The notes under the pieces: model-generated
Told to the model about the DNA's origin: nothing
Database searches by the model: none
What the model saw: only the letters and a program-made list of their open reading frames with translations
Source: Candidatus Poribacteria bacterium
GTDB taxonomy: Bacteria > Poribacteria > WGA-4E > PCPOR2b
Assembly (NCBI GenBank): GCA_965208425.1
Contig: OZ242335.1
Coordinates: forward strand, 188,544-252,543
DNA: 64,000 nt
Direction of reading: 5' to 3'
Position numbers and translations under genes: made by a program
Shown here: positions 1 through 64,000 of the stretch, one piece after another
How positions within the stretch are numbered: the stretch's first letter is position 1
Layout of the letters: every line of letters begins with the position of its first letter

Positions 1-790
1 TCAAGAAAATCTGTCGGGACCATGGAGCGATTCCAGCCACTGCCGCATTTGCAACTGATTCCGTTTGCCAAATAACGATGTCTTTGTATTTGATATTGTC
101 TCGGAGAGCCAATCGGTGGAGTCTGTTCCTCAGATTAACATCTTTCAGCGGGGTCGTCCGCCAGATGAGACCCAATAGCAAAGGTGCGTAGATGTATCCT
201 AAAAAAATCAGCGACATCATGAGCGCGACGGGTAAGTATGTGCGATCAGCGAGAAACGGGATACGTGCGATCAGATCTAGCAAGGACAGGTAAATGAATA
301 ACGGCAATACTGGCAGTAGCAGAAATTTTAGATGGACACTGAGATATTCCCCCCTTTGCCAGTTACTTGACGTTATCTGCTGCTCAACTTCATAAAGCGC
401 GAGGCGGATAAGCATTAGTCCGGCAATCAACGGAACAATTCCTACAAGGTGCTTTGTATAAATTAACGGGACCCATTCCAACGTCTTGCTGGTTAACAAT
501 GGCAGATTCAACAGGTATACATCACAAATATAACCAATCAAGAGAAGACATTCAAAGACAATCACAGACTTTTTGAGGAGGTACACTCGACGCAGCCGGA
601 CGTCCTGATTGGTCGGCAGTGCGCGTGTTGCGTAAAATCCCAGAAAATAAACAAGGGTCGATGGAACGATGATTATTGCGATCGTGACGATCAGGGTGAG
701 TAGTTGATTAAACTCACCAACTCCCTGCGAGGGTTCAAAGAAAAATAGAAAAATCAACCCTGCTATTAAAACGATGCTAATTTGGCCCAT
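1..790 (-). CDS. M48-family (Ste24/HtpX-like) membrane zinc metalloprotease, N-terminal portion; gene runs off the window start
   Basis: I translated the minus strand myself from the ATG at 788-790 (MGQISIVLIAGLIFLFF...). It gives several hydrophobic TM segments, then ...PLKDVNLRNRLHRLALRDNIKYKDIVIWQTESVANAAVAG, which resembles the segment just before the HExxH motif of M48 peptidases. There is no stop before position 1. This ORF is absent from the supplied track because it is open-ended. Confidence 0.5.
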   Translation of the reverse strand, partial: MGQISIVLIAGLIFLFFFEPSQGVGEFNQLLTLIVTIAIIIVPSTLVYFLGFYATRALPTNQDVRLRRVYLLKKSVIVFECLLLIGYICDVYLLNLPLLTSKTLEWVPLIYTKHLVGIVPLIAGLMLIRLALYEVEQQITSSNWQRGEYLSVHLKFLLLPVLPLFIYLSLLDLIARIPFLADRTYLPVALMMSLIFLGYIYAPLLLGLIWRTTPLKDVNLRNRLHRLALRDNIKYKDIVIWQTESVANAAVAGIAPWSRQIFL

Positions 791-814
791 TGCTATATTC
801 CTGACTGGAATTTA

Positions 815-978
815 TAGTGGATCTTAGAATTAATGAGACACTCCAAACCGGGGGGTTAGGAAAACGAAACTACCGTTTTGGTAGGCGCTGTTTCTAACTG
901 CGCCGATTCGGTGCGGTTGAAAACCGCACCTACCGGGGACAAAAGTGTCTATTTATTTTTAGAATTCACCATAATTGA
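815..978. mobile_element. MITE family 1 copy, ~165 bp, with imperfect TIRs (tggtagatcttagaattaatgagacact ... agtgtctatttatttttagaattcacca)
   Basis: Sequence recurs at least 11 times in the window in both orientations. Internal inverted segment ggtaggcgctgtttctaactgcgcc. No ORF. Intergenic placement. Confidence 0.7.
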
Positions 979-1113
979 AATATATCGCCGGTATTCTATC
1001 ACAGCGGGGTTTACGAAGTCAAACCAAAACCCAGTAGAGGTCAGAAAGCTGTTGACAGGAGACATCGGGTTATTTATAATCCTAAAAATCAGAATTCGAA
1101 GGAGGTATCAACA

Positions 1114-1953
1114 ATGCAGATAACCGCTCCTACCTTGCCAACCATCTCACTTGGTCCGCACCAAGTAAGTCGACTCATCATCGGTGACAACCCAATCTAC
1201 GGCTATTCGCATTTCAATCAACTTCTTGCTAAGCACCAACAGGAGGCACACGCACCGAGTTCGGTGATAGAGACATTGAGACGCGCTGAAGCCGTCGGGA
1301 TCAACACTTGGCAGAACACAATCACGGAGCGTTCACTCTCCGATCTGCTTCGTTATCGGGAAGAAGGTGGCACGATTCAGTGGCTATGCCTCAGTACCTC
1401 ACAATGGTACGATGAACCGCACCATATCGCAGAAGTTGCACGTCATAATCCGATCGGTATGGCACCCCACGGCGGTGGCATCGGCGATCGCTGTCTTCGT
1501 GAAAACAAGCTTGATCTGCTTAAAGACATCCTCAAGCGGATTCGGGATACCGGCGTTTTGGTCGGTTTGTCTGCCCACGACCCCCAACTTATCGGCATCG
1601 CAGAGGACGAGGATTGGGATATCGATTACTATATGGCTGCTCTTTACAATCTGCGTGGGGGAAGAGAGGAGTTTGAGGAGAAGTTTGGTTACTCGCCGTT
1701 GGGAGAGGTCTATCTACGTGAGCACCGTCCCAAGATGTGTGAGCAGATCTTGCAAACAGACAAACCGTGTATTGTTTTCAAGGTACTCGCTGCAGGTCGA
1801 GCGGTTGGATCGAAGGAACAGATTCGCGAAGAATTTGCGTTCGCATTGAAAAACATCAAACCCAACGATGCCCTGCTCATCGGCATGTATCAGAAGTTCG
1901 GGGACCAGATCGGTGAGAACGCTGCGATGATTGCTGAGCTCTGTCAAGAGTGA
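1114..1953 (+). CDS. hypothetical protein (279 aa)
   Basis: Long ORF with a strong SD (gaaggaggt) 7-8 nt upstream of the ATG. I do not recognise a family. Confidence 0.65.
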   Translation: MQITAPTLPTISLGPHQVSRLIIGDNPIYGYSHFNQLLAKHQQEAHAPSSVIETLRRAEAVGINTWQNTITERSLSDLLRYREEGGTIQWLCLSTSQWYDEPHHIAEVARHNPIGMAPHGGGIGDRCLRENKLDLLKDILKRIRDTGVLVGLSAHDPQLIGIAEDEDWDIDYYMAALYNLRGGREEFEEKFGYSPLGEVYLREHRPKMCEQILQTDKPCIVFKVLAAGRAVGSKEQIREEFAFALKNIKPNDALLIGMYQKFGDQIGENAAMIAELCQE

Positions 1954-2145
1954 TGCGCTGCCAATGAACACAAGTTGCCACCGAAACAAAGCTTCAGCGG
2001 AGCGATAGGGGTGCAGGGAATAACGATTTCATTTGATCTGAGTGTTCATGATTTTAATGAACCAATGAACTCGTGAAAAAATAAGTGTTTCTCACGTCTC
2101 ACGCTCTTAGCATTTTGCACTTTCTTTTGATATGTATCTCCTTCT

Positions 2146-2913
2146 TTAACGTGCCATCCAACCCCCATCGACAGGCAGAATATGTCCATGGACATACGAA
2201 GCAGCCTCAGATGCGAGAAAGACCGCCGCGCCTGCGATATCATCAGGCGTGCCAAACTTACCCGCTGGGATTCGATCCATAAATTCCGCCACTCGCACCG
2301 GATCATTCAGAATCGCACTTGTCATGTCGGTTTTGATATATCCCGGTGCGAGTGCATTCACATTAATCCCTTTTGACGCCCATTCATTGGCAAGTGCTTT
2401 CGTTAACTGTGCTATACCACCTTTGCTTGCGGCATATGCTGCGGTTCGGATACCACCGGAAAAACTCAACAGCGATGCAATATTAATAATCTTCCCACTG
2501 CCACGCTCGACCATGCCTCGTCCAACCTGTTGGGAGAGCAGCCACACCGACTTCAGGTTGACCCGTATCACATCATCCCACCGATCTTCAGGAAAATCGA
2601 CGACAGCATCACGATGCGTTGTACCGGCATTGTTGACCAAAATATCAATCTGTCCATAAGACGCGTTCACCGCTGCAACCAAATCCGGAATGTTCTCTGT
2701 TTCGTTCATATCACAAGGAAAAATCTCCGCTTGAACGCCAAGAGCTTGTATCTCCTCCCGAGCCTCAATGAGTGTCGATTCGGATCTTGCAACAAGTGCG
2801 AGGTCCGCCCCGGCCCTCGCGAAACCAACCGCGATGCCTTTACCAATCCCTCGGCTTGCCCCGGTAACCAGCGCCACCTGTCCCTCTAGTGAAAAAAGAT
2901 GTGAAATTGTCAT
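2146..2913 (-). CDS. short-chain dehydrogenase/reductase (KduD / 3-oxoacyl-ACP reductase-like)
   Basis: TGASRGIG cofactor motif, NNAG, and the catalytic S...YAASK tetrad. 255 aa. AGGAGG-type SD upstream. Confidence 0.9.
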   Translation of the reverse strand: MTISHLFSLEGQVALVTGASRGIGKGIAVGFARAGADLALVARSESTLIEAREEIQALGVQAEIFPCDMNETENIPDLVAAVNASYGQIDILVNNAGTTHRDAVVDFPEDRWDDVIRVNLKSVWLLSQQVGRGMVERGSGKIINIASLLSFSGGIRTAAYAASKGGIAQLTKALANEWASKGINVNALAPGYIKTDMTSAILNDPVRVAEFMDRIPAGKFGTPDDIAGAAVFLASEAASYVHGHILPVDGGWMAR

Positions 2914-2954
2914 ACTCTTTCCCTCCTAATCGTAAATTTCCAGACTTGACCATA

Positions 2955-3148
2955 ACTATAGTAAATGCTAAAAATAAATAAACACTTTCGCTCCCCGGTA
3001 GGTGCGGTCCGATAAATCGTGACCAGGGTTTCCAACGGCACCGCATAGGCGCAGTTAGAAACAGTGCCTACCAAACCGGAGAACGGTAGTTTCGTTTTCC
3101 TAACCGCACCGGTTTGGCGTGTCCCATTAATTCTAAGGTCCACTATAC
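2955..3148. mobile_element. MITE family 1 copy, full length, inverse orientation
   Basis: ctaaaaataaataaacact ... ggtttggcgtgtcccattaattctaaggtccactata; same element as 815-978. Confidence 0.7.
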
Positions 3149-3248
3149 TTAACGCTTGACACGGTAAAACAGGCATCGGTATAATAACATAAGTTCGCAT
3201 TTTCCACCATCGCCCGTCTGCAAATACAACTTCACAGAGGAAAATATC

Positions 3249-4649
3249 GTGAAAAACCGTTGCTTCTTTAGCCTCGTTGTGGGCTTTACGCTGTTTTTTC
3301 TCCTTTTCGCCTGCAGCAAGGCGCAACTCCATCCCGCTGATCCGACCCACAGCGGTGCCACGTCTGGTGTTCAATTGTTAGCATCAATTGAAAATGCCTT
3401 CGTTAGTATTGCTGAAAGGAGTAATCCCGCCGTTGTTGGTGTCACTGCGTCGAGCGTAGAAAGGCGAACAATTCCCCTTAGAAGGTCCGATCGACAGGAG
3501 GGGACGGGGTTTATTTTTCGCAAAGATGGTTATATTTTAACCAATAATCATGTTGTAAGCGGTGCGAAGCAGATTACGGTTCGCCTATTTGACGGTAGAG
3601 AATTCAAAGATACCCAATTGATTGGGGTTGACCCAAACACGGATGTCGCGGTGTTAAAAATTGATGTGCAGGAAGAACTTCCTGTGCTTCTATTTGGTGA
3701 TTCGGATAGAGTTAAAGTTGGACAGTTTGCAATCGCGATCGGCAACCCATTCCAACTTAATTATACGATGACCACCGGGATTGTCAGTGGAAAGGGACGC
3801 TCACTGTTGCCATCGTTTACGATGCACTATCAAGATTTTATCCAGACTGATGCGTGGATCAACCGGGGAAACAGCGGGGGTCCCTTGCTCAATATACGCG
3901 GAGAAGTCATCGGTATCAACTCTGCGATTCGACGCGCAGATGATGCCCCAACGGCAGACGCAGTCAAAGCGGGTGCCGGTTTCGCAATTCCCATCAATCT
4001 CGTGAAAAAGGTCAGCGACCAGCTCATTGCGAACGGACAGGTGATACGTGGGTGGTTAGGGATTTCTATGGTCCCACATACCGACGGTATTCGGGTAACC
4101 CAATTTCATAGTCCGTCCCCTGCCAGACAGGGTGGTATGGAGGTGGGGGATATCATTGTCGAATACAATATGCAAGAAACGCGAGATGTTCGTAAATTCA
4201 GATTCCTTATTGCCGAGTCAGTGGTTGGTAAGGAAGCATCGTTCACAGTCATTCGCCGCGGCGAGCGCAAAAAACTCTCTATAACGATTGGCAGGATGCC
4301 GTGGCGTTTCACAGGGTTGGCAAGGGAGTCAGATTCGGCATCGTGGACGAAACTGGGCATAGCTGTCCGTGATCTAGCTGCCCACGACTTTGAGCGTTAC
4401 CCCTACTTGAGTCTTGAGGCTGAGGGAGTCATTGTTAAGGATGTACGTCTTGGTGCTCCTGCCCCCAGTGCAAGGGTCGCACTCGGAACATTAATTGTGG
4501 GAATCAACGACCAGCGAATCAAAAACATGGCAGATTACGAAAGAGTGCTGCAAAATGCTCTCAGTAAATCGGAAATCTCTTTTGAAATTAAGAATGCCTA
4601 TACCGACGAAGGAACAGAAACGGTTACGGTTAAATTTAATCAAGAGTGA
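3249..4649 (+). CDS. htrA: HtrA/DegP-family periplasmic serine endoprotease with two PDZ domains; lipoprotein-type signal (LLFAC)
   Basis: Catalytic triad contexts TNNHVV, DVAVLKI and GNSGGPL. GTG start with GAGGA SD. 466 aa. Confidence 0.85.
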   Translation: MKNRCFFSLVVGFTLFFLLFACSKAQLHPADPTHSGATSGVQLLASIENAFVSIAERSNPAVVGVTASSVERRTIPLRRSDRQEGTGFIFRKDGYILTNNHVVSGAKQITVRLFDGREFKDTQLIGVDPNTDVAVLKIDVQEELPVLLFGDSDRVKVGQFAIAIGNPFQLNYTMTTGIVSGKGRSLLPSFTMHYQDFIQTDAWINRGNSGGPLLNIRGEVIGINSAIRRADDAPTADAVKAGAGFAIPINLVKKVSDQLIANGQVIRGWLGISMVPHTDGIRVTQFHSPSPARQGGMEVGDIIVEYNMQETRDVRKFRFLIAESVVGKEASFTVIRRGERKKLSITIGRMPWRFTGLARESDSASWTKLGIAVRDLAAHDFERYPYLSLEAEGVIVKDVRLGAPAPSARVALGTLIVGINDQRIKNMADYERVLQNALSKSEISFEIKNAYTDEGTETVTVKFNQE

Positions 4650-4759
4650 AGCCTCATACCAATTTTTCTTCCCGCGTCGAGCACATGTTTTGGGAACGAT
4701 TGTTAAACAACTCTTGAATGCATCAGTTATCTGACTTTTGGCTTGTATGAGAGGTAGCG

Positions 4760-6757
4760 ATGAAAGAACATCTAGCAAATTTACGGGAAGTCCTTGGTCC
4801 CGATGGATTGATTGCGGAACAGCTAACCGGCTATGAGTTTCGACCACAACAACTTGAGATGGCGGAGGCAGTCGCTAGCGCGCTGTCGTCCGATGAACAC
4901 CTTGTGGTTGAAGCTGGTACAGGTGTCGGTAAAAGTTTCGCCTACCTCCTGCCCGCGATTGATCTCGCACTTAGTACCTACGAGCCGGTAGTAATTTCCA
5001 CCAATACTATCAACCTGCAAGAACAGTTGATTTCCAAAGATATACCGTTTCTGCAGCAGGTCCTCCCACAACCTTTCACCGCTGCACTCGCCAAAGGGCG
5101 TGGAAACTATCTGTCGCGGCGTCGTCTAGACAGCTTGAGGACTTATGAGCGTCCACTATTTGATACGATGGCAGAGGCAGAAGAACTTGATCGTATTGTG
5201 GAGTGGGTTAACGTTACTGAGGACGGAAGTAGGGCGGATCTTGAACCGCAGCCGATGTTTGAAATTTGGAATAAGGTAGCCTCGGATACGGATAATTGCC
5301 TGCGGCAACGATGCCCGACCTACGACACATGCTTCTATTTCAAAGCGAGAGCTCAGGTGAATGAAGCCGACCTGATTATTGTGAATCACCACCTGCTTTT
5401 TGCGGATTGGGCGCTCCGTAAAACCAATCCTTACGCTGCCATACTGCCAGAATATAGATACCTAATCATTGATGAAGCGCATCACCTTGAAGCGACTGCG
5501 ACGGAACACACAAGCGTTGAGTTTAGCAATACGCGGGTCAAGAGGTTTTTGGATTCTCTGTGTAATCCACAAGGGAAGGCAGGGCTATTTATCCGATTCG
5601 AATCAACGGGTTCTATTCGGCTTGTTGAGGACGCGCGAGAGGAGGCGAACCAACAGTTTGATTCAATTATGAGTTGGTTGGATCGGCAGGGGGTGAGAGA
5701 TCGAGGACATGGGGTCACACAAACCGTAGATCAAGCCGATTTCGTGCACAATGTGTTAGATGATCCTTTGGGTGAACTCCAGAGCCGGTTAACGTTGCTG
5801 AGAGATGCAGCAACAACCGAAGACGATCAGCAAGAAATTGAAGCCCATCTGCGTCGCTGCCGTGAACTGCGCAACGACTTAGATGTGATGGTTAGTCACA
5901 CGCTGCCGGATTACGTCTACTGGATTAACACCTCGACACGAGGACGATTTGATCGAGTTGTATTACATGCGACGCCAATCGATGTGAGTGAAGAATTGAA
6001 CACCCACCTGTTTGAAAAACTGGACAGTATCATTATGACCAGTGCGACCCTAGCGACCAACCAGAATTTCGACTACTTTCGGGGACGGGTTGGTTTGTCT
6101 CATTGCCGCGAATTACTTGTCGGATCACCCTTCAACTATCAAGAGCAGGTTGAAATTCATATCCCCTCGCGGATGCCGGATCCACGAGATCGTGCGTTCA
6201 CGCAGGCTGCTACCGCGCAGATCCTGAATTATCTCAAACTAACGCATGGCAAAGCCTTCGTCCTGTTTACAAGCTACCGGATGATGGATGAGGTTTACGA
6301 GGAAGTTCTGCCTTACCTTGAGCAGCTTGGAATTGACGTGCTCAAACAGGGAGAGGGACTTTCGCGCAGCGCGATGTTAACGGAGTTTAGAGAGAATATC
6401 AATTCTGTTCTGTTTGGAACTTCCAGTTTTTGGGAGGGAGTTGATGTGCGGGGTGAATCGCTCAGTAGTGTGATTATTACTAAACTACCCTTTGAAGTCC
6501 CGACACATCCAGTGATAGAGGCGCGGGTCAAGCAGATTGAAAAGCGGGGCGGAAACCCGTTTATGGAGTTTAGCTTGCCAGAAGCGATTATTCGATTCAG
6601 GCAAGGATTTGGACGTTTAATTCGCACACAGACGGACACCGGTATTTTCGTTGCCCTTGATGCACGCATCAAAACTAAGTTTTACGGCAGGCAGTTTTTG
6701 AACTCGCTGCCATCTTGCAAAATTGTAGAGAGCGATTCATTGTACGATAGAATATGA
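4760..6757 (+). CDS. dinG: ATP-dependent DNA helicase, DinG/Rad3 (XPD) family
   Basis: Walker A AGTGVGKS, DEAHH box, and a Cys cluster CLRQRCPTYDTCFYF typical of the Fe-S domain. 665 aa. Confidence 0.85.
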   Translation: MKEHLANLREVLGPDGLIAEQLTGYEFRPQQLEMAEAVASALSSDEHLVVEAGTGVGKSFAYLLPAIDLALSTYEPVVISTNTINLQEQLISKDIPFLQQVLPQPFTAALAKGRGNYLSRRRLDSLRTYERPLFDTMAEAEELDRIVEWVNVTEDGSRADLEPQPMFEIWNKVASDTDNCLRQRCPTYDTCFYFKARAQVNEADLIIVNHHLLFADWALRKTNPYAAILPEYRYLIIDEAHHLEATATEHTSVEFSNTRVKRFLDSLCNPQGKAGLFIRFESTGSIRLVEDAREEANQQFDSIMSWLDRQGVRDRGHGVTQTVDQADFVHNVLDDPLGELQSRLTLLRDAATTEDDQQEIEAHLRRCRELRNDLDVMVSHTLPDYVYWINTSTRGRFDRVVLHATPIDVSEELNTHLFEKLDSIIMTSATLATNQNFDYFRGRVGLSHCRELLVGSPFNYQEQVEIHIPSRMPDPRDRAFTQAATAQILNYLKLTHGKAFVLFTSYRMMDEVYEEVLPYLEQLGIDVLKQGEGLSRSAMLTEFRENINSVLFGTSSFWEGVDVRGESLSSVIITKLPFEVPTHPVIEARVKQIEKRGGNPFMEFSLPEAIIRFRQGFGRLIRTQTDTGIFVALDARIKTKFYGRQFLNSLPSCKIVESDSLYDRI

Positions 6758-6799
6758 CAAGTGATGAACGACTCCATTAGGTTTCACTCATCACTTGTC
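6756..6799. terminator. hairpin between convergent genes (gacaagtgatga ... tcatcacttgtc, 12-bp stem)
   Basis: Perfect 12-bp inverted repeat lying between the stop of dinG (6757) and the stop of the minus-strand lipoprotein gene (6814). The loop is long (~20 nt), so terminator function is uncertain. Confidence 0.3.
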
Positions 6800-6813
6800 G
6801 CTTATCTTCACCG

Positions 6814-7593
6814 TTAGTATCGATGCGGTGCCGGTTGCGCAAGCCGAATCCCTTTATGATGTATGAAGGGAAATTCGTATACTATTCTTTTATAACGAGT
6901 TGCAGTGCCCTCTGGCGGCTTTAACTCAAGCGGAATAATAACGACTAATGTTTCGGCGTTATGCTTCATCTGAGCGAATGGCAGAAAACCCTCAATACTC
7001 TCTCCGGGCGGAATCCCCTTTTCCGAATCTAGAAGCTGTGTTTCTATCAAAATCTCTCTCGCCTTCCTGAGTCCGTTCGTGACATATATCCCCGAAGCGC
7101 GAGACATGAAAGTCAGACGTTCTTTTAGGGCATCAAAATCTAATGACCCGTAACGGTTATCCCCCTGATCTACCATCTCGCAGGGCACTTGGCGGGTACC
7201 CCTGACTCGATATACAACGGGGGTGGCGGCGTTGTTTGTGACTTTCACATAAAAGACATCTGTTTTGTCGCCTTGGTGGAGTGCTTCCGTTTCATAGAAT
7301 GGAGAGTAAGCATTTCCACGATTATACTTGCGATCCAAATCCGCACGACGCCAGTAGACAATCTGAACCGTAATGTTATCTCTAGTCATTGAGAGTATTT
7401 GTCCCGTGGGAGGTCTAATTTTAAATGCGTCTGAATTAATCTCCTCAAGGACAACATTGTCTGGTAGCATCTCAGCCGGTTGAACGGCTGGAAGATTTTT
7501 TAGTGATGTTCCCGTAGTACAGCCAGCAACTAGTAGGATTAATACAAGCAGTCCAGCACTGCCTATCCATGAGTTGCTATTTAATCTTTTCAT
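6814..7593 (-). CDS. hypothetical lipoprotein (signal LLVAGC)
   Basis: 259-aa ORF with an N-terminal signal peptide and lipobox. No family recognised. Confidence 0.6.
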   Translation of the reverse strand: MKRLNSNSWIGSAGLLVLILLVAGCTTGTSLKNLPAVQPAEMLPDNVVLEEINSDAFKIRPPTGQILSMTRDNITVQIVYWRRADLDRKYNRGNAYSPFYETEALHQGDKTDVFYVKVTNNAATPVVYRVRGTRQVPCEMVDQGDNRYGSLDFDALKERLTFMSRASGIYVTNGLRKAREILIETQLLDSEKGIPPGESIEGFLPFAQMKHNAETLVVIIPLELKPPEGTATRYKRIVYEFPFIHHKGIRLAQPAPHRY

Positions 7594-7862
7594 GGTGGAT
7601 TTTACCTCCTTGTTCGTCCATCATCTGTGATGGGCTTTTTAGTAATTAAACATAACTATTTCGGTATTCACGCTCTTGCCTCGGCACCCAGAAACCTATC
7701 AAATTATGTCGAGGCACTTATATTATGTAACCCGACGGTGCCAAAAACTTCTCAATCTGCTAGTATAGCATACCTCTCTTTTTAATTCAAACACAAAATT
7801 GACTCGATTTCTCAGAAAACTATTGAGACATGTAGGCCAACCTTTTCAGCTGTTTCATAAAC

Positions 7863-8690
7863 TTACTGGGTTAGCTTCTCCATTGTTTTCTGATAGCGTT
7901 TCTCCATCTCTGGTTCCTGCAATTGCAGATATTCTCGCTCGGCCCGACGCGCGACCTTTTGTGATGGAGGTTCCGGGATATCGATGACTGCGGTCGAGAT
8001 TTGGTCGTTGCCCCACTTGTAAGCGACAATTTCGCCCTTACTGATGATGAGGTTCATACCGACATTTGCTTCGACGATTGGCACCCCGTTTTCCCGCGCT
8101 CGAGCAAGCACTGCCTCGTTTTGTCCTTTACTCTTCGATCCATAGGATGGGATAAAGATTAGACTTGCCCCATCAAGGACAAGGGTACGCGTAATCATCG
8201 GATTCCATCTATCGTTGCAGATGACAGCCCCAGCACGACCTATCGGTGTATCAAAAGCGCGCAACGTCTTGCCAATACGGTTAAAGTTCCAAGAAGAGTG
8301 CGTGCCTTCAGCGAGTTGTGTCTTGTGATATTTACCACAAATTTCGCCGTTGTGATCGATAAATACGGCACAGTTATAAGCCTCATCGGCGATGCGTTCG
8401 GCAAAACCGAAGCAGAGAGAGATCCCCAACTTTTTGGCAAGCTGCTGAAAACGCTGAATGTAAGGGCCATCAATCGGCTCTGCGATATCAAGCAGCCTCT
8501 CCACCGTTTCCCGATTCTCGATGACCTCCATGACGACATAGCCTTCAAGTACCCCTTCTGTCGTCAAAATCACCTGTGGCTGTTCCTTGGCGGCTTCAAC
8601 AAAAAATGCCTCCATCTTGTCAGCGTTTGCCGCTTTATCCCACTTCTTCGGTTTTATTGAAATTGCTGCGACCTTGACTGAGTTATACAT
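7863..8690 (-). CDS. carbon-nitrogen hydrolase (nitrilase superfamily) protein
   Basis: E...K...C catalytic triad pattern with the Cys in AVICNDRW. 275 aa. Confidence 0.8.
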   Translation of the reverse strand: MYNSVKVAAISIKPKKWDKAANADKMEAFFVEAAKEQPQVILTTEGVLEGYVVMEVIENRETVERLLDIAEPIDGPYIQRFQQLAKKLGISLCFGFAERIADEAYNCAVFIDHNGEICGKYHKTQLAEGTHSSWNFNRIGKTLRAFDTPIGRAGAVICNDRWNPMITRTLVLDGASLIFIPSYGSKSKGQNEAVLARARENGVPIVEANVGMNLIISKGEIVAYKWGNDQISTAVIDIPEPPSQKVARRAEREYLQLQEPEMEKRYQKTMEKLTQ

Positions 8691-8724
8691 GTTTCACCTC
8701 TTTATGTGTGAACGAAGTACCGCT

Positions 8725-9660
8725 TTAGCGGAATGGCCAGTTGCCGGGGTTGAGTTGGTCCGGGCTCACGACGGTCTCTCGCATGGTGTTAAGTATCTCT
8801 GTTGGAAGCGGATCGCACCCTGAAAATGAGACAATTTCCTCCAACTCATGCACTCGACCGGTGCCCACCAACGCGGTGGAAACTGCGGGCTGGGCGAGCA
8901 CAAAACGGTATGCCAATTCCGGCAGACTGCTAGCTTGTGCACCGCACAGTGAATTTACCTTATCGACTACTGTCCGCAACTCGCGGAGTTCGTCAGGAAG
9001 ATGTGTGTAGCGATAGGTCAATGCTCCTTTCAGGAGGACGGACCGGATAACGACCCCTATATCGTTTGCCTTAGCTAGTGGCAACACCCGTTCTTCAAAC
9101 TGACGGTCTAAAAGATTGTAGGCAACTTGCACGCAGTCGAAACGGTCATCTGCTAACACGGCTAGTGGTGCAGCTTCGCCATAGGTGGTCGTGCCAATGA
9201 AGCGAGCGTACCCCGCTTTTTGCGCTCGCTGCATGATCTCTGCAATTTCCCCACATTGAATGAGTTCGGGAGTGGCATTGTGAATATAGAGGAGATCAAT
9301 GGTGTCCGTCTGTAGCGTTCGCAGGGATTCGGCGATTGATGTTTCCACCTGTTCTCGCAACTCCTTGCCGGTATAACTCTCCCAATTTGAGGAGGAAATC
9401 TTTGTCGCAAGAAGATATTCGGCCCGACGCGATTTCAATGCCCGTCCAATAATGGCTTCGCTCTCTCTATAAGCCCGTGCAGTATCAATTAAATTGACAC
9501 CTAAATCGAGTGCGCAGTTGAGTGTACGTGCAGCATCTGCCTCGGACGGTTGTAGATGGTCTCCCTGCGCGGGAATACCGTAGTCCATGCCTAGCTCTAC
9601 CGTTCCTAGTGAAATCTCCGATACTTGCAGGTTAGTTCGTCCTAAACGTCGATAGTTCAT
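8725..9660 (-). CDS. aldo/keto reductase
   Basis: Typical AKR N-terminus (RRLGRTNLQVSEISLGT), DTARAY, and a C-terminal NAD(P)-binding region. 311 aa. Confidence 0.85.
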   Translation of the reverse strand: MNYRRLGRTNLQVSEISLGTVELGMDYGIPAQGDHLQPSEADAARTLNCALDLGVNLIDTARAYRESEAIIGRALKSRRAEYLLATKISSSNWESYTGKELREQVETSIAESLRTLQTDTIDLLYIHNATPELIQCGEIAEIMQRAQKAGYARFIGTTTYGEAAPLAVLADDRFDCVQVAYNLLDRQFEERVLPLAKANDIGVVIRSVLLKGALTYRYTHLPDELRELRTVVDKVNSLCGAQASSLPELAYRFVLAQPAVSTALVGTGRVHELEEIVSFSGCDPLPTEILNTMRETVVSPDQLNPGNWPFR

Positions 9661-9774
9661 GGTGGTAATTTGGTTGGAATCGTCAAGAAGAATTTAGTAT
9701 ACTTGCAGGGACATTTAGCTCTCCTGTAGGAGGAATCTCCCGGTTGCGACTTTTCAAACAAAATGGTTAAAAAG

Positions 9775-9860
9775 CTGTAAACTATGGTAGATTTTAGAAT
9801 TAATGGAACACTATGAACGAGCCCTGATAGATCGGGGGTCGCAGAGTTGCGGCACACGGA
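9775..9860. repeat. MITE family 1, partial and divergent copy
   Basis: tggtagattttagaattaatggaacact... left end only. Confidence 0.4.
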
Positions 9861-9959
9861 GTGTGCCTATACTATTGATGTCTGCTTATTTATCTAATTC
9901 ATCATAAATAGCCCTAAGTATATTTGTGTGTCTTAAAATTTCAAAGGAGAAATACAACT

Positions 9960-10349
9960 GTGCATTTTAGAATTTGGCTTGTTTGTGTTGCGTGTTTTAT
10001 GGCGACTTTTGTTACCTTTAGCTGTGGAATCGTCGGTGATGGCGATCCAGCTATCTACCTCGTTAACGATGGCAGAAGAGAGGGTTATTTAAGTTTTTAC
10101 CTCCAGTCTGACAAATCCCTTGAACATGACACCGTCGTTTTAATTCGTATCGAAGCGGAGCTAGGCGGGCATTGGTTTACTAGTGAACAGTTCATACTCT
10201 TTTTCGCAGGAAGAGTTCAATCTTGGGTATTTGAGGTACACAACACTATCAATATAACAATAGATTCTCCAACACCTGAGACGCGTTTCTGGAAAAATAA
10301 AGGTAACAATACTGCCCGTAGAAGAACGGCTGAATATCGAGCTTCCTAA
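9960..10349 (+). CDS. hypothetical small lipoprotein
   Basis: GTG at 9960 preceded by AGGAG. The signal peptide ends in the lipobox FSCG. The track ORF 9924..10349 starts upstream with no RBS. Confidence 0.45.
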   Translation: MHFRIWLVCVACFMATFVTFSCGIVGDGDPAIYLVNDGRREGYLSFYLQSDKSLEHDTVVLIRIEAELGGHWFTSEQFILFFAGRVQSWVFEVHNTINITIDSPTPETRFWKNKGNNTARRRTAEYRAS

Positions 10350-10492
10350 GAAAGCTTGGTACAAGGGTAATTTCTTGAACAAGGGTGGTTCTGATACCTA
10401 TGAGGAAATTCCTGTCCGGCACAAATTCCAACCCTACAAGGTTGGTGAACCGTCAGTGCTTTTCAGTGAGCCCCAAAAATGACCTTCATTCA

Positions 10493-10603
10493 ATTATAGT
10501 AGATTTTAGAATTAATGAGACACTCCAAATCGGCGCAGTTGGAAACAGCGCCTACCAGGTGGGGCGAAAGCGTCTGTTTATTTTTAGAATTCACTATAGA
10601 TAT
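10493..10603. mobile_element. MITE family 1, short (~110 bp) form
   Basis: tttagaattaatgagacactccaaatcgg ... cgtctgtttatttttagaattcac. Confidence 0.6.
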
Positions 10604-10611
10604 GGCGAGTA

Positions 10612-10836
10612 TTACAGCCACCTGTCATCAAATCCTATTTTTGTAACATGACCCGCCTTAATGTCAGCGCGGACTTTTTCAGCAAGTCGAGCGAGTTTAT
10701 CTTGTGATGCGGCAAAAGCCTCATCCCATTGCTGTTCATCTTCCAGTTCTTCGAGAATCACAGCCGCAATAGCATCCTGCTTTTCAGGCGGCAGTTTATA
10801 AACTGCGATGAGTGCTTTTTCAAGAAGTTGGGTCAT
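10612..10836 (-). CDS. small hypothetical protein (74 aa), resembles 'putative addiction-module component' small acidic proteins
   Basis: ORF with a GGAAAGG RBS. Sequence LPPEKQDAIAAVILEELEDEQQWDE. No partner toxin gene is visible; a MITE lies downstream. Confidence 0.4.
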   Translation of the reverse strand: MTQLLEKALIAVYKLPPEKQDAIAAVILEELEDEQQWDEAFAASQDKLARLAEKVRADIKAGHVTKIGFDDRWL

Positions 10837-10881
10837 AATTACCTTTCCTTTCTCATATTGATCGATATTGGAAATTAAGGC

Positions 10882-11676
10882 TTACTTGGTTCCCGGAAAA
10901 TCGTCTCGCTGAAAATAACCGTTCTTGATTGTATCGATTTCACACGTTGTTTGCGCGCTCGCCCAATGTGTCGCGTAACCACGCCGCCAGCGGTCAGATT
11001 CGTTACGATGAGATGTATGCAGCGTCTTACAGTGGTGAAAGACAACACCACCTTTGTTGACTTCCGCCAACGCCTCTTTCGATAGATCGATCAGTTCGGG
11101 TGGCGGCACAAGGTTGTATGGCTCATCGGGGTCTGGGGTTTCATGCGGCAGCACCGGTCCCTTATGTGAGCCTTCGATATAGCGGAGACAGCCGTTCGAC
11201 TCGTCTACGTTGTCCATCGCAATCCAAGCGGTGATGACATGATCCGCCGGATCACATTTGAAGTGGTAGTTATCTTGATGGTACGGTTTCGCGCTACCGA
11301 AGTGGGGCGGTTTCATAAAAATCTGATCGGTCACCAGCACCGGTTCTACGCCGATGAGGTGTTTGATGATGCGCGAGAGACGGGTGTCAAGGACGAAGGA
11401 TTGGAAGTCAGGTTCTTTGAGGAAAGGTGCATTGATTTTTCGCGGTGCAATCGTACCGTCTTCCGATCGATCAACGGCGTAACCGATTCCCTGATCCGTA
11501 GTTTCTGGGGTCTCCATCTCACGGTCACTGACCTCAATGGCAATTTGAGCAATGCGCTCAACTTCGTCGGGACTGTAGACGTTTTCGATGGCAACCCAGC
11601 CCTTTTCCCAGTAATGATTATAGTCGTTTTGGTTGATGTGCATCTGCATCTCCTCCAGAAAATTGTTGTGCCCCAC
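10882..11676 (-). CDS. phytanoyl-CoA dioxygenase (PhyH) family Fe(II)/2-oxoglutarate oxygenase
   Basis: PYHQDNYHF (HxD) motif and a distal His in a PhyH-like context. 264 aa. Confidence 0.75.
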   Translation of the reverse strand: MGHNNFLEEMQMHINQNDYNHYWEKGWVAIENVYSPDEVERIAQIAIEVSDREMETPETTDQGIGYAVDRSEDGTIAPRKINAPFLKEPDFQSFVLDTRLSRIIKHLIGVEPVLVTDQIFMKPPHFGSAKPYHQDNYHFKCDPADHVITAWIAMDNVDESNGCLRYIEGSHKGPVLPHETPDPDEPYNLVPPPELIDLSKEALAEVNKGGVVFHHCKTLHTSHRNESDRWRRGYATHWASAQTTCEIDTIKNGYFQRDDFPGTK

Positions 11677-11701
11677 TTCGTGAGGACACTCTCGTAATTT
11701 T

Positions 11702-13297
11702 TCAATCTAGAAACCGTTTCAGCACATTGGTGGTAATTTTTGAGATTGTATCGTCCACTATCACAGAACAGGGATAGGTAATCGAGCCGACCGAGAATAC
11801 AGCACCGCCGCCACCGGGTTCATGGTAAACGATTTCGGCGCCGCCATCGTCGGGGTTGAGCCCCTTGGCGAGCAGTTGGGTGTTCTTAGGAGAGCTTTTG
11901 GAGATTTTGTCCATCTCGTGCCCCGAGGCGCCCCCGAAGCAACGCATATGTAGGCTCTTTTTCCCGAACACATCTCCATTCTTCAGTCCTGTACCCTCAA
12001 AAATCCAATGGGAGTGATCAATCACCCGATAGGGTGCGCCGGTCATGATGCCGGTGTCAGTACAGACAACGCCCAAGAGGTTGGCTTCGGATTCGTGTCG
12101 CAGATGGAATCGGCTTTCATACCCAACATCCTGTAACGTGGTGAAACTGCCGCTGCCACAGTTCTCGTTGTGAACGACCATTGTGTATTCGTCAAGGAAT
12201 TCAACCTCACAATTCAAGCCGTTGCCTCCGAGATACATCAACTTGCCACCGCCCTCGAATACCCACGTTTTGAGCCGAAAGTACATATCCGCCGACCAGT
12301 ATTCAGGATGGGTGCTGATCATGAGAACTTTGTAGTCTTCCAAGTTCAGAACGCCTTGGTGAAACTGTGTTTCGGCGTAGAGGTCGTAATCGTATCCTTC
12401 GCGCTCCAGCCAACCGAAAAGACGCCACTCGGCGGGGGCGACGTGACAGGCAGAACGCCCCTCGACTGGATCTGTAACTTCCGTATCTTCAGCGATAACG
12501 TTGATCAATTCAGGGCGATCGAACGATAAGGGGGCATATTCATCGGCATCAAAGTGCTGGTGGTTGCGGTTGGTATATCGCTTCAGATCGAGTCGAGCGT
12601 TGATGGTGGGTGTCGGTGGAAATTTGTCGGGGTGGATATAGTTACTTCGCCCACCGAAGTTACTGTAGGCGTTCCAGTTGATGTTGGAAGCCAATACAGC
12701 AATGGGTGCCTGCGGCTTCGCCGGCGCGACAATCCACGGAAAGGAAAAGAACTCGCCTGATTCTCCCTTAGCGTGAAAATAGTAAAGCCCACTCCGAGTT
12801 GGTGCTTCAACGAACTGGAGGTGATGGGGATTCGTATAGCCGAATTTGTTCCACTCGATACCGGTTTGGGTGTAATCCCCGTCAGGAGAGATCTGCATCG
12901 TTGCACGGGGACCATGCTCATCATGCCATCCGAGATCTCGGATTAATTCCTTCTCGAACCCATACCGCCACAACGATAGCTGATATGCCTCAACGGCGTG
13001 AACACGGAACTCGGATTTCTCACCGGACCGCACCCACTTGGGCCAAGCGTATCCGAGTAAACAGTCCGAAAGCAGACGAAACTGATACGGTTGATCTTCT
13101 CGGACTGTCATGTTAACACTCTTTGCACCGAAGCCGGGTTTATAGAGCGTCACTTTGTAGGGTCCTGGTGACAGGTCCGCGTAGATTGCGCCCGTCGCCC
13201 GCGAATGGGCTTCATACGAACCTGATTCGTTTACAAATTCTAACAGCACGTCAGGGATTGCTACATAGCGTTCGTCGCTGACATATCCAACCAGCAT
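11702..13297 (-). CDS. hypothetical protein with an N,N-dimethylformamidase large-subunit-like C-terminal domain (tentative)
   Basis: I re-called the start at ATG 13297 (MLVGYVSDERYV...), preceded by GGAGG at the correct spacing. The track ORF extends to 13450 only by reading into MITE2. The C-terminal region HPEYWSADMYFRLKTWVFEGGGKLMYLGGNG suggests the DMFase-beta-like fold. Confidence 0.6.
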   Translation of the reverse strand: MLVGYVSDERYVAIPDVLLEFVNESGSYEAHSRATGAIYADLSPGPYKVTLYKPGFGAKSVNMTVREDQPYQFRLLSDCLLGYAWPKWVRSGEKSEFRVHAVEAYQLSLWRYGFEKELIRDLGWHDEHGPRATMQISPDGDYTQTGIEWNKFGYTNPHHLQFVEAPTRSGLYYFHAKGESGEFFSFPWIVAPAKPQAPIAVLASNINWNAYSNFGGRSNYIHPDKFPPTPTINARLDLKRYTNRNHQHFDADEYAPLSFDRPELINVIAEDTEVTDPVEGRSACHVAPAEWRLFGWLEREGYDYDLYAETQFHQGVLNLEDYKVLMISTHPEYWSADMYFRLKTWVFEGGGKLMYLGGNGLNCEVEFLDEYTMVVHNENCGSGSFTTLQDVGYESRFHLRHESEANLLGVVCTDTGIMTGAPYRVIDHSHWIFEGTGLKNGDVFGKKSLHMRCFGGASGHEMDKISKSSPKNTQLLAKGLNPDDGGAEIVYHEPGGGGAVFSVGSITYPCSVIVDDTISKITTNVLKRFLD

Positions 13298-13310
13298 AGT
13301 ATGCCTCCAA

Positions 13311-13468
13311 TAAAAGTATTGGCTCATGTAAAAAGAGAGTGCAAAGCACGAAGTGAAGGCCCCCTTTGTACCCCCCTTAATCCCCCCGCAAGCAGGGGGA
13401 GAGTAACCCCTGATAAATCGGGATACAAGTGCTTGTGGCTTTGGTTGCACTAATTCTTAACATGAGCG
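13311..13468. mobile_element. MITE family 2 copy, full ~158 bp (gctcatgtaaaaagagagtgcaaagcacgaag ... gcactaattcttaacatgagcg TIRs)
   Basis: Near-identical copy at 18003-18148; short forms at 23372-23462 and 50505-50592; fragment at 34738-34782. Contains ccccccgcaagcaggggga and cctgataaatcggg palindromes. Confidence 0.7.
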
Positions 13469-13567
13469 AAAGTATTATAATCCTTAGCGTAGCAAAATAG
13501 GAAAAATTTATCGTTCGTTGAGTTCTATTCGCACTACCGGGATAGAGGATTGACATCACGATGAATT

Positions 13568-14728
13568 TCATATCCCGCTGCGCCAGACTGCATAAGGATT
13601 TTCCCGGTTCTCTAGCGGGAAGGGTACCCGCGTTTTCAAGCGTTGGGATTCATGGACTGCCATAATCATCTCCAGTGCTGCGCGCGCATCCGCCCCACTA
13701 GAAACCGCAACAACATCACGGTCCTCCTCAATGGCTTGAATCAGTTCCTTCACAATCATCAGATTGCTGAGGTGCATCTGCTCCTGATCTGATCGGCTTG
13801 TACCGTCCGGTCGTTTCTCCCACTCGTCCAAAAGGATACGTTCCCATTCTAATTCCCCCGGAATCCACAACCCGTGAGGATAGAGGTACATCTCCCCGCA
13901 GGGGGAGTTTCGCAGCGAGATAATTCCATCAGTGCCGTAAACCTCAAATCCGAACCAACGGCTGCTAAAGTGGTCGCCGGAGGGCTTCCCTCGATATGAT
14001 TCATAATGGGCGACGATCCCATTCTCAAAGACGTAATATGCCGATAAACCGTTACCAGCTAGTAAGCCAACGCCTTCGTCTCCTTCTCGAATGTCTGCGG
14101 ATGTGACCTCCCGACCATCTTGGGTTACGTGCCCGTGCGCCCATGCGACATCGGCACCGGCAAAATACCGCATACTATCCATCATATGCGTTCCCAGTAC
14201 CATCAAATCCATCGCACCAGCCCGGTGATCGGCTTTGCCGTGACCGCGCAGCACCTGAATTTCTCCGATTGCGCCTTCGTCGACCAGTTTCTTGGCGTGT
14301 TGTTCGTAAGCACACGCCCGGCGATGCGCGACAGCTATCTTCACCCTGTTGCGATCACACGCTTCCATCATGGCGTCGGCTTCCGCAAGGGTTCGGGCGA
14401 ATGGCTTCTCGCACAAAATCCCTTTCACACCGGCGTTGGCGCAAGCGATAACCATATCCGCATGACAGTCGATCCAACGGGGACCGACACTCACCAAGTC
14501 TAGGTTCTCTTTTTTTAGCATTTCGTGGTAGTCTAGGTAACGCTTCTCTACCCCGATTCGTTCTCCAGCTGCCTGTAGTCCATCCGGGTCTGAATCGGCG
14601 ATGGAAACGATCTGAACGTCCGAACCTTCAATCGAATCGGAGGGGATCTGAAACGCTACATCGAGCCCATGGCCATAGTCGCCCTTGCCGGTTCTGCCGA
14701 TGACTCCTGCGCGATACGTCGTTTTCAT
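13568..14728 (-). CDS. Gfo/Idh/MocA-family NAD(P)-dependent oxidoreductase
   Basis: N-terminal Rossmann GVIGRTGKG and the EKP motif (CEKPFA). 386 aa. Confidence 0.8.
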   Translation of the reverse strand: MKTTYRAGVIGRTGKGDYGHGLDVAFQIPSDSIEGSDVQIVSIADSDPDGLQAAGERIGVEKRYLDYHEMLKKENLDLVSVGPRWIDCHADMVIACANAGVKGILCEKPFARTLAEADAMMEACDRNRVKIAVAHRRACAYEQHAKKLVDEGAIGEIQVLRGHGKADHRAGAMDLMVLGTHMMDSMRYFAGADVAWAHGHVTQDGREVTSADIREGDEGVGLLAGNGLSAYYVFENGIVAHYESYRGKPSGDHFSSRWFGFEVYGTDGIISLRNSPCGEMYLYPHGLWIPGELEWERILLDEWEKRPDGTSRSDQEQMHLSNLMIVKELIQAIEEDRDVVAVSSGADARAALEMIMAVHESQRLKTRVPFPLENRENPYAVWRSGI

Positions 14729-14799
14729 GGATTTTTCCTCAGTAACGATCTAGAGGTTTTAGCTAGTCCGTAGGTCGAGATTCACATCTTGCTACCCAA

Positions 14800-15555
14800 C
14801 TATTCAAACTGGCTGTAATAGGCGGATACGGTTTCATGGTCAACCGTTTCGTCAGGCATCATACTTAAGCGTTTATAGAGGTCTTCCCGTGCACGCATGT
14901 CCGCGAGCAGCACCGCACGCGCATGCACTGCAACCTGTTCAGCAAACTCAATTGGCACAACAACCACACCATCACCATCACAACCGACAATGTCGCCGGG
15001 ACGTACCTGTACCCCGCCACAACCGATGGGAGTTTGAGTTTCCACAGCCTGAATGCGACCGGGAATAATCGTACGCCCACGTGCACGGGAACATATCGGG
15101 GTCTGTTGAAGGATCAACTCATCTGTGTCGCGACAGTAACCATCGGTAATAATTCCTACCGCGCCCGACGCAATCATGTTCAAGCTGTTGGCTGATCCCC
15201 AAAAACCGACTTCCCGTGCACCGCCTGTAGCTGTTACGATGACGTGGCCCGACTGGATCTGATCGCGGTAACTGACGTTTCCAGCTTCGTTAAACCAGAC
15301 TCCGTGTGCTCTGACAACCTCTTCGGTGGTATCCAGTTTCCACATTGGACGGTTGGCGGGGACGCAGCGGAGCGTGAATGCAACGCCCCAGAATTTCATG
15401 CCGTGCCAGAGCGGTCGAACTTCTGGGGACATCAGCCCAGTGTCAAAGTGTCCAACCCCGTCCATCCCATCGCACGCATCCGCGACACGTAGATATTTGT
15501 ACAATTTGAGTAGTTCAAATGGATCAATGTTGTGGATTGATTCATTGGTGTTCAT
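14800..15555 (-). CDS. RraA-family protein (RNase E inhibitor RraA / 4-hydroxy-4-methyl-2-oxoglutarate aldolase-like)
   Basis: I re-called the start at ATG 15555 (MNTNESIHN...) with a GAGGAG SD. RraA/MenG-like core (GDIVGCDGDGVVVVP). The track ORF's N-terminal extension has no RBS. Confidence 0.7.
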   Translation of the reverse strand: MNTNESIHNIDPFELLKLYKYLRVADACDGMDGVGHFDTGLMSPEVRPLWHGMKFWGVAFTLRCVPANRPMWKLDTTEEVVRAHGVWFNEAGNVSYRDQIQSGHVIVTATGGAREVGFWGSANSLNMIASGAVGIITDGYCRDTDELILQQTPICSRARGRTIIPGRIQAVETQTPIGCGGVQVRPGDIVGCDGDGVVVVPIEFAEQVAVHARAVLLADMRAREDLYKRLSMMPDETVDHETVSAYYSQFE

Positions 15556-15896
15556 GGTACGGGTCTCCTCAAATATTATCATAAAAATTCCTTTAGGGGT
15601 AAAACCCCAAGGTTTACCTTTGGGATACACCCATGCTTTAGCGCATTTTTTGTTTGATGTTCCTGAACAAATATAGTACACTTTCTACAGTTACCGGCAC
15701 CGGGGAGCAGGATATAGACGCTGGTATAGGGGCAGGGCGTTGTCCCTTGCGAGAGACGCATTAAGACACCCGACGGGGTGCAGCGTCGTTGACCACACAA
15801 TTAGAAAGTAGAAAGTGGATTCCTAACAAGAATCCAAATGCTTCAGCTTTTGGAGTACGTCAAAGCATGTTTGTCTGTACAAGTAACAAGTCTTTA

Positions 15897-16055
15897 TGGT
15901 AGATCTTAGAATTAATGAGACACTCTCAATGCACAGCTAACCCCCTAAATCCCGCCCCCGATTTTATCGGGATTTCACTGACGCTCAACTTGTCAGGGGG
16001 ACTTTGGAAACTGCGCGAAAGCCGGAATTATTGGTACTGTCTACTTATTTATTTA
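15897..16055. mobile_element. MITE family 1 variant (1b) carrying the cccctaaatccc...cagggggactttgga module
   Basis: The tggtagatcttagaattaatgagacactctcaatgcaca... direct counterpart lies at 16250-16375. Confidence 0.5.
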
Positions 16056-16087
16056 ACCTAAGTTGCTAGTTGCGTGATGATACGACA

Positions 16088-16165
16088 TACATGTCGCCCC
16101 GCTGGGGCTTTAAGGTTGGTTTTATCCTATTTTCTATACACATGTCGCCCCGCTGGGGCTATGAG
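16088..16165. repeat. hairpin-repeat doublet: 2 x acatgtcgccccgctggggct separated by ~30 bp, flanked by inverted aacctaagttgctagttgcg arms
   Basis: Seen directly in the sequence. A second doublet of the same repeat lies at 27929-28002. Confidence 0.6.
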
Positions 16166-16249
16166 TTGGGCAAGATGCCCGACCTACAGGTATCGGGGTT
16201 TGCCTTTTACTGCGTTGCATATAACTAGCAACTTGCGTTATTTATTTAT

Positions 16250-16375
16250 GGTAGATTTTAGAATTACTTAGACACTCTCGATGCACAACCAACCCCCTAA
16301 ATCCCCCTTATCAGGGGGACTTTGGACATATTGGCAAATGTCTACTTATTTCTCTAATTCACCATAATTCACCAT
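16250..16375. mobile_element. MITE family 1 variant (1b) copy
   Basis: tggtagattttagaattacttagacactctcgatgcacaaccaaccccctaaatccccc... Confidence 0.5.
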
Positions 16376-16398
16376 AGTTGACCAACTGCGGCTGCATA

Positions 16399-17877
16399 TC
16401 AATCCAAATAATCCATCTCCGGTAGCAAATTCCATCGGTACTGTTCTGGAGGTTGCGTTTGGCGTCCCCAATCCGCCAGAATTTTGGCTTCCGCACGTTT
16501 CTCCTCCATTTTCGCCGCGATGGCTTCCGGATCCCAGTTGTCCAGAACCTGTTGTGTCAATGTCTCCAGAACCTCTCGGCACGTTGCGTCGCCCGCTCGG
16601 TCGTGCAGTTCCGCCGGATCTTCTTTTAGGTTGAAAAGTTGCGACGGTTGTCCATGGTAGTAGTTCAGTTTCCAGTCACCACTTCGGATCATCCGATGAT
16701 AACAGCCATCATCGGTGCAATACTCGGAGAAAGCGATGTCCTCCCATTCCGCTCCTTCGCCCCGCAACAGTGGGAGTACACTTCTGCCGCGAGAATTTGG
16801 CAGGGCAGGTGCGCCGAGCGCGTCTATCATCGTCGCATTCAGGTCTAAGGAACTAACGACTCTGTCGCATCTCACACCTTCGGGCAACACGCTGGGCCAT
16901 GAAAGGATGGTGGGGACTCTCACCGAATCCTCGTAGAAGGTCTGCTTCCACCAAAGCCCATGCTCTCCCACCTGTTCGCCGTGGTCGGACATATAGAGGA
17001 TGATTGTGTTTTCCGCCAAGTCGTTTTCTTGGAGTGCAGTCAAGATCTCGCCGATCATCAGGTCCATCCGCGTGACCAACGCCCAATACGCTATCCGTGC
17101 TCTGAGGATCTCCGCATCGGAAACCTCAACGATACCGCACTGCTCTCGCCACCATCGAAAATAGGGGTGCAATTCGTCGGAGAACGGTTCGGGATGTTTC
17201 GGCATTGTCATCGCTTCATCGTAAAGGTCATAATCCTCCTGCCGCGCCACAAAAGGTTGATGTGGCAGCATGAGCCCGACGGAGATGCTGAACGGTTCGT
17301 CCAGCACACCTGCCCGCTTTCGGACGCCGAGACGGTTCAAATAATCGACTGTCGCAACGGTCACATCTTCGTCGTGAACCTGATACGCGCTTTGACCAGG
17401 ACCTGACTTTTCGAGGCTAACACGCGCAGGACCCGCCGTGCCCGTCAGCGTCCCGTGATCGACACCCTTTCCGCCGAGATAATTGGAGCCGTGATCGCCG
17501 ACCAATCGCTCGGCGTAACCGTGTAACTGATCAGGTCCTAATGAGTGCATCCGTCCAATCAGGACCGGACGGTAGCCAGCCGCCCCCATTGCATGTGCAA
17601 AGGTCGGACTCCCGGAGTCGAGGATGTGGTTGTTCGTCCAGACCTCGTTTTCATGGGGATAGCGTCCGTTCAACATCGACATCCGCGAAGGCACACAAAT
17701 TGGAGAGGGACAGTAGACGTTATCAAACACGACACCTCGCGCTGCTAACCCATCCAGATGCGGTGTCTGCACTAACGGGTCGCCGTAGCAACCGGTCACA
17801 GCGGGGTTGTGTTGATCGGAATGGATGTACAGCAGATTGGGACGTTGGGTCAAAGAACCCTGATTGTTCATAAACAC
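16399..17877 (-). CDS. Cys-type sulfatase (arylsulfatase family); no signal peptide
   Basis: Formylglycine motif CVPSR within ...SPICVPSRMSMLNG. N-terminal LLYIHSDQH metal-binding region. 492 aa. Confidence 0.9.
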   Translation of the reverse strand: MFMNNQGSLTQRPNLLYIHSDQHNPAVTGCYGDPLVQTPHLDGLAARGVVFDNVYCPSPICVPSRMSMLNGRYPHENEVWTNNHILDSGSPTFAHAMGAAGYRPVLIGRMHSLGPDQLHGYAERLVGDHGSNYLGGKGVDHGTLTGTAGPARVSLEKSGPGQSAYQVHDEDVTVATVDYLNRLGVRKRAGVLDEPFSISVGLMLPHQPFVARQEDYDLYDEAMTMPKHPEPFSDELHPYFRWWREQCGIVEVSDAEILRARIAYWALVTRMDLMIGEILTALQENDLAENTIILYMSDHGEQVGEHGLWWKQTFYEDSVRVPTILSWPSVLPEGVRCDRVVSSLDLNATMIDALGAPALPNSRGRSVLPLLRGEGAEWEDIAFSEYCTDDGCYHRMIRSGDWKLNYYHGQPSQLFNLKEDPAELHDRAGDATCREVLETLTQQVLDNWDPEAIAAKMEEKRAEAKILADWGRQTQPPEQYRWNLLPEMDYLD

Positions 17878-18002
17878 CTCGTTTTATCCAAGTAGATGCT
17901 ATGACTATAGCACATCTCTGCTTGAAAGGCAATCGTGGGTTTTATTTTTACTTGACACTTGTCATCATTTCCCTTAATCTCAAAGAACTTATTTTCTTGG
18001 CT

Positions 18003-18148
18003 CATGTAAAAAGAGAGTGCAAAGCACGAAGTGAAGGCCCCCTTTGTACCCCCCTTAATCCCCCCGCAAGCAGGGGGAGAGTAACCCCTGATAAATCGGG
18101 ATACAAGTGCTTGTGGCTTTGGTTGCACTAATTCTTAACATGAGCGAT
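18003..18148. mobile_element. MITE family 2 copy
   Basis: Near-identical to 13311-13468. Confidence 0.7.
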
Positions 18149-18149
18149 T

Positions 18150-18290
18150 TTCTTTAGGACTTACGCAGTTGGACATGATTACTATATTTTCCGTTCCACC
18201 GGCCGGGGTTGGGCAGGCACAAGACCTGCCCCTACAATGGGTTCATTTCCTGTAGGGGCAACCCTTGTGGTTGCCCTGGCTACTGAAGTG
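18150..18290. mobile_element. MITE family 3 copy (TIR aggacttacgcagtt ... aagtgcgtaactcct)
   Basis: Terminal inverted repeats. Two internal GC-rich hairpins (gggcaggcacaagacctgccc; gggcaacccttgtggttgccc). Sibling copies at 28482-28700, 41583-41730 and 60150-60290. Confidence 0.55.
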
Positions 18291-18344
18291 CGTAACTCCT
18301 ATTCTTATTAAGAAACTGATTTGAGACTAGAGGAGGCATAGCAG

Positions 18345-19319
18345 ATGCAACAGAGGGACGATCCTGCACATTTTATTTTAATTGGGGTTGCAGTTTTGGG
18401 GCTGACACCGCTGATGGTAAACGTTGACGCACAGGCACAGATTGCCTTCTCGTCTAACCGAGACGGGAACTGGGAAATCTACGTGATGGATGCTGATGGA
18501 AGGAATCAGCGAAGACTCACTATCACTCCCTTTTCTCATGACTTTTCACCCTCATGGTCTCCGGACGGCAAGCTCATTGCCTTTTCTTCCGAATCTGAAC
18601 GAGATGGGAACATAGAAATCTACGCGATGGGTGCGGATGGGAAGAATCATCGAAACCTCACCAATCATCCCCAGACTGACGGGAATCCCTCATGGTCACC
18701 TGACGGTGAACACATTGCCTTTGCGTCTAATAGGATTGGGAATTGGGAAATCTATGTGATGCGTGCCGATGGGAAGAATCAGCGAAGAATTACCAGAGAT
18801 GACCATGATGACTTATTCCCTTCATGGTCACCCAATGGTGAGCACATTGCCTTTGTGTCTGATAGGGATTGGAACTGGGATATCTATGTGATGGACGTCG
18901 ATTTTGGGATGGACGCCGATAGGAAGGACCAACGAAGACTCACTGAAGATGTTCGTGGGGACTTGTACCCTTCATGGTCACCCGATGGGGAACATATTGC
19001 CTTTGCGTCTATTAGGGATGGGAACTCTGAAATCTACGTGATGGACACCAATGGGCGGGATCAGCGAAACCTTACCAATCATCCCCAGGCTGACAACTAT
19101 CCCTCATGGTCACCTGACGGTGAACACATTGCCTTTGCGTCTAATAGGACTGGGAATTGGGAAATCTATGTGATGGGTGCCGATGGCAAGCGTCAGCGAA
19201 ACCTCACCAATAATCTCCATAGAGAGATTGATCCTGCATGGTCTGCCCCTGCTTTTGCAGTTACTCTCGCAGGTAAGCAGTTCACGATATGGGGGTGGCT
19301 CAAACAAGTTGTCCAATAA
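18345..19319 (+). CDS. TolB-like periplasmic beta-propeller protein (six PD40/WD40-like repeats)
   Basis: Repeating units of the form ...SPDGEHIAFAS.RDGNWEIYVMDADGKNQRRLT.... GGAGG SD. Signal peptide present. Confidence 0.8.
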   Translation: MQQRDDPAHFILIGVAVLGLTPLMVNVDAQAQIAFSSNRDGNWEIYVMDADGRNQRRLTITPFSHDFSPSWSPDGKLIAFSSESERDGNIEIYAMGADGKNHRNLTNHPQTDGNPSWSPDGEHIAFASNRIGNWEIYVMRADGKNQRRITRDDHDDLFPSWSPNGEHIAFVSDRDWNWDIYVMDVDFGMDADRKDQRRLTEDVRGDLYPSWSPDGEHIAFASIRDGNSEIYVMDTNGRDQRNLTNHPQADNYPSWSPDGEHIAFASNRTGNWEIYVMGADGKRQRNLTNNLHREIDPAWSAPAFAVTLAGKQFTIWGWLKQVVQ

Positions 19320-19546
19320 TTGCTATTATTAAAAAAACGGTGTTTGCTGAGATGCGGGAGCGTACGGGAGAGGGTCATAATCGCCAAGGCAGGGGCGAAG
19401 ACTTCATGCGATAATAACCTAAGTTGCTAATTGCATTATAATCCTACATACATAGGTTATGTTGGTGCGTTGGTTCGTTAGTTCATGTCACAGGTTGGGG
19501 AACCCTGATTTCATTAAAGACAGGCCCCGCGCCATAAGGGTGTTGA

Positions 19547-19577
19547 AGTTTTCTTTTTGACATACTACAAAGTCAGG
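19547..19577 (+). promoter_or_regulatory. candidate sigma70-like promoter (TTGACA - 19 nt - GATAAT) about 80 bp upstream of 19657
   Basis: Hexamers read off the sequence. Spacer is 19 nt, which is suboptimal. Confidence 0.25.
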
Positions 19578-19656
19578 TAAGGATAATACTTTATATCAAC
19601 TGTGCAAGTTCTCACTGGTATTACACATTAGGCATTAAGTATAAGGGGATTGTAAA

Positions 19657-20502
19657 ATGAAAACATTACACGTTGGGATTTTCATCCTTATTCTGATGAG
19701 TGGGCATCTGAGTGCTGATGAGCCTCTAACAAATAATGAAAGCAGGATCGTGCTTAATCTTGATACTACATCAGAAGTATTCGTCAACGCCTTCATTGAC
19801 CCAATTGAGTTTACACGATACGATTTTCATGTTGAATGGGACACATTGGCGAATCTACGAGCCGCCGAGCCAGAAAAGCAGCACACCGCGTCGGTTTTCC
19901 GCGCCTTCCTGCCGAAAGGTCCTGTTTCCGTTGGCGAACTCTGGAAGATTGAGCCGCATGACGGTATCCTAGCGTTGCTCAAACAACTCCACCCCAATCC
20001 GCAAATGGATATGGTGATTGACTCAGGCGATTCCCGAGGTGCGTGGGCGTGTCTGCGCGCTTACAATGCACAATTCGCTGAAATCGCGTTTCGCATCCAT
20101 GCACATTTTGTCCTTGAAGATGGTTTTTTCACTCCCTCACAATTTGCAGGTAAACTGATTATCGCGCGTAACGATGGGAAAATCGCTTTCTTCCAAATGC
20201 ACGTTCCTGAAGGAACATTGAACTTTGATGTCGGTTGGGAACACGAAGATCACCAGTGGACCATCGGAGACAGCGGGTTTTGCTCAAGAATGGAACTCCT
20301 CGCAGGGACACAAAATGACCAGCCCCAATTCGTTGTCAGTATTTCCCAAGAAGAAGTTGAACGCAAATTAATCCTACAGTTCTACAAGTCACAGCGAATC
20401 AACTGGGTGGCGATGGACAGAGCGTTGGAGATGGCAAAAATGCTACAGAAGCCGATTCACGCGGTTGCGGTAGATGGCCCACTTGATGACGAGGCCTGCT
20501 GA
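19657..20502 (+). CDS. secreted hypothetical protein ending ...KPIHAVAVDGPLDDEAC at an in-frame TGA; thioredoxin-like (DUF255-like) context
   Basis: 281-aa ORF with a signal peptide. It terminates at TGA 20500-20502. The same frame stays open for 116 more codons (see next feature). Confidence 0.6.
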   Translation: MKTLHVGIFILILMSGHLSADEPLTNNESRIVLNLDTTSEVFVNAFIDPIEFTRYDFHVEWDTLANLRAAEPEKQHTASVFRAFLPKGPVSVGELWKIEPHDGILALLKQLHPNPQMDMVIDSGDSRGAWACLRAYNAQFAEIAFRIHAHFVLEDGFFTPSQFAGKLIIARNDGKIAFFQMHVPEGTLNFDVGWEHEDHQWTIGDSGFCSRMELLAGTQNDQPQFVVSISQEEVERKLILQFYKSQRINWVAMDRALEMAKMLQKPIHAVAVDGPLDDEAC

Positions 20503-20850
20503 GGGAGCGGAAAATTCTTGAGGGCAGTTGCTCTCTCCGACAAACCAAACATTGAGTTCCTAAACGCAATCTTCATCAATACTTGGGTACTCAATACAGA
20601 TATGAAACGGCTCCGCGATGCACAAGGGATGGACGCTATCCCTCCCTTAGCGCGGGCAATCATGCAGGGACGGAAGCAATACTCACCCGTAGACTGTCTA
20701 ATTATCTCTCCTGAACTTGAACTTCTAGGACGGCAACCGGTGAATGAGCTTGCATCAAAGAATGCATCGAAGAATTACCGCACATTTCTGGTTGAAGCGT
20801 TAACAAGAAAACACCCCGGATTGAAAGAGAATAACACAATGTCCCGATAA
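20503..20850 (+). other. same-frame continuation of 19657..20502 past the UGA (GSGKFLRAVALSDKPNIEFLNAIFINTW...); candidate selenocysteine read-through or disrupted gene
   Basis: No stop between 20503 and 20850 in the frame of the upstream ORF. The TTG-initiated track ORF 20518..20850 has no RBS of its own. Confidence 0.35.
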
Positions 20851-20979
20851 TCGGGTCTAGGAACCCCCTCCTACACATGTTATCATAATTTAACCCAAAA
20901 GATAGTGTTACTTACATTAATTGAGGGATTGCAGAAGGAATCAGAAGAAGTGTCTGATGGGGCGTGTAGTGGAGCGAAG

Positions 20980-21450
20980 TTATAACCGTCGCAGCAGTGC
21001 GGATAAGAAGATTACGACTAACCCCAAAATGAGCGTCAAGTTCAGCCACGGTGCAGGACGTTTCTGAATCGGTGCGAAAACAGGATAGGGGAACGTCAGC
21101 AACACGCCGAAGGTAAATATGATAAAGACGATAAAGAGCTTAATCCCCAATACAATGATATATGTGGAAAGATTCTCAATGGGTTCTTTGGGGGCATCTT
21201 GAGACAAGGAACCCGTTGATCTCAGGAAGGCGATAAAGTTGTAAACACCTGAGAACAGAATTGTCAACAACGCAGTCCAGATAACGATCCTGAATCGGCG
21301 CAATGCTGCTTCTAGGAGTTTGGGGCCCTGGTCTTCGGGAAGTGCCTTGACAGCAGGCAATAGAATGACGCGGAGGAAGAAAAAACCGCCAATCAACAGC
21401 ACAACCGATCCGACGTGGATCCATTGTATCAAAGCAGGTAGGAATGTCAT
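20980..21450 (-). CDS. hypothetical integral membrane protein (4 predicted TM helices)
   Basis: Hydrophobic 156-aa ORF. Confidence 0.55.
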   Translation of the reverse strand: MTFLPALIQWIHVGSVVLLIGGFFFLRVILLPAVKALPEDQGPKLLEAALRRFRIVIWTALLTILFSGVYNFIAFLRSTGSLSQDAPKEPIENLSTYIIVLGIKLFIVFIIFTFGVLLTFPYPVFAPIQKRPAPWLNLTLILGLVVIFLSALLRRL

Positions 21451-21469
21451 AGGTGTCTAATAGGTTGAA

Positions 21470-22702
21470 TCAAGCGGGCGGTGAATGTCTCTGCGTTTGC
21501 CTGCGTTGTCCCCAGCACCTGACTACGCCTGCACCGAGAAGTAACAGTAGTCCCATCGACCAAAACATCGGTGAGAAATCGAGCCAGCCAATCAGGAATC
21601 CTCCCAAGATAGGACCGACAACCTTGCCAGCATTTTTGAGTGTACCAATCAAGCCCATCCCCGCGCCAATGTGTAGTGCACTAATGTGTGTAGATACGAG
21701 TGCCACTGTGGATGGAAAGATAAGGGCTTGTGCGGCACCAATCAATACCGCCAGCGCCATCAAGCCCAAAATACTGTGCATCAATGTAATCAACGGGAGC
21801 GCAATGCCTGCGAGAACCATTCCCACACATATTGCCCCAAAATATCCCAAGCGATCGCCAATCCATCCTCCAACAGGTTTTAACACCATGTGTACCCCCT
21901 CCTGCATCGAGAAGAAAGCTCCTACCAAGGCAACACTAATCCCTGTAGAAAGAGCATAGATAGGCAAAAATGCTTTGACGGCATAGAGAGCAATAAACAC
22001 GGTTGCTTCTAGCCCACCCGATAGCCAGACAGATGGCGTATGTGTGCCGGACTTTAGGGCATGAACAATCTGCTGACCAATCGGGGGACGGACAGCTTTG
22101 ACGCGTGGCGCAGGTTCTGAGAGTAATAGAATCGGAACAAAAGCGAGGCAGCTAAACAGTCCGATGATGGTAAAAACATTGACAGGACTCATTCCTGTTG
22201 CCAATAGCCAACCCGCAGCCGCTGGTCCGACAATATAGCCCGCGCTGCGAGCCATACCGAACCAGCCCAACTTCTCCGCTAGGCGGTCTTTTACTCCTTC
22301 CGCCACGAAGGCGAGGGTCACGGGACCGTAGATGGCTGTGGCTAAACCGTGGATAATGCGTATGCCAAACAGTTCTGCAGGGGTATGGACAAAACGATAC
22401 AGAAAGGGCATACCAGCAAAAAACACGGTCCCAACAATCAGCCACCAACGCCGTCCCCAGCGATCAGAAAGTATCCCAATCCCTGGTTTGAGAACCATGC
22501 CCGTCAGGGTAGAGACAGAGACAATAAACCCAAGAAACGCATCGGTCGCCCCCAGCGTCATTGCGAAGATCGGCAGGAGCGGTGTCTTTCCCATCTGATA
22601 AGCGGAACGCACAATAAAATCAGCGCCCGTGATACTGATGAAATTGAGCGGGCGCTTCATCACCAGATTTAAGGTAGATGTGTAGAAATTAAGTTGGCGC
22701 AT
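21470..22702 (-). CDS. MFS transporter
   Basis: Twelve hydrophobic segments. MFS motif region GILSDRWGRR. An alternative start at 22660 (MKRPLNF) is possible. Confidence 0.85.
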   Translation of the reverse strand: MRQLNFYTSTLNLVMKRPLNFISITGADFIVRSAYQMGKTPLLPIFAMTLGATDAFLGFIVSVSTLTGMVLKPGIGILSDRWGRRWWLIVGTVFFAGMPFLYRFVHTPAELFGIRIIHGLATAIYGPVTLAFVAEGVKDRLAEKLGWFGMARSAGYIVGPAAAGWLLATGMSPVNVFTIIGLFSCLAFVPILLLSEPAPRVKAVRPPIGQQIVHALKSGTHTPSVWLSGGLEATVFIALYAVKAFLPIYALSTGISVALVGAFFSMQEGVHMVLKPVGGWIGDRLGYFGAICVGMVLAGIALPLITLMHSILGLMALAVLIGAAQALIFPSTVALVSTHISALHIGAGMGLIGTLKNAGKVVGPILGGFLIGWLDFSPMFWSMGLLLLLGAGVVRCWGQRRQTQRHSPPA

Positions 22703-22728
22703 CAGTAGAGATAAAAATTTTGTGCGAT

Positions 22729-23046
22729 TTAATCAGTCAGATGAGAAACGGGAGGCAGATACTGACAGGTTGGAATAGTTTTAAGTTTCTCCTCCAGAGC
22801 ATCCTTTGCAACTTCAAGGTTATAATGCGCTTGCAGGTTGGACCACAGAGAATCGGAAACCCCAAAGTAGCGAGAAAGAAGTAATGCTGTCTCTGCAGAT
22901 ATACGCCGCTGTTCTTTGATAATCACTGTAATTCGATTCACCGGCACACCAATATCCTTTGCTAACCGGTAGGGAGTAATTCTCATCGGCTTTAGAAAAT
23001 CTTCTCTTAGGATTTCACCCGGATGAGTTGGTTGAATAACAGACAT
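22729..23046 (-). CDS. higA: HigA-family antitoxin (XRE-type HTH)
   Basis: HPGEILREDFLKPM...YRLAKDIGVPVNRITVIIKEQRRISAETALLLSRYFGVS..WSNLQ..YNL matches the HigA (COG3093) pattern. AGGAG SD. Confidence 0.8.
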   Translation of the reverse strand: MSVIQPTHPGEILREDFLKPMRITPYRLAKDIGVPVNRITVIIKEQRRISAETALLLSRYFGVSDSLWSNLQAHYNLEVAKDALEEKLKTIPTCQYLPPVSHLTD

Positions 23047-23063
23047 TTTTCGCTCCTTGGGGA

Positions 23064-23150
23064 TTAGTGATAATCAACAATTTCTACGTTGTAGGCATTG
23101 CCATTCCTGAACTCAAAGCAGACACGCCATTGACGATTAATACGGATACT
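23064..23150 (-). pseudogene. higB: HigB-family toxin remnant (C-terminal ~28 codons only)
   Basis: My minus-strand translation gives ...YSIRINRQWRVCFEFRNGNAYNVEIVDYH*. This matches the C-terminus of Proteus-type HigB (..ANWRITFQFINGDAYILNYEDYH). An in-frame TAG sits immediately upstream, and nothing HigB-like lies further upstream. Confidence 0.5.
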
Positions 23151-23371
23151 ATACTAGTCTTGCCTATCACCTCTCAATTTCTCAAGCCGATTAGCAGGTG
23201 GTACACTTAGGTCCGCTAACTGATTTGCCGCATGCAGATAATTCAGTTTTCTTAGTGCCACGGAAGCTAAATTCCGCCATTCGGGCGCAACTCTGCTGCG
23301 ATTAAAGAGGTGCTTCGTTAAATGTCCGCTAGTAAAGATGCATTAATCTTGATATTTTTTAGGTGGCTCAT

Positions 23372-23462
23372 GTAAAAGGAAAGTGCAAAGCACGAAGAGA
23401 AACCGAGTTTTGCCGAAAAAACTCGGTTTCTTTGCACTAAATCTTAACATGAGCGTTTTAGG
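23372..23462. mobile_element. MITE family 2, short form (~90 bp)
   Basis: ctcatgtaaaaggaaagtgcaaagcacgaagagaaaccgagttttgccgaaaaaactcggtttctttgcactaaatcttaacatgagcg. Confidence 0.6.
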
Positions 23463-26400
23463 TTACAACGGCTGGCACATTGGCTTCACTGATGAGGTTG
23501 TTAAAAGCAGCGACATCTTCCTCAATCACTGACTTGAGTTGATCCAATTGGGCATCGATCTGGCTTGACAACTCTTCAAAGAGCTCATACGCCTGTTTCG
23601 GCGGGGCGAAGTCAGCAACTGCCACGACGCTAGTCAATCCGGCGAGCTTACCGATTAACATGGTAGGCAGCCGAAGTCGATCGCCGATGGTATCCGCTCC
23701 GGTCTGTATCAACTCCCCTTCGATGGCTTTCAGTTTTTCCTGTAAGGCTTCAGCAGCTTCACAGATTGCTTCGGCGTTGGTATCCTCCCCCGCATCTGCG
23801 CGTTTCTTCCACTCATTCGCCTGTCGCTGTATTCGGCGGAGGCGATTAATCGCTTCGTGTGTTTCTGACAGCTTATCACGAATCTGACTCCACAACTCAA
23901 ACTGAGCATCGAAATCTGCTTGACTAGCCGTCACTCGTGGATCTTTGCAAATCTCAAACGTCTGCGTCTGCGCTTGCGCACCAACCTTGAGTTGTGTCTG
24001 ATAGGTTCCCGGTGAGGCGAGCGGTCCATTATTCGGCTTATCTGGTGGCGCCTCCTGTTTGCCACTTGGTGGTTCCGTCACCGCTTCCGAGTCTGGATAG
24101 GACATATCCCACACAAAGCGATTCAATCCCGGTTCCGCGGGAATATAGCGATCGTCCTTATTGTCTGAGTCTGCTTCATCATCTTCAGCGTCTTCAGGTT
24201 TAGTAGTGAATGTTTTGATTTCTGCTCCGTCGGCGTCGAGGAACGTAAGTTCGACGGAATCAGCGGAGGTGTCTTCCAACAAGTAGTAGACAATCACCCC
24301 CTGCGGTGGTCCTTCTCCGGCATCGAGGAATCTGCGGGTGCGTTCCCCTTCAGGCGATTTTTCCAGATAGAAGGTTGCAGCGGCACCTAACCCCATCAGA
24401 TAGTTCTTTCCTGTTTCGCTGCGGAACATACCCGCGCCCCATTGCAACCATCGACGATAGGTAGCGCGAGGCTCGAACAGGTGGGGTGAAGCCTGCGCTG
24501 CCTCTGCTGACATGTGGCGTAGCGGCGTTACATCGTCCAAAATCCAGAAAGATCTGCCGTGAGTGCCAGCGACCAGATCCCCGTCCTTGATCTTTAGGTC
24601 GTAGACAGGGACGACCGGGAGATTGTTTTGTAAACGGTACCAATTCGCTCCATCGTCCAACGAGACATAGATTCCGGTTTCGGTGCCGACATAGAGGAGA
24701 CCGGACCGAACCGGATCTTCTCGAATCACACGGGTAATCTCGCCTTCAGGGAAACTCCCACTAATTATATGCCACGTCTGCCCATAATCGTCTGTCTTAT
24801 ACAGATAGGGTTGATAATCATCCAGCTTGTATCGGGTGACTGCCACATACGCTGTCGCCGGGTCGTGTGGCGAGGTTTCGATATTGCTGATTAATGACCA
24901 CTCAAGCAGGTCCGGCGGAGTGATATTTTCCCAACTTTGTCCCTCATCTCTAGAGATGTGAATCAAGCCATCATCGCTGCCAGCCCAAAAGACACCGGAT
25001 TCGTGTGACGATTCAACAAAGGCGTACACCGTCCCGTAATGCTCCGCACCGCTGGCATCTTTTGTGATGGGACCGCCTGATGGTCCAAGTTTGGTTACAT
25101 CATTACGGGTCAAATCTGGACTGATTGGTTCCCAACTGCTGCCTTCGTCCGTCGAGCGGAAGATTATATTTCCCGCTACATACAGGACGCCCGGATTGTG
25201 GGGTGAGAACGCAATAGGAAACGTCCAAGAGAAGCGATACTTAAGATCTTTTGGTCCTAAGCCGATATACTCTTCGGGCCAAACGTTGACCAAGCGGATC
25301 TGACGGGTGTGATGGTCGTAGCGTTGGAGCACCCCACTACCGCCCGGCGAGCTACCTATCGCACCGATGTAGGCGATATCGGGATTTTCGGGGTGAACCA
25401 CAATGTCACCACTTTCGCCGGTGCCAACCGGGTAACAGTCAACCCAGTGGATACCGCCATATTCACTCGCGCTTGGGGCACAGATACTGGAGTTATCCTG
25501 TTGTGTAGCGTAGACACGGTAGGGGAACCGGTTGTCGGTGTCAATGCGGTAGAACTGCGAGGTAAGTTGGTTGTAGATGGTTGTCCAGCTATCACCCCCG
25601 TTGAACGAGACACATGCACCGCCGTCGTTGCCTTCAATCATGCGTCGGGGGTTGTTCGAATCGATCCACAGATCGTGATTATCCCCGTGCGGCGTGGTGA
25701 TCTCCGTAAAGGTATGCCCTCCGTCGGTTGACTTCCACATCTTGAGATTCAGGACATATACGGTATCTGGATCTTGTGGGTCGGCGAAGATATGACAGTA
25801 GTAAAAGGGGCGATGCCACAGATCGCGGTTATCTGTCAACAGTTCCCACGTTTCCCCGCCATCGTCTGAACGGTGCAGCCCGCCCTTCTCCGCTTCGACG
25901 ATTGCCCAGACCCGATCGGATTGGGCAGGAGAGGAAGCGACACCAATCTTACCAATAAGCCCCTTGGGAAGGCCGGGTTTATTCGTGAGTTCCTCCCAAG
26001 TATCGCCGCCGTCTGTTGATTTGTAAAGGCTGCTATCGGGTCCACCGCTCGACAGTTCCCAAAAGTTGCGATAGGTTTCCCATATCGTTGCGTAGAGAAT
26101 GCGGGGGTTATGCGGATCCATTGCAAGGTCAACAGCACCCGCTTTTTCGCTGCGAAACAGGATATTTTCCCAAGTTGTCCCACCATCTTTGGAGCGAAAG
26201 ACACCGCGTTCTTCGTTTGGTCCAAAGGCATGCCCCAAGGCTGCCACATAGACTAGATCGGGGTTCTGCGGATGAATGCGAATTTTGCCGATATGACGGG
26301 TTTCCTTCAATCCGACATTTTCCCAAGCTTTACCGCCATCGGTGGACTTGTACACCCCATCGCCGTAGGAGACATCGAGGCGAATTGTAGTTTCGCCGGT

Positions 26401-26664
26401 GCCTGCGTAGATAACATTTGGATCTGCATCTGCCACCGCGATAGCGCCTACCGCAGCACTATTGAAGAACTCGTCTGTGATGTTTTCCCAGTATGTTCCT
26501 GCGTCGTCAGTCTTCCAGACACCGCCAGCACACGCGCCGAAGTAAAAGACTGCCGGCTCTGTGGGATGTCCCGCTACCGCAACAACACGCCCACCCCGTG
26601 GTGGACCGATACAACGCCATTTGAGTGATTGAAATAAATTTGAATCTGATTGAGAATTGCTCAT
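23458..26664 (-). CDS. BNR/Asp-box (Sortilin/VPS10-like) repeat glycosyl-hydrolase-like protein
   Basis: Multiple S-x-D-G-G-x-T-W Asp-box repeats (STDGGKAW, SKDGGTTW, STDGGDTW, SDDGGETW, STDGGHTF...). I re-called the start at ATG 26664 (MSNSQSDSNLF...). The track ORF reads on into MITE1. Confidence 0.75.
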   Translation of the reverse strand: MSNSQSDSNLFQSLKWRCIGPPRGGRVVAVAGHPTEPAVFYFGACAGGVWKTDDAGTYWENITDEFFNSAAVGAIAVADADPNVIYAGTGETTIRLDVSYGDGVYKSTDGGKAWENVGLKETRHIGKIRIHPQNPDLVYVAALGHAFGPNEERGVFRSKDGGTTWENILFRSEKAGAVDLAMDPHNPRILYATIWETYRNFWELSSGGPDSSLYKSTDGGDTWEELTNKPGLPKGLIGKIGVASSPAQSDRVWAIVEAEKGGLHRSDDGGETWELLTDNRDLWHRPFYYCHIFADPQDPDTVYVLNLKMWKSTDGGHTFTEITTPHGDNHDLWIDSNNPRRMIEGNDGGACVSFNGGDSWTTIYNQLTSQFYRIDTDNRFPYRVYATQQDNSSICAPSASEYGGIHWVDCYPVGTGESGDIVVHPENPDIAYIGAIGSSPGGSGVLQRYDHHTRQIRLVNVWPEEYIGLGPKDLKYRFSWTFPIAFSPHNPGVLYVAGNIIFRSTDEGSSWEPISPDLTRNDVTKLGPSGGPITKDASGAEHYGTVYAFVESSHESGVFWAGSDDGLIHISRDEGQSWENITPPDLLEWSLISNIETSPHDPATAYVAVTRYKLDDYQPYLYKTDDYGQTWHIISGSFPEGEITRVIREDPVRSGLLYVGTETGIYVSLDDGANWYRLQNNLPVVPVYDLKIKDGDLVAGTHGRSFWILDDVTPLRHMSAEAAQASPHLFEPRATYRRWLQWGAGMFRSETGKNYLMGLGAAATFYLEKSPEGERTRRFLDAGEGPPQGVIVYYLLEDTSADSVELTFLDADGAEIKTFTTKPEDAEDDEADSDNKDDRYIPAEPGLNRFVWDMSYPDSEAVTEPPSGKQEAPPDKPNNGPLASPGTYQTQLKVGAQAQTQTFEICKDPRVTASQADFDAQFELWSQIRDKLSETHEAINRLRRIQRQANEWKKRADAGEDTNAEAICEAAEALQEKLKAIEGELIQTGADTIGDRLRLPTMLIGKLAGLTSVVAVADFAPPKQAYELFEELSSQIDAQLDQLKSVIEEDVAAFNNLISEANVPAVVT

Positions 26665-26734
26665 GCTCTGTTTTCCTTTATTGTTGGGTATGAGATTTTG
26701 TGGCGAACGCAGATCTGCGTTCCCTACTGTAGTG

Positions 26735-26822
26735 GATTTTAGAATTAATGAGACACTGCCAATCGGTGAGGTTGGAAACCTCACCTACCGGGGAGCGCAA
26801 GTGTCTATTTATTTTGAGCCTC
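26735..26822. mobile_element. MITE family 1, short form
   Basis: ttttagaattaatgagacactgccaatcggtgaggttggaaacctcacctaccggggagcgcaagtgtctatttatttt. Confidence 0.6.
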
Positions 26823-27066
26823 CACCATAATCCGTTTTTTCGTCGAAGTCTAGGGCGACAAATCGGTAACCGATTGTTTTCATCCGCTCCACAATTGTTT
26901 CTCGTATCTGAATGGCTCTGTCGAAATCAGATTCTGCTACCTGTATCCGCACGATTTTTCTGTGAGGATAGATTGATGCTTCTGGGATGCCAAGTTCGGA
27001 TAAACACTGCTGGGCGAGCGCCACCATTTCATCTTCGTTGAGTTTTTGGGTTGTATTTGATTGCAT
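26809..27066 (-). pseudogene. LarE-like PP-loop ATPase C-terminal fragment (85-aa ORF; probable gene remnant)
   Basis: ...KIVRIQVAESDFDRAIQIRETIVERMKTIGYRFVALDFDE resembles the C-terminal tail of LarE-type enzymes (..ARIEV..DEF.....R..V...K.LGFKYVSLDLEGY). The N-terminal PP-loop domain is absent. The 3' end of the ORF lies inside MITE1. Confidence 0.35.
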
Positions 27067-27187
27067 ATATTCACTTTCTATTGGCTGATGAACCTAATTA
27101 CCGATTTGAAAGTGTAGCAGAAATGGTGATGGGGATCAATATTAATTTTGTTGTATCATAGGAAATCGGAATTGGATAGGGTCATTT

Positions 27188-27350
27188 ATGGTAGGTCTTG
27201 GAATTAATGAGACACTCCAAATTGGTAGGTGCTGTTTCTAACTGCGCCGTTTGAACCCACCCAACGGTGTGTATGCGATGTGGTTTTTAACCGCACCAAC
27301 CGGGGAGCGCAAGTGTCCATTTATTTTTAGAATCCACCACAGTAAATCCT
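27188..27350. mobile_element. MITE family 1 copy, full length
   Basis: tggtaggtcttggaattaatgagacactccaaattggtaggtgctgtttctaactgcgcc ... gtgtccatttatttttagaatccaccac. Confidence 0.7.
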
Positions 27351-27834
27351 AAAAGTGTTAGATTTTGTTAGAATTTGCCAAGGGGACCGTTAAAATTTTG
27401 GCTCAATTTTTTATCTAACGCATCAATTTTTTTGACAACGGCGTGTCTTCCGCCCCAACGGGGCGGTATGTCTATAGAATAGCAGATATACCCAATCCTC
27501 CCGCTCCAGAGGAGCGCAATGTGTATCATTAGTAGCGTAGGTTGGGTTGAACGGGTCAAACCCAATCCCTATCAAGGACGGTAGAGATTTCGGGTTTCAA
27601 AAACACTGTTTTGTAGATAGAGACAGTGAAACCCAACACTTCTAGACGCTGCCTATGAAATGTTGGGTTTCACTCGATTTGTGAGCTTTCAACCCGAATC
27701 CTCCCTCCAACACCATTTGTCATGGGTAGCATTTTCATCGGTGCCGTTCAACCCAACTTACGGACTGCTACAGGACGTGGAGGCTCGACTGTAGTTGCCT
27801 GATTTATCAGGCAACCGTTGCCCATTTTCGCGCA

Positions 27835-28005
27835 TCAGGTTGGTAGGCGCAATTAGAAACAGTGCCTACCAAACGGTAAAACGGTTATAAATCCCCCTGA
27901 CAAGGGGGATTTAGGGGGTTGGTTGTACATGTCGCCCCTCTGGGGCTTTAGGGTATTTGTTTATCCGTATGCTATAAACATGTCGCCCCGCTGGGGCTAA
28001 ATGAA
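27835..28005. repeat. composite repeat: MITE1 internal fragment + ccccctgacaagggggatttagggggttgg + second hairpin-repeat doublet (acatgtcgcccc[g/t]ctggggct x2)
   Basis: Seen directly in the sequence. Confidence 0.5.
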
Positions 28006-28481
28006 CCGCCGAACCAATGGTTTTCACGTTTCACGCATCAAAGGGATAGGCGAAGGGTCTCATAGTGGCTCAGAGGTTTCAATCGCTTTCACGTGCGATT
28101 GCCCTCGAGTTGGCTTTCTTCCCTTGACAGGACCCCTCCGCCGTGCTACACTAGGGCTTACTGACATCTGGGACATAATAACGATATGTTAAAACCTTGT
28201 CGAGCAATGGTGTGGCATTTTTGCGACGAGGGTGTGGCACAGTTTCGACAACCGCTTCATGAACATGACACTCCCTTTGAAATTACGGTTCATATAAAAA
28301 AACAGATGCAAAGTTAGATTGAGAAAGGGTTTTCCGAAAAAATCGGTTTTGGCACAATGCGTTTCGCACGGTTCGGGATTGCTTTGGTATCTAAATTGCG
28401 TATGGTTGAGGTGCCAAGTGATTTTTATTTGGCAACGATTGTCATCGGATCTTATTTGACACCGTTGAAATATCAACATAA

Positions 28482-28700
28482 CCTAAACAGGACTTACGCA
28501 GTTGAACGGTCAAAGCGAACACCAGAAACGGTCGCGCAACACTCCGGGCTGGTTGAGCCAGGACTATAGCGCAATAGTCTTGGTATCTTCGGCGATTCAT
28601 CGCCGCTAGACACCGTTACCAGCACCCGATGAATCCCCGATAAATCGGGATTAAGAAACGGGCAACTACAATCTGGAGTGCGTAAGTCCTACTAAACTAT
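28482..28700. mobile_element. MITE family 3 copy (~215 bp; caggacttacgcagttgaacgg ... ctggagtgcgtaagtcctac)
   Basis: TIRs. Internal hairpin ggcgattcatcgcc. Contains cccgataaatcggg. Confidence 0.55.
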
Positions 28701-28768
28701 TGTGTGAAAAAGTCATGTGTTCAAACTGAATCATATTCCAGTCCCGAAAGGGTATCAAGGAGAAGATC

Positions 28769-29437
28769 ATGCACACCCATTTCTGCCACACCGCGTTTAT
28801 CTTGGCTTTATGTATACTCCTAGTGAGTTGCGGACCGCCACCTCAAACCGGCAAGCTGCCGCCTATCCCAAGTGCGAACCGTTCACAGCCTGCTTCAACT
28901 TCAGCACCGACGAAAACTCGGACCGCCTCAGCAATGTCTTCGGCGACACAAGGGTTGCCTGCTGCGGCTGCGGTTGATGTTACTAAGAAACCGCTCTTGA
29001 CAACGCTCTTCAGAAATGAACCTAATGTCAGTCGGCTTGATGATCTCTATGGGGCGACAAGAGGGAAAATTCAACACATCAGCATTGTATCTAACTGTAA
29101 TTTGGATGTGTTAAAAGCGTTTGTGGCAACAGGTTGGACTCCCATTTTCCGATCAAGACGCTCTGGCAAGGGGCACCTGACAGCGGTTATGGGATATGAC
29201 GATGGCGACCAGCAGGTTCAGATCGGAAACCCACTCGGCGTACGGAGACAAGGAGCGGGATCTAGGGGCAAGCGCCTGCTTAGTTACTCAGAGTTTGAGA
29301 AGGAATGGACAACTGGATCCGGAAATAAATGTGTGCTAGTCACACCAAAAAGGCTCCACGACGTGGAGATACATGCTGCTTTGAAGAAGTACCTCCCCGA
29401 AGAACAGGTCGCTCGGGTTCAGGTGAGGAGCCGATGA
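28769..29437 (+). CDS. hypothetical lipoprotein (signal LLVSCG; Ser/Thr/Pro-rich linker)
   Basis: 222-aa ORF with a signal peptide and lipobox. Confidence 0.6.
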
Positions 29438-29459
29438 GAAAGGAACGTTTCACGCACCG

Positions 29460-32156
29460 ATGCACAATCTTTTTAACACATTGCAAACCTTTGAATCCGA
29501 TGGACAACGTATCCATTACTACTCCCTTCCTGCTTTAGAAGCGCAGGGTATCGGGACAGTTTCTAACTTACCTGTCAGCATACGCATTTTGCTGGAATCG
29601 CTGCTGAGAAACTATGATGATCAGCAGATTACGGAGCAGGACATTGTGGACTTGGCAAACTGGGATCCGAAACAGCCCAAATCTGTTGAAATCCCGTTTA
29701 AGCCAGCTCGTGTGCTTGCCCAAGATTTTACGGGTGTCCCTCTCCTCGTCGATCTGGCGGCGATGCGTTCGGCGGTGGAGGAACTCGGCGGCGATCCGCA
29801 GATTATTGAGCCGCTCGTCCCTGTCGATCTGGTCATTGATCACTCCGTTCAGGTGGATGCCTATGGAACGGCGAATGCGCTACAGATTAACACCCAAAGG
29901 GAATTTGAGCGGAATAAGGAGCGGTACGAGTTCCTGAAGTGGGGGCAGCAGGCTTTTGATAAGTTTCGGGTGATTCCGCCCTCCATCGGGATCGTCCATC
30001 AGGTGAATCTGGAATATCTCGCCAAATTGGTTGTTCCTGATGCGGTCAACGGCGAAACAGTTGCTTATCCCGATACATTGGTGGGGACCGATTCCCATAC
30101 CACCATGATCAACGGTCTCGGAATCGTTGGCTGGGGTGTTGGCGGTATCGAAGCGGAAGCCGCCATGCTCGGTCAGCCGGTTTACATCCTGACACCGGAG
30201 GTGTTAGGGGTTCACATGAAAGGGACGCTCAAAGAGGGTGTAACAGCGACAGATCTCGTCCTAACGGTTGTGCAGCGATTGCGAGAGACAAACGTCGTCG
30301 GCAAATTCGTGGAGTTCTTTGGCGAAGGAGTCGAGGTGCTCTCAACCCCAGATCGAGCGACTATTTCCAACATGTGTCCCGAATACGGTGCGACGGTCGG
30401 CTTCTTTCCCTCGGATGAAGCGTCGGTGGATTACCTTCGGGCAACGGGCCGCGATGAAGCGGATCTGGAGTTGGTCACGACGTACCTGAAGAACCAGAAT
30501 ATGTTCGGTATCCCGAAAGCGGGTGAGGTGGAATATTCTGAGGTGTTGATGATTGACCTTGATGCGATTGAGCCGAGCATTGCAGGTCCGAAACGACCGC
30601 AGGATCGGATTGAACTTTCAAAAGTTAAGGAGACATTCCCGCACCTGTTGACAACACCGCTTACGGAGGGCGGCTACGGGCTTTCTCAAGGGGAGATTGT
30701 GGAGCACCGTCAGCGGGCAGAAGCCGCAGGCAGCATTACCCACGGCGATGTCGCAATCGCCGCCATCACTAGCTGCACCAACACCAGCAATCCGTCGGTG
30801 ATGATCGCCGCCGGTCTGGTTGCCAAGAAAGCGGTCGAACACGGCATCCGCGTCCCCGATTCCGTCAAGACCAGTTTAGCACCCGGATCCCGCGTTGTCA
30901 CAGAGTACCTGCAAGGGACAGGATTGTTGCCCTATCTGGAGAAGTTAGGCTTTAACGTCGTAGGATATGGCTGCACGACCTGCATCGGGAATAGTGGTCC
31001 CTTAGATGAAGAGATCCAAAGTGCGATTGAGGCGGGAAATCTGGTCGCTGTCAGCGTGTTAAGTGGTAACCGAAATTTCGAGGCACGCGTACACCGCGAT
31101 GTCAAAGCCAGCTTCCTGATGTCTCCGCCGCTCGTTGTCGCCTACGCGCTTGCCGGACGGATTGATGTCGATCTAACGAGTGAACCGTTAGGTCATAACG
31201 ATGCTAATGAACCGGTCTATTTGAGAGATGTATGGCCCACGCGACAGGAGATTGCTGATCTGATCGCCCAGTCGCTGGATGCCAACACGTTCAAACGCCT
31301 CTATGCTGAAATCGCCAACCAAGCGCCAGAATGGGATGAATTAGAGATCCCTACAGGTGAACTGTATCGCTGGAGTGAGGAGAGTACCTATATCCAGAAA
31401 CCACCGTTCTTTGAGGAGTTCGAGTTGGAACCTGCGGCAATCACAGACATTCAAGACGCAAGGGTTCTCGCTATTCTGGGAGATTCTGTCACAACAGACC
31501 ACATCTCCCCCGCCGGTGCGATTGGGGCGGACAGCCCGGCTGGAAAATATCTGATTGAACACGGTGTTGAGAGAAGAGACTTTAACACTTACGGCGCAAG
31601 GCGTGGTAACGACCGGATAATGAGTCGCGGAACGTTTGCCAATAACCGTATTAAGAACGCAATGCTACCCGATGTCGAAGGCGGTTATACTGTCACGTAT
31701 CCTTCCGGAGAGCAGACGACGATGTATGAGGCGGGTCAGCATTACCTTCAGGGCAACACGCCGCTCGTTGTTTTCACGGGTAAAGAATACGGTTCTGGCA
31801 GTTCGAGGGATTGGGCGGCGAAGGGACCCAAGCTATTGGGGGTCAAAGCCGTTGTCTCCGAAAGTTACGAGCGCATCCACCGCAGCAACCTGATCGGCAT
31901 GGGCATTTTGCCGTTGGAATTCAAGGAGGGCGAGAGCGCAGCGTCGCTCGGCTTGACGGGGAGTGAGGTTATCAGCATCACCGGTTTTGCGGACAATCTG
32001 CAACCGGGTCAAACCGCCACGATGGCATGGGTTGACGAATCGGGGACGAAGCGATCAACGGAATTGCTGATCCGAATCGATGCGCCCATTGAGGTGGAGT
32101 ACTACCAACACGGTGGGATTCTAGATTATGTTATCAGAAATCTGATGACGGATTAA
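29460..32156 (+). CDS. acnA: aconitate hydratase A
   Basis: 898 aa. Conserved aconitase A blocks throughout (e.g. [27 protein letters not shown], Cys ligands in SCTNTSN and [11 protein letters not shown], and the C-terminal swivel domain). Confidence 0.95.
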
Positions 32157-32164
32157 AGCAAGCT

Positions 32165-32338
32165 ATGGTCAATCCTAAAAATAAATAGACACTTTCGCCC
32201 CTGGTAGGTGCGGTTTTCAACCGCACTGCATCGGCGAGTTAGAAACAGCGCCTACCAAACGGTAGAGCGGTAGTTTCGTTTTCCTAACCGCCCCGGTTTG
32301 GAGTGTCTCATTAATTCTATGATCCACTATAAATCCGA
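32165..32338. mobile_element. MITE family 1 copy, full length, inverse orientation
   Basis: cctaaaaataaatagacactttcgcccctggtaggtgcgg ... ccggtttggagtgtctcattaattctatgatccactat. Confidence 0.7.
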
Positions 32339-32548
32339 CTTTTTGATTAATCGAAAAGGAATATCTGCTTTCTTTAATACTTCAATGTGGTGTTGCCCAA
32401 CAATGTAGGTACTATTGGGTAAGCAACCTGCCTGTCCTGTATTTAGAATCAGATAAAATCCTTCGGTCGCATGTTCGGGTTCAAACCGAATAATATGTCC
32501 TTGATTGGAATATTGGGAAAGCTGTACCCTGCTATTTTGCTGCTGCAT
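32327..32548 (-). CDS. small hypothetical protein (73 aa)
   Basis: ORF with an AAGGAAGG RBS. The 3' end overlaps a MITE1 terminus. Confidence 0.4.
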   Translation of the reverse strand: MQQQNSRVQLSQYSNQGHIIRFEPEHATEGFYLILNTGQAGCLPNSTYIVGQHHIEVLKKADIPFRLIKKSDL

Positions 32549-32675
32549 GATTCAATCCTTCCTTTCCATTATCTCGCCGGTGCTCCATGTTTGCCTTTAG
32601 TATAACACGATTGCAATAAGAAAATCAAAAGGATCTGAAGTCGGATTCGATTAAGAAACTTACCAATTAACCCTC

Positions 32676-34700
32676 CTAAATCAGGGTGAGAATGAGGCTG
32701 TAGTTTTCATTAAGGTGGACTTCTGTACCGGACGGTATAAACGTTGTCGAATCGATCTCTTCAATAATCGCCGGACCCGAGAACCGTGAACCTACCGACA
32801 AACCATCCCGCCGATAAACGGGCATCTCTACGGCGTGGGTTGCGGATTCATAAACAGGACGTGGGATACTGTGCCGGGCACTCTCGGAAGAGGCCCCTAA
32901 ACTAATCTTCGGATGCTGTGCGGCTTCAGAGATGGAGACCTTCAGGTGTACTAGTTCGATCGTCTCATCCTCGAAATGATACCCGTAAAATTGATGATGC
33001 CGCTCGTGAAACCGACCGATCGCTCCCCGCAAACCTTCCTCTGAACGATACTCGATATCCTGTTCGTAGTTCTGCTGATAATACCGCATACTGATGAACA
33101 ACGTCTCCCGTGGTTCTCCTCGTACACCTTCCCGCTCAAGTTCCTCTCGCGCTTCCAGTCGCATAGGAGCAAATCGCGCTTGGAGGTCGCTATCGGTGAC
33201 ATCTGGATCTCGCCCAGCAAAGGTATGAACCTTTTCGACACGCAGTTCGGAAATGGCAGCACCAAAGGCAGAACATAGGCCCGGATGGGGCGGCACGACA
33301 ACGGTTTGGATGCCCAGCTTTTTAGCGATTGCAACAGCATGGAGAGGACCCGCACCGCCAAACGCCAGGAGTGCGAAGTCACGGGGATCGATCCCCCGTT
33401 CTATAGTCAGCAAACGGATGGCGTTCGTCATATTCTCATCGGCGATCTCGACGATCGATGTGGCTGCTTCCTGTTCGGAAACTCCCATACGACTCGCTAG
33501 TTTTTCAATAGCCTTTTTAGCTAGCGCAGGATAGAGTGGTAACTCTCCGCCGAGGAAGAAGCTAGGGTTGAGACGCCCTAGCACCAAGTTTGCGTCGGTC
33601 ACTGTGGCTTGCGTCCCATCTGTCCCGTAGCAAGCGGGCCCCGGCACCGCCCCGGCACTCTCAGGTCCAACGTTCAGCATACCCCCTTTATCGATCCAAG
33701 CGATAGAACCGCCTCCTGCCCCCAGTGTACGGACTTCAATGATAGGAATTGCGACCGGAAGTCCCCATTCAATCTCGAAGGCTGTGGTAAACTGCTGCTC
33801 CCCATCAAGCACCAAACCGACATCGCAGCTAGTTCCCCCCATATCGAGGGTAATTGCGTTCTGGAATCCCGCCGTTTCTGCGAAGTATTTTCCCCCAACA
33901 ATACCGCCAGCCAAGCCCGATAGCAGGATATCGACAGGACGTTCGGGTGCGTTGGTGAGAAGTGTGGTGCCGCCATCGGATTTGAGAAACGAGCAGGGAC
34001 CTTTGACATCATTTTCTTCCAAAGCGTTTCCAATGTTGTGGCAGTAGCTTTGGATGAGCGGCTTGACAAAAGCATCAGCCAAAAGGGTGCTAGACCGTTC
34101 ATACTCCCGCCAGATTGGGGCTACTTGATGCGATAGGGAGATGGGGATATGCGGAAAGGCTTCCTCAAGAAATCTGCCTACCTCCAGTTCATGGGTGGGG
34201 TTGATGTACGAAAAGAGTAGACAGAGGGCAATCGCTTCAACCTCTTGATTATGCGGCCGTGCCTCAATATCGGTCTTTAGCGCGGCAAGCGTGTCAGCGG
34301 TCAGGGGTAGGACAACCTCTCCTTGGGCGTTAATCCGTTCCTTCACGCCGAGGCAGTTCCGTCGCTTCACCAGCGGCTCCGGCTTGAGCCAATGTAGATC
34401 GTACTCCTTCTTTCGATTGATGCGTTGGATGAACGGGACATCCTCAAATCCAGCCGTGGTGATAAATACGACATTCGCCCCGGTCCGCTGGAGAATAGCG
34501 TTGGTGGCAACCGTTGTGCCGTGCACGATGCGTTCGATAGCTTCAAACGGTATTTCTGATTTCTCCAGTACACCCAAGAACGCCCGCATCGGTGCTTCCG
34601 GCGTGGAAGGATGCTTGGCAACTCGCACATCACCATCCGCCGAAATTGCGACTAGGTCTGTAAAGGTGCCGCCGGTATCAATGCCGATCGTGCTGGGCAC
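32676..34700 (-). CDS. hydantoinase/oxoprolinase family protein (HyuA-like, hydantoinase A / acetone carboxylase beta-type)
   Basis: N-terminal GIDTGGTFTD hallmark and a second ATPase-fold block (DMGGTSCDV). 674 aa. Confidence 0.85.
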   Translation of the reverse strand: MPSTIGIDTGGTFTDLVAISADGDVRVAKHPSTPEAPMRAFLGVLEKSEIPFEAIERIVHGTTVATNAILQRTGANVVFITTAGFEDVPFIQRINRKKEYDLHWLKPEPLVKRRNCLGVKERINAQGEVVLPLTADTLAALKTDIEARPHNQEVEAIALCLLFSYINPTHELEVGRFLEEAFPHIPISLSHQVAPIWREYERSSTLLADAFVKPLIQSYCHNIGNALEENDVKGPCSFLKSDGGTTLLTNAPERPVDILLSGLAGGIVGGKYFAETAGFQNAITLDMGGTSCDVGLVLDGEQQFTTAFEIEWGLPVAIPIIEVRTLGAGGGSIAWIDKGGMLNVGPESAGAVPGPACYGTDGTQATVTDANLVLGRLNPSFFLGGELPLYPALAKKAIEKLASRMGVSEQEAATSIVEIADENMTNAIRLLTIERGIDPRDFALLAFGGAGPLHAVAIAKKLGIQTVVVPPHPGLCSAFGAAISELRVEKVHTFAGRDPDVTDSDLQARFAPMRLEAREELEREGVRGEPRETLFISMRYYQQNYEQDIEYRSEEGLRGAIGRFHERHHQFYGYHFEDETIELVHLKVSISEAAQHPKISLGASSESARHSIPRPVYESATHAVEMPVYRRDGLSVGSRFSGPAIIEEIDSTTFIPSGTEVHLNENYSLILTLI

Positions 34701-34737
34701 GTGTGCTTTCCTCCCGTAAGTTCAGAGCTCATTTATT

Positions 34738-34782
34738 GCAAAGAAACCGAGTTTTCAAGAAAAAACTCGGTTTCAGGGATCA
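34738..34782. repeat. MITE2-derived palindromic fragment (aaagaaaccgagttttcaagaaaaaactcggtttc), hairpin immediately 3' of the hydantoinase gene
   Basis: Matches the MITE2 core. May act as a terminator for the upstream minus-strand gene. Confidence 0.4.
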
Positions 34783-36261
34783 TCCATCTGTTTCAGGGTA
34801 GATCTGATCCCAAGGCATAGGGTAAGTCCGTTCCCAACCGACGCGACCAAAGTCTGGGCTACTAGAGTAGCTGTAGGTATAGGTGCGTTGAGGGAAGAAT
34901 GCCTCTTGGGTCAAGCGCATTATTTCTGCCGTCAATTCGGCATCCATGCGGTGAAATACATCGGCAGCTTGGGGGTCATACGCCAAGTTGTGCTGCTCGT
35001 TTGGATCGTCTGTGAGGTTAAACAGGTGCACCCCTTGAGCGTATTTACACAGTTTCCATGTGCCATCAAACCACATCCAACCGTTGTGCAACAGTCCCAT
35101 AATAGCGTCCCTTCGCGCTTCGTCTGTGAAACCTAAGCCGGGCAGCGGAGCGGCATCCATGTAGGCAGGAATCTTGCAACCCGCTATACCGAGTATGGTA
35201 GCAGTGACATCAGTAAGCGTGACAAGGTCTTCGCAGATAACAGTCTCTTGGAACTCCGGATGGCTCACCAACATCGGAACATGGCAGGCGGCTTCATAGT
35301 AGGATGCTTTGCCGCTGAGTCCGTGATCCCCTAAGTAATCTCCGTGGTCAGAGGCGAAGATAATTACTGTGTTGTCGCGGATACCTTTTTGGTTCAACGC
35401 CTCAACAATGCAGCCGACTTCATGGTCAATCTGTTTAACCAATCCAGCGTAGCAGGCACGTTGTAGCATGTAATGCTCGTATGTTGGACTGTTTTCGTTC
35501 TGAGTAGCGTACCACGATTTCTGAGATGATTCCGAGCGAGAGGGTCGACTTGGTCGCATCAATTTCGTGTTTTCAGGGACAGCGGGCAGTGGTGCGGGCA
35601 TATCTTCAGGTTGGAAGGTCGCGTATTCCGGCGCAGGGTCGTATGGGTTGTGCGGTCCCGGGAAGCCGACCATCATGGCAAAGGGTTGATCGCCGTTGTA
35701 CGCCTCAATCCATTGTGCTGCTTCATCGCCAACGAAGTGGTCGACCGAGTATTCCCACGGGATAGGGCTAATCAGAGCGCCGAAATTCTTGTGATAGTCA
35801 GGTTCATCGAAGAAAGCAGTCTTGGCATAGCCGTGGGCTTGAAGAAGGTGGTCATAGTCGTCCTGAATATAGCCCCAAAGTTTGTCTTCAGCGATAATGC
35901 GACGCTGAAAACCCAGACGCTTCTCCCAAGGGTAAAAGTGCATCTTGCCAACAGCGATGGTGTAGTAATCGTGCGCGTTAAGTAGTCCGGGCCACGTCGC
36001 CAATCCGCACGCGCGATAATCCGGACGTAGGAACTGACCGTTGTCAAGTACGCCAGTCTTGAGACCGTTCATACCGGTCATAAGCGCGACGCGTGCCGGA
36101 ACGCATACCGGATGCTCTGAGTAAGCGCGGCTATAACGAACCCCTTGCGTTCCCAGCGCATCAATGTGAGGGGTATCAATAAATTCAGCGCCGTAGCAAC
36201 TGAGGAAGTCAGCGCGTAACTGATCGGGCATGATGAAGATGATGTTGGGTTTCTGATTCAT
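34780..36261 (-). CDS. Cys-type sulfatase (arylsulfatase family); no signal peptide
   Basis: IIFIMPDQLRAD N-terminus. FGly motif CVPAR in HPVCVPARVALMTG. 493 aa. Confidence 0.9.
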   Translation of the reverse strand: MNQKPNIIFIMPDQLRADFLSCYGAEFIDTPHIDALGTQGVRYSRAYSEHPVCVPARVALMTGMNGLKTGVLDNGQFLRPDYRACGLATWPGLLNAHDYYTIAVGKMHFYPWEKRLGFQRRIIAEDKLWGYIQDDYDHLLQAHGYAKTAFFDEPDYHKNFGALISPIPWEYSVDHFVGDEAAQWIEAYNGDQPFAMMVGFPGPHNPYDPAPEYATFQPEDMPAPLPAVPENTKLMRPSRPSRSESSQKSWYATQNENSPTYEHYMLQRACYAGLVKQIDHEVGCIVEALNQKGIRDNTVIIFASDHGDYLGDHGLSGKASYYEAACHVPMLVSHPEFQETVICEDLVTLTDVTATILGIAGCKIPAYMDAAPLPGLGFTDEARRDAIMGLLHNGWMWFDGTWKLCKYAQGVHLFNLTDDPNEQHNLAYDPQAADVFHRMDAELTAEIMRLTQEAFFPQRTYTYSYSSSPDFGRVGWERTYPMPWDQIYPETDG

Positions 36262-36475
36262 GGAGGTCCTTTTCCCACCGGTTTTGCTGTATAGCTGAAT
36301 GCATCATAGCAGAATCTTCGGCATTTCGCAACGGTAAAATCTGCCCATTTGTAACGATTATTGATTAAGTCCGAAACTGAAATCGAGTTTTTTCGTATAT
36401 GATGTCAAGCAATGTTTTATACTCAGATAGTGAATTAACAATCAAAATCTAAAATTCGATATTGGAGAATGGATA

Positions 36476-36631
36476 ATGCTTAATAGTGTTGGAATCATCT
36501 TAGGAGTCGCTTGCTCCCTCATAGGAATTGCAGGTGGATACCTCCTTCTTTCAACTGTTTTTGCTGGTATTCAGTTAATTTCCAAGCACCGTATGTTAGA
36601 CCAAAACATGGAGAAAAAACTTGACACCTGA
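36476..36631 (+). CDS. small hydrophobic peptide (51 aa, one TM segment), my own call
   Basis: ATG preceded by GGAGA at 7 nt. MLNSVGIILGVACSLIGIAGGYLLLSTVFAGIQLISKHRMLDQNMEKKLDT. Below the track's size cut-off. Confidence 0.3.
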   Translation: MLNSVGIILGVACSLIGIAGGYLLLSTVFAGIQLISKHRMLDQNMEKKLDT

Positions 36632-36779
36632 ACCCCCTTGTGGGTAGCATATAACGCAGTTTTGCTATTTGTTCTTACCCCTCTGCCAACTTTGATATTG
36701 ATGGTTTCAAACCTGCCCAAGGTTATCCCAATCTCATTGATGTGCACGGAAAAAGCTATCCATAAGCCGGTGTTCAGCC

Positions 36780-37487
36780 ATGAATTATCAGGAGTTCCAT
36801 TCGTGGGAGATAACTCCCGCTGAGGCACGCCAGATCCAAAATGAACTGCGTAGTCAGGTGATATCCACAGATCGATTTGGCGACATCAAAACAGTCGCTG
36901 GGGTCGATCTTGGGTTTAAGCAAGACATCGCCCGTGCGTCAGTTGTGGTGTTGAGTTTTCCGGAGCTGCAGCTGATTGATGGCGTCCTCGTTGAAAGCCC
37001 TGTCTCCTTTCCTTATATACCCGGTCTATTATCTTTCCGCGAAACCCCTCCTCTTCTCAAAGCCTTTACCCAACTTAATACCGAACCAGATCTCATTATT
37101 GCTGATGGACAAGGGATCGCCCACCCGAGGCGCTTTGGAATAGCGTCGCATCTGGGATTAATTTTAGACAAACCAACGGTGGGGTGTGCGAAGTCGCGTC
37201 TATGGGGCAAACACAAACAACCCCAAGATGAAGCGGGTTCGATTGAATATTTGTACGACAAGGACGAAATTATCGGCGCGGCAGTTCGTACACGGTCCAA
37301 TGTCAGTGTGGTTTATATTTCGGTCGGGCATCAAATCTCTCTAGATTCAGCGATTCGGGTGACGCTCGCCTGCTGTCGACAGTACAGACTACCGGAAACG
37401 ACGAGATATGCACACCGAGCGGCAGCGGGACAAATTTCCCTACCCAAAAAACAGACTGAAGCGGAAAAGCAGCTTACACTATTTTAG
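36780..37487 (+). CDS. nfi: endonuclease V (deoxyinosine 3' endonuclease)
   Basis: [16 protein letters not shown] and [18 protein letters not shown] motifs. 235 aa. Confidence 0.85.
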
Positions 37488-37498
37488 AAGGAATCAAA

Positions 37499-38380
37499 AT
37501 GAGCATTCTTGTAAATAAAGATACAAAAGTGGTTGTTCAAGGGATTACGGGTCGATCGGGCCGATTCCATACGCAGCAGTGCGTGGAGTACGGCACAAAA
37601 ATCGTTGCAGGCGTTACCCCCGGCAGGGGTGGCTCAGATGTTGATGGCATCCCCGTTTACGACACTGTTTCCGAAGCGGTTATGGGGGCAGGAGCGGAGG
37701 TGTCCGTCATCTTTGTGCCGGCGAGGTTTAACGCTGCAGATTCGATTATGGAAGCCGCCGATGCAGGTATACGATTGGTTATCTGTATTACGGAGGGTAT
37801 CCCTGCCCTCGATATGGTAAAAGCCAAACGGTATTTGGAGGACAAACCGACACGGCTGATTGGTCCAAACTGCCCCGGCGTCATCACGCCCGGCGAATGC
37901 AAGATCGGGATTATGCCCGGCTATATTCATCGCCCCGGCAAAATCGGCATCGTTTCCCGCAGCGGGACATTGACGTATGAAGCGGTAGATCAGGTGACGA
38001 AGCTCGGGATGGGGCAATCCACTTGTGTCGGCATTGGTGGTGATCCGGTCATCGGTACGAATTTTGTTGATGTATTGGCGCTGTTTGAGACGGATACCGA
38101 TACAGAGGCGGTGCTCATGATCGGCGAAATTGGTGGGACCGCGGAGGAAACAGCGGCTCAATTCGTAAAGGAAAACATGACCAAACCGGTCGTCAGTTTT
38201 ATCGCCGGGCAGACAGCACCACCCGGCAAGCGGATGGGACATGCCGGAGCGATTATCTCCGGCGGACAGGGCACGGCGGCGGAGAAGATTGAAGCGTTGG
38301 AAGCGGCTGGCATCGCTGTCGCCGAAAGCCCTGCTACGATTGGGGAAACGTTGGTGCGGTGGCTTGAAGCAAGGGGATAG
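37499..38380 (+). CDS. sucD: succinate--CoA ligase alpha subunit (CoA-binding NAD(P) domain + CoA-ligase domain)
   Basis: [10 protein letters not shown], phosphohistidine loop context (..SRSGTLTYE..), and GHAGAII. 293 aa. No sucC adjacent. Confidence 0.85.
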
Positions 38381-38480
38381 ATACAATTATCTCATTGACT
38401 TCAAGCGGAAAATCGGCTACGATATGAAAAGGGTCGGGAGGTTGCTCCCCCGACCTAGAGTGGACGCGTGTTGAGGTCTA

Positions 38481-39041
38481 TTAATTATTTTTCGCTCCTT
38501 CATCGATCCAGTCTTTGAAGAGTTGGATTTGGTCCTCAGGCAACGGTCCAGCCGGTGGCATGCCACCGCCATCAATCCGCTGGATAACCTTACTTCCGTT
38601 GCTATCTCCAGGGTTAAACACGGGACCAACAAGGCTACCTTTCTCAAAGCCTGCGTACGTCTCCAAATTGAGTCCTATCTTTGGATTGGGGTCAGCATGG
38701 CATCCTTGGACAGCACAACTCGCTTGAAGAATAGGTAAAATCTCTTCTTGGAACGAAACACCGGGTGGTGGTTCGGGTTGTTGCTCTGGTTGAGGTGGTG
38801 GTTCAGGTTGTTGCACTGGTTGAGGTTCGGGTTGTTCCTGGGGTGGTGGTTCGGGTTCCTGCTGCGGCACTGGTTGCGGTGTCGGTTCTGAGACAGGCTC
38901 TGGTTCGGGCGTAACGACATCACCACTTATATCATCGTCATCATCACCACTATCGCCACATCCTGTGACAAAGATAGGAAATACTAAGACAGCCAAACAA
39001 CTAATTGCGGTTACTAACAGATTTAAGCGTGAATACTCCAC
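38481..39041 (-). CDS. lipoprotein with Pro/Glu-rich linker and a Planctomycete cytochrome c-like (PSCyt1) domain
   Basis: I re-called the start at in-frame GTG 39041, preceded by AAGGAG at 8 nt. Lipobox VTGCGD. C-terminal ...ILPILQASCAVQGCH...GGMPP...LPEDQIQLFKDWIDEGA fits PSCyt1 with a CX4CH variant. The track's longer N-terminus has no RBS. Confidence 0.6.
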   Translation of the reverse strand: MEYSRLNLLVTAISCLAVLVFPIFVTGCGDSGDDDDDISGDVVTPEPEPVSEPTPQPVPQQEPEPPPQEQPEPQPVQQPEPPPQPEQQPEPPPGVSFQEEILPILQASCAVQGCHADPNPKIGLNLETYAGFEKGSLVGPVFNPGDSNGSKVIQRIDGGGMPPAGPLPEDQIQLFKDWIDEGAKNN

Positions 39042-39317
39042 GGTTGTTGCTCCTTTCAAATTGAGAATGTGAAATTTTAGGCTGGAAACCGTCCGAAATC
39101 TGTAAGGACGCTTCCAAAACCAAGAGGAGATTGACAAATGAAAACACTGGAAACAACCCCAATGCTTTAGCGTTGGGTCAGATGGCGTAATTTTGATTGA
39201 TAGTGACATCAAAATATGGCATAATTCCTTTGTCCTTGTGGGAAAGTTCTACGCCACCGCCCGGTGGTGTCTCCCACACCTTTTAGAACAAGGTGTAAGG
39301 CCAAACAGGACACACCC

Positions 39318-40418
39318 ATGTTAAAAACTCACAAAATAGCCTTAGATACAAACAACGTCCAAGCGACACAATTCGCTCAACATTGCGGCTATGCTCGTGT
39401 TGCTTACAATCACGTTCTTGCTGATTTTAAGGCTGGTTTAGCCAATGACGAGTGGTATAGCCATATAGAGTTAAACAAACGTTTTAATTCTGTCAAGCGT
39501 GAGCAATATGAGTGGTGTGACGAGTTAAACCAACGTGCTGCTCACAATGCGATTTACTTCAACTTTCAGAATGCTGTTAAGCGTTGGCAGTCAGGTCAGG
39601 GTCGTTTTCCAAAGTTCAAGAAGCGTTCCAAAGGTCAAAGTTTCCAAGCGGATGCAGGTCGAGGCACAACTATTATCGAAGGACAGCGTATAAAACTACC
39701 CAAGATGGGTTGGGTTCGTATGTTCCAAACACTTCGACACCTCGGCACTATCGTCAAAGTTGTCATCTCAAAGACAGCTAACCGTTGGTTCGCTTCTATT
39801 ACTGTAGATACTTTCGATAACGATACTATTGTTGACAATCGCCATTTACCTGTTGTTGGTGTTGACGTAGGTATCAAGCACTTAGCTGTCACGTCCGAAG
39901 GTGTATATCACGAAAACCCCAAAGCCTTAAAGCGTTACCAGCGGAAGCTAAAACGGCTGCAACGTCAGTTAAGCCGTCGAAAGAAAGGGAGTCGGAATTG
40001 GCGTAAAACGAAAGCCAAGATTGCCAAGCTGCACTACCGAATCACCTGTATCCGACAAGATGCCCAACATAAGGCAACAACGGCTATCGTCAACGGTGCG
40101 AGTCGTATTGGGATGGAGTCGCTAAATGTTGCAGGTATGTTAAAAAACCACAGACTTGCAAAGGCATTATCGGACGCTTCGCTATCCAGTTTTCTCACGA
40201 TGCTTGCCTACAAATCAGAACGGATAGGTGTTAAAATTGTAGAGGCAGACACCTTCTACCCGTCGAGTCAGACGTGCTCGGCTTGTGGGGCAAAAGACAA
40301 AGCCCTGTCACTATCGGATAGGACGTACCATTGCAGTGATTGTGGTCATACACAAGACAGGGACCTTAACGCTGCAATTAACCTACGAAACGTCGCCATG
40401 GGACACACGGAGACTTAA
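39318..40418 (+). CDS. tnpB: TnpB (OrfB) RNA-guided endonuclease / IS605-family accessory protein
   Basis: RuvC-I VGVDVGIK, RuvC-II GMESLNV, zinc finger CSACG...CSDCGH, and RuvC-III DRDLNAAINL are all intact. Start at ATG 39318 (MLKTHKIALD) with an AGGA RBS. Confidence 0.85.
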   Translation: MLKTHKIALDTNNVQATQFAQHCGYARVAYNHVLADFKAGLANDEWYSHIELNKRFNSVKREQYEWCDELNQRAAHNAIYFNFQNAVKRWQSGQGRFPKFKKRSKGQSFQADAGRGTTIIEGQRIKLPKMGWVRMFQTLRHLGTIVKVVISKTANRWFASITVDTFDNDTIVDNRHLPVVGVDVGIKHLAVTSEGVYHENPKALKRYQRKLKRLQRQLSRRKKGSRNWRKTKAKIAKLHYRITCIRQDAQHKATTAIVNGASRIGMESLNVAGMLKNHRLAKALSDASLSSFLTMLAYKSERIGVKIVEADTFYPSSQTCSACGAKDKALSLSDRTYHCSDCGHTQDRDLNAAINLRNVAMGHTET

Positions 40419-40470
40419 AACGCTTGTGGAGATTTTGTAAGTCCTCACCTGCAACACGAGGCAAAAATCG
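40250..40470 (+). ncRNA. predicted omega-RNA (reRNA) region overlapping the tnpB 3' end and the IS right end
   Basis: Based on established TnpB biology only: the guide RNA derives from the 3' end of tnpB and the RE. No structure was computed. Confidence 0.25.
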
Positions 40471-40502
40471 TTGAAGCAGGAAGATAGCATGGAGATAATA
40501 CA

Positions 40503-41498
40503 ATGTCTACCAATCAGTCTATTAAGAATCCCAATGTTTCAACTTTGGGAGCAGTCAAAGTCATGATTAATACGGAAGTTGAGCCGGAACACCTGCAACG
40601 TATTCAACTGGTTTCCGACGATATTCAGATCGTCCAACCTCAAGACAATGAGGCACAACTCAAAGAGGTGGTAGACACCGATGTGATTCTCGGTGGAGTT
40701 AGTCGCGCTCTCTTTGAAAACGCCGAACAACTCAAATGGGTACAGGTACTTGGCGCAGGCGTTGATGGTGTCCTTTTTCCTGAGTTTGTCGAAAGTGATG
40801 TCATCCTGACAAGCGCGAAAGGATTTGTTGGACCCCATCTCGCGGATCAAACGTGGGCGTTAATCCTCGGCTTGCTCAGAGGGATTGGTCGTGCTGTCCG
40901 CGAACGAACTTGGGAAAACCGGATGTCTATTCGTGGAGAGACATGGGAACTTGAAGGATGTACGCTCGGCATCGTTGGACTCGGCGGCACGGGGATTGAC
41001 GTCGCTAAACGTGCACAAGGCTTTGATATGCGCGTGATTGCTGTTGATCCGGAAAATGTGGATCCGCCGCCATTCGTTCATGAAGTTTGGAAGATGGACC
41101 GGTTTTATGACCTCCTTGAAGAATCAGACGTTGTGTCAATCTGCGCTCCTTTGACGCCGGAAACGCATGGAATGTTTAATGATGCAGCGTTCCAGCGCAT
41201 GAAACCACACGCGCTGCTCATTAACGTAACACGCGGCAAGATTGTTGATGGGCCAAGTCTTCTTCGTGCCTTGAACGATGGACAGATAGGAGGAGCGGGA
41301 CTCGATGTTACACCAGAGGAGCCTTTGCCGCAGGATAGCCCACTTTGGGATCTGCCTAGGGTTATTATTACACCCCATGCGGCGGGTGGTTCGCCGATTC
41401 GGCTTGACCGGACGATTGGATTGTTCTGTGATAATCTCGAAAGGCTTATGGCGGATAAACCCCTATTGAGCGTCATAGATAAGCGAAAGGGTTATTAA
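40503..41498 (+). CDS. D-isomer-specific 2-hydroxyacid dehydrogenase (PGDH/GyaR-like)
   Basis: NAD-binding GIVGLGGTG...D and catalytic R/E/H contexts (ITPHAAGGS). 331 aa. Confidence 0.85.
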   Translation: MSTNQSIKNPNVSTLGAVKVMINTEVEPEHLQRIQLVSDDIQIVQPQDNEAQLKEVVDTDVILGGVSRALFENAEQLKWVQVLGAGVDGVLFPEFVESDVILTSAKGFVGPHLADQTWALILGLLRGIGRAVRERTWENRMSIRGETWELEGCTLGIVGLGGTGIDVAKRAQGFDMRVIAVDPENVDPPPFVHEVWKMDRFYDLLEESDVVSICAPLTPETHGMFNDAAFQRMKPHALLINVTRGKIVDGPSLLRALNDGQIGGAGLDVTPEEPLPQDSPLWDLPRVIITPHAAGGSPIRLDRTIGLFCDNLERLMADKPLLSVIDKRKGY

Positions 41499-41582
41499 TC
41501 TTTGGTGCTAGTTTGGTGATTAGTCAATGCCACCTCTTGGTTCACCAGTTCAAGAGTTCATTAGTTCATTAATAAACTAGCA

Positions 41583-41730
41583 GGATTTACGCAAAGTTAG
41601 CACGCGGAGTTTCTAACCCCCTAAATCTCCTAACCCCCCTATCCCCCCTTATCAGGGGGGAATTGTTCGTCTGGCTTATCAGGGGGCCTTGGGAAACTCA
41701 GGGGGCCTTATGAACCAACTGCGTAAGTCC
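41583..41730. mobile_element. MITE family 3 copy
   Basis: caggatttacgcaaagtt ... caactgcgtaagtcctaa; internal cccttatcaggggg palindromes. Confidence 0.5.
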
Positions 41731-41783
41731 TAAACTGGTAAACTAATGAACCAATGCACCAACAAGATAAGGCGTGAAAACTA

Positions 41784-43880
41784 TTGGGATTTCTTAATCC
41801 GATTTTCCTGTTGGGCATACTTGCGGCCGCTGTGCCGCTAATCATCCACCTTTGGAGACGTCATCAAGCGAAAACGGTGGATTTTAGCAGCCTGATGTTT
41901 CTCTTGGCCGCCTATCGACAAAATGTTCGACGCATTCAACTTAAGCATCTGCTAATTCTGCTTTTGCGAGTGTTGATTATCATACTGATTGCTCTCGCAC
42001 TCGCACGTCCCCTGCTTAAAAACCGATTTGCCTTCGCCGGTGGAAGAACAAAAACCAGCGTTGTCATCATTCTGGACAATTCTTATAGCATGGGGTATCA
42101 GGGAATTCAGGGAGGACGGTTTGAAGTCGCAAAAGGGATGGCACTTGAAATTGCTCAATCCCTCCGGCGTGGCGACAGTGCCTCCGTAATTTTAATGTCT
42201 GATATCCCTGATTCACTATTTCCCAAACTGACGAAAGATCTGAATCAGGTGAGGGAGGCGATTCGGCGTTCCCAGATTTCTTACCGCGCAACGTTGGTCC
42301 CGCCGAGCCTTGAAATGGCGCACGATATCCTTGAAGCGTCCAACGATCCGAACAAGGAGATTTATCTAATTTCTGACTTTAGTCGTAACGGCTGGAGGCA
42401 CTGGAATCGTGTGCCCAACCGATCTAGGGCAAGGATTTTTCTACTTCCTCTTGATGATGAAGTTACCGATAATATAAGCATTGAAGAAGTTCGAGCCTCT
42501 AACCAACTAATTGGTTTGGGGTTGCCCATTGAATTGGGGGTAGCAATAGGGGTTCATTCCGATGCACCTGTGGCTGACACAACACTGACGCTTTTTATCG
42601 ACGAGCAGAAACGGCGATCCATCAATCCTCGGGCAGGAGCGGGTGAATCGGTGAGATTGACGTTTACGCACCAATTTGAATCACCCGGTACGCACACCGG
42701 ATATCTGGAATTAACTGCGGATCGCCTGCCCATTGATAATCGTCGTTACTTCGTCCTTGATGCTTATGGCCAAATTCGTGTGCTTTGTGTCGGTGTTCAA
42801 ACGACGTACTTGGCGCTCGCATTAAACCCAGCAGTTCAGGCGCAGCCGAACACCGGTTCCTCTTTTTTACCTGCGACTGCTTCCCTAGACGCGTTAGAGG
42901 AACTAACGCTTGCAGAGTATGACATTCTGATTTTAGCAGATGTACCGATATTCTCAGCTCGCGTTCAGCAACAATTGCAAGCGTTCATGCGGGCAGGCAA
43001 AAGTGTCATCTACTTTGTGGGCGATGGCGTTGATACTGCTAGTTATAATGCGTTTGCCGATTGGTTGCCCGCAGATGTAGGCCAACCGATAACGTGGCAG
43101 CGGCCAGTAACCTTGTCAAATTACAAGGCAGATTCCCCGATTTTTGAGGTCTTTAAGGGAGAAGACTTTTCAGGACAATACGCGCCACAATTTTATCGTG
43201 GTCTGAAGTTGAAACCGTCTGAAGATGCAAAGATTGTTGCACAATTGAGCGATGGCACACCATTTCTCATCGAACGCCCTATTGGCCGAGGGATAGCACT
43301 ACTTTTTAATGTGTCTGCTGCTCAGTTGGATGCATCGAGTCTATTGGTCAATCAGAACTTTCTACCTTTGTTGCAACAAGCTGTGCTTTACACAAAGGCG
43401 AATCAATCTGCGCATCAAAGAAACTTAATTGTTGGCGAGCCTTACACAGCAAACTACCGGTGGAGTGGAGCAACGACTACACAGATAACGCGCTTGGGGG
43501 ATGCGACCCATTCGTCAGAGACGCTCTCACTTACCGAGGGAGGGGCGCTCACGTTTAGTGGAACAGATGCCCCCGGCATCTATAAAGTTGAGGGACAGAG
43601 TAGAGATACACTCCTGCAAGATTTTTTCGCTGTGAATGTTGATGCATCAGAATCGGAACTACAAGCCATCCCCATTGAGGAAGCTGTGGTGCGAATTGGG
43701 GCGCAGACAGAGGTTATTTCAGAATCAGAGGCTTTAGAACAGACGCTCAACACCTACCGGGTTGGAGTGGAAATCTGGAGCGAGTTGCTACTCATCGCTC
43801 TTATCTTGATGTTAATTGAAGGGATTCTATCCAATCGAGAAAGCGCAATTGCTGATGATTCTGTGCCAGGTCCCAACTAG
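41784..43880 (+). CDS. BatA-like membrane protein: N-terminal double-TM 'aerotolerance' domain + vWA domain + C-terminal TM
   Basis: N-terminus NPIFLLGILAAAVPLIIHLWRR (BatA_N pattern). MIDAS-type LDNSYSM. 698 aa. TTG start per the track. Confidence 0.7.
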   Translation: MGFLNPIFLLGILAAAVPLIIHLWRRHQAKTVDFSSLMFLLAAYRQNVRRIQLKHLLILLLRVLIIILIALALARPLLKNRFAFAGGRTKTSVVIILDNSYSMGYQGIQGGRFEVAKGMALEIAQSLRRGDSASVILMSDIPDSLFPKLTKDLNQVREAIRRSQISYRATLVPPSLEMAHDILEASNDPNKEIYLISDFSRNGWRHWNRVPNRSRARIFLLPLDDEVTDNISIEEVRASNQLIGLGLPIELGVAIGVHSDAPVADTTLTLFIDEQKRRSINPRAGAGESVRLTFTHQFESPGTHTGYLELTADRLPIDNRRYFVLDAYGQIRVLCVGVQTTYLALALNPAVQAQPNTGSSFLPATASLDALEELTLAEYDILILADVPIFSARVQQQLQAFMRAGKSVIYFVGDGVDTASYNAFADWLPADVGQPITWQRPVTLSNYKADSPIFEVFKGEDFSGQYAPQFYRGLKLKPSEDAKIVAQLSDGTPFLIERPIGRGIALLFNVSAAQLDASSLLVNQNFLPLLQQAVLYTKANQSAHQRNLIVGEPYTANYRWSGATTTQITRLGDATHSSETLSLTEGGALTFSGTDAPGIYKVEGQSRDTLLQDFFAVNVDASESELQAIPIEEAVVRIGAQTEVISESEALEQTLNTYRVGVEIWSELLLIALILMLIEGILSNRESAIADDSVPGPN

Positions 43881-43900
43881 TCGAGGATTCTCGATTTCGT

Positions 43901-43920
43901 AAGCGTTGGAACGCTTTTCA
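43901..43920 (+). terminator. candidate intrinsic terminator (aagcgt-tgga-acgctt followed by TTT)
   Basis: Short hairpin 20 nt after the stop at 43880. Weak. Confidence 0.3.
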
Positions 43921-43985
43921 GTCCCGATCTATCGGAGACGCAACGGAATCGGAGCCAGACCTGAATAATATCTCCCAATCTACCG

Positions 43986-45752
43986 ATGAAATGTCTATGC
44001 CCCCTTGCCCTTATCATTTTAATTCTTCTTACCCAGATATTACCCGCCGATGCGGCTCCAATCCGCAATATTATTGTCACAGGAAATGAAGCGTTCCCTA
44101 GCGAGAAAATTCTCAGCTTAATGCAATCGCAAGTTGGTGATGACTATGATCCCGATCTGCTTCGCCAAGATTTTGAATGGATTGCCGGTCATTACCAAAT
44201 ACACGGATTTCAATTCGCTCGAGTTGATCCAGAGCAGCTTGTAGCCCTAGAATTCACTGATGGTGTTTATCTCAGAATCTACATCGACGAGGGAAGGATT
44301 GGGCGAATTACAATAAAAGGAAATAGCCGCACCAAAACTGATGTAATCAGACAAGAGCTGCTTTTTGAAAGAGGCGATGTTTACATACAGGACGATGAGT
44401 TGGAAAGTGAACGTATCCTACGCCGAAAGCCGTATTTGGGAAGCGCGGAAATTCTTGCAACGCGGGACCCGGAAACCAATCTTATCTTAATAGAGGTCGA
44501 AGTCACAGACCTATGGACTTTTTTTCCTGCCTTAGATGTCCCTGCCTTCAGCAAAGATAAAACGGGTTTTTTAGTTGCACTGTCGGATTCAAATGTATTC
44601 GGTTCTGGGGACAGTGGTCGCATCCGTTACGAACAGATTCGTGAAGAAGGGGAAGATCCACGTCATCTTATCAGTGGTCTCTATAGGATATTCCGCCTGT
44701 TTGATTCACATTGGGAGTTCGATGGCGTGTATACCCAAAAACGGGAGGGGGTTTCATGGGACGCGAGTATAAAACGGCCCTTGTATTCGCTTGAGACCCG
44801 CTGGAGTGCGGAGTTTACTGCCGCCGAATCTGTAGATGAAGTCCGCTGGTATGAGCAAGGCGTAAAAACAGCTGTCTTTGAACGAAGCAGTCAATCGGAG
44901 TCCGGACAGATTATCCGTTCCTTTGGTGATCGTCGTCGACAGACACAGATTGCGCTCTGGATGGTTTCTGAGCGTGCACATTTCGATGAGATTGAGAGGT
45001 TGCCGTCTGCCACCGCTAGCTTTCAGGACAGAAACACAAAGATGGTTGGAGTCTCGCTCGGTCACAGAAAAGTCAACTTTATCCGCACACGTTTTCTCAA
45101 TAAGATGGGTCGTGTTGAAGATATCGGAGTCGGATATGGGTACGGTCTGTCAGTCGGTCGCGCTCACCCGTTTTACGGTGCCGATCGCAGAGAAACAAGG
45201 GTGAGTCTGTTTCTCAATGCCTCCCAAGCATATCGAGATCTACTTTTCGTTAATGGCCGCACCGGGGTCACAACCCGTTTTGTTGGGCATGAAGAAGAGG
45301 ATGCGGTGTTTCAGGCGAGCATCAAAGCAGTACGCAAAAATCTCTTTCTGCGTCAAACCCTTGCTGCACGGATTTCTGCAGAGATGCAATTCGGACTTGC
45401 GGGAGAACAGCAGGTGCTTCTCGGTGGAAACAGTGGATTGCGTGGATATGATCCCCGACAATTCAGTGGGACCAAAAGGATTCGCCTCAACCTCGAAAGC
45501 CGAATGATTTTCTGGGAGCACTCGTTAGTTGTGATTGGGTCCGCAATTTTCGCTGATGTCGGTTATATTTGGGAAGGGGATACCTCCGATGTAGGGATTC
45601 CCAAGCGGAGTGTAGGATTTGGGTTGCGGTTGGGTCTACCCAAACTGAGCGGATCGCGAGTCTATCGTGCTGATTTGGCGTACCCGTTGGATGGCCCGGA
45701 AAAGCCATCGCTTATACCGGTTTTCACCTACGCGATCGGGCACGCCTTTTAG
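43986..45752 (+). CDS. Omp85/BamA-TamA-family outer-membrane protein (POTRA + surface-antigen beta-barrel)
   Basis: Signal peptide. POTRA-like IKGNSRTKTDVIRQEL. C-terminal ...YAIGHAF with terminal Phe. Confidence 0.8.
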   Translation: MKCLCPLALIILILLTQILPADAAPIRNIIVTGNEAFPSEKILSLMQSQVGDDYDPDLLRQDFEWIAGHYQIHGFQFARVDPEQLVALEFTDGVYLRIYIDEGRIGRITIKGNSRTKTDVIRQELLFERGDVYIQDDELESERILRRKPYLGSAEILATRDPETNLILIEVEVTDLWTFFPALDVPAFSKDKTGFLVALSDSNVFGSGDSGRIRYEQIREEGEDPRHLISGLYRIFRLFDSHWEFDGVYTQKREGVSWDASIKRPLYSLETRWSAEFTAAESVDEVRWYEQGVKTAVFERSSQSESGQIIRSFGDRRRQTQIALWMVSERAHFDEIERLPSATASFQDRNTKMVGVSLGHRKVNFIRTRFLNKMGRVEDIGVGYGYGLSVGRAHPFYGADRRETRVSLFLNASQAYRDLLFVNGRTGVTTRFVGHEEEDAVFQASIKAVRKNLFLRQTLAARISAEMQFGLAGEQQVLLGGNSGLRGYDPRQFSGTKRIRLNLESRMIFWEHSLVVIGSAIFADVGYIWEGDTSDVGIPKRSVGFGLRLGLPKLSGSRVYRADLAYPLDGPEKPSLIPVFTYAIGHAF

Positions 45753-45811
45753 ACTATCCTCCTTGGTTCATTGGTTCAAGAGTTCATGAATGAGCCAATC
45801 AGTTAATATGG

Positions 45812-45905
45812 TAGATCTTAGAATTAATGGGACACTGCCAATCGGCGAGGTTGGAAACCTCGCCTACCGGGGATCGAAAGTATCTATTTATTTTTAGAAT
45901 CTACC
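45812..45905. mobile_element. MITE family 1, short form
   Basis: tggtagatcttagaattaatgggacactgccaatcggcgaggttggaaacctcgcctaccggggatcgaaagtatctatttatttttagaatctacca. Confidence 0.6.
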
Positions 45906-45921
45906 ATAATTTTCGGATTCG

Positions 45922-46926
45922 CTACTGGTTTGAGCGTCCCAATACAGGGTACATCGGATCGTTATAGCCTTTCCCCGTATGCTCGCCGGGCGGTACGAGT
46001 TGGTCTACCGCCGCTTCGTCCTCCGGGCTGATGTCGCAGTCGAGACAACCAAGATTGTCTTCGAGTTGCTCTAAACTTTTAGGACCAATGATAACGGAAG
46101 TAATGGTTGGATTTGCGAGCGTCCAAGCCAAGGCAAATTGTGCCAACGTTTTATCGTGTGCTGCTGCCAACGGCTGGAGTTTCTGTGCGACTTCGTAGCT
46201 TTCCTCACGTAGTTCGGTTTGTAGAATCCGGCGATCTTGACGCGCTGCTCGTGAGTCCGGGGGCGGCGGTTGTCCGGGGAGATATTTGCCCGTTAGCACA
46301 CCGCGCGCCAGCGGACTATAGGGCACGACCCCCACGTTATAAGCTTTACAAAACGGCAGCAATTCAACTTCAATGTCCCGATTGACAATGTTGTAGAGCG
46401 GTTGCAGACAGATGAATTTTTCTAAATTCATGTGATCGCTCTTCCACCACGCTTCGCAGAGTCGCCACGCATCGAAATTGGAGCATCCGATGTAACGGAT
46501 TTTGCCCTGCCTAACGCAATCATCCAACGCACGAAGCGATTCCTCGATCGGTGTCAGGGCGTTCCAACGATGAAGGTAGTATAGGTCGATACGATCTGTA
46601 TCAAGCCGTCTGAGACTGTCCTCTACCGCCATCATGATGTGGTGACGACTCGTACCGGATCGGTTAAGCCCCTCCCCCATCGCGCCGCTCACCTTCGTTG
46701 CGATAAGCACATCATCCCGGCAAGCTTGGACCGCCTTGCCAACGATTCGTTCCGATTCGCCTGCATTGTAGACATTCGCTGTATCGATAAAATTGATTCC
46801 GGCATCTATTGCGCGTTCGATAATCTTGATTGAATTACTCTCGTTCGTTGGGCTGCCAAACATCATTGCACCAAGACAAAGCCGTGAAACTTGGACGCCA
46901 GAATTGCCTAGAATACTATATTCCAT
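45922..46926 (-). CDS. aldo/keto reductase (second paralogue)
   Basis: MEYSILGNSGVQVSRLCLGAMMFG, IDTANVY, and a C-terminal AKR fold. 334 aa. Confidence 0.85.
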   Translation of the reverse strand: MEYSILGNSGVQVSRLCLGAMMFGSPTNESNSIKIIERAIDAGINFIDTANVYNAGESERIVGKAVQACRDDVLIATKVSGAMGEGLNRSGTSRHHIMMAVEDSLRRLDTDRIDLYYLHRWNALTPIEESLRALDDCVRQGKIRYIGCSNFDAWRLCEAWWKSDHMNLEKFICLQPLYNIVNRDIEVELLPFCKAYNVGVVPYSPLARGVLTGKYLPGQPPPPDSRAARQDRRILQTELREESYEVAQKLQPLAAAHDKTLAQFALAWTLANPTITSVIIGPKSLEQLEDNLGCLDCDISPEDEAAVDQLVPPGEHTGKGYNDPMYPVLGRSNQ

Positions 46927-47049
46927 TGATTGATACTCCTCTCGATAATTTTAGGCACAGGTTATAAGACCATAAGTTGATATTTTGTGCATTTTAGCAC
47001 ATAGATCAGTTGCGCGCAAACGAAAAGGGGTACTGCAACGACAATCTCC

Positions 47050-47847
47050 TCAATTCTTCGATTTAGCGCACCGGAAGCCGATGTGGTAATATGTACCTGA
47101 TAGGGCGTAAGCGCGTGCTGCGCACCGCAGATCAAATATTGAATCAAACCAGCTTCCACCACGAACAACAAACGGTCCCCTTGTAGGATGCCTTCGTTGA
47201 TTCATACGATCTCTGCGATAATACGGCAGATATCTATCTGCACACCACTCCGCTGCGTTACCTCCCATGTTGTAGAGGGTGTAGCTATTCGGTGAAAAGT
47301 GGTCAACCGGTTTCAGGTATCTCTGCATATTTTTCAACCCACCGCTGCGGATATCCCTCGAATCGTAGTTTGCTGCGTCTGGATCAATTTGATTTCCCCA
47401 TGGATAGCGCTGCCTCGACTGCCCGCCCCGCGCTGCCTTCTCCCATTCCGCTTCCGTTGGCAACCTTTTCTCACGCCATTCGCAATACGCTTGCGCTGCT
47501 TCATGTGTGACATACGTCATGGGATAGCGGTCCATGCCAATGGGAATGTCGTTTCCAACCCAATGCTTGAGATAGTCCCGCACATTGACGGCTGACTTTT
47601 GCCATTGACGGTTCGCCAAAACAAATGCTCGATAGTCGGCATTGGTCGTTTCGTACTTGTCGATATAGAACGCCTCCAGCGAGACTTGGTGCACAGGTAT
47701 TTCATTGGACCTACCTTTATCGCTCCCCATCTGAAACGATCCGGCGGGGATGAGCACCATCTCCGATGATGCGAACCCTTGAGGGTGCCCGATTGCACCA
47801 ACAAATAGTAGAACGTAAAGCATCAGGCTACATAGGTGGTTAGGCAT
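47050..47847 (-). CDS. formylglycine-generating enzyme (FGE/SUMF1) family protein, with signal peptide
   Basis: C-terminal signature ...RGGSWFDSIFDLRCAARAYALSGTYYHIGFRCAKS. 265 aa. Confidence 0.85.
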   Translation of the reverse strand: MPNHLCSLMLYVLLFVGAIGHPQGFASSEMVLIPAGSFQMGSDKGRSNEIPVHQVSLEAFYIDKYETTNADYRAFVLANRQWQKSAVNVRDYLKHWVGNDIPIGMDRYPMTYVTHEAAQAYCEWREKRLPTEAEWEKAARGGQSRQRYPWGNQIDPDAANYDSRDIRSGGLKNMQRYLKPVDHFSPNSYTLYNMGGNAAEWCADRYLPYYRRDRMNQRRHPTRGPFVVRGGSWFDSIFDLRCAARAYALSGTYYHIGFRCAKSKN

Positions 47848-47878
47848 GACTAGCTCTCCCTCGTAATTCTCTTAATAG

Positions 47879-48268
47879 CTATTCCACTACAACCGCATCC
47901 GCTTCGATTTCGACCAACATCTCCGGTTCAATCAAGCGGCTGATTTCGACCATACTGGTAGCGGGACGAATTGCTCCAAAGAACTCACCGTGTGCGAGTC
48001 CAATCTTCTCCCAATCGTTGATGTCTGTCACATAGATGCGTGTGCGGACGACATCTTTCAGACTGGCACCTGCGGATCTGAGTGCAGTTTCTATGTTGCT
48101 TATGGTCTGCAATGTCTGTTTATAGGCGTCCCCCGCACCGACGATTTCGCCGTTTTTACCTGTCGCTGTCGTTCCTGAAACGTGGATATATTGCCCAATC
48201 CGGACAGCCCGTGAATAGCCCACAATCAATTCCCATTTTGTTCCCGTCGAAATGTTTTGTCTTTTCAT
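47879..48268 (-). CDS. ridA: RidA/YjgF-family enamine/imine deaminase
   Basis: 129 aa; YjgF fold pattern (..[12 protein letters not shown]...MVEI..L). Confidence 0.75.
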
Positions 48269-48620
48269 TATCAGTAGTTTAGGTGTGGATTATACCCTCT
48301 GCCTGTGTTTTGTGTAGGAGCGATTTCCGAATCGCGACTCTAACTCTGCTGCAGTCTAACATACCGCCCGATTTTTATCAAGATTTGCACGATTCATTAG
48401 TAATCTGTGACGTGAGTTGGTAAGGCTATCATTTCAACATCATCCAAGAGTCGTGAGTAAAGCGTAGAGAGTTCCGCCTATCATGCTTTACGTTTCACTC
48501 TTTTGGAATTGACCCAACTCAAAGAATCTGATAAGCTGCTCCTAACAGGTTTTGCTGGCATGTCAAACCCACGTAATAAAATCTCACTATAACCTCCAAC
48601 GCACAGAAAAGGGGAGAACA

Positions 48621-49829
48621 ATGGACAAAGCACATAAGGTTACGATGTTAGGAACAGGGCTAATCGGTATGTTCTACACAATGACGCTCCACGGGCAGCG
48701 AAGCCGGGACCGCGTTCGTGTGGTGTACTCACGCACTGAGGAGCGGGCGAAAGATTTTGCAGCCGAGTGGGACATCCCTAAATCGACGACGGATCTCGCT
48801 GAAGCAATTAACGATCCGGAAACCGATGTGGTGGTCATCGGTCTTCCCAATGACTTGCACGAGGAAGCGGTTGCGATGGCTGCCGAAGCGGGCAAAGCGA
48901 TCCTATGTACGAAACCGTTGGGACGCAACGCAGCTGAAGCCAAAAGGATGCTTGATACCGTTGAAAAGGCAGGTGTCTTTCACGGTTATCTTGAGGATCT
49001 GGTCTACCCTCCGAAGACGCTCAAATCTATTGAATCTGCTAAAAACGGCGCGATTGGTCAGGTATTATGGGTTCGCTCTCGTGAAACTCACCCCGGACCC
49101 CACAGCGACTGGTTCTGGGATATTGAACAGGCAGGTGGCGGTGCCATCGTTGACATGGGCTGCCACTGTATCGAAATTATCCGTAACTTTATCGGCAAAG
49201 ATATTAAACCCATTGAGGTCATGTGTTGGGCGGACACCCTCGTCCATCCCGTTGAAGCGGAAGACCACGGGATTGCCCTGATCAAATTTGAGAACGGGGC
49301 AATGGGGCAGTTTGAGGTAGGATGGGCATTTCGCGGCGGCATGGATATACGCGATGAAGTATCGGGCACAGAAGGCACCATCTGGCTCAACCACTGGCTG
49401 AGAACGGGTATGGAGATGTTTACATCGGGCGGACAGGGCGGTTACGTTGCTGAAAAAGCTGAAACCGATACAGGCTGGCTTTTCCCTGTTGGTGATGAGG
49501 TCGGGGAACTCGGATATCGTGATATGTTTGTTGACATACTCAACGCTTTGGATAATGGCACGGAGCCGATGGAAACCTTTTATGATGGATACGTCGTCAA
49601 CGCCATTATCGATGCGTGTTATCGGTCAGCAAAATCGAAGCAGTGGGAGCCGGTAGAATTGGAGGACTGGCGTGGGGCGACTGGAGTAGAGAAGATTGGT
49701 GTTGCAGCGGTTGAAGTTGACGGGGGTTATACACTGGTTAAGGAAGAACGGATGCCCGATGGTCGCCTAAAACAGATTATCAGAGATAAGGAGAGCGGTG
49801 CTATCACTGAGAGGATTACGGAGAGTTGA
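48621..49829 (+). CDS. Gfo/Idh/MocA-family oxidoreductase
   Basis: Start re-called at ATG 48621 ([16 protein letters not shown]) with a GGGGAG SD. Rossmann N-terminus and a C-terminal alpha/beta domain. Confidence 0.8.
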
Positions 49830-49847
49830 AATCCGCTGTGGCCCCTG

Positions 49848-50035
49848 CATTATAGTGAATTCTAAAAGTGAATAGACACTTTCGCCCCTTACCTGGTAGG
49901 TGCGGTTTTCAACCGCACCGAATAGGCGCAGTTAGAAACAGCGCCTACCAAACGGTGGAACGGTAGTTTCGTTTTCCTAACTCCCCCGGTTTGGAGTGTT
50001 TCATTAATTCTAAGGTCCACTATAATAATGGTAGG
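49848..50035. mobile_element. MITE family 1 copy, full length, inverse orientation
   Basis: ctaaaagtgaatagacactttcgcccc...ggtttggagtgtttcattaattctaaggtccactata. Confidence 0.7.
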
Positions 50036-50382
50036 GCTTACGCCCTTCAGTAGGGAACGCAGATGCCGCTCTCCCAATTCTATCGTCGGGACTTCGGGGG
50101 ATCTGCGTTTCCTACGAAACAGAACCGGTGCCTAAGAACTGATTGTAGCTGCCCGATTCCTCCCCGATAAATTGGGATTCAGAGCAACGGGCGTTGTGAG
50201 TTGTGTTATGCGGTGATCAAACGCCGAACTACAAGTTGAAAACTCTCGGAACGGAGTCGAAGCGTCCCCCGGTCCCGACTCGTCGGGACCGATCCGAATC
50301 AAGAATGGAATCGGGACTCAAAAATCAGGATCGGAACGGAGGTTTGGAGTGTTCAACTATTGATGCAATATGATTTCCCGGC

Positions 50383-50760
50383 AACGTGCGTGAACTGGAA
50401 AACGCGATTGAACGCGCCGTTCTGCTTGAGACCACAGAACAGTTACAACCAGGTAACCTGCCTCGAAAGATTCTGTCAACGGTCTCTTCCAAACCTATCT
50501 TCTTTCGCTCATGTTAAGATTTAGTGCAAAGAAACCGAGTTTTTTCGGCAAAACTCGGTTTCTCTTCGTGCTTTGCACTTTCTTTTTATATGAGCCTCTT
50601 CTTTTTCCGTGACCCAACAGAAATCCCGCTGTTTCAAGAGGTGGAACGTCAAACGTTGGCTCACGCGCTCAAGGTGATGGACAATAATATCACAAACAAA
50701 GGCCGCCCAAGCCTTGAACATTGACCGATCAACTCTTTATCGGAAATTGAAGTTGTATCA
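50383..50760 (+). pseudogene. remnant of a sigma-54-dependent (NtrC-family) activator C-terminus, split by a MITE2 insertion and frameshifted
   Basis: My translation gives YDFPGNVRELENAIERAVLLE... before the MITE. After it, in another frame, ...AAQALNIDRSTLYRKLKLYQL (Fis-type HTH). No AAA+ domain is present upstream. Confidence 0.5.
50505..50592. mobile_element. MITE family 2, short form, inserted into the NtrC-like remnant
   Basis: cgctcatgttaagatttagtgcaaagaaaccgagttttttcggcaaaactcggtttctcttcgtgctttgcactttctttttatatgagc. Confidence 0.6.
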
Positions 50761-50982
50761 ACTTGTCGAGTCGGATTAAAGTCCCCAAGAACTTGGCTTC
50801 AAACCGATTTGTCATTCCGTGAAACATGAAGATCGGGGAATGGAATCATCTCTTCACAGCACAATGTACCAATAAGTCTTCTCGATTGTCGTAAAATGCG
50901 AAAAGTAGTATAGTATTCTGCGACAACCCCGACTCTATCTAGCTTTATCACAGACTTTCCGCCGCTATCCTCCCACTTAATC

Positions 50983-51017
50983 GGTTTCAACTGTCGCATT
51001 TTGCGACAGTTGAAACC
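50983..51017. repeat. perfect 16-bp-stem hairpin (ggtttcaactgtcgca ttt tgcgacagttgaaacc)
   Basis: Seen directly. No flanking T-tract on either strand, so probably not an intrinsic terminator. Confidence 0.6.
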
Positions 51018-51505
51018 CATCTAATCTCACGCTATCTGCCCGCCTGTATCCTTCAAAGACAAGCCTATCCAGGGATTTCTCAGGTTTCGCCCTCGTTCGA
51101 TAAGCATTGGCACAGTTTATGCTTATAAGTCCAGTAATCCTTCCCACGGCAGGGGTCCACTTCACCATCCTCGGTGTTGCCTGTTGCTCCCCTTGGACGG
51201 GGATTGGGTCCGATAAATCGGGACTAGGGAGGATTGGGAGGGTTTCCCATTTATACAATATTGAAGTTTATCTTTAGGCGGAGTATCACGCTACAATCTT
51301 GGCTCAATTTTACGAGGGGACGCAGATGCAAAACAGATGCGTCGATAAAATAGAAGGCTCAGCACGCTTTCTTAACATGAACCAAATAGAAAAGCCCTTC
51401 GCTATTTTCTCAGTTGACCGGGTATATCCCGAGCAAGTCTGTTTGTTACCCTCGTCGTGTCTGCACCCTCCGATATTGATACAAATGTTAACGTCTGTTA
51501 CTTTA

Positions 51506-51519
51506 CCCCCCCCCCCCCC
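51506..51519. repeat. C14 homopolymer tract
   Basis: Fourteen consecutive C in the ORF-poor region about 450 bp upstream of the T9SS cargo gene at 51972. Confidence 0.7.
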
Positions 51520-51971
51520 GATTCACACTCGTTAAATATACACTTCAAACTAAACAATCTCAGCAGTTACTGTCGTTTTGTCTACTTCCCCCGTACACTG
51601 TCCCGAACAGAACGTCACGTTCTGCCGCTGTTGGCAATCTGTGCTCACCCCCGATTCCTGTCACATATCGTCGAGGATTCCCGATTTTCCCCTTTACAAG
51701 CCGCTTTACTCACCCACGCTTTCAATTCTATTGCAGTGTTAAGGCTCCGCCCATATCTCTACATGCACAAAACTGTTGATTTTGGAAAATCAATCTATGG
51801 CAAGGGCAACCACGAATTTCTGAATCCCGATGCGTCGGGGTATTGTGCCTGCCCTAAATACTCAGAAACAAACGTCTAACCTTTACCCAATTATATGTTC
51901 CAATTACAAACCAATGAAAGGTTCAATGGGGTGTCCTACAGGGCACCCCGCTTTTAACCAAAAGGAGATTT

Positions 51972-54941
51972 ATGATGTTTAAGTCAAAAATGATTGTGTC
52001 AATTTTCGCGGTGGTGTGGTTGATATATGGTTTCCAAAATATTAGTTATGGGCAGGAGGCAGTTACAGGTGAGATTACAGAGTGTTCGGGGACTCGGCGG
52101 GCCTGGCCATTAGAGACTTGGGTAGACGTAACAATACGAGGTACTGTCCAGGCTACGAGAAATGTGACGAGTTTACAGATTACCGGATCTGCCAACGGAA
52201 AGTCTGTTGGGATTGATTCGATGGGGCAACTTTCAGCAGGTCAATCCAGGAATTTTTCAATTACCGGGTTTATTGTTACCGATGAGAATACACTGGATTG
52301 TAGTGTTAGCCTTGAGTGGATTGAATTTACGCAGCCGGAACCTGATCCACCTGAAAACAACGAGCCGCCCGATGGAAATACAGGCTCACCGCCCAACAAC
52401 GGACAGTCCGGTGGAACGACATACACCTCTGGTGAAGTGATTCCAACGCTTCCTTCCGGGGGCTCCTCGGTAGTATTCCAAGGTGGATTCAGATCAAGAA
52501 ATGCGCGGTTCAGACTTTCTGGAGGGGTATACACTATTAATTTTGAGAATGGAGGGTTTATAGAAACGGGTGGAATTACATACACCTGCATCACTTCTGG
52601 TGGGTGCACAGTTAGAAATGGACGTGTGACTCAAGGAACGATTCAGGTTGGTGGCACGGCTCCACCGCCACCTGTAGAGGAATCGGACTTAGCAGTAGAC
52701 CAACCGACGGTGAGTAAAAGCACTTTAGATCCAGGTGAACGTTTTACGCTATCTACCACCGTCAGAAACAATGGTTCCGGCAGGGCGGGTTCGACGACGT
52801 TGCGCTATTATCGGTCCAGTGATAATAGGATTTCGACCGGTGATACAGAAGTCGGCACGGACAGCGTTAGCGCACTTAGTGCAAATCGGAGTAGTGATGA
52901 AAGTATCACGGTCACAGCCCCAACATCGCCAGGAACCTATTATTACGGTGCGTGTGTTGAATCGGTTTCGGATGAGAGTAACTCTAACAATAACTGCTCT
53001 GCTGCGGTGCGTATCACAGTAAAACAGTTAAAATCGGACTTAGTAGTGGATCGACCGACGGTCAGCAAAAGCACGTTAGCCCCCGGTGAGAACTTTACGC
53101 TGTCTGCCACCGTCAAGAACAATGGAGAAGCAAGGGCAGGTTCGACGACGTTACGCTATTATCGCTCGACCGATACCACGATTTCGACCGGTGATACAGA
53201 AGTCGGCACGGACAGCGTTAGCGCGCTTGATGCGAATGGGAGCAGTGCTCAGAGCATTACACTCACAGCCCCAACATCTCCTGGAACATACTATTACGGT
53301 GCGTGTGTTGAATCGGTTTCAGATGAGAGTAACTCTAACAATAACTGCTCTGATGCGGTAAGCGTCACAGTGAATCAGCCAACGCTAAGTGCCTCAACCC
53401 CGCCACGATTAACAGAGGCGGTGCTTGATAGCAGTGAAGTGACACTGACGATGACAGATGCCACTTACGACCAATCCCTGTCCACAATCAGCAACGCCAT
53501 AACGGTATCCGGTATTGTAGGTGTTACGGTTGGTACGGTCAGGCGGGTAAACGACACGGAGGTTACAGTCACACTTGCCTTCGACGGAACAGATTTTGAC
53601 ACCGATGCGACCCTTACCTTCAGTGTGGGTGCAGATGCTATAGCAAACTACGATGGCTCCGCCCTAACAGCACAAGTCCCCGTCACCGCAATCAAAGGAT
53701 TTGATTTTGATTTGTCTGTGCCGGCGGGCATCAGCATGATTCATGTGCCTTTGAAGGTAACAAAGGTTGACGGGGTAGCCAAGACGATTGAATCCATCTC
53801 CGACCTCTACGCCGCGCTCGGTGGGGACGACGCTGTCATTTTTCTTATGACCTATGACTCCCAACAAGGTTGGCTCGGCTATTGGGGTACTTCGGATACA
53901 GGCACCGCCGCCGATAGAACTTTGACTGATGACATGGGGATTTATGCCCGGCTGATTGTCCCGGTTTCGGTTCAACTCACCGGCGAGACGCTGGGGACTA
54001 TAGGCAGCGGGACTATCACCTTAAATCAAGGACTGAACCTTGTGGGGCTCCCCTTGCGAGACTCAAGGATAACCCGTGTAAGTGACCTGTTCACGCTCGA
54101 TGGGATTCGTGGCAACGTCTTTGGGATTTCGCTCGCTGATGATGGAGAGTTTAAGACTGTCGGACAGGCAGGGGATCCGGGCGATATTCCCGTTACTGGT
54201 GGACAAAGTTTTATCCTGACCGCTCAGAGATCGGCAACGGTCACTATTTCCGGTGAAGCATGGACTAACGTTTCAGAGACAGCTGCCGCCCCATCGTTAT
54301 CCCTGAAGGGCATTGAGGTGGAGGATACGACGCCTGTTTTAGCGTTGAGGGGGACGATTGTTGATGAACAAAGGGACTTAAACCAGTCAGGCTTCCGTGT
54401 GACTGTCAAGAACCTTTCAACCGGCAGATCTATCACCGGCATGACCAAAGCGGAAGGTGATGTGTATAAGCTCACCGTCGTTGACATAGAAATGGGTCAA
54501 GCCGCTGCGATTGGCGATGTCCTTGAAATCTCCGCTCAATCTCCCAATCCGTTAATCGGTGTAGAGCCGTTACGTTATACCTTGACTGCGGAAGATGTCA
54601 AGCGGAGCCTCATTCAGTTGCCAGAACTGGTTGCCTATGAGATACCCGCAGAGACCCAACTGTTGCCCAACTACCCCAACCCGTTCAATCCGGAAACATG
54701 GATACCGTATCGGTTGGCAGAGGACGCTTTCGTGACATTGACCATCTATGATCAGACCGGTCAAGTTGTCCGCTCCCTTGACGTGGGATACCAGACTGCG
54801 GCGGTCTACGAAAGTCGATCCAAGGCAATCTATTGGGACGGTAGAAACGAGTTTGGTGAAACCGTGGCAAGTGGAATCTATTTCTACCATCTGTCGGCGG
54901 ACGATTATTCTGCGACACGGAAGATGCTAATTTTGAAGTAG
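51972..54941 (+). CDS. large secreted protein with two tandem CARDB domains and a T9SS C-terminal sorting domain
   Basis: AAGGAG SD. Signal peptide. Two ~105-aa near-identical CARDB-like repeats (..PTVSKSTL.PGE.FTLS.TV.NNG..RAGSTTLRYYRS.D..ISTGDTEVGTDSVSAL...ESNSNNNCS). C-terminal NYPNPFNPETWIPY...GIYFYHL tail. Confidence 0.8.
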   Translation: MMFKSKMIVSIFAVVWLIYGFQNISYGQEAVTGEITECSGTRRAWPLETWVDVTIRGTVQATRNVTSLQITGSANGKSVGIDSMGQLSAGQSRNFSITGFIVTDENTLDCSVSLEWIEFTQPEPDPPENNEPPDGNTGSPPNNGQSGGTTYTSGEVIPTLPSGGSSVVFQGGFRSRNARFRLSGGVYTINFENGGFIETGGITYTCITSGGCTVRNGRVTQGTIQVGGTAPPPPVEESDLAVDQPTVSKSTLDPGERFTLSTTVRNNGSGRAGSTTLRYYRSSDNRISTGDTEVGTDSVSALSANRSSDESITVTAPTSPGTYYYGACVESVSDESNSNNNCSAAVRITVKQLKSDLVVDRPTVSKSTLAPGENFTLSATVKNNGEARAGSTTLRYYRSTDTTISTGDTEVGTDSVSALDANGSSAQSITLTAPTSPGTYYYGACVESVSDESNSNNNCSDAVSVTVNQPTLSASTPPRLTEAVLDSSEVTLTMTDATYDQSLSTISNAITVSGIVGVTVGTVRRVNDTEVTVTLAFDGTDFDTDATLTFSVGADAIANYDGSALTAQVPVTAIKGFDFDLSVPAGISMIHVPLKVTKVDGVAKTIESISDLYAALGGDDAVIFLMTYDSQQGWLGYWGTSDTGTAADRTLTDDMGIYARLIVPVSVQLTGETLGTIGSGTITLNQGLNLVGLPLRDSRITRVSDLFTLDGIRGNVFGISLADDGEFKTVGQAGDPGDIPVTGGQSFILTAQRSATVTISGEAWTNVSETAAAPSLSLKGIEVEDTTPVLALRGTIVDEQRDLNQSGFRVTVKNLSTGRSITGMTKAEGDVYKLTVVDIEMGQAAAIGDVLEISAQSPNPLIGVEPLRYTLTAEDVKRSLIQLPELVAYEIPAETQLLPNYPNPFNPETWIPYRLAEDAFVTLTIYDQTGQVVRSLDVGYQTAAVYESRSKAIYWDGRNEFGETVASGIYFYHLSADDYSATRKMLILK

Positions 54942-55336
54942 GTCATACAGTTTGATCTATAGCCAGAACAAATAGCATATAGGAGTTACACCCTTTAGTT
55001 TGTAGTAGCGCGTTCATTGCGCGTTCTTCCCTCCCCCCGATTCCGATTCTTCCCGATGGATCCCCGATATGATCGGGACAGGTTCCGACCTGTCGGAATG
55101 CTCGGAACGGCACGGAACGAAGAAGCGTGAACTCCGCTTTGCGGAGAAGTTCCCGTGACCGGGACGGGAGATAGAGGGGGAACGGGCGATAAATCGCCCT
55201 ACTACAAACCTATGGATTTAATTATAGTTGCCCGATTCATTGGACTTTGAGCGTTCAAGTGCATAAGTCCTATCAAGTGTCAAAGTTACCAGCTAACCGA
55301 AAACGGATTTATCCGTTCAAAACCGAGGAGGATGTT

Positions 55337-57217
55337 ATGAATCTCATGAAAAAGAGGCTGTTTTTTGGCTTCAAATTCGTTTTAATCTTTGCTCTGTTTC
55401 TATCAAACAGCCATGGCACATATATTCCCCAAACTGTTCTCGAAGGGCATACAAATTCGGTCAATAGTGTATCGTTCAGTCCTGATGGTAGTATGCTCGC
55501 CAGTGGAAGTAGTGACAAAAGGATTCGTCTTTGGAATGCCGCTACAGGCGTGCTCCTCCACACTCTCACGGGACATGAGGGCGGTGTCAAGAGCGTAACG
55601 TTCAGTCCTGATGGTAGTATGCTTGTCAGTGGGGGTGATGACAACACGATTCGTCTTTGGGATGTCGCCACCCGTAAGGAACTGAAGACCCTTGAGGGGC
55701 ATACGACTTCGGTCAGGAGCGTAGCGTTCAGTCCTGATGGTAGTATGCTTGCCAGTGGGAGTGATGACAACACGATTCGTCTATGGGATGTTGCTACGGG
55801 TGAGGAACCCAAGATACTGAGGGGAGAATGGTGGAATGATCGTATTGAATCCGTAGCGTTCAGTCCTGATGGTAGTATGCTTGTCAGTGGGGGTGCTGAC
55901 AATACGATTCGTCTGTGGGATGTCGCTACGGGTAAGGAACTAATGACCCTCACGGGGCATAGGTCTCTTGTCTATAGTGTAGCGTTCAGTCCTGATGGTA
56001 GTATGCTTGCCAGTGGGAGTGCTGACAATACGATTCGTCTGTGGGATGTTAGCACCGGCAAGGGACTGAATACCCTTGAACTATCTAGTATTTGGCAGGG
56101 TTATAGTGTCTATAGTGTAACGTTCAGTCCTGATGGTAGTATGCTTGCCAGTGGGAGTGATGACAACACGATTCGTCTTTGGGAGCTACCGTCCACCCAT
56201 GTTAGCATTACGCCTTCCCCGGTGGAGTCACCAGCAGTGGGTGAGCAGTTGGTCATCAACGTTAGTATTAAAGGAGGGAAAAACGTGCGAGGCTATGCGG
56301 TCAACGTAGGGTATAATCCGTTCACACTCCGCTATGTTTCCCACACCCGCGGCGATTATCTGCCCGGCAACGTATTTCCCGGGCCAGAGATACTTCCGCC
56401 AGACGAGATGTTTAATAGAAATGATGCTTTCGTGATTTTTACTATGGTTTCACCGGATGGGGTTAAAAGTGGTGACGGCACCCTTGCCACTATCACTTTT
56501 GAGGTTGTTGCTCGAAGGGCATCTACGCTTGAGTTATACGTAGCACTCTCTGATAGTGATGGCGAACGGTTGGGGCATTGGTCGAAAGATGGAAGCGTGA
56601 TTGAACCACCGTGGGATGTCAATGGGGACGGTTTCGTGAACCTCTTGGATTTGTCGATTGTTGCCTCCCGGTTTGGGGAGGGTGGGGACAATCGAGCTGA
56701 TGTTAATCGGGATGGGGTTGTTAATATTACGGACCTGATTTTGGTCGCCAGCGGAATGTATGGCGAGCTAGCCGCGCCCGCCGCCCATTTACAGACGGAG
56801 CCAACGCTTGCCCCTGCAGCGGTGAAAGGGTGGCTCGCTCAAGCACAGGGGTTAGATCTCACGGATGCAAGGTTACACAGGGGCGTTGCCTTCCTCGAAC
56901 AGCTGCTCGCGGTGTTGACCCCGAAAGAGACGCAACTGTTGGCAAACTATCCGAATCCGTTTAATCCTGAGACGTGGATACCTTACACGCTATCCGAGTA
57001 CAGCGACATAAGCATCCGGATCTACGATAGTAAAGGACAGGCAATCCGACAGCTATCACTCGGAATGAAACCAGCCGGTGTATACATTGACAAGGATTCC
57101 GCCGCGTATTGGGACGGAACAACGGAGACAGGGGAAAAGGTGTCAAGCGGTATTTACTTTTACTCGCTCTCCACTGGTTCAGCAATGTATACCAAGAAAA
57201 TGATCGTCGTCAAATAG
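55337..57217 (+). CDS. secreted WD40-repeat / cohesin-like / dockerin-repeat protein with a T9SS C-terminal sorting domain
   Basis: GAGGAGG SD before ATG 55337. Six units of the form VNSVSFSPDGSMLASGS.D.TIRLWD. Cohesin-like GDGTLATITFEVVA. Dockerin pair DVNGDGFVNLLDL / DVNRDGVVNITDL. NYPNPFNPETWIPY tail. Confidence 0.8.
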   Translation: MNLMKKRLFFGFKFVLIFALFLSNSHGTYIPQTVLEGHTNSVNSVSFSPDGSMLASGSSDKRIRLWNAATGVLLHTLTGHEGGVKSVTFSPDGSMLVSGGDDNTIRLWDVATRKELKTLEGHTTSVRSVAFSPDGSMLASGSDDNTIRLWDVATGEEPKILRGEWWNDRIESVAFSPDGSMLVSGGADNTIRLWDVATGKELMTLTGHRSLVYSVAFSPDGSMLASGSADNTIRLWDVSTGKGLNTLELSSIWQGYSVYSVTFSPDGSMLASGSDDNTIRLWELPSTHVSITPSPVESPAVGEQLVINVSIKGGKNVRGYAVNVGYNPFTLRYVSHTRGDYLPGNVFPGPEILPPDEMFNRNDAFVIFTMVSPDGVKSGDGTLATITFEVVARRASTLELYVALSDSDGERLGHWSKDGSVIEPPWDVNGDGFVNLLDLSIVASRFGEGGDNRADVNRDGVVNITDLILVASGMYGELAAPAAHLQTEPTLAPAAVKGWLAQAQGLDLTDARLHRGVAFLEQLLAVLTPKETQLLANYPNPFNPETWIPYTLSEYSDISIRIYDSKGQAIRQLSLGMKPAGVYIDKDSAAYWDGTTETGEKVSSGIYFYSLSTGSAMYTKKMIVVK

Positions 57218-57409
57218 TATCAAATGACCTGATGATGGTTGGAATGCCGATGTTCATTGGCTTCCAGCCATCACGCATGAGCGGGTTGGCTTGGCTTGGT
57301 GAGCATATTCTTCGAGAAATTGATGCGTTTGGATATACGCATAACCCAGTATAGCAAAAAGGCTATCGGGTGTCAAATCCCTCTTCAAGTCACCGTTGGT
57401 GCGATTTTA

Positions 57410-58318
57410 TCATTGTTTGCCTCCTGTCGGTTTGGAACTGGCTAGGGTGGTGGTATCTTTGCAGCGTTGTGATTCGGTTGCTAAGTTAGCGTTGATGTCC
57501 TTGAGTAGATGTTGGGGTATCAGGTCAAGATATTGAGAGATGACGCGTTTGGAGAGCCGGGTAATCTGCGAGATTTTGTCAATATCGTCAGTGGCGGTGC
57601 GAACGGTCTTGACAATTTCATAATCGCGAATGTATCGGTCAACGGCTTCTTTGGAGTGTTTGGTCTTTGCAGCAATAGTGGGGGTGAGATGTCCTTGTAG
57701 ATAGAGGGTAACAATCTCTTTCTTATGGGTAATGGCACCCGATAAGTCATGGATATTGCCGCGTGTAGGCAAGAGTTTACCACTCGTTTTTTGCCATTCA
57801 TTGACATAATCGCTGACCACAGCATCACAGACATTGAGCAATACAGCCAAGTCGAGTTGTGTCAATAATGCGCCTTGGTCATAGGCTTGATAACACCAAC
57901 GGACCAATCGATTAATTCGTAGTTGACGAGCGGTCAATCCATTGCGAAAGGATTCAATATCCTCATCAGCGAGGTAGGTCAGAATAACCGGCTTCATACG
58001 GGTTTTAGCGATGGACTTTCCCTTTTGTGGATATTCATCAATAGGCACAGCCATCCAGACGAGTTGTCCATAACTGAGCATTCGCTCATTAGGTATCTGC
58101 TCCCCTGTGGCAAGTTTCTCAAGGGGTAAGGTAATCACAAAATAGTCCTCAACGGTTTTGACAATGTCATCGACAATCGCAGCGGCAGTGACTTCGCCTT
58201 TGTCGTACCCGTAAGAATTGATAAAGCGATGAATCAGCAACTGGCGCAGTGACTTGTCATTGATGCGTCTGAATTTCTTCTCGTTGACTTCGGTTCGGGT
58301 CAATGTTTTGCCCATCAA
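57410..58318 (-). CDS. double-HTH DNA-binding protein, paralogue B (resembles DUF1670-type proteins; assignment tentative)
   Basis: 302 aa. The conserved core shared with its neighbour, ...QAYDQGALLTQLDLAVLL...HKKEIVTLYLQGHLTPTIAAKTKHSKEAVDRYIRDYE, is predicted from the sequence pattern to form two helix-turn-helix units. Confidence 0.65.
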   Translation of the reverse strand: MMGKTLTRTEVNEKKFRRINDKSLRQLLIHRFINSYGYDKGEVTAAAIVDDIVKTVEDYFVITLPLEKLATGEQIPNERMLSYGQLVWMAVPIDEYPQKGKSIAKTRMKPVILTYLADEDIESFRNGLTARQLRINRLVRWCYQAYDQGALLTQLDLAVLLNVCDAVVSDYVNEWQKTSGKLLPTRGNIHDLSGAITHKKEIVTLYLQGHLTPTIAAKTKHSKEAVDRYIRDYEIVKTVRTATDDIDKISQITRLSKRVISQYLDLIPQHLLKDINANLATESQRCKDTTTLASSKPTGGKQ

Positions 58319-59124
58319 TTGTCCCCCTTTTTCGCATCAACTGGTTCCGGGTGAAGCAGTTGAGTCATTCGCTCGGTTTGTTGATACTCATTGTATAGCA
58401 ACAGATACTCCCGAATCAGCCGGTCCGATAGATGGCTTATCAGCCGTATCTGTCCCTTGGCAAAGCCTTGACTATGGAGGCTGGCTACCTGTGTAAAGTC
58501 ACTCAGGTATCGCCAGATCGCTCGCTCGGTGTGGTTAGTCTTTTGCTCTATTTTGGTGAACTGATACCCTTTGAAGTAGAGTTCGAGAATCTGAGTCTTA
58601 TGAGAAACGCCAGGGCCCATGTCGTGTTTGGCACCCCGGGTCATCACAAAATAACCGTCCTGTTTCAACTGGCGAATATCGCGTTTGACCGTGGCTGGAC
58701 TGGTCGTTAAGAGTACCGCTAAATCTTCATAGCTGAGTAGGGCATCTTGGTCATAGGCTTGTTTGGTTAAGCGGAGGATCCGATGCCGTCTCAGACCTGA
58801 AAGTCCGTAATTGGCTAACACCTCAACGTCGGCTTGCATATCATTGAGAGTGAGTCGGCAGGATACCTTTTTCGCTAAGGCGATGTGTTTACCGGCTGGT
58901 TCGTCGGCTGCGACTACCTCGTAGCAGATTTGACCCGATGTCAGTTCAATTTCGGCGTGTTGGGCAAAGTAGGAAGCAATCTGTTTGTAGTAGGCTTCGG
59001 CAATGATAGGCATTAGATTAAAGTCTGATGATATTTTCTGAATAATCGCTGCACGGGCAGTCTTGGATTGTAGGCGGTTGACACCGTAGGCTCTATCGGT
59101 TTGTGGCTTCATATAGACCTCCAT
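58315..59124 (-). CDS. double-HTH DNA-binding protein, paralogue A (DUF1670-like, tentative); stop overlaps the start of paralogue B (ATGA)
   Basis: 269 aa. ...QAYDQDALLSYEDLAVLLTTSPATVKRDIRQLKQDGYFV...HKTQILELYFKGYQFTKIEQKTNHTERAIWRYLSDF. Translational-coupling overlap with the downstream gene. Confidence 0.65.
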   Translation of the reverse strand: MEVYMKPQTDRAYGVNRLQSKTARAAIIQKISSDFNLMPIIAEAYYKQIASYFAQHAEIELTSGQICYEVVAADEPAGKHIALAKKVSCRLTLNDMQADVEVLANYGLSGLRRHRILRLTKQAYDQDALLSYEDLAVLLTTSPATVKRDIRQLKQDGYFVMTRGAKHDMGPGVSHKTQILELYFKGYQFTKIEQKTNHTERAIWRYLSDFTQVASLHSQGFAKGQIRLISHLSDRLIREYLLLYNEYQQTERMTQLLHPEPVDAKKGDN

Positions 59125-59272
59125 CAGTCGAGTGCAGTTGATGGCAATGCCATCTCCTTGTAGTTTAACTCATGGGGTCATTTGATACAAACTATAAATA
59201 GTATCAAATAACCAAACGGCAGTAGGGGGTAAGATTCACTTTTACCCTCTACTGCGAAATAGGGGGTAGATT

Positions 59273-59821
59273 ATGCATGTGGATAGCAGAGTTAGAAAAT
59301 GTATAGTGGTTTTATTGACTTCTGTTTTTATTGTAATGATTGTCGGTTGTAGTGTGATTAACCCAGAGCCTCCTCCAATCGTTTGGAATGAGGGAAAGGA
59401 AAAAAAAGACGAACTCTTGCATGAGGCAGCTGCCGCGGCAGAACAGGATGTCAATATTAACACAGCGGGGTGGGTGCTAGGTGGCACGCTTTCCTCTGCC
59501 CTAGGAACCGGTCTTGGCACAATAATTGCGGCTGCGACTTTGGAAGGCGACGAATGGGGTTGGGATCGCTCTGAGTCGGTGATGATATTAACAGGTTTCA
59601 TAGGTCCTCCCATAGTGATGCTTATGTACGCTGATAGACCTGTACCTGTGGTAAAGATTCCACCGGAGCGGTTGATCGGTAAATCGCCTGAGTATATTGA
59701 GGCTTATACCCATTTCTATAGGGAAAAGACTCGCGTTGCTCGGACGCAAGCGGGATTGTTCGGCTGCGTTGCGACTCCCATTTTATTGGGTTTATCGGGA
59801 TTGTTGAATGTGCTTGATTAG
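59273..59821 (+). CDS. hypothetical lipoprotein (signal ..IVGCS)
   Basis: 182-aa ORF with a GGGGGT RBS. Lipobox present. Gly/Ala-rich segments. Confidence 0.5.
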   Translation: MHVDSRVRKCIVVLLTSVFIVMIVGCSVINPEPPPIVWNEGKEKKDELLHEAAAAAEQDVNINTAGWVLGGTLSSALGTGLGTIIAAATLEGDEWGWDRSESVMILTGFIGPPIVMLMYADRPVPVVKIPPERLIGKSPEYIEAYTHFYREKTRVARTQAGLFGCVATPILLGLSGLLNVLD

Positions 59822-59916
59822 AAGTAGATTGTAGGTCGAGATTCACATCTCGACACCAAACTTCCAACCAACATCTCGATTGCACGTTGCAATTGTAGAC
59901 TAATAAGGAGGAGTTT

Positions 59917-60054
59917 ATGATGAAAATGTTAGTTGCAAATCGAAAAACCTTATCAATTCTACCTTTCTTTGGTATTATTATGCTTGTTTGCTTTATATTA
60001 CCTACGGTTCCTGTCTTTGCGAGTGATGCTTTTGAGGTTGGAGCCAAGAGTTGA
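59917..60054 (+). pseudogene. 45-codon signal-peptide-only ORF; paralogous copy of the 5' end of the T9SS cargo gene at 61048
   Basis: aggaggagttt ATG ATG AAA ATG TTA GTT GCA AAT CGA AAA... parallels 61041-61075 ggagttt ATT ATA AAA ACG TTA GTT GTA AAT CGG AAA. It then terminates after ...VPVFASDAFEVGAKS. Confidence 0.35.
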
Positions 60055-60149
60055 ACATGATCAGAATCATCAAAGGGGGTTCCGATGAACTCACCAAAAA
60101 AGATAGGGATTATTGACCTTACCACCAATAGCAGGCCCCGCTCTTTATA

Positions 60150-60290
60150 TACAGGACTTACGCACTTTAGATGGTAGTTGCCCGATTTATCGGGCGTATC
60201 GGGGCAGGGATGCCCCTCCCACACCCCCCTCAGTCCCCCCGCAAGCAGGGGGAAGGGCTTTGACCGCTCGGCTGCGTAAGTCCTAATATA
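60150..60290. mobile_element. MITE family 3 copy
   Basis: caggacttacgcacttt ... ggctgcgtaagtcctaa; internal cccgatttatcggg and ccccccgcaagcaggggga. Confidence 0.5.
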
Positions 60291-60319
60291 GACATATTCT
60301 GCATTCCAACTACGCAAGC

Positions 60320-60774
60320 GTGATGCCTCAAGCGATCGGTGTTTGGTGTGAGGAGGCAGGGCACGATGTAACCCTGGTATGCTATACCGGTTTTGGGGAT
60401 GTGACAGAAGACTTGCCCGATAATCTGGACTTAGCGTTCATAGGGACTTTTACACAGGGTGCACAACTTGCCTATGCCTTAAGTGCCCGCCTTCGATCAG
60501 AAGGCACTATCACCGTATTGGGCGGTCCTCACGTGCGTTGCTATCCAGAAGATGCACAGCAATACTTTGATTACGTTGTTGGCTTTACTGATAAGGCTGT
60601 CATCCAAAGGACCTCGGTCCCCTGTGGGAGTGGCTTCCCAAGGGCGCATTGTATTCGGATCCGAATGCCTATCTCAAAGCGGAACACGCCAATGACACCC
60701 AAATTAAGGAGGTGCCCCTCAATCAGGGGAGGACAAATTTTATCGGAATGCTCGATAGATCGGGGGCATAGACT
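60320..60774 (+). pseudogene. remnant of a B12-binding radical-SAM protein (B12-binding domain only; 5'-truncated at MITE3, frameshift near 60610; no CxxxCxxC core)
   Basis: ...LDLAFIGTFTQGAQLAYALSARLRSEGTITVLGGPHVRCYPEDAQQYFDYVVGFTDKAVIQ matches the cobalamin-binding domain of B12-rSAM enzymes. The reading frame then switches (...DLGPLWEWLPKGALYSDPNAYLKAEH... in frame -1) and ends at 60774. Confidence 0.45.
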
Positions 60775-61047
60775 TGATGCCTACGCATCAGGTATTCTAT
60801 CCTGAAAATCCTTAAATCCCCCGATAAGATCTCCGATTTCATCGGGACAGGCGGGATTTCGCGTAGTTTACCCCGATTTATCGGGGCTCAACCTGACAAT
60901 TCTGATTCAGATGGTCGGGGATCTCTTTGGGTTAAAAATCTCAGGAACTGTTGCGGAAGATGCTGATTTTGAAATGACGTTGCGTCCATTTTTCTGCCCA
61001 TTGGCAAACAATCCGATTGTGCACTGCAATGGATAATCAAGGAGTTT

Positions 61048-64000
61048 ATTATAAAAACGTTAGTTGTAAATCGGAAACGCATCACATTCATTGTGTTGAT
61101 GATGTTATCTCTATTCGCTCCACAAATATGGGGAATCGCGGACGCCGACGGGCACCTCATTGAGGGTCCCTGGCTCTGGATGATTGTTCCGTCGGCTGAT
61201 GTTTCACCGAAGATAGAATTCCCCCAAGAAGAGATAGAAGTCCCCCAAGGACTGATGCCCTCCCTGTGGGGAGAGATTAAGACTGATGTTTCGACAGAAA
61301 CAGATTCCCCAGAGATATATTTTCTAGATATAGATTCCCTTGCTGCTGCGAGTAATAGTACCGTTAGGGAATTCTCTGTTGCCCAAGGCAGTGCGATCAC
61401 TGCTGGGGATACCGTTGGATTGTCAAGATGGACAAGTAGTATTATTCCCTACCAAAAGAAAGAATGCGAAGAGTTCAAGAGCGTTAGTTGGTTTTTTATT
61501 TTTGGTGGCGGCACTGAAACTAAAACCGAATGTTGGAATAATAGTCTCAACGCGGTGGTCGATTTACTTGGATTGGGGAGAGATGCTAAGAAAGGACATA
61601 CCGCGTATGCGTTGATTTACCTCATCTCGCCCCGCGAGCAAATCAGCACCATGGGTGTTCAGAGTGGGGACGCACTCCACGTATGGCTCAATGGCGATGT
61701 GGTTTACGGACAGGCTGCGACTCACTTAGATTGCCGAAAGGTAGACATATTCGGTGCGCCCGATCACAGGACCTGCATCCCCGATCCACGGGATTGGGAG
61801 CGGAAACCGCACTATTTTCCCGTGATGCTTAAAGCCGGTCCCAACCTGCTATTGGTGAAAGTCAAACAGCACGGAACGTATTGGGATCTGTGGGTTGACC
61901 TTGATGCAGATTTCAGCACGACAACTGGCGCCCTTTCAATGATTCAAGCTTCGTCTCCGTTGGGGGAGTTGACGTTGGATGGTAACGTTATCACCTTGAG
62001 ACTAAATAGTAGATCTTTTGAGCCAGATATTACCATCCTCGAAGATGCGCTGACGGTATCGGGCATCCCCGGTGTAACGATACAACCGTCTAGTGTCCAA
62101 CGAATCAGCGACATAGAAGTAATGTTTACCCTAAGTTTTGACCACACCGACATCGACGGAGATGCTGAGCTCACCTTCGCCGTCGGTGACGGTGCGATAA
62201 CAAACTATCAAGGTGCTGCGTACAGCATAGAAAGCCGTGTTGCCGGCATTGAAGAATCAGTTGACGTTTCAGTTACATCTCCGTTGGGGGAGTTGACGTT
62301 GGATGGGAGCGTTATCACCCTGACGTTAAGTGGCAGAACTCTTGAGGCAGATATTTCCACAATCCGCGATGCGCTGACGGTATCGGGCATCCCCGGTGTA
62401 ACGATACAACCGTCTAGCGTCCAACGAATCAGCGAGACAGAAGTAATGTTTACCCTAAGTTTTGACCACACCGACATCGACGGAGATGTTCAGCTCACCT
62501 TCGCCGTCGGTGACGGTGCGATAACAAACTATCAAGGTGCTGGATTGCGCAGCAGCAAGCGTGTTGAGTCCACTGAAGAATCAGTTGACGTTTCAGTTGC
62601 ATCTCCGTTGGGGGAGTTGACGTTGGATGGGAGCGTTATCACCCTGACGTTAAGTGGCAGAGTTTTTGAGCCGGATATTTCCACAATCCGCGATGCGCTG
62701 ACAGTATCGGGCATCCCCGGTGTAACGATACAACCGTCGAGCGTCCAACGAATCAGCGAGACAGAAGTAACGGTTACGCTTGATTTCGACAGGACCCCAT
62801 TTATTGATGTTCCCCCGCCGCTGACTGTCAGCGTGGGCACCGGTGCGATCTCAAACTATATGGGGGAGGCCGTTACCGTAGAAGTTTCTATCGTATCCTC
62901 CAGAGACGAACAGACTAGCATTTATTGGACAGATCCCCTAGATAATACAATCTACAACGGCAACTTAGACGGTCCAAACGTCGAAGCCTTCGTCGCAGGA
63001 TTGGGGAATCCAACCGGTATCGCCTTAGACGCGGCGGATAGCAAGATGTACTGGACAGACGCGGGGACGAAAAAAATCCAACGTGCGAACTTGAACGGTT
63101 CAAACGTCGAAGACCTAGTTGCCCAAGGATTAAGCGGTCCAAGAAGCATCGCCTTAGATGTCGCAGCGGGTAAGATGTACTGGACAGACGCGGGGACGAA
63201 AAAAATCCAACGTGCGAACTTGGACGGTTCAAACGTCGAAGACCTAGTTGCCCAAGGGTTGGGGCGTCCATTCGGTATCGCGTTAGATATAACAGGCGGC
63301 CAGATGTATTGGACAGACAACGGGACAGACAAGATTCAGCGATCGGATTTGGACGGTTCAAACGTCGAAGATCTCGTCACAGGATTGGGAAATCCATTGG
63401 GCATCGCGTTAGATATAGCAGGCGGCAAGATGTATTGGACAGACAACGGGACAGACAAGATTCAGCGATCGGATTTGGACGGTTCAAACGTCGAAGATCT
63501 CGTCACAGGATTGGGAAATCCATTGGGCATCGCGTTAGATATAGCAGGCGGCAAGATATATTGGACAGACGCGGGGACGAAAAAAATCCAACGTGCGAAC
63601 TTGGACGGTTCAAACGTCAAAGATCTCTTCACAGAATTAGTCTCTCCAGCCGGCATTGCCATTGTAATAGATTCTTCCTCCCCAGTGACACAGGAGGCTG
63701 TGGACCATGACCCAGTGGCACAGGAGGTTGTGGACCATGATGCCATTGTTGATGTCCAAGAGTTCGTGCTCTTGCCAAACTACCCCAATCCGTTCAATCC
63801 AGAGACGTGGATACCGTATCACTTGGCAACGGAGGCAGATGTTACGTTGACTATCTACGACACAAGTGGACAGGTCGTTCGGCTGTTGAAGCTCGGACAT
63901 CAAGCTGCGGGACGGTATCAGAGCCGAAGTCGTGCTGCTTATTGGGATGGCAGAAACCAGTTTGGAGAGGCGGTAGCAAGCGGTGTTTATTTCTATCGCC
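61048..64000 (+). CDS. very large secreted protein: 3 x ~105-aa tandem repeats + six-blade YWTD (LDL-receptor class B) beta-propeller + T9SS C-terminal sorting domain; 3' end beyond window
   Basis: Open frame from 60973 to the window end. AAGGAG at 61039-61044. There is no canonical in-frame start before GTG 61093 / ATG 61099, but a proper signal peptide (IIKTLVVNRKRITFIVLMMLSLFAPQIWG/IADA) exists only if translation starts at ATT 61048 or ATA 61051. YWTD units (K.YWTD.GT.KIQRA.LDGSNVEDLV). LLPNYPNPFNPETWIPY...GVYFY tail truncated at 64000. Confidence 0.75.
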   Translation, partial: MIKTLVVNRKRITFIVLMMLSLFAPQIWGIADADGHLIEGPWLWMIVPSADVSPKIEFPQEEIEVPQGLMPSLWGEIKTDVSTETDSPEIYFLDIDSLAAASNSTVREFSVAQGSAITAGDTVGLSRWTSSIIPYQKKECEEFKSVSWFFIFGGGTETKTECWNNSLNAVVDLLGLGRDAKKGHTAYALIYLISPREQISTMGVQSGDALHVWLNGDVVYGQAATHLDCRKVDIFGAPDHRTCIPDPRDWERKPHYFPVMLKAGPNLLLVKVKQHGTYWDLWVDLDADFSTTTGALSMIQASSPLGELTLDGNVITLRLNSRSFEPDITILEDALTVSGIPGVTIQPSSVQRISDIEVMFTLSFDHTDIDGDAELTFAVGDGAITNYQGAAYSIESRVAGIEESVDVSVTSPLGELTLDGSVITLTLSGRTLEADISTIRDALTVSGIPGVTIQPSSVQRISETEVMFTLSFDHTDIDGDVQLTFAVGDGAITNYQGAGLRSSKRVESTEESVDVSVASPLGELTLDGSVITLTLSGRVFEPDISTIRDALTVSGIPGVTIQPSSVQRISETEVTVTLDFDRTPFIDVPPPLTVSVGTGAISNYMGEAVTVEVSIVSSRDEQTSIYWTDPLDNTIYNGNLDGPNVEAFVAGLGNPTGIALDAADSKMYWTDAGTKKIQRANLNGSNVEDLVAQGLSGPRSIALDVAAGKMYWTDAGTKKIQRANLDGSNVEDLVAQGLGRPFGIALDITGGQMYWTDNGTDKIQRSDLDGSNVEDLVTGLGNPLGIALDIAGGKMYWTDNGTDKIQRSDLDGSNVEDLVTGLGNPLGIALDIAGGKIYWTDAGTKKIQRANLDGSNVKDLFTELVSPAGIAIVIDSSSPVTQEAVDHDPVAQEVVDHDAIVDVQEFVLLPNYPNPFNPETWIPYHLATEADVTLTIYDTSGQVVRLLKLGHQAAGRYQSRSRAAYWDGRNQFGEAVASGVYFYR

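Follow-up and report, generated by a model that had tools for sequence, protein, structure and literature searches.

A very abundant TA-flanked miniature element with internal REP units in Candidatus Poribacteria

What is the repeat that recurs between the genes of a 64,000-nucleotide stretch of Candidatus Poribacteria DNA (the window), and what moves it? The stretch comes from an uncultivated phylum of sponge symbionts. An earlier note had listed 12 positions as one MITE family, mostly between genes, with short and long forms side by side. We found that all 12 belong to one family, here family 1: ten are complete copies of 98-187 bp, one is degenerate at one end, and one is just an internal fragment (Table 1). 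The coordinates given before were accurate within 10 bp, both length forms do stand side by side in the window, and every copy is intergenic and non-coding. When aligned, as the note had proposed, the copies fell into one family whose ends are well defined, with 28-bp TIRs that pair imperfectly and a TA target-site duplication of 2 bp. Searches of the window with terminal and internal strings gave nine and six matches, respectively, against none in 100 shuffles in either case (chance expectation, 0). A two-end scan and an nhmmer profile built exclusively from copies of other genomes both returned these 12 places, with no further significant hit. The copies are thus confirmed as real repeats, and family 1 appears to be a miniature transposon, present in very many copies in sponge-symbiont Poribacteria, with TA sites as its insertion targets.

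Table 1. Positions and properties of family-1 copies and of one isolated unit in the window
Feature	Position	Strand	Length (bp)	Flanks (left/right)	Interior and site
Copy 1	815-971	+	157	TA/TA	A end to B end; degenerate REP, inverted beta REP (880-904), alpha REP (906-934)
Copy 2	2959-3145	-	187	TA/TA	Nested 20-bp insertion in alpha hairpin (about 3009-3028); divergent promoter region of SDR gene (start 2913) and HtrA-like gene
Copy 3	9785-9904	+	120	TA/TA	Family-1 TIRs; different interior with hairpins CCCTGATAGATCGGGG and GCACACGGAGTGTGC
Copy 4	10497-10596	+	100	TA/TA	Short form; one beta REP
Copy 5	15897 to about 16060	+		TA on left	Subfamily 2; perfect A end; B end degenerate or truncated, abutted by another MITE-like element
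Copy 6	16249-16364	+	116	TA/TA	Subfamily 2; interior hairpin CCCCCTTATCAGGGGG; 35 bp downstream of sulfatase stop codon
Copy 7	26730-26827	+	98	TG/TA	Short form; one REP (GGTGAGGTT/AACCTCACC)
Copy 8	27189-27339	+	151	TA/CA	
Isolated REP-type unit with linker (GGTAGGCGCAATTAGAAACAGTGCCTACC...)	27840-27885	.			Without TIRs
Copy 10	32166-32329	-	164	TA/TA	Convergent intergenic region
Copy 11	45809-45906	+	98	TA/TA	Short form; one REP (GGCGAGGTT/AACCTCGCC); between convergent genes
Copy 12	49853-50022	-	170	TA/TA	Inverted REP doublet; 24 bp past stop codon of GFO/IDH/MocA gene

Family 1 occupies about 1.57 kb of the window (2.5%). Its density there is roughly 170 copies per Mb, compared with some 75 per Mb in neighbouring tiles of other genomes. 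Across 183,000 genomes surveyed in one census, the maximum for all conserved MITE families (cMITEs) of a genome summed was 123 per Mb (PMC11602168). An exact 22-mer of the A-end TIR matched more than 100 tiles, all within 18 Candidatus Poribacteria assemblies. The A end had three matches in JGI metagenomes and none in viral contigs. Our literature search found no paper linking Poribacteria with MITEs or IS630.

A wider sample of about 0.85 Mb of poribacterial DNA yielded 114 TIR-paired elements of 76-279 bp. The 28-bp TIRs are AT-rich, the A end reading T(A/G)GT(G/A)GATYTTAGAATTAATGAGACACT and the B end AGTGTCTATTTATTTTTAGAATTCACCA, with identity at 19 of 28 positions, and the termini are sharp in all copies. 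TA stands on the left in 105 of the 114 elements, on the right in 108 and on both sides in 101, and no element is flanked by 3-5-bp direct repeats. The target is palindromic, WWY-TA-RWW, with a mirror-symmetric WWY|RWW preference (n=114). In one related genome (L097) an empty site, TTTCCAAT-TA-GAGGG, has a single TA, where L011 has TA-element-TA. In a strain 98.5-99.4% identical to the window (L101), GGAATT-TG-ATTGAA replaces the TA-copy 1-TA of the window. The 2 bp at this empty site are TG rather than TA. Judged by sequence, the small size, the lack of coding capacity, the defined TIRs and the target-site duplication seen in empty and filled sites are those of a MITE. Because the copies are flanked by TA and the empty sites keep 2 bp, family 1 appears to be a TA-duplicating, still polymorphic MITE. 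The same flanks may reflect either a 2-bp duplication or the insertion, beside a TA, of an element that brings one TA of its own.

The earlier note had also remarked on REP-like functions, and this remark was literally right, since the internal hairpins are REP units and the phylum has a cognate RAYT. Each unit consists of GTAG-G and a palindrome with a 9-bp stem, the published REP format (Table 1 of PMC2817692). The alpha type is GGTGCGGTT-N3-AACCGCACC (with the head, GTAGGTGCGGTT-N3-AACCGCACC), and the beta type, in which an A.A mismatch is conserved, is GGCGCAGTT-N3-AACAGCGCC (with the head, GTAGGCGCTGTT-N3-AACTGCGCC). They occur as singlets ('<'), inverted doublets ('><') and alternating triplets ('<><'). 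At least one well-formed unit was found in 93 of 112 elements (83%). We counted 215 units, 128 of them inside a TIR-bounded shell (in the window, 11 of 12); some REPs stand alone or are joined to ends of another type. The stems carry compensatory changes at five of nine pairs, with 90% of cells paired, and none of 500 shuffles reached the observed covariation score. Folding z-scores of the elements ranged from -2.1 to -5.5. With their head, GC-rich palindrome and high copy number, the internal units can be classed as REP sequences.

The RAYT gene was found in related genomes. Two ORFs, in L012 and L083, matched Pfam Y1_Tnp (2e-14 and 6e-15). With the NCBIfam model NF047646 REP_Tyr_transpos (cut-off, 80 bits), the protein of L012 and two homologues, P0087 and P0030, reached 121-129 bits; with the IS200 model they stayed below its cut-off. 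The homologues form 203 clusters, every named one labelled Poribacteria and most on one contig each. In both L012 and L083 the gene is bordered, in inverted orientation, by the same alpha and beta units that the MITE contains. The L083 array terminates in a family-1 B-end TIR plus TA, and RAYT-adjacent arrays in L107 contain four tandem [REP + A-end] modules. The window itself holds no RAYT gene, and its presence in the window's genome is assumed from the relatives.

Taken together, family 1 is probably a two-layer non-autonomous MITE specific to Candidatus Poribacteria, with a TA-duplicating shell and a REP core. The AT-rich TIR shell would provide the transposition ends, and the element would integrate into the TA of WWY-TA-RWW, which is duplicated. 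A DDE transposase of the IS630/Tc1-mariner type, acting as a dimer and provided in trans, would carry out the cut-and-paste transposition. The core of one to five REP units would be the substrate of the separate, single-copy poribacterial RAYT. REP duplication and inversion, together with smaller palindromes nested in hairpin loops, would generate the length forms of 98-280 bp. Such changes of REP units and nested insertions are shown by comparison of copies; orthologous copies in L076 and L091, for instance, differ by a 20-bp insert within a hairpin loop. We infer that both kinds of change depend on RAYT. The MITE would thus be the main REP carrier around these genomes. The copies, whose RNA or single-stranded DNA would fold into long hairpins, would be tolerated only between genes.

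The strict TA target, the 2-bp duplication and the symmetric flank preference bear the signature of IS630/Tc1-mariner-type elements, and we infer an enzyme of this family and a gene for it. None of the 114 TIR pairs exceeds 279 bp, and about 0.85 Mb yielded no element above 400 bp that bears these TIRs. Neither did the three metagenome matches contain an autonomous element. Solo ends were truncated copies or diverged subfamilies. The sample had no IS-like repeated segments of at least 400 bp, and a probe with an approximate DDE_3 consensus, a weak test, detected no such ORF in about 0.85 Mb. Among 30 window ORFs compared with Pfam, the one transposon-type gene was a TnpB.

The elements might instead be distant relatives of the Correia elements (CREE, NEMIS) of Neisseria, moved by the same kind of still unidentified transposase and not by a classical IS630 enzyme. 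The outermost 10 bp including TA are identical (TATAGTGGAT) and are followed by an AT-rich stretch, AAACCGGT(G/A)CGG recurs subterminally (Correia sequences: PMC5039591, PMC9778887), and the local alignment was beaten by just 0.4-2.5% of shuffles. Both have a TA duplication, TIRs of about 26-28 bp (about 26 bp in Correia), and short and long forms (about 100-190 bp), and a parent is known for neither; hundreds of copies, frequent positions beside promoters and a transposase that is not known are further likenesses. However, the similarity is short, was noticed post hoc and has modest shuffle p-values, the interiors are unrelated, and the hosts belong to unrelated phyla. Correia elements have an IHF site and no REP, and their strong outward promoters and RNase III substrate are, like the IHF site, not evident in family 1. 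We regard such kinship as unlikely and take the tip match as a lead only. Identity with a Correia element was rejected: the 26-bp repeat TATAGTGGATTAA(C/A)...(CCGGTACGG or TCAGGACAA) is not present, and what is shared is the first 10 nt and the subterminal 12-mer.

How recently has family 1 moved? The earlier note had derived recent or ongoing mobilisation from the density, but density by itself is no demonstration of recent bursts. Same-size copies within the window are 71-88% identical; across the sample the median is 83% and the maximum 97%, the copies being 5-30% diverged, and we saw no near-identical pairs (above 97%). Copies that are not orthologous are as alike across species as inside one genome. 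This divergence, the compensatory changes that maintain the stems and the intergenic location of all copies would suit immobile fossils of an ancient amplification, whose presence and absence reflect deletions and intergenic turnover and whose hairpins are kept for a service to the host such as those proposed for REP/BIME (mRNA stabilisation, termination, nucleoid binding). However, copy 1 is absent to the exact base in the roughly 99% identical strain, with 2 bp left, and the L097 site is clean. Furthermore, syntenic pairs at 85-90% identity have at least eight lineage-specific copies versus one or two shared ones. At a syntenic locus in L045 (84-88% identical), window copies 3-6 are absent and two copies are present that are missing from the window. 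Hence we find the fossil explanation rather improbable. Of the recent mobilisation in trans proposed earlier, the movement stands, and the search for a transposase found none in the roughly 0.85 Mb sampled. Because it is polymorphic between species and between strains about 99% identical, family 1 is behaving, by these sequence comparisons, as a recently moved MITE. Much of the family may be immobile today, because the copies are old and diverged.

The counts do not support a terminator or promoter role of the copies. Promoter-like sites were not enriched (30 vs 23.2 +/- 5.0), nor were terminator-like sites (18 vs 19.4 +/- 5.0), and the orientation bias was weak (39:22). The suggestion that copies shape gene 3' ends or act as terminators is not supported, since they are equally frequent in 5'-5' divergent and in 3' regions. 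Of the stop codons said to be abutted by copies, that of acnA is a correct case (stop at 32156; TA plus copy 10 starts at 32164, 8 bp after the stop). That of the BNR/sortilin gene is wrong, copy 7 at 26730 being 66 bp upstream of the start (ATG 26664). A regulatory role of family-1 copies is possible, though we have no evidence for one.

It is very unlikely that RAYT, a Y1/HUH single-strand transposase, moves the entire element with its shell as a REPIN-like unit, with no DDE enzyme. RAYT would then recognise the central REP and cleave at the base of the long hairpin formed by the TIRs; the second TA would be borne by the element. The failure to find a DDE parent in the sampled DNA, the RAYT with matching REPs in the phylum, the REPs in 83% of copies, the RAYT-adjacent arrays that incorporate MITE ends as if processed by RAYT, and the folding of the single-stranded element into one long hairpin all speak for it. 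However, cleavage by known Y1 transposases falls within about 10-20 nt of their hairpin, and their target is asymmetric and one-sided, whereas the family-1 termini stand 35-45 nt away from the REP, with a mirror-symmetric target preference. TA/TA flanks are still seen in subfamilies that share the TIRs and have no REP (window copies 3 and 6 and a 76-bp copy in L100), and REPs are not confined to elements with these TIRs.

Compared with the REP/BIME/REPIN-RAYT systems of Proteobacteria, the poribacterial units share GTAG-G with a GC-rich palindrome, inverted doublets and alternating arrays (Nunvar 2010, PMC2817692). They also share a single-copy, lineage-conserved and REP-flanked RAYT with arrays beside rayt (Bertels and Rainey, bioRxiv 10.1101/2021.07.10.451892). 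Classical REPs and REPINs stand free, have the REP at their tip and lack a target duplication, whereas the family-1 REPs lie inside a TA-duplicating shell, and the host is Poribacteria instead of Proteobacteria. A classification of the whole element as a REPIN was rejected on its AT-rich, non-REP TIR termini, the single central REP of short forms and the TA duplication. MITEs and REP/RAYT systems are usually handled as separate classes of bacterial repeats. Most of the poribacterial REPs ride in a TA-targeting MITE, and because REPs lie inside the MITE while RAYT-adjacent arrays take in MITE ends, our results point to an interaction of two non-autonomous systems. As a long shot, the TIR shell and REP core could form a co-adapted, RAYT-dependent REPIN-like class that inserts at TA with no need of an IS-encoded DDE transposase, or share a mobiliser with Correia elements. 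A RAYT-dependent class would persist vertically across the phylum and multiply modules beside the rayt gene; a shared mobiliser would make Poribacteria a route to the long-missing Correia transposase.

Among bacterial MITEs derived from IS630/Tc1-mariner elements, family 1 resembles RUP of Streptococcus pneumoniae, which IS630-Spn1 mobilises, in its non-coding length of about 100-190 bp, its TIRs with TA at both termini, its intergenic sites and its long-hairpin fold (PMC2229807). However, RUP has a known parent IS with matching TIRs and none was found for family 1, whose TIRs are longer (28 bp) and consistently asymmetric (A/B), with an interior of REP units. Highly repetitive intergenic space and empty and filled sites in related species recall Nezha and other cyanobacterial MITEs (PMC3184786). 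Nezha differs in that it has TIRs in common with ISNpu3, and its sequences are unrelated to family 1. In Nostoc, small dispersed repeats, very small palindromes, are reportedly nested inside MITEs (Elhai and colleagues, in 2008), which parallels family 1. Many untranslated regions, 5' as well as 3', receive long hairpins from family 1, which is also a source of strain-level markers. Its density will break short-read assemblies; the L101 contig terminates inside copy 2.

The 12 places at which the earlier note had located copies of a MITE family (family 1) were recovered, with none extra, by reading the sequence, by a scan for both ends and by an nhmmer profile made only from the copies of other genomes. 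The terminal string that defined the family recurs nine times and the internal string six times (at most three mismatches), and 100 dinucleotide-preserving shuffles gave 0 matches. Family-1 DNA accounts for about 2.5% of the window, and short (98-100 bp) and long (151-187 bp) forms coexist among the copies, as had been proposed. A search against Rfam at gathering thresholds revealed no match.

Family-1 copies and other features (window positions unless a locus is named; L083 and L091 are other sampled loci)
Feature	Position	Strand	Remarks
Copy 1, complete	815-971		25 bp upstream of peptidase M48 start codon
Perfect sigma-70 consensus	1052-1080	+	12/12 (TTGACA-17/18-TATAAT); 81 bp right of copy 1
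Copy 2, complete	2959-3145		45 bp upstream of SDR start codon
Perfect sigma-70 consensus	3156-3185	+	12/12 (TTGACA-17/18-TATAAT); 10 bp right of copy 2
Copy 3, complete	9785-9904		
Putative lipoprotein gene	9960 (GTG) to 10349 (stop)		Between copies 3 and 4; 129 aa, lipobox FSCG
Copy 4, complete	10497-10596		
Second MITE-like family	13319-13470		~151 bp; 100% identical to other copy
Copy 5	15897 to about 16060		A end perfect, B end degraded
MITE-like element, TIR TAACCTAAGTTGCTAGTTG	about 16053-16241		Also L091 3140-3270, L083 about 975
Copy 6, complete	16249-16364		
Second MITE-like family	17997-18148		~151 bp; 100% identical to other copy
Complete copy	26730-26827		
Complete copy	27189-27339		
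Internal unit on its own	27840-27885		
Complete copy	32166-32329		
TnpB gene	39264-40418	+	OrfB_IS605, Cas12f1-like TNB; NCBIfam guided_TnpB, 267 bits
Complete copy	45809-45906		
Complete copy	49853-50022		

A total of 288 ends, and 114 elements with both ends paired (76-279 bp), were found in the window and 100 further loci, and the assignment to a MITE family with defined termini and terminal inverted repeats (TIRs) holds across these elements. The A-end consensus is T(A/G)GT(G/A)GATYTTAGAATTAATGAGACACT and the B-end consensus is AGTGTCTATTTATTTTTAGAATTCACCA; the two arms agree at 19 of 28 positions, and their asymmetry is conserved. The A end also occurs in at least three other subfamilies, combined with diverged B ends or different interiors. 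The outer dinucleotide is TA on the left of 105 and on the right of 108 of the 114 elements, and the three bases beyond it are mirror-symmetric (WWY|RWW). No direct repeat longer than TA was found among the 114 elements, and a PIF/IS5-type duplication of 3-5 bp was rejected (0/114).

Empty sites of three kinds were found. Between species, locus L097 reads TTTCCAAT-TA-GAGGGAC, whereas L011 reads TTTCCAAT-TA-[94-bp element]-TA-AGGTGAC. Locus L045, syntenic with the window over 7.5-16.8 kb at 80-88% identity, has two family-1 copies that the window does not and is without window copies 3, 4, 5 and 6; over copies 5 and 6, the window has 800 bp of repeat-filled spacer against 84 bp in L045. Between strains, the window's GGAATT-TA-[copy 1]-TA-ATTGAA corresponds to an uninterrupted GGAATT-TG-ATTGAA in the Logan contig L101. 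Over all syntenic pairs, at least eight copies are lineage-specific versus one or two common to both. Therefore, family 1 is mobile, or was until very recently, and each insertion adds exactly 2 bp. The copies do not stem from a young burst, the median identity among those of the same size being 83%; pairs within the window reach 71-88%, and the best pair (97%) comes from different genomes.

L101 is 98.5-99.4% identical to the window, which means that a close strain has already been sequenced; the proteins of four other window genes were looked up by exact match for more strain variants, and none was on record. At 9667-10625, a segment of ~860 bp in the window, holding copy 3, the putative lipoprotein gene and copy 4, stands against 94 bp of unalignable DNA in L045, and this could be a MITE-flanked gene gain. 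L045 lacks the whole 860 bp, but a composite transposon made up of these three parts is unsupported, as the junctions align uncleanly.

Strict TA targeting, a 2-bp gain, a symmetric target and TIRs of ~28 bp are established hallmarks of IS630/Tc1-mariner transposition. Family 1 works like an IS630-type MITE, and every property examined for MITE membership was found except a parent. No autonomous parent was found in the sampled loci or in the viral and metagenome scans, the latter including one for a subfamily with ATG directly after the TIR. TIR pairs sought up to 4 kb apart with at most 10 mismatches were no longer than 279 bp, ORFs beside solo ends gave no candidate (such ends belong to truncated copies or to other subfamilies), and long repeated stretches held no IS-like segment. 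An approximate DDE_3 consensus probe, a weak test, had no match. Because the parent search was negative, it is by inference that we assign the mobilising enzyme to the IS630/Tc1-mariner type. A bacterial precedent for IS630-type mobilisation of a MITE is RUP with IS630-Spn1 (PMC2229807).

A Pfam search of 30 window ORFs revealed TnpB as the sole transposon-type find, and no Y1 TnpA was seen adjacent to it. IS200/IS605-type elements have neither TIRs nor a TA duplication, and TnpB was therefore rejected as the mobiliser on mechanism.

The interior of family 1 is built of REP units of two main types. The alpha hairpin is GGTGCGGTT-N3-AACCGCACC (about 80 occurrences) and the beta hairpin is GGCGCAGTT-N3-AACAGCGCC (about 50 occurrences, with a conserved A.A mismatch). 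TACC directly follows each alpha or beta unit, so that the opposite strand reads GTAG-G plus palindrome, the format of published REPs such as GTAGGGTGGGCTTCAGCCCACC (Table 1, PMC2817692). Compensatory changes occur at five of nine stem pairs, with 90% of cells paired (cells being sequences, not independent events), and the observed covariation score was reached by 0 of 500 shuffles. At least one well-formed unit is present in 93 of 112 paired elements, as single units ('<' 54, '>' 11), inverted doublets ('><' 15) or alternating triplets ('<><' 5), the last being the basic module of a BIME. REP units also occur solitary, in tandem arrays and within another end type; in the window, 11 of 12 lie within family-1 copies. 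Tested as a REP, the core is one; tested as a REPIN, the whole element is not.

At L076 6391-6548 and L091 3279-3457 lie two orthologous copies with about 90% identity in the flanks; a 20-bp insert, TCCGATAAATCGTGACCAAGA, in a hairpin loop (L091 3356-3376) sets them apart. The same sequence lies at the equivalent loop of another hairpin in copy 2 (3009-3028). Palindromes of the form CCCGA-N3-6-TCGGG number 17 in the window versus 3.6 expected (e.g., 28637, 51210 and 60873), a 4-5-fold excess, and many of them are nested in loops. The orthologous pair, differing by the TCCGATAAATCGTGACCAAGA insert alone, suggests that such mini-palindromes (CCCGA...TCGGG and TCCGATAAATCGTGACCAAGA) may themselves be mobile. 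Long forms thus derive from short forms by addition of REP units and nested mini-palindromes. A further palindrome, GTAGGGAACGCAGATCTGCGTTCCCTAC, adjoins family-1 ends at 26697-26728 and about 50040-50060 and in L017 at about 1790; with its GTAG head and CTAC tail, it may be another REP type.

A phmmer search of the sampled loci using E. coli RayT (locus L105), a REP-associated tyrosine transposase (RAYT), matched two ORFs, L012 5212-5685 and L083 1179-1652, both with Pfam Y1_Tnp. The L012 protein and the homologues P0087 and P0030 score 121-129 bits against the NCBIfam equivalog REP_Tyr_transpos (cut-off 80) and fall below the cut-off of the IS200 model. The RAYT homologues form 203 clusters, all named ones being labelled Poribacteria; almost all are of 157 aa and lie on a single contig each, a pattern that fits a single-copy gene maintained by vertical descent. 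In L012, GGTAGGTGCGGTTTCCAACCGCACC precedes the gene and four 106-bp modules with inverted beta and direct alpha-like units follow it. In L083, the beta array downstream of rayt closes with a family-1 B-end TIR and TA. The RAYT of L107 (72% identical) has TnpB directly upstream; behind it come a family-1-like element, in which the [REP + A-end] half is repeated four times, and then more alpha arrays. At L055 about 5800-5945, L012 5690-6090 and L107 3598-4300 there are tandem arrays whose periods are 46, 106 and 89 bp, respectively; the array unit is a REP with adjacent sequence, including the last ~20 nt of rayt in L012 and a MITE end in L107. A second RAYT lineage, a paralogue of 54% identity at L106 2650-3900, is flanked by arrays of a different REP, GTAGGCGGGGCATCTTGCCCCGC, so the phylum has at least two REP-RAYT pairs.

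An exact A-end 22-mer matched at least 100 eight-kb tiles in a collection of species-representative genomes, and the tiles listed were all from Candidatus Poribacteria MAGs (18 assemblies). On these matches, a cyanobacterial origin of the window, suggested at first by its WD40 repeats and GC content, was rejected. The JGI metagenomes gave three matches only, and the viral collection gave no A-end match. Correia elements of Neisseria have the outermost TATAGTGGAT and the subterminal AAACCGGT(G/A)CGG in common with family 1 (shuffle p 0.004-0.025). Family 1 is not a Correia element, and the likeness serves as a lead only. The density of family 1 lies above the highest value in a large census (PMC11602168). 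A literature search found no paper tying Poribacteria to MITEs or IS630. What is new is the combination of REPs inside a TA-duplicating TIR shell, phylum-wide and at very high density.

All family-1 copies are intergenic, in a sample with a crude coding fraction of 81%. Three window copies lie in divergent 5' contexts, three or four in convergent ones and the rest in tandem; orientation relative to transcription is 39:22. The terminator function suggested earlier found no support, as terminator-like sites are not enriched. A promoter function is likewise unsupported, since promoter-like sites are not enriched either and both of the perfect sigma-70 sites lie beside the MITEs, none inside. Copies 1 and 2 are inserted just upstream of strong promoters. 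Given the long hairpin folds of the elements (z-scores -2.1 to -5.5), effects on mRNA are plausible.

The second MITE-like family has TIRs (G/C)GCTCATGT...ACATGAGC(G), and the 8-bp direct repeats of its two copies differ (AAAGTATT versus ATTTTCTT); the left copy is missing at the orthologous L045 site. Identical copies with distinct duplications suggest that another enzyme, one making 8-bp duplications, transposed them very recently. The TAACCTAAGTTGCTAGTTG-TIR element, a member of yet another MITE-like family, is wedged between copies 5 and 6 and appears to truncate copy 5; it has two ACATGTCGCCCCGCTGGGGCT hairpins, and ACATGTCGCCCCGCTGGGGCT also occurs at 27930 and 27980. At 57410-59124 (-), two DUF1670 genes lie side by side, and one of them has an HTH domain. 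Genes with internal tandem repeats are located at 18345-19319, 51972-54941, 55247-57217 and 61900-63700, with repeat types including WD40-type 126-bp units, units of 132-141 bp, and 324- and 126-bp units close to the window's right-hand end.

What the first reader, a model, noticed from the sequence alone, without database searches (positions are those of the whole stretch)
19657..20850. In-frame UGA at the predicted redox-active position of a secreted thioredoxin-like (DUF255-like) protein: candidate selenoprotein
The 281-codon ORF ends ...MAKMLQKPIHAVAVDGPLDDEAC-TGA. The same frame continues GSGKFLRAVALSDKPNIEFLNAIFINTWV... for 116 more codons. The local pattern (KPI + beta-strand, loop, C-U-G-x-G-K + helix, then a hydrophobic strand) resembles the beta1-alpha1 active-site region of thioredoxin-fold / DUF255 domains. 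The CxxC position is occupied by Cys-UGA, a Cys-Sec pair. A small hairpin (gagggc-aguu-gcucuc, loop containing GU) starts 18 nt downstream of the UGA, where bacterial SECIS elements sit. Alternatives are a disrupted gene or two separate genes, though the downstream part lacks a start codon with an RBS.
Basis: partly seen in the sequence, partly recalled or inferred. Interest (0 to 1): 0.6.

Follow-up and report, generated by a model that had tools for sequence, protein, structure and literature searches.

The report
Bacterial selenoprotein N homologue gene
The apparent stop codon inside this gene almost certainly encodes selenocysteine, and the protein is a bacterial (sponge-symbiont) relative of animal selenoprotein N, a human muscle-disease protein for which I found no described bacterial counterpart.

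Summary
ORF 19657-20502 ends Cys-TGA and the same frame stays open to TAA at 20850. In 121 related gene copies from Candidatus Poribacteria genomes the codon is TGA 118 times, Gly 3 times, and never TAA, TAG or Cys. The downstream frame is always open (mostly 240-390 codons) and under purifying selection. Synonymous variation is nearly frozen from the Cys codon to codon +12. A 6-bp hairpin (20520-20535; loop AGUU/AGGU with an invariant G) starts 17 nt after the UGA. It is paired in 99.7% of cells, with a few compensatory changes. More distant bacterial relatives carry TGT (Cys) at this position and lack the hairpin. Other distant relatives keep TGA with a different hairpin at a similar distance. 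TGA is an ordinary stop elsewhere in the window. Published COG tables list SelA/SelB/SelD in three Poribacteria genomes, one of which carries a family member. The whole protein is homologous to animal selenoprotein N (SELENON), including its S-C-U-G motif. It has a signal peptide instead of SELENON's EF-hand and membrane anchor. This family is absent from a 2026 catalogue of 119 prokaryotic selenoprotein families and from NCBIfam.

The parts
19657..20850 (+). Complete gene of a 397-residue SelN-like selenoprotein (281 codons, UGA = Sec282, 115 codons, TAA)
   Evidence: The reading frame is conserved through the TGA in 118 of 121 related gene copies. Third-position substitutions dominate downstream of the UGA against the closest relatives: 20 vs 5/4, 16 vs 4/5, 40 vs 13/9.
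19643..19649 (+). Shine-Dalgarno-like AAGGGGA, 7 nt before the ATG
   Evidence: Read directly from the sequence. This is an inference only.
19657..19716 (+). Probable Sec-type signal peptide (MKTLHVGIFILILMSGHLSA|DE)
   Evidence: Sequence features: basic N-terminus, hydrophobic core, small residues before the putative cleavage site. The same kind of N-terminus appears in the homologues of alignment A1. No signal-peptide predictor was available, so this is inferred.
19744..20346 (+). N-terminal beta-rich domain (residues about 30-230) shared with animal selenoprotein N (WACLRAYN, FRIHAxF and TPSQF motifs)
20404..20811 (+). Thioredoxin-fold domain (residues about 250-385) of the DsbH/DUF255/Thioredoxin_7/UAS type, interrupted by the UGA in its active-site loop
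20497..20499 (+). Cys281 codon TGC, the vicinal partner of Sec
   Evidence: TGC in 114 of 114 distinct Sec-type gene sequences. It is TGT or AGC in the three Gly-type copies.
20500..20502 (+). UGA read as selenocysteine (Sec282) within the motif A/S-C-U-G-S-G-K
   Evidence: TGA in 118 of 121 copies, and never TAA or TAG. TGT (Cys) at the same position in distant relatives. It matches the Sec position of the SCUG motif of SELENON.
20497..20538 (+). Zone of suppressed synonymous variation (codons -1 to +12 around the UGA)
   Evidence: Entropy among synonymous codons is 0-0.9 bit here. Examples: AGG 108/114, GCA 111/111, CTC 113/113. The Gly, Pro and Leu codons at -8 to -6 show 1.7-2.1 bits.
20520..20535 (+). 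SECIS-like hairpin GAGGGC-AGUU-GCUCUC (6-bp stem, 4-nt loop, G at loop position 2). The apical loop begins 23 nt after the UGA.
   Evidence: Alignment A2 of 100 distinct sequences: 99.7% of cells paired, against 49-82% when the partner is slid. A at column 30 occurs only with U at column 39, and A at column 31 only with U at column 38. The loop G is invariant. Cys-type relatives lack the hairpin. Distant Sec-type relatives have other hairpins at a similar distance.
20848..20850 (+). True stop codon TAA
   Evidence: Final stops across the family are a normal mixture: TAA 60, TGA 41, TAG 15.

Best explanation
The region 19657-20850 is one gene for an exported selenoprotein of a Poribacteria-like sponge symbiont. 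UGA 20500-20502 is decoded as selenocysteine. The inferred mechanism is that the hairpin at 20520-20535 recruits SelB carrying Sec-tRNA(Sec) to the ribosome. That would give a 397-residue protein made of a signal peptide, a beta-rich domain, and a thioredoxin-fold domain with a vicinal Cys281-Sec282 pair (motif A/S-C-U-G-S-G-K) in the active-site loop before helix alpha-1.

The protein belongs to a large, mostly mis-annotated bacterial family that is homologous over both domains to animal selenoprotein N (SELENON, motif S-C-U-G). By analogy with SELENON and with the G-C-U-G end of thioredoxin reductase, the Cys-Sec pair most likely cycles between selenol/thiol and selenenylsulfide. It would then act as an extracytoplasmic reductase or redox sensor for oxidised thiols.

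Steps shown here: the conserved UGA; the conserved and selected downstream frame; the RNA-level constraint and hairpin; Cys-type homologues; the thioredoxin fold; and homology to SelN. Steps inferred: actual Sec insertion, export, and the catalytic cycle and substrates.
For: **UGA conservation**
- The codon is TGA in 118 of 121 copies across 75 Poribacteria loci. It is Gly in 3 and never TAA or TAG. The genes' real stops are TAA 60, TGA 41, TAG 15.

**Downstream frame**
- It is open for 105-390 codons and conserved.
- Changes against close relatives are mostly at third codon positions.

**RNA-level constraint**
- Synonymous sites are frozen from codon -1 to +12.
- The hairpin is paired in 99.7% of cells, with compensatory A-U changes and an invariant loop G.
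- A competing long stem has no such support.

**Sec/Cys pair**
- P0127, P0129, P0139, P0140 and P0173 read ...ESC-C-GSGK.... The codon is TGT and no hairpin is present in the two loci checked.

**Distant Sec-type relatives**
- L078 and L080 keep TGA, 104-106 in-frame codons, and a different hairpin with a loop G 12-17 nt downstream.

**Genetic code**
- TGA is a normal stop in this window. Of 35 long ORFs, 15 end in TGA. Twelve of the other 14 have only 0-49 codons before the next stop; the 97-codon exception overlaps another gene.

**Sec machinery**
- SelA, SelB and SelD COGs are listed for Poribacteria bin70, bin44 and WGA-3G (PMC5649159 Table S4).
- L053 comes from WGA-3G and carries a TGA member.
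- Sec-type hydrogenases are reported from Poribacteria (PMC13582414).

**Fold**

**Homology to SelN**
- The family profile hits Nematostella, jellyfish and wombat proteins at E 9e-40 to 8e-35 against 1.84e9 sequences.
- BLASTP gives E 1e-23.
- The wombat protein's relatives are named Selenoprotein N, including a human entry.
- The SCUG motif is documented in PMC8584023.
Against: - No selA, selB, selC or selD gene and no tRNA is in the window or in any fetched locus. The machinery is therefore not shown for this particular genome.
- There is no direct evidence of selenium incorporation.
- The hairpin is small (6 bp). Taken alone it is not more stable than shuffled sequence, and it matches no Rfam family.
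- Its covariation is modest (5 cells with changes on both sides) because the stem overlaps conserved codons.
- Within Poribacteria the non-Sec variants carry Gly, Trp or Thr rather than Cys.
- The active-site loop of the model has low confidence (pLDDT below 50 at residues 273-284). The register relative to CxxC is ambiguous.
- The function is inferred only by analogy.
Confidence: 0.87

Rival explanations
1. UGA is read through with help from the hairpin, but the inserted residue is not selenocysteine. It could be Cys delivered by a SelB-dependent recoding tRNA (tRNA-ReC / SelC*), or Trp or Gly by near-cognate decoding.
For: - tRNA-ReC systems that use SECIS-like elements are described in PMC13582414.
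- Poribacterial non-UGA variants carry Gly or Trp at the site.
- No tRNA-Sec could be examined.
Against: - SelA and SelD, which make Sec-tRNA, are reported in Poribacteria together with SelB.
- The site corresponds to the known Sec of animal SELENON.
- Retention of TGA in 118 of 121 copies argues against Cys being the product. A single mutation to TGT or TGC would give Cys without any recoding cost.
Confidence: 0.07
2. These are two separate genes. The TGA is a genuine stop, and the downstream part is translated on its own from the TTG at 20518 (translational coupling), with GGGAG at 20503-20507 serving as its ribosome-binding site.
For: - A TTG with an upstream GGGAG exists in the window.
- Gene callers in public data do call downstream ORFs that start MRAV....
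Against: - The putative start codon is CTG in 72 of 114 distinct sequences.
- The five codons between the TGA and that position (G-S-G-K-x) are conserved as amino acids and are part of the SelN motif.
- The stop would split a thioredoxin fold between strand beta-1 and helix alpha-1.
- The stop is never TAA or TAG.
- Cys-, Gly- and Trp-type relatives are single continuous polypeptides.
Confidence: 0.03
3. This is a pseudogene: a once continuous gene disrupted by a nonsense mutation, or a sequencing error.
For: The window copy is shorter than most paralogues and lacks the C-terminal beta domain.
Against: - The same TGA occurs in 118 copies from dozens of independent assemblies.
- Both halves are under purifying selection against the closest relatives L001 and L002, which share the short architecture.
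Confidence: 0.01

Closest known systems
Selenoprotein N (SELENON / SEPN1) of animals
   Same: - Homologous over the beta-rich domain and the thioredoxin-like domain. The family profile scores E 9e-40 to 8e-35 and BLASTP gives 28% identity at E 1e-23.
- Shared motifs include FRIHAEF and (T/S)P(S/A)QF(A/T)G.
- The site ...LDD(E/Q)(S/A)C-U-GSG(K/R)xLR... has Sec at the same position as the SCUG motif.
   Different: - No EF-hand and no N-terminal membrane anchor; a cleavable-looking signal peptide instead.
- Bacterial gene, with the recoding hairpin inside the coding sequence just after the UGA rather than in a 3'-UTR SECIS.
- Many tandem paralogues per genome (up to 4 in 13 kb).
- Variable C-terminal extra domains, absent in the window copy.
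- In a rough neighbour-joining tree the animal proteins form their own clade outside the poribacterial clade.
Thioredox_DsbH (DUF255, PF03190), Thioredoxin_7 (PF13899) and DsbD-gamma-like thioredoxin domains
   Same: - The KPIxxxx strand and the LNExF(I/V) helix/strand motifs align.
   Different: - The window protein does not reach any Pfam threshold. Only 2-3 of 27 family members give E about 0.02.
- The motif is C-U-G-S-G instead of C-x-x-C. One redox residue is Sec and the classical second Cys is missing or displaced.
- An extra N-terminal domain is present that these families do not have.
C-terminal Gly-Cys-Sec-Gly redox centre of mammalian thioredoxin reductase
   Same: An adjacent Cys-Sec pair followed by Gly. 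The SELENON literature itself draws this comparison (PMC8584023). It suggests selenenylsulfide chemistry.
   Different: The protein is unrelated. There the motif sits on a flexible C-terminal tail of a flavoenzyme, whereas here it lies in the active-site loop of a thioredoxin fold. The resemblance concerns chemistry only and was not tested.
[quoted passage not shown]
   Same: These are bacterial Sec-containing thioredoxin-fold proteins decoded through an intragenic SECIS. They are predicted by the same kind of evidence: conserved UGA, Cys homologues and a hairpin (PMC13188914 Table 1).
   Different: - No NCBIfam model, including those for catalogued selenoproteins, matches the window protein.
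- The motif (CU, not CxxU or UxxC) and the domain architecture differ.
- SelN is not among the 119 families listed.

Membership tests
Bacterial selenoprotein gene (Sec-UGA recoding) | In-frame UGA conserved among homologues, never replaced by another stop codon | tested here: met
   TGA in 118 of 121 copies, Gly codons in 3, and no TAA or TAG. Distant members L078 and L080 also have TGA.
Bacterial selenoprotein gene (Sec-UGA recoding) | Coding potential continues in the same frame after the UGA, under purifying selection | tested here: met
   In-frame extensions of 105-390 codons. Differences by codon position 1/2/3 are 5/4/20, 4/5/16 and 13/9/40 against relatives.
Bacterial selenoprotein gene (Sec-UGA recoding) | Homologues with Cys aligned to the UGA | tested here: met
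   P0127, P0129, P0139, P0140 and P0173 have Cys at the site. The codon TGT was verified in L076 and L077. Within Poribacteria only Gly, Trp and Thr variants were seen.
Bacterial selenoprotein gene (Sec-UGA recoding) | bSECIS-type stem-loop. As I recall the Zhang & Gladyshev 2005 model, the apical loop lies 16-37 nt after the UGA. The requirement for G in the first two loop positions is stated in PMC13582414. | tested here: met
   The hairpin is at 20520-20535 and its loop starts 23 nt after the UGA. The loop is A-G-U/G-U with an invariant G. 99.7% of cells are paired, with compensatory changes. Synonymous sites are frozen. No Rfam family matches. bSECISearch itself was not available.
Bacterial selenoprotein gene (Sec-UGA recoding) | selA, selB, selC and selD present in the same genome | not testable with these tools
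   None is in the 64-kb window or in the fetched loci, and whole genomes could not be scanned. Literature: the Poribacteria genomes bin70, bin44 and WGA-3G each have SelA, SelB and SelD COGs. WGA-3G carries family member L053.
Bacterial selenoprotein gene (Sec-UGA recoding) | Selenium demonstrated in the protein | not testable with these tools
   This needs 75Se labelling or mass spectrometry.
Selenoprotein N (SELENON) | Significant sequence homology across the conserved core | tested here: met
   The profile hits P0208 (Nematostella) at 8.6e-40, P0234 (Sanderia) at 1.5e-35 and P0243 (Vombatus) at 8.3e-35, covering profile positions about 68-368. BLASTP gives E 1e-23. Relatives of P0243 are named Selenoprotein N.
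Selenoprotein N (SELENON) | S-C-U-G redox motif with Sec at the homologous position | tested here: met
   The window has DDEA-C-U-G-SGK, and most family members have DES-C-U-G-SGK. Animal gene models read ALDDQSC-[gap of two residues]-SGRTLRE, with the gap exactly at the Sec and Gly positions. The SCUG motif is stated in PMC8584023. The full human sequence with U is from my memory only.
Selenoprotein N (SELENON) | EF-hand calcium-binding domain and N-terminal membrane anchor (ER type II protein) | tested here: not met
   No EF-hand or any other Pfam hit. The N-terminus looks like a cleavable signal peptide. The animal hits do carry the EF-hand.
Selenoprotein N (SELENON) | Eukaryotic SECIS in the 3' UTR | tested here: not met
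   No Rfam SECIS family matches in the window. The conserved structure is a bacterial-type hairpin inside the coding region.
Thioredox_DsbH / DUF255 and Thioredoxin_7 | Thioredoxin fold of this subtype | tested here: met
   [not shown]
Thioredox_DsbH / DUF255 and Thioredoxin_7 | Match to the Pfam model above its gathering score | tested here: not met
   The window protein has no hit. Among 27 domain sequences, 3 reach E 0.025 and 2 reach E 0.02. The PDB sequence-profile search found nothing.
Thioredox_DsbH / DUF255 and Thioredoxin_7 | CxxC active site, with Sec or Cys at one of its positions | tested here: inconclusive
   With Sec coded as C, hhalign places it on the first Cys of C-H-W-C (E 3.9e-4). 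With Sec masked as X, the family's Cys falls on the second Cys (E 1.2e-3). The model is of low confidence at residues 273-284.

The most novel reading that the evidence does not exclude
Animal selenoprotein N may not be a metazoan invention. It may be one branch of a large, mostly bacterial family of exported Cys-Sec (or Cys-Cys) thioredoxin-fold proteins that has stayed hidden because gene callers cut every Sec-type member in two. In Poribacteria the family has expanded into tandem arrays and may be their most numerous selenoprotein family. In other bacteria the same module is fused to, or encoded next to, ECF sigma factors, which suggests it works as an extracytoplasmic redox sensor. That would parallel the proposed sensor and reductase role of SELENON in the ER. 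Bacterial members could serve as tractable models for the biochemistry and structure of a human myopathy protein.
Probability: 0.5. Interest if true: 0.85.

Novelty: new variant of a known kind. Interest (0 to 1): 0.72.

Why it matters
SELENON is a human disease gene (SELENON-related myopathy). As far as I know its substrates and catalytic cycle are still debated and it has no experimentally solved structure. A bacterial branch that keeps the Sec residue and the S-C-U-G motif offers several things:

- simple, soluble, signal-peptide-only versions for structural and enzymological work;
- natural Sec, Cys and Gly variants to compare;
- a way to ask where the animal protein came from.

For microbiology, it adds a family missing from the current catalogue of prokaryotic selenoproteins. 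It also suggests that sponge symbionts invest heavily in selenium: at least 118 TGA-bearing gene copies were found in the 75 fetched loci, with up to 4 in tandem. For annotation, hundreds of database clusters (89 of the best 150 representatives) are N-terminal halves ending ...D(E/Q)SC. Many others are spurious 'MRAV...' C-terminal halves. Both kinds could be merged into single selenoprotein entries.

Tried and rejected
- **Family scans of the concatenated protein:** Pfam and NCBIfam gave no real hit.
- **RNA and tRNA scans:** Rfam at gathering and at permissive thresholds found no SECIS family. ARAGORN on the window and all loci found no tRNA at all, so no selC.
- **Single-sequence folding:** the hairpin region is not better than shuffles, so structure alone proves nothing.
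- **Alternative long stem:** pairing UGA-GGGAGCGG with the 3' arm gives 84% pairing, an A-C mismatch in 84% of sequences and no covariation. Rejected in favour of the short hairpin.
- **Small helix proposed by RNAalifold:** it pairs the UGC-UG of the Cys and Sec codons with CGGCA, and shows only one-sided changes. I left it open.
- **Genome-wide UGA reassignment (codes 4 or 25):** rejected. TGA ends 15 of 35 long ORFs with no meaningful extensions.
- **PDB searches:** the sequence-profile search of the thioredoxin domain found nothing.
- **AlphaFold-database fold search:** not available. The SelN link therefore rests on sequence, not on fold comparison.
- **Conserved redox partner in the neighbourhood:** none such as DsbD/CcdA was found. 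The only recurrent neighbour is a PD40/TolB-like protein, a family that is abundant in these genomes anyway.
- **Promoter and terminator scan:** nothing above chance.
- **Recent host-to-symbiont transfer of SelN:** not supported by a rough neighbour-joining tree, in which animals form a separate clade. That tree is too crude to give a direction of transfer.
- **Literature searches for a described bacterial SelN:** nothing found. This is absence within the held library only.
Full report
**1. Observation**

The sequence is as described.
- An ATG at 19657 opens 281 codons ending ...KPIHAVAVDGPLDDEAC.
- TGA follows at 20500-20502, then 115 further sense codons in the same frame (GSGKFLRAVALSDKPNIEFLNAIFINTWVLN...) and TAA at 20848-20850.
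- The hairpin GAGGGC-AGUU-GCUCUC lies at 20520-20535, with 17 nt between it and the UGA.
- By itself the hairpin folds no better than shuffled sequence.
- Neither Pfam, NCBIfam nor Rfam recognises anything here.

Everything therefore depends on comparison with related genes.

**2. Comparative evidence for recoding**

Protein search:
- A protein search found 1,434 relatives. Most are 277-282 residues long and end exactly at ...DE(A/S)C.
- A few are full length and carry Gly, Trp or Thr at the UGA position.

Genome scan:
- A scan of one genome per species returned 328 relatives.
- The 75 loci kept all come from Candidatus Poribacteria, which are sponge symbionts.

In those loci I located 121 gene copies.
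- **Codon at the site:** TGA in 118 copies, GGC or GGA in 3, and never TAA, TAG or a Cys codon. The genes' real stops are TAA 60, TGA 41 and TAG 15.
- **Downstream frame:** it stays open for 105-390 codons and reads C-U-GSGKxLRAxVLSDDxxIxFLNENFINTWV.
- **Selection:** against the closest relatives, downstream substitutions fall mainly on third codon positions (20 vs 5 and 4; 16 vs 4 and 5).
- **Synonymous variation:** it is almost absent from codon -1 (TGC 114/114) to codon +12 (AGG 108/114, GCA 111/111, GTC, CTC 113/113). Four- and six-fold degenerate codons a few positions upstream show 1.7-2.1 bits.
- **Genetic code:** TGA is a normal stop elsewhere in the window.

**3. The RNA element**

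- In an alignment of 100 distinct 60-mers, the hairpin is paired in 99.7% of cells. When the partner is slid the figure drops to 49-82%.
- A replaces G in the 5' arm only where the partner is U (5 and 3 sequences).
- The G at loop position 2 is invariant.
- A competing longer stem fails the same test.
- The loop starts 23 nt after the UGA, and its G fits the published bacterial SECIS consensus (PMC13582414). From memory, the 23-nt distance also fits the 16-37 nt rule of bSECISearch.
- The three Gly-type copies show early relaxation. The Cys codon becomes TGT or AGC, and one copy loses the loop G.

**4. Wider family**

- A profile search of 1.84 billion representative proteins found 776 clusters (490 at E <= 1e-10). 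Most either end at the Cys before the Sec or start six codons after it. In other words they are halves produced by gene callers.
- **Cys-type members:** five full-length representatives carry Cys at the Sec position (...DESC-C-GSGK...). In the two loci I checked (one of them an ENA contig of 12.7 Mb) the codon is TGT and the hairpin is absent.
- **Distant Sec-type members:** two were checked in DNA (L078, GC 59%; L080). Both keep TGA and 104-106 in-frame codons. Their hairpins are different, GCGAGCA-GGUC-UGCUCGC and ACGCUC-CGUGC-GAGCGU, and start 17 and 12 nt after the UGA.

This is the classical signature of a bacterial selenoprotein family.

**5. Sec machinery**

- No sel gene or tRNA lies in the window or in the loci. 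Whole genomes could not be scanned.
- Slaby et al. 2017 (PMC5649159, Table S4) list SelA, SelB and SelD COGs in all three Poribacteria genomes they analysed: bin70, bin44 and WGA-3G.
- Locus L053 comes from WGA-3G and carries a TGA member.
- A 2026 paper reports Sec-type hydrogenases from Poribacteria.

**6. What the protein is**

The AlphaFold2 model (pTM 0.78) has four parts:
- a signal-peptide-like N-terminus;
- a confident beta-rich domain (residues about 30-230);
- a helical linker;
- a thioredoxin fold (about 250-385), with Cys281-Sec282 in the loop before helix alpha-1.

The decisive result is that the family profile also hits animal proteins at E 9e-40 to 8e-35. These come from Nematostella, a jellyfish and a wombat.
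- They carry an EF-hand and the sequence WGALDDQSC[..]SGRTLRE...LLNE(K/S)FISTWSL.
- The wombat protein's relatives are named Selenoprotein N, including a human entry.
- BLASTP between the window protein and the wombat protein gives E 1e-23 over residues 104-310. The only gap falls at the two residues U-G that the animal gene models skip.
- SELENON is defined by an EF-hand and an SCUG motif (PMC8584023).

The window gene is therefore a bacterial homologue of selenoprotein N that keeps the Sec and its neighbouring Cys. It lacks the EF-hand and membrane anchor, and it uses a bacterial intragenic SECIS.

**7. Likely mechanism**

- **Decoding (inferred from the anatomy):** SelB with Sec-tRNA binds the hairpin while the ribosome sits at the UGA.
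- **Protein (inferred by analogy):** it is exported. Its vicinal Cys-Sec pair cycles through a selenenylsulfide, as proposed for SELENON and thioredoxin reductase, and reduces or senses oxidised thiols outside the cytoplasm.
- **Diversification:** tandem paralogues with different C-terminal domains suggest diversified targets.
- **Possible sensory role:** ECF sigma domains are fused N-terminally to the SelN-like module in P0129 (Cys type) and P0180 (cut at the Sec). An ECF sigma gene also sits just upstream in L077. This hints at a sensory role in some lineages.

**8. Novelty**

- The 2026 catalogue of 119 prokaryotic selenoprotein families does not contain SelN or a DUF255-like C-U family.
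- NCBIfam release 20 has no matching model.
- Five targeted literature searches found no description of bacterial SelN-like proteins.
- SelN is reported from sponges to vertebrates (PMC3473315).
- A rough tree places animals as a separate clade among diverse metagenomic members, not inside the poribacterial clade.

I rate this a new variant of a known kind. My confidence is high that it is a real selenoprotein gene and a SelN homologue. Its biochemical role remains uncertain. There is also a residual chance that the bacterial family has been described somewhere outside the library I could search.

Noticed in passing
P0129, P0180 (proteins); L077:1796-2824: The SelN-like module occurs as the C-terminal part of proteins whose N-terminus is an ECF sigma factor (Sigma70_r2 and r4_2). 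P0129 is Cys-type, and P0180 is cut at the Sec. In L077 an ECF sigma gene lies directly upstream of a Cys-type member. This suggests a sensor role.
   Followed up: partly
L003:10379, L022:6928, L024:6925; proteins P0015, P0016, P0029: Within Poribacteria the rare non-Sec paralogues carry Gly (GGC or GGA), Trp or Thr at the Sec position, not Cys. Some also lose the neighbouring Cys. These may be redox-inactive derivatives. The Gly copies show relaxation of the TGC codon and, in one case, of the loop G.
   Followed up: partly
L045, L051, L071 (4 copies each within about 13 kb); L046/L052 (4 distinct tandem copies on CBDBPM010000002.1): The family forms tandem arrays, and several separate loci occur per chromosome (for example OZ242349.1 holds L012, L021 and L029). 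Sponge symbionts therefore appear to carry unusually many copies of one selenoprotein family.
   Followed up: partly
L006:2868-4499: A divergent paralogue (…IHVLLTWGVFDDESC-TGA-ASGKTLRTGVLS…) has the hairpin GAGGAC-AGGU-GUCCUC and a different C-terminal domain ending ...VEGVWFIYDNE. The same tail is seen in L003:6838.
   Followed up: no
window 20497-20512 (alignment A2, columns 4-8 with 15-19): RNAalifold also proposes a small helix that pairs UGC-UG (the Cys codon and the start of the UGA) with CGGCA. The Cys codon is TGC in all 114 distinct Sec-type gene sequences. The helix shows only one-sided changes, so its reality is open.
   Followed up: partly
public protein clusters P0121-P0269: 89 of the best 150 representative clusters end ...D(D/E)(E/Q)(S/A)C. 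Many others begin MRA(V/G)(V/A)LS..., which is a spurious start at the Leu or Met six codons after the Sec. This is systematic mis-annotation of a whole family.
   Followed up: yes
P0243, P0276, P0308, P0208, P0358 (animal SELENON models): Automated animal gene models handle the Sec codon badly. Some delete the two residues U-G (wombat, donkey). Others insert unrelated residues (coelacanth, Nematostella) or switch to another reading (human isoform A0A804HLD6).
   Followed up: no
window 16399-17877 (-), 18345-19319 (+), 20980-21450 (-), 21470-22702 (-), 22729-23046 (-), 23458-26784 (-), 29460-32156 (+): The neighbours are a sulfatase, a PD40/TolB-like beta-propeller protein, a CopD-like membrane protein, an MFS transporter, an HTH_3 (HigA-like) protein, a Sortilin/BNR protein and an aconitase. 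This is typical poribacterial content, with no visible functional link to the selenoprotein. A PD40 protein recurs next to family members in 25 loci.
   Followed up: partly
L076:6085-7191: A reverse-transcriptase (RVT_1) gene lies about 1.9 kb downstream of the Cys-type family member, on a 12.7-Mb metagenomic contig.
   Followed up: no

Follow-up and report, generated by a model that had tools for sequence, protein, structure and literature searches.

The systems closest to the locus analysed here are HigBA of P. aeruginosa and GraTA of P. putida, both from the branch of HigB/HigA pairs in which the toxin gene comes first. A more distant relative is the HigBA pair of Proteus vulgaris Rts1, which shares with our system the PF05015 family of the RelE/ParE superfamily, the C-terminal D-Y-H end and the overall length of the toxin. 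When the proteins are aligned, this D-Y-H end appears in both Proteus HigB and GraT, and its residues are described as catalytic in the literature on Proteus HigB.

Some antitoxins of this type have been reported in other contexts. In P. aeruginosa, mvfR is repressed by HigA, which also binds to the promoter of pelA (PMC6987408). A role in anti-addiction has been proposed for orphan antitoxins (PMC7354431); the same review traces most of the orphans of Klebsiella back to canonical systems that became degraded, and HigA-type orphans are among the most abundant ones in marine MAGs (PMC12654330). The locus presented here resembles the orphans of Klebsiella and of marine MAGs in having an intact antitoxin beside a degraded toxin, but differs from them in that the ancestral intact state, the precise lesions and a number of independent, parallel losses at this one syntenic position can all be reconstructed.

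The locus was found in a stretch of 64 kb from a member of Candidatus Poribacteria, a group of sponge symbionts, and this whole stretch of DNA is referred to below as the window. Most probably, it represents a chromosomal type II higBA (GraTA-like) module at an early point of a toxin-first decay, with higA now left as a drifting remnant. A previous sequence-only reading of this DNA had already proposed a toxin-antitoxin pair with a dead toxin and an intact antitoxin, which agrees with our comparison: the pair is a type II higBA whose toxin gene carries a 5′ deletion and a nonsense codon (Q64*). Alignments with the intact orthologous loci of other Poribacteria reveal three changes in the window, which are a deletion of 118-126 bp, the Q64* change and the insertion of a MITE.

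The gene order shared by the window and the intact contigs is Sortilin/BNR, higB, higA, MFS and CopD-like, all on one strand. The upstream neighbour in the window is a gene for a Sortilin/BNR-repeat protein (23458..26784, minus strand), a 1108-codon ORF recognised from the ORF list, the Pfam families of its orthologues and synteny, and the downstream one is an MFS transporter gene (21470..22702, minus strand; ORF list, and PF07690 on the orthologues). This MFS gene follows higA in all the syntenic loci, starting 26-65 nt past the higA stop. The relatives found through a genome scan with HigA were all Candidatus Poribacteria. A cyanobacterial origin of the window, considered at first, was rejected on the basis of HIP1 counts. 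Within the 64-kb window, tblastn detected neither a second higBA pair nor another HigB, and a non-syntenic higBA pair found in Poribacteria encodes a HigB and a HigA that are 77% and 79% identical, respectively.

The antitoxin gene higA (22729..23046, minus strand) is whole in the ORF list, with 105 codons and a TAA stop. Its Shine-Dalgarno AAGGAG (23053..23058, minus strand), recognised by inspection of the sequence, lies within the 17-nt spacer between higB and higA, at a distance of 6 nt upstream of the ATG, and the alignments show it kept in all intact relatives, so that the earlier description of an intact higA with its own Shine-Dalgarno stands. Against TIGR02607, the NCBIfam equivalog model of HigA, the protein scores 91.7 bits with a cutoff of 47.7, the match spanning residues 5-82 of the protein and positions 3-80 of the 81 in the model, and against Pfam HTH_3 it scores 28.4 bits (cutoff 23). 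As expected for the toxin-first order, it lies directly downstream of a HigB-family toxin gene: a gap of 17 nt separates the end of the higB remnant from higA, and in six related loci the same position is taken by an intact higB. The HigA proteins of the syntenic Poribacteria loci are 88-93% identical to that of the window, and the nearest solved structures are those of P. aeruginosa HigA (6jpi/7csv), together with GraA of P. putida (6f8s_A/6f8h_A); the HigA of P. vulgaris gives a weak match (E about 2e-4). Just two replacements, G22R and A41V, are unique to the window copy. We considered G22R as a damaging change and rejected it, for the solved homologues have D, K or G at this position and the Poribacteria paralogue has K. 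Judged by its sequence, this copy of HigA bears no sign of damage yet.

The remains of the toxin gene are much larger than first thought. From the sequence alone, the last ~28 codons of higB had been taken as the only survivors, whereas 84 of the 93 codons are still present in one frame (23067-23318), and residues 10-93 of an intact relative align by tblastn to positions 23318..23067 with 95% identity. The pseudogene (23064..23318, minus strand; tblastn, PF05015) thus comprises codons 10-93 and the original TAA stop in a single frame, interrupted by one internal TAG. The C-terminal piece, YSIRINRQWRVCFEFRNGNAYNVEIVDYH, is made of 29 residues (23067-23153) followed by the stop at 23064-23066 (minus strand), and even alone it matches the Pfam HigB-like_toxin family (PF05015) at 28.1 bits against a cutoff of 27, over profile positions 64-91 of 91. 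A failure of this fragment to match HigB profiles would have spoken against its identity as HigB, but the match was found. The in-frame stop described before this stub is real (TAG at 23154-23156), but the sequence ahead of it, which had been called unrelated, is not: the frame upstream of the TAG (23157-23342) by itself matches positions 24-60 of the HigB profile (E 1.6e-5), and when higB is read through the TAG the PF05015 match rises to 64.8 bits over profile positions 24-91. Sequence other than higB begins only upstream of about 23319. A search of a protein collection with the read-through translation gave intact 93-residue HigB relatives at 90-96% identity. The label of a Proteus-type HigB was right as to the Pfam HigB family and loose as to the subtype, since the toxin of the intact Poribacteria relatives matches GraT (6f8s_B), its nearest solved counterpart, over its full length at 84 bits and the distant Proteus HigB at 37.

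The premature TAG (23154..23156, minus strand; codon table and alignments) occupies the place of a conserved Gln64 codon. In all nine of the nine aligned relatives this residue is Gln, encoded by CAG in their DNA, and therefore a single C-to-T change (CAG to TAG) accounts for the stop. It removes the C-terminal 29 residues of the RNase HigB, including the D-Y-H end. Since TAG is the usual stop codon of higB in several of the relatives, we take it as a stop here as well, and read-through is not expected. The ORF list shows no ORF of 20 or more amino acids in the frame of the C-terminal stub. In the upstream piece there is a single ORF, of 35 codons with a GTG start (23154-23261, minus strand), which corresponds to HigB residues 29-63, lacks the C-terminal part and has no evident ribosome-binding site. 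An intact HigB ORF in another frame would have contradicted the loss of the toxin, and none exists in any frame; neither is there a complete translatable ORF of ~93 codons with a start and the C-terminal D-Y-H. With the start and codons 1-9 deleted and a TAG at codon 64, higB is a pseudogene and not a member of the functional toxins. Compared with the intact higB of L003, the remnant shows 6 substitutions in 252 nt, and besides Q64* it has no amino-acid change of its own. As the remnant is almost unchanged, its inactivation must be recent.

The second lesion of the toxin gene is the 5′ deletion, whose size (118-126 bp) varies with the reference locus and which lies between 9-bp direct repeats. 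Intact loci contain two copies of the repeat, AAAGAAGCA ... AACGAAGCG, flanking the stretch that is missing in the window, and pairwise alignment to L002 and the other intact loci places the junction at one hybrid copy, AACGAAGCA (23311..23319, minus strand). What has disappeared with this stretch is the higBA promoter, the candidate operator, the higB start and codons 1-9. In the intact loci, it holds a conserved extended -10 (TGGTATAAT) and, overlapping it, a conserved 10-5-10 inverted repeat, CATAGTTATG-N5-CATAACTATG, which from its sequence is a plausible candidate for the HigA operator. Neither the extended -10 nor the inverted repeat occurs anywhere in the 64-kb window, and no surviving operator or half-site was found there above chance. 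Intact Poribacteria relatives are alike to GraTA and P. aeruginosa HigBA in having the toxin upstream of the antitoxin, a 17-nt spacer and palindromes overlapping the promoter, but the palindrome of the P. aeruginosa HigA, TTAAC-GTTAA (PMC6987408), is unrelated to the candidate operator CATAGTTATG-N5-CATAACTATG. The window differs from both systems in that its toxin is a pseudogene and its promoter and operator are gone. A functional type II toxin-antitoxin system has both partners intact and an autoregulated promoter; the window has an inactivated toxin and lacks both the promoter and the palindromes.

Past the junction, positions 23320..23356 (minus strand) are a remnant of the spacer that follows the Sortilin/BNR gene, and they align just past the BNR stop of L002, L005 and L028. 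The stretch that the sequence-only reading would have translated as '...IFTSGHL' (23320-23342) lies here; it aligns with the conserved post-BNR spacer of the intact loci and is not higB coding sequence. In L013, where higB is intact, the sequence between BNR and the higB promoter (about 2555-2645) is unlike that of the other intact loci. A promoter-like site within higB, TTGAGA-18-TATAGT (23177..23148), was examined as the driver of higA and dismissed, because such a site is no commoner than in shuffled sequence. It is not kept in most of the relatives without higB. An Rfam scan of the region gave no meaningful match. With the native promoter deleted, transcription of higA in the window would depend on transcripts of the Sortilin/BNR gene that run on through the hairpin of the MITE, or else on a weak site in the higB remnant.

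This MITE (23365..23455, minus strand) is a 91-bp element with terminal inverted repeats GCTCATGT / ACATGAGC. Its 8-bp target-site duplication, ACCTAAAA, is found on one side at 23357-23364 and on the other at 23456-23463, where the copy includes the stop codon of the BNR gene. A short MITE some 220 bp further on had been noticed earlier, and its inverted repeats, duplications and distance (about 210-220 bp) bear that out. Its hairpin is predicted at about -39 kcal/mol. The insertion site is empty in L001, L002, L005 and L028, and the element is absent in all the related loci. A second copy (50506-50596, plus strand) is 97.8% identical to the first, and two relatives of 148 bp with the same termini occur at 13321-13468 and 17999-18146, both on the minus strand; these two are nearly identical to each other, and their G-rich interior is unlike that of the 91-bp copies. 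All four copies in the window show 8-bp duplications. The element has, in short, the marks of a MITE: it is short and non-coding, it has inverted repeats and duplications, it is multicopy, and its site is empty in the relatives. The family counts four copies in 64 kb, whereas none was found in the loci of related Poribacteria, which add up to about 176 kb.

It could be argued that the stop and the deletion arose as errors in sequencing or assembly, and that higBA is intact in the true genome. A probe for exact matches to the deletion junction, meant to order both lesions, found none in the metagenome collection, and the source genome is apparently not among the species representatives, which leaves no independent copy for comparison; both facts would fit such errors. 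However, there are two unrelated lesions within one gene, a deletion between direct repeats is a standard biological mechanism, and the adjacent MITE has proper target-site duplications. Moreover, relatives from three separate samples show a different inactivating lesion in higB, which points to a recurrent and real process. We therefore regard an artefact as very improbable.

How often higB has been lost was assessed in a survey of 19 related loci, nearly all of them demonstrably syntenic and seeded mostly on HigA, a design for which loci without both genes, or with higB alone, are invisible. The metagenome scan seeded with HigA gave only more distant, non-syntenic modules. In six loci higB is intact (L001, L002, L003, L005, L013 and L015). 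Another 12 of the 19 have a dead higB or none, and no fewer than six independent events or alleles account for this. Besides the 5′ deletion with Q64* of the window, these routes include a 1-nt deletion in codon 23 (W23) in L028-L030, which come from three separate samples; a different 5′ deletion in L012; a near-total deletion in L007 that leaves an 18-bp scrap; a filler allele of roughly 150-200 bp in L008, L009 and L011; and a replacement by an unrelated 288-codon gene in L004, L006, L010, L014 and L016. L031 (2580-2852) and L032 (1763-2035) carry a further higB allele with an in-frame loss of three codons (IRI) in the conserved YS-IRI-NRQW strand. These two genes are annotated as intact, and by their sequence they possibly encode an attenuated or dead toxin.

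The 288-codon gene (2104-2970 in both L004 and L010; also in L006, L014 and L016) has a signal-peptide/lipoprotein-like N-terminus and no NCBIfam match, and it fills the exact position of higB, ending 30 nt before higA. In identity profiles, the replacement alleles of different genomes are 97-100% identical, although the flanks of these genomes reach only 80-90%, and L009 is 99-100% identical to the intact L002 outside the locus. From these two observations it follows that the alleles move by recombination and that all the losses are young. The 288-codon gene itself looks, from the same profiles, like a recently recombining cassette.

The locus of L028, L029 and L030 (one TARA sample and two Logan runs) shows this decay at an older stage. 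Its higB (about 3001-3216) has several replacements in addition to the 1-nt deletion at W23, and in its higA (3234-3551) the HTH core has the replacements G22E and R59Y. Among the distant, non-syntenic higBA modules of JGI metagenomes, L018 (1441-1650) and L020 (1780-2000) have a hairpin-rich spacer of ~210 bp between higB and higA in place of the usual 17 nt. L020 has a truncated higB, and in L019 and L021 only higA is present.

A gene that survives its partner so often may owe this to selection, and the sequence-only reading had suggested that the retained HigA could regulate or cross-neutralise. Under this alternative, the orphan HigA would be selected for anti-addiction or immunity against paralogous or incoming HigB toxins, or else for repressing other genes as an HTH protein that acts on its own. 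It would explain that higA is whole in 10 of the 12 loci with a dead higB, and the repeated, independent removal of higB alone fits selection against the toxin with the antitoxin kept. The non-syntenic Poribacteria pair (HigB 77%, HigA 79%) makes cross-recognition plausible, and there are precedents for regulation (PMC6987408) and for anti-addiction (PMC7354431). However, as all the losses are young, a whole higA needs no selection, and two of the orphans are already broken: disruptions of higA are confined to loci with a dead higB, namely L014, which has a frameshift at codon 9, and L016, which has internal deletions. In the window, moreover, higA is left without its native promoter and without the one operator that could be recognised, no operator-like site is seen within the 64 kb, and there is no second HigB to be neutralised.

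Evidence on this point also comes from the substitutions in higA itself. We counted lineage-specific (singleton) substitutions in codons 1-94 of higA, with the MFS neighbour as a control. The synonymous to nonsynonymous counts in higA are 8:2 in the loci with an intact higB and 13:17 in those where it is dead, a marginal difference on small counts (Fisher p=0.07) in which recombination also blurs the branches. In the MFS gene, the same counts are 51:21 and 79:40 (Fisher p=0.63). Within the genomes with a dead higB, higA (13:17) differs from MFS (79:40) with a Fisher p=0.034. The replacements in higA also differ in their position: the two of the intact loci are confined to the variable tail, whereas those of the dead loci are mostly in the HTH core, so that replacements in this core pile up only after the loss of higB. 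Taken as a comparison of sequences, the pattern suggests relaxed constraint rather than domestication of higA where higB is dead, and thus the comparative data lean to relaxed constraint after the loss of the toxin instead of the regulating or cross-neutralising role suggested before. In favour of a selected HigA, the nonsynonymous to synonymous ratio of higA in these loci is still under the neutral expectation (binomial p=0.018). This would be expected if the terminal branches span both a period preceding the loss and one following it, and a residual function of the protein is another possible source of the same ratio. The pairwise pN/pS of higA among loci without higB (0.09 at a pS of 0.32) was considered as a sign of long-term purifying selection and rejected: the losses being young, pairwise values mostly sample the history before them. 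On balance, we consider it unlikely that the orphan HigA is maintained by selection.

A toxin-first decay, our preferred explanation, would proceed as follows. As long as HigB was active, the loss of HigA would have been harmful through poisoning of the cell, and decay would have had to start with the toxin. Once the toxin was gone, there would be no need for neutralisation or autoregulation, and higA would become dispensable and drift under relaxed constraint. Eventually higA would decay too, as it has already done in two related genomes.

A bolder version of the selective scenario, to which we give a slimmer chance, is that the locus is a hotspot of repeated selective removal of HigB, with some alleles spreading between species by recombination and with HigA kept either as a regulator or as a factor of its own for immunity (anti-addiction) to mobile elements that carry HigB. 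If this were true, the window would be a snapshot of an adaptive and recurrent purge of the toxin rather than of neutral decay. The recurrent and independent inactivation of a toxin at one syntenic locus of Poribacteria would be notable only if shown to be adaptive.

For the annotation of the window, we recommend a higB pseudogene followed by higA, instead of either a 28-codon fragment or a functional toxin-antitoxin system. Degraded toxin-antitoxin pairs with a surviving antitoxin are common and well described, and a single case matters little. Returning to toxin-first decay, the value of the present locus is modest, and lies in being a clean and datable case in which the intact ancestor, the exact lesions and the parallel losses can all be reconstructed, and which offers a first hint that the constraint on an antitoxin may relax once its toxin is gone.

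Follow-up and report, generated by a model that had tools for sequence, protein, structure and literature searches.

Extent of the element and its insertion site

The stretch of Candidatus Poribacteria DNA analyzed here (64,000 nt, hereafter the window) carries a tnpB gene on the + strand, bordered on one side by a PSCyt1 lipoprotein gene on the − strand and on the other by a D-2-hydroxyacid dehydrogenase gene. A first-pass annotation had named both neighbors, and both are confirmed; however, the mechanically listed ORFs of the two genes extend into transposon sequence. The PSCyt1 gene truly ends near 39038, and the N-terminus of the listed dehydrogenase is transposon-encoded.

The first-pass annotation had also proposed a search for further copies, and many were found, defining both ends of the element and its TAM. 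From at least ten independent Candidatus Poribacteria insertions and two empty sites we place the element at window positions 39143–40558 (1,416 bp); sequence shared by independent insertions begins at the first of these positions and breaks off after the last. This segment is a non-autonomous, tnpB-only insertion sequence whose family is abundant in Candidatus Poribacteria. Near-identical copies lie at no fewer than ten unrelated loci, each with its own flank as predicted guide, and a scan of JGI metagenomes returned no close relatives, with at most 44% identity over full-length matches and 50% over one partial match.

Comparison with empty alleles shows that the element entered after ATG-AA, inside codon 2 of the dehydrogenase gene, without target duplication. 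At a syntenic empty site (L090) the left and right flanks of the element are joined and read GAGGAGATTGACAAATGAAAGTCATGATT, and the 22 nt that follow ATGAA in this allele are identical to the right flank in the window. A second empty site (L123) likewise consists of the left and right flanks of the insertion found in L001 and L117, and in both cases the TAM plus the right flank rebuild the empty site. The dinucleotide AA stands at both junctions of the occupied site and only once in the empty site.

At the left junction the native start of the dehydrogenase gene has been left stranded (39124–39142, + strand), with the SD sequence GAGGAG at 39124–39129, an ATG at 39138–39140 and then AA, while the right end of the element closes with ...GCAGTCAA at 40558. 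The ATGAA at the left junction represents both target site and TAM. Across 15 left flanks, ATGAA precedes the element in 12 and TTGAA in three, so that all 15 read WTGAA, and we propose (A/T)TGAA as the TAM. The position of the element on the dehydrogenase start codon had been missed in the first-pass annotation.

The left end (39143–39317, + strand) comprises a subterminal hairpin, a promoter-like site and a structured tnpB 5' leader. The hairpin, CCCAATGCTTTAGCGTTGGG, occupies 39158–39177, 15 nt inside the left end. Downstream of the promoter-like site TTGATA-17-CATAAT (39197–39225; 10 of 12 matches, with TG) lies the leader (39228–39312), whose consensus fold has 29 pairs, of which 14 show compensatory changes. 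The hairpin previously assigned to the left end, ccaccgcccggtggtg, exists at 39255–39270 but is the apical stem of this leader, not a transposon end. Five copies lack the leader (L001, L003, L004, L114 and L119), several of them otherwise intact. Together with a right-end hairpin described below, the element has a subterminal hairpin at each end, both on the same strand, and inserts 3' of its target without duplication, which is the layout of IS200/IS605 elements. Its right end finishes in TCAA, and the hairpin stems covary between lineages with the CTTTAG loop kept.

The TnpB protein

The tnpB gene runs from an ATG at 39318 to a stop codon ending at 40418 (+ strand) and encodes 366 aa; the ORF reported earlier is real, but its length of 367 aa had counted the stop codon. 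A GTG at 39264 was considered as the start and dismissed, because the homologues are all 366 aa long and conservation begins at ATG 39318. The protein matches the Pfam families HTH_OrfB_IS605, OrfB_IS605 (2.6e-25) and Cas12f1-like_TNB (7.7e-22), with PF12323, PF01385 and PF07282 all above their cut-offs, an architecture of N-terminal HTH/WED-REC, OrfB_IS605 core and C-terminal zinc ribbon. The best natural match of solved structure is ISDra2 TnpB, with a full-length alignment (E = 1.2e-54); the E value against ISFba1 TnpB (PDB 8IAZ) is 9e-45.

The RuvC triad aligns with the catalytic residues of ISDra2 TnpB and consists of D183 (VGVDVGIK; 39864–39866), E267 (IGMESL; 40116–40118) and D349 (QDRDLNAAINL; 40362–40364). 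These residues and the zinc-finger cysteines C320/C323/C339/C342 (CxxC...CxxC) are invariant across 23 homologues, in agreement with the initial description of both as intact. At the level of its codons TnpB is under purifying selection (dN/dS 0.07–0.17 against eight relatives). As a protein it adds another member to a very large family; its use would at most be that of a compact nuclease candidate (366 aa) for which omega-RNA (~170 nt), TAM (WTGAA) and guide position are defined.

As had been noted at the outset, no tnpA adjoins tnpB, and none occurs anywhere in the window. A search for Y1 (HUH) TnpA by regular expressions and tblastn, with IS608 and IS200 sequences as queries, found none in the window or in ~800 kb of relatives' loci, except for a fragment in a distant cyanobacterial locus (L072). 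A serine-recombinase TnpA (MerR HTH plus Resolvase), which abuts tnpB in L032, L046, L055 and L064, is absent here. A cognate TnpA was not found among these sequences, so that the element is at most putatively mobile at present. Syntenic domestication was ruled out because the homologues lie in differing contexts.

The omega-RNA scaffold and guide

The 3' end of tnpB and the sequence downstream had been predicted to encode an omega-RNA, and we found a foldable, covarying scaffold there. The predicted omega-RNA (reRNA) scaffold spans ~40392–40558 on the + strand (~170 nt), overlapping the last 27 nt of tnpB and running to the right end. Its consensus fold contains a 5' hairpin within the tnpB 3' end (40392–40414), a RAGATH-18-like hairpin (Rfam match 40423–40482; stems 40428–40472), a stem enclosing an SD sequence and an ATG (40490–40512), a small stem (40518–40527), the right-end hairpin (40530–40549, 9 nt inside the right end) and a long-range pairing of 40422–40424 with 40550–40552, all on the + strand.

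RNAalifold on the scaffold gave 41 pairs, 14 of them compensatory. In a model-based alignment of 52 copies, 91.4% of cells were paired, compared with 70% after shuffling and ~40% with partners slid, and 32 of the 41 pairs were changed on both sides. These alignments lend the scaffold strong covariation support. Folding the scaffold as a single sequence gave an MFE not better than that of shuffles (z = −1.22), so that it is covariation on which the structure claim depends. Aligning all downstream regions broadly with MAFFT proved too noisy, as did an alignment of leaders with distant lineages among them; restricted alignments and a covariance model were used instead in both cases.

The covariance-model search suggested in the first-pass annotation did return a RAGATH-18-like match, but at 25.4 bits, below the Rfam gathering score of 44.9; the homologous position in L032 scored 28.9 bits. 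Rfam at the gathering threshold gave no matches in 20 relatives or in the whole window, and RAGATH-18 was not recovered by a wider E-value scan of eight loci or by a narrow scan of L011.

As the right end lies at 40558, the guide would start at 40559, within the dehydrogenase coding sequence, and the earlier placement at ~40440–40470 falls away. The predicted guide and target, AGTCATGATTAATACGGAAG (40559–40578, + strand), is the first 20 nt of the right flank and corresponds to native dehydrogenase codons 2–8; the guide 16-mer occurs once in the window. The established TnpB biology on which we draw here and below reportedly goes back to work by Karvelis and by Altae-Tran, both in 2021, and by Meers in 2023.

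A candidate translation start at the right end

From native codon 2 onward the dehydrogenase coding sequence (40557–41498, + strand) is intact, with a Pfam 2-Hacid_dh_C match of 5.4e-55. Its orthologues are all 314 aa long and begin MKVMINTEV. Identity is ~95% (94.6% to the empty-site copy in L090 and 95% to P0121/P0122), and dN/dS is 0.065, like that of neighboring genes. The ORF in the window is called at 40503, and its first 18 codons plus two bases are transposon sequence. This sequence forms part of a putative transposon-borne initiation region (40491–40558, + strand), in which the SD sequence GGAGA at 40491–40495 is followed by seven bases, an ATG at 40503–40505 and 18 open codons (MSTNQSIKNPNVSTLGAV). 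The leader closes GTC AA|, so that its frame continues into the interrupted host codon.

This region is conserved in 12 copies, in which the SD-to-ATG spacer measures 5–7 nt and the ATG and the next 56 nt are free of indels. No + strand terminator was found between tnpB and the host gene. A promoter-like site at 40471–40499 was rejected as the driver of the leader, its start site falling at or after the ATG. From the comparative pattern we infer a second role for the right end, that of a translation initiation region, whose start would provide translational rescue of the dehydrogenase. Because the leader is also omega-RNA scaffold, sequence conservation alone cannot prove selection for translation. 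Moreover, the omega-RNA fold pairs the SD and ATG, and initiation at this ATG should therefore face competition from omega-RNA folding or from TnpB binding.

Insertion sites across lineages

A right-end start is present in two TnpB lineages, which together account for 13 insertions; ten of these join a long host ORF in phase, eight or nine of them at ATGAA start codons. Sister lineages without a right-end ATG have no such site among 17 (Fisher p = 1e-5 to 5e-5, on small site counts of 13 versus 17). Right-end positions in distant lineages come from model alignments, with that of L040 adjusted by 1–2 nt.

In the lineage of the window element, the right end reads in frame into long host ORFs at seven of ten sites, and five to six of these ten independent insertions sit on ATGAA start codons preceded by an SD. 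The host genes at these start codons include those for an FAD oxidoreductase, a sulfatase, two AP_endonuc_2 proteins and a protein with a signal-peptide-like N-terminus (Pfam Glyoxalase). Three further sites lie 6–80 nt upstream of a co-oriented gene. Only ~2% of WTGAA sites in 389 kb of Poribacteria DNA resemble gene starts (P ~1e-6 to 5e-4). The second lineage (L036, L039 and L040) has a different right-end SD and ATG in the same phase, and all three of its insertions read into host ORFs of 323–498 codons. A search of the open-access literature found no earlier description of start-codon targeting or of a WTGAA TAM in TnpB/IS607 elements.

Age and spread of the element

At shared sites tnpB is far less diverged than its flanks, with dS of 0.135, 0.10 and 0.004 against flank values of 0.27–0.36, 0.26 and 0.09–0.11, respectively, and one comparison has identical TnpB in flanks that are 4.6% different. 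A young element in older flanks would result from homing or from recent spread into one site; when it recurs at one site across strains, this pattern is how TnpB-driven homing should show itself at population level, in this case in natural sponge-symbiont populations. Between strains sharing an insertion, the genes downstream of the element are intact, with dN/dS of 0.05–0.09. Since the element is younger than the strain divergence, this low dN/dS mostly predates the insertions. The downstream gene in L001 carries a +1/−1 indel pair, which reflects either decay or an assembly error.

Relationship to known systems

The window element has much in common with ISDra2 (IS200/IS605; PDB 8EXA and 8H1J), including the RuvC triad and zinc finger, an omega-RNA that extends from the tnpB 3' end to the right end, hairpin-type ends and insertion 3' of the target without duplication. 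The ISDra2 TAM TTGAT and the WTGAA proposed here are both T-G-A type pentamers. Unlike ISDra2, the window element has no Y1 TnpA that we could find, a RAGATH-18-like omega-RNA core, a target that coincides with start codons and a right-end SD and ATG that read outward.

IS607 TnpB with a RAGATH-18-derived reRNA is represented by ISFba1 (PDB 8IAZ; Ren et al. 2024, PMC11061315). Like the ISFba1 reRNA, the scaffold in the window is ~170–185 nt long and places a RAGATH-18-like hairpin between a 5' hairpin and a 3' extension, with the guide coming next, and the conserved nucleotides GUGGAG...CG-UGAAGCAGGAA are common to the IS607 RAGATH-18 reRNA and this scaffold. A further likeness is that same-phylum relatives of the window element bear a serine-recombinase TnpA. 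In contrast to that family, the RAGATH-18 score is only 25–29 bits, the 5' hairpin lies within the tnpB ORF such that the reRNA is not separate from coding sequence, and the TAM is WTGAA with hairpin ends and no tnpA, as opposed to AGGAG or GAGGG with repeat ends. The initial label of IS1341-type fits the hairpin ends of IS200/IS605 layout, but it is descriptive only, as the core is RAGATH-18-like and the nearest tnpA-bearing relatives are IS607-type.

The IStron, in which tnpB elements of IS605/IS607 type carry a fused group I intron, embodies the same concept of lowering the cost of landing by restoring gene expression. In contrast to IStron splicing, restoration by the window element would be translational, through a replacement SD and start codon and an N-terminal fusion. 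Rfam scans found no group I intron in 38800–41000 (E up to 10) or in the whole window. Outward promoters or fusion-forming ends in IS1, IS2 and IS10 (pOUT) likewise give an adjacent host gene an expression signal. Those elements supply transcription, opportunistically, whereas the window element would supply a phase-matched start codon, and its target is itself a start codon.

Proposed mechanism and alternatives

The best overall explanation of the locus, and probably the correct one, is a tnpB-only element with TnpB, an omega-RNA and a right end that restarts the interrupted dehydrogenase. By established TnpB biology, the RNP would use the flank from 40559 as its guide with (A/T)TGAA as TAM. 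The empty allele ATGAA|AGTCATGATT... would be its substrate for cleavage, after which the element would be restored or spread by homologous repair from an occupied copy; the occupied locus would be protected because GTCAA replaces the TAM. The comparative pattern further suggests that, given the right-end SD, ATG and 18 in-phase codons, the interrupted gene would be translated as a fusion, MSTNQSIKNPNVSTLGAV-KVMINTEV.... This fusion start could let insertions on ATGAA start codons persist, and tnpB and the omega-RNA would thereby come under the promoter of the host gene. We put at about even the chances of a broader reading, in which the 3' part of the guide-RNA gene in two Poribacteria TnpB lineages acts as a portable start (SD, ATG and fixed-phase leader). 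Such elements would home to a start codon of the commonest kind extended by two bases (ATGAA). Insertion into the first codons of a gene would then be nearly harmless, and the element would come under host promoters.

It is unlikely, in our estimate, that this is an ordinary solo TnpB/omega-RNA insertion with an incidental right-end ATG leader, the dehydrogenase being either knocked out (a recent, mildly deleterious event) or translated from its native Met4. The leader does overlap constrained omega-RNA sequence, its SD and ATG are sequestered by pairing in a stem of the consensus fold, and across the last 56 nt chance leaves two of the three frames open. The Met4 ATG at 40563 lies 4 nt past the junction and 11 nt after a right-end GGGAG, a possible SD for an alternative start, and both the youth of the element relative to its flanks and the indels downstream in L001 would fit this reading. 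However, an internal ATG close by is absent from most of the other start-codon sites (MNIAPYD in L001, MNTIVICC in L010, MKIGL in L115). An incidental leader also sits poorly with two lineages that have different right-end SD and ATG sequences in the same phase, with start codons being occupied by only those lineages, and with an ATG and 5–7 nt SD spacing that are kept while the intervening loop varies in sequence and length.

A separate question is how the element moved, and here we give a minority chance to an IS607-family origin, with a serine-recombinase TnpA crossing over at AA rather than Y1 transposition as in IS200/IS605 and the IS1341 group. The AA at both junctions, present once in both empty sites, would fit such a crossover, as would the ISFba1-like arrangement of core, 5' hairpin and 3' extension and the four relatives whose MerR-HTH plus Resolvase TnpA abuts tnpB. 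Solo copies of the L032 group (L026 and L029) keep the L032 left-end sequence and look like tnpA-deleted derivatives. Yet the ends of that group consist of subterminal repeats (TATAGGTTTT motifs) without hairpins, and the 3' part of its right end is not homologous to that of the window element, whose clade has the IS200/IS605 layout of hairpins 15 nt and 9 nt inside the ends, a TCAA finish and a conserved 5-nt target. WTGAA resembles TTGAT of ISDra2, not AGGAG, ISDra2 is a higher-scoring match to the protein than ISFba1, and RAGATH-18 stays below its gathering threshold. Far less probable, and disfavored, is a domesticated TnpB that serves as a TldR-like RNA-guided regulator of the adjacent dehydrogenase instead of a mobile nuclease. 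In its favor are a predicted guide that matches the 5' part of the neighboring coding sequence and the lack of a transposase; however, TldR proteins have lost RuvC residues and occupy a fixed locus, whereas here the triad is intact and invariant, near-identical copies with their own flanking guides are spread over many unrelated loci, the site is empty in a close relative and the TAM is replaced by GTCAA at the occupied locus.

Implications

If elements of these lineages do carry a portable start, they would be a translation-level counterpart of the IStron strategy, and omega-RNA/TnpB assembly would compete with host translation on one transcript. By replacing the translation start that it destroys, a selfish RNA-guided element would have a concrete means of lowering the burden on its host, and the use of one sequence as both guide-RNA scaffold and initiation region would be a new constraint for engineering omega-RNAs. 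Gene callers systematically annotate the resulting chimeric N-termini (MSTNQSIKNPNVSTLGAV...) on unrelated Poribacteria proteins. Searched against 1.84 billion representative proteins, a set in which clustering hides such fusions, the 30-aa chimeric N-terminus had only two matches, and one of these is another read-out of the leader, the 49-aa P0362.

Insertion on a dehydrogenase start codon

Alignments of independent insertions place the left boundary of the tnpB element at window position 39143, where conservation starts directly after an (A/T)TGAA flank, and the right boundary at 40558, where it ends after ...CCCAATGTTTCAACTTTGGGAGCAGTCAA. Two empty sites among the loci fetched from relatives confirm these boundaries to the base by sequence comparison: L090, syntenic with the window (EndoV, sucD, PSCyt1 (−), dehydrogenase, BatA), reads GAGGAGATTGACAAATGAAAGTCATGATTAATACGG, the window left flank joined to the right flank, and L123 shows the same flank-joining for the insertion common to L001, L002, L117 and L118. 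The empty site has a single AA where the occupied site has one at each junction, leaving a 2-nt boundary ambiguity. The target is WTGAA, with ATGAA in 12 of 15 left flanks and TTGAA in 3. Under standard TnpB logic the guide would run from 40559 onward (AGTCATGATTAATACGGAAG), inside the dehydrogenase coding region, and the same 22 nt succeed ATGAA in the empty allele L090. The first-pass annotation had misplaced the guide at about 40440–40470; the right end at 40558 puts it ~100 nt further downstream.

Orthologous dehydrogenases are uniformly 314 aa with the N-terminus MKVMINTEV, and in L090 GAGGAG precedes ATG AAA GTC ATG by 8 nt. The native SD and ATG-AA stand in the window at 39124–39142, directly before the left end, and translation from this ATG would run for 10 codons before meeting a TAG in the loop of the left-end hairpin. 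The dehydrogenase ORF as publicly called (40503–41498, +) starts inside the right end of the element and is chimeric, its first 18 codons plus two bases coming from the transposon. This right-end leader (+) consists of GGAGA (40491–40495), 7 nt, ATG 40503 and 18 codons (MSTNQSIKNPNVSTLGAV) ending in GTC AA, which with the A across the junction rebuilds native codon 2 in phase. The PSCyt1 ORF (38481–39212, −) is also chimeric, exceeding the true gene (185 aa in L090) by ~58 codons of left-end sequence. At seven other loci, too, publicly called genes begin at the transposon ATG. Judged by these comparisons the annotated N-terminus is of transposon origin, and such chimeric N-termini exist in public protein sets.

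The public protein P0362 (49 aa; MSTNQSIKNPNVSTLGAVKKLIGADDEREEML...) carries the same transposon leader read into yet another flank. The endonuclease V gene in the window starts with ATGAA (36780–36784; MNYQEF...), an unoccupied site of the kind into which the element inserts.

TnpB and its guide RNA

The tnpB ORF (+) starts at ATG 39318, ends with the stop codon at 40418 and encodes 366 aa with the Pfam domains HTH_OrfB_IS605, OrfB_IS605 (2.6e-25) and Cas12f1-like_TNB (7.7e-22). In a phmmer search against the PDB, ISDra2 TnpB (8BF8/8EXA/8H1J) aligned end to end (E 1.2e-54) and ISFba1 TnpB (8IAZ), the IS607 TnpB of Ren et al. 2024 (PMC11061315), also aligned (E 9e-45). The protein is intact: the RuvC triad (D183, E267, D349) and zinc finger (C320/C323/C339/C342) recognized in the first-pass annotation are invariant across an alignment of 23 homologues (55–94% identity), and dN/dS against eight relatives is 0.07–0.17. 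The neighbors were also correctly named, a PSCyt1 lipoprotein gene (−) and a 2-hydroxyacid dehydrogenase gene (+), as was the absence of an adjacent tnpA; no second TnpB or transposase gene was found in the window. More than 30 protein clusters at 83–94% identity, every one 366 aa, derive solely from sponge-associated metagenomes or 'Candidatus Poribacteria' MAGs.

Further copies that define the ends, on which the earlier reading had depended, were found between differing neighbors (BNR gene / FAD oxidoreductase; MR_MLE / hypothetical gene; SGL / glyoxalase; acetate kinase / AP_endonuc_2; clpP / clpX; SnoaL / sulfatase; others), and an adjacent tnpA is absent from all of them. The family is therefore mobile or recently mobile rather than a domesticated syntenic gene. 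The window's TnpB locus, as such, is an unremarkable new representative of a known kind.

A covarying omega-RNA scaffold does lie 3' of tnpB, as the annotation had proposed, but the coordinates given there (40250–40470) must be corrected. An alignment of 11 sequences, independent of Rfam and spanning 42 nt before the tnpB stop to the right end, gave a 41-pair consensus in which 14 pairs show compensatory changes, and a covariance model built from this alignment locates the RNA 3' of tnpB in 50 further loci. In a 52-sequence alignment, whose pairing statistics carry the caveat that it was fitted to this model, 91.4% of cells are paired versus 70% in shuffles and 35–44% with slid partners, 32 of the 41 pairs have changes on both sides, and the covariation score is 0.361 versus 0.127 (shuffles) and ≤0.061 (slid partners). 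The single-sequence MFE of the scaffold is unremarkable (z = −1.2). The predicted conserved fold (+) comprises helices at 40392–40414 (inside tnpB), 40428–40472 (RAGATH-18-like), 40490–40512 (pairing the right-end SD and ATG), 40518–40527 and 40530–40549, and a long-range pairing of 40422–40424 with 40550–40552.

The sole suggestive Rfam match in E-value mode was RAGATH-18 at 40423–40482 (+; 25.4 bits, gathering score 44.9; E 0.069), again the best match at the homologous position in L032 (28.9 bits, E 0.0011). RAGATH-18 is the reRNA core of IS607-type TnpBs, lying there between a 5' flank and a 64-nt 3' flank that precedes the guide (Ren et al. 2024, PMC11061315). As no relative scanned reached the gathering score, we describe the window core as RAGATH-18-like, not as a member of that family.

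A second, tnpB-less omega-RNA copy lies at 15590–15863 (+; model match 15677–15863, 40.2 bits, E ~1e-9), where a left-end-like hairpin (15604–15623) and a promoter-like TTGATG-17-TATAGT precede the RNA. It lacks the SD/ATG stem and ends in GTACGTCAA, followed by AGCATGTTTG; resembling a miniature element (left end, promoter and guide RNA), it could borrow TnpB in trans. In L032, a sub-threshold match to HEARO, the IscB omega-RNA (391–487, +; 29.2 bits, gathering score 83), precedes the IS607-type element of this Poribacteria locus by ~2 kb.

At the other end, the real subterminal hairpin is CCCAATGCTTTAGCGTTGGG (39158–39177, +). The hairpin previously assigned to the left end, ccaccgcccggtggtg (39255–39270, +), exists but is the apical stem of a multi-helix tnpB leader (39228–39312, +; 29 pairs, 14 with compensatory changes among seven sequences), which follows a promoter-like TTGATA-17-CATAAT with TG (39197–39225, +). 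Promoter and leader are jointly deleted in L001, L003, L004, L114 and L119 and are therefore dispensable for persistence; copies without them must rely on transcription from outside the element.

Start-codon insertion in two lineages

Start codons are likewise occupied, and rejoined in phase, at L001/L117 (native MN(I/T)(A/T)PYDAIIVGGGHNG, a start confirmed by proteins P0241–P0243 and empty site L123), L009 (MKKLTRLAILIAVL), L010/L120 (a sulfatase, MNTIVICCDTL), L115 (MKIGLRIPG) and probably L116, each with an SD-like run 7–10 nt upstream of ATGAA. The window lineage's remaining insertions precede a co-oriented gene by 6, 24 and 80 nt (L003, L004 and L119) or follow a convergent gene (L121). 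Across 389 kb of Poribacteria DNA, 58 of 2,579 WTGAA sites (2.2%) are gene-start-like, and at most 7.7% are ATGAA with at least 100 open codons; the probability that at least 5 of 10 insertions hit start codons by chance is P ~1e-6 to 5e-4.

Stronger evidence than this site-frequency test comes from a contrast between lineages. A second lineage (L036, L039, L040; 52–54% identity) bears a different right-end start in the same junction phase, with its SD (GGGAGG or AAGGAGG) in the apical stem of the RAGATH-18-like hairpin and its ATG in the ...ATGA(C/A)GAAGCAAGAA strand. The frame continues into host ORFs of 323–498 codons in 3 of 3 copies, for example a Gfo/Idh/MocA-type N-terminus (EVKIGFIGCGG). 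By contrast, 0 of 17 loci in sister lineages without the right-end ATG have a phase-2 junction with a long ORF (against the two lineages with such a start, Fisher's exact p = 5e-5; 1e-5 after a 1–2 nt correction of the L040 end). Among 12 copies of the window lineage, the right-end ATG and next 56 nt are free of indels and stops; the SD-to-ATG spacer differs within the lineage in sequence and length (5–7 nt). We found no prior description of a start-codon target with a phase-matched right-end start codon in the searchable open-access literature. Seen here in the sequences of two lineages, it is to our knowledge undescribed.

From what is known of the family, the RNP would cleave the empty allele, in which ATGAA precedes the guide, and the occupied locus would be immune because GTCAA replaces the TAM. 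The comparative pattern suggests that the interrupted gene is again translated, as a fusion, from the right-end SD and ATG. Transcription from host promoters may pass through the element, as no terminator was detected on the + strand between tnpB and the host gene, and because the SD and ATG are paired within the scaffold, omega-RNA folding or TnpB binding might compete with translation initiation. The main rival explanation is that the leader is incidental and the dehydrogenase is either dead or translated from Met4, its native ATG at 40563. At insertion sites shared between strains the downstream genes are intact, with dN/dS of 0.05–0.09, a value weakened as evidence of post-insertion function because the element is young; the L001 FAD oxidoreductase gene carries a +1/−1 indel pair.

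That youth is evident at every site common to different strains, where the element is far less diverged than its flanks: TnpB and flank dS are 0.135 and 0.27–0.36 for L002/L117, 0.10 and 0.26 for L010/L120, and 0.004 and 0.09–0.11 for L003/L005, and L001 and L002 have identical TnpB within flanks that are 4.6% different. A young element in older flanks is consistent with recent spread into one site, as would follow if TnpB drove homing from occupied to empty alleles; repeated site-specific insertion or gene conversion are the alternatives.

Mobilization

In relatives at 38–51% identity a MerR-HTH and Resolvase ORF (IS607 type) abuts tnpB, Pfam-confirmed in L032, L046, L055 and L064 and by sequence motif only in L051, L073 and L080. 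Solo copies L026 and L029 of the L032 group retain the L032 left-end sequence upstream of tnpB and look like tnpA-deleted derivatives. Whereas the ends of the L032 group are of repeat type and its 3' right end is non-homologous, the window clade shows an IS200/IS605 layout, with one hairpin set 15 nt in from the left end and another 9 nt in from the right. Their stems covary between lineages around a conserved CTTTAG loop, the right end finishes in TCAA, and the target is a conserved pentanucleotide. A Y1 TnpA was not found in the window and fetched loci except for a fragment in L072. Mobilization by Y1 in trans is a plausible, tentatively held reading, a serine recombinase is rather unlikely, and immobility takes up the remainder. 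The window element is non-autonomous whichever transposase applies.

L090, with its empty dehydrogenase site, has a different TnpB gene (1–503) upstream of the endonuclease V gene. This gene is absent from the window, homology beginning at L090:504 = window 36642, so that the two close strains show reciprocal TnpB presence and absence.

A small palindrome, CCCGAT(T/A)(T/A)ATCGGG, commonly embedded in GTCCGAAAGGATCCCGATTTATCGGG, has an insertion point that differs from copy to copy: the gap between the stop and the RAGATH-18-like hairpin, the SD-stem loop, or the left end. It occurs in L001 (5102–5127), at the right and left ends of L012 and L013, at the left end of L009, and in unrelated window DNA (15952–15972; gattttatcgggat), and could represent a very small mobile or REP-like hairpin in Poribacteria.
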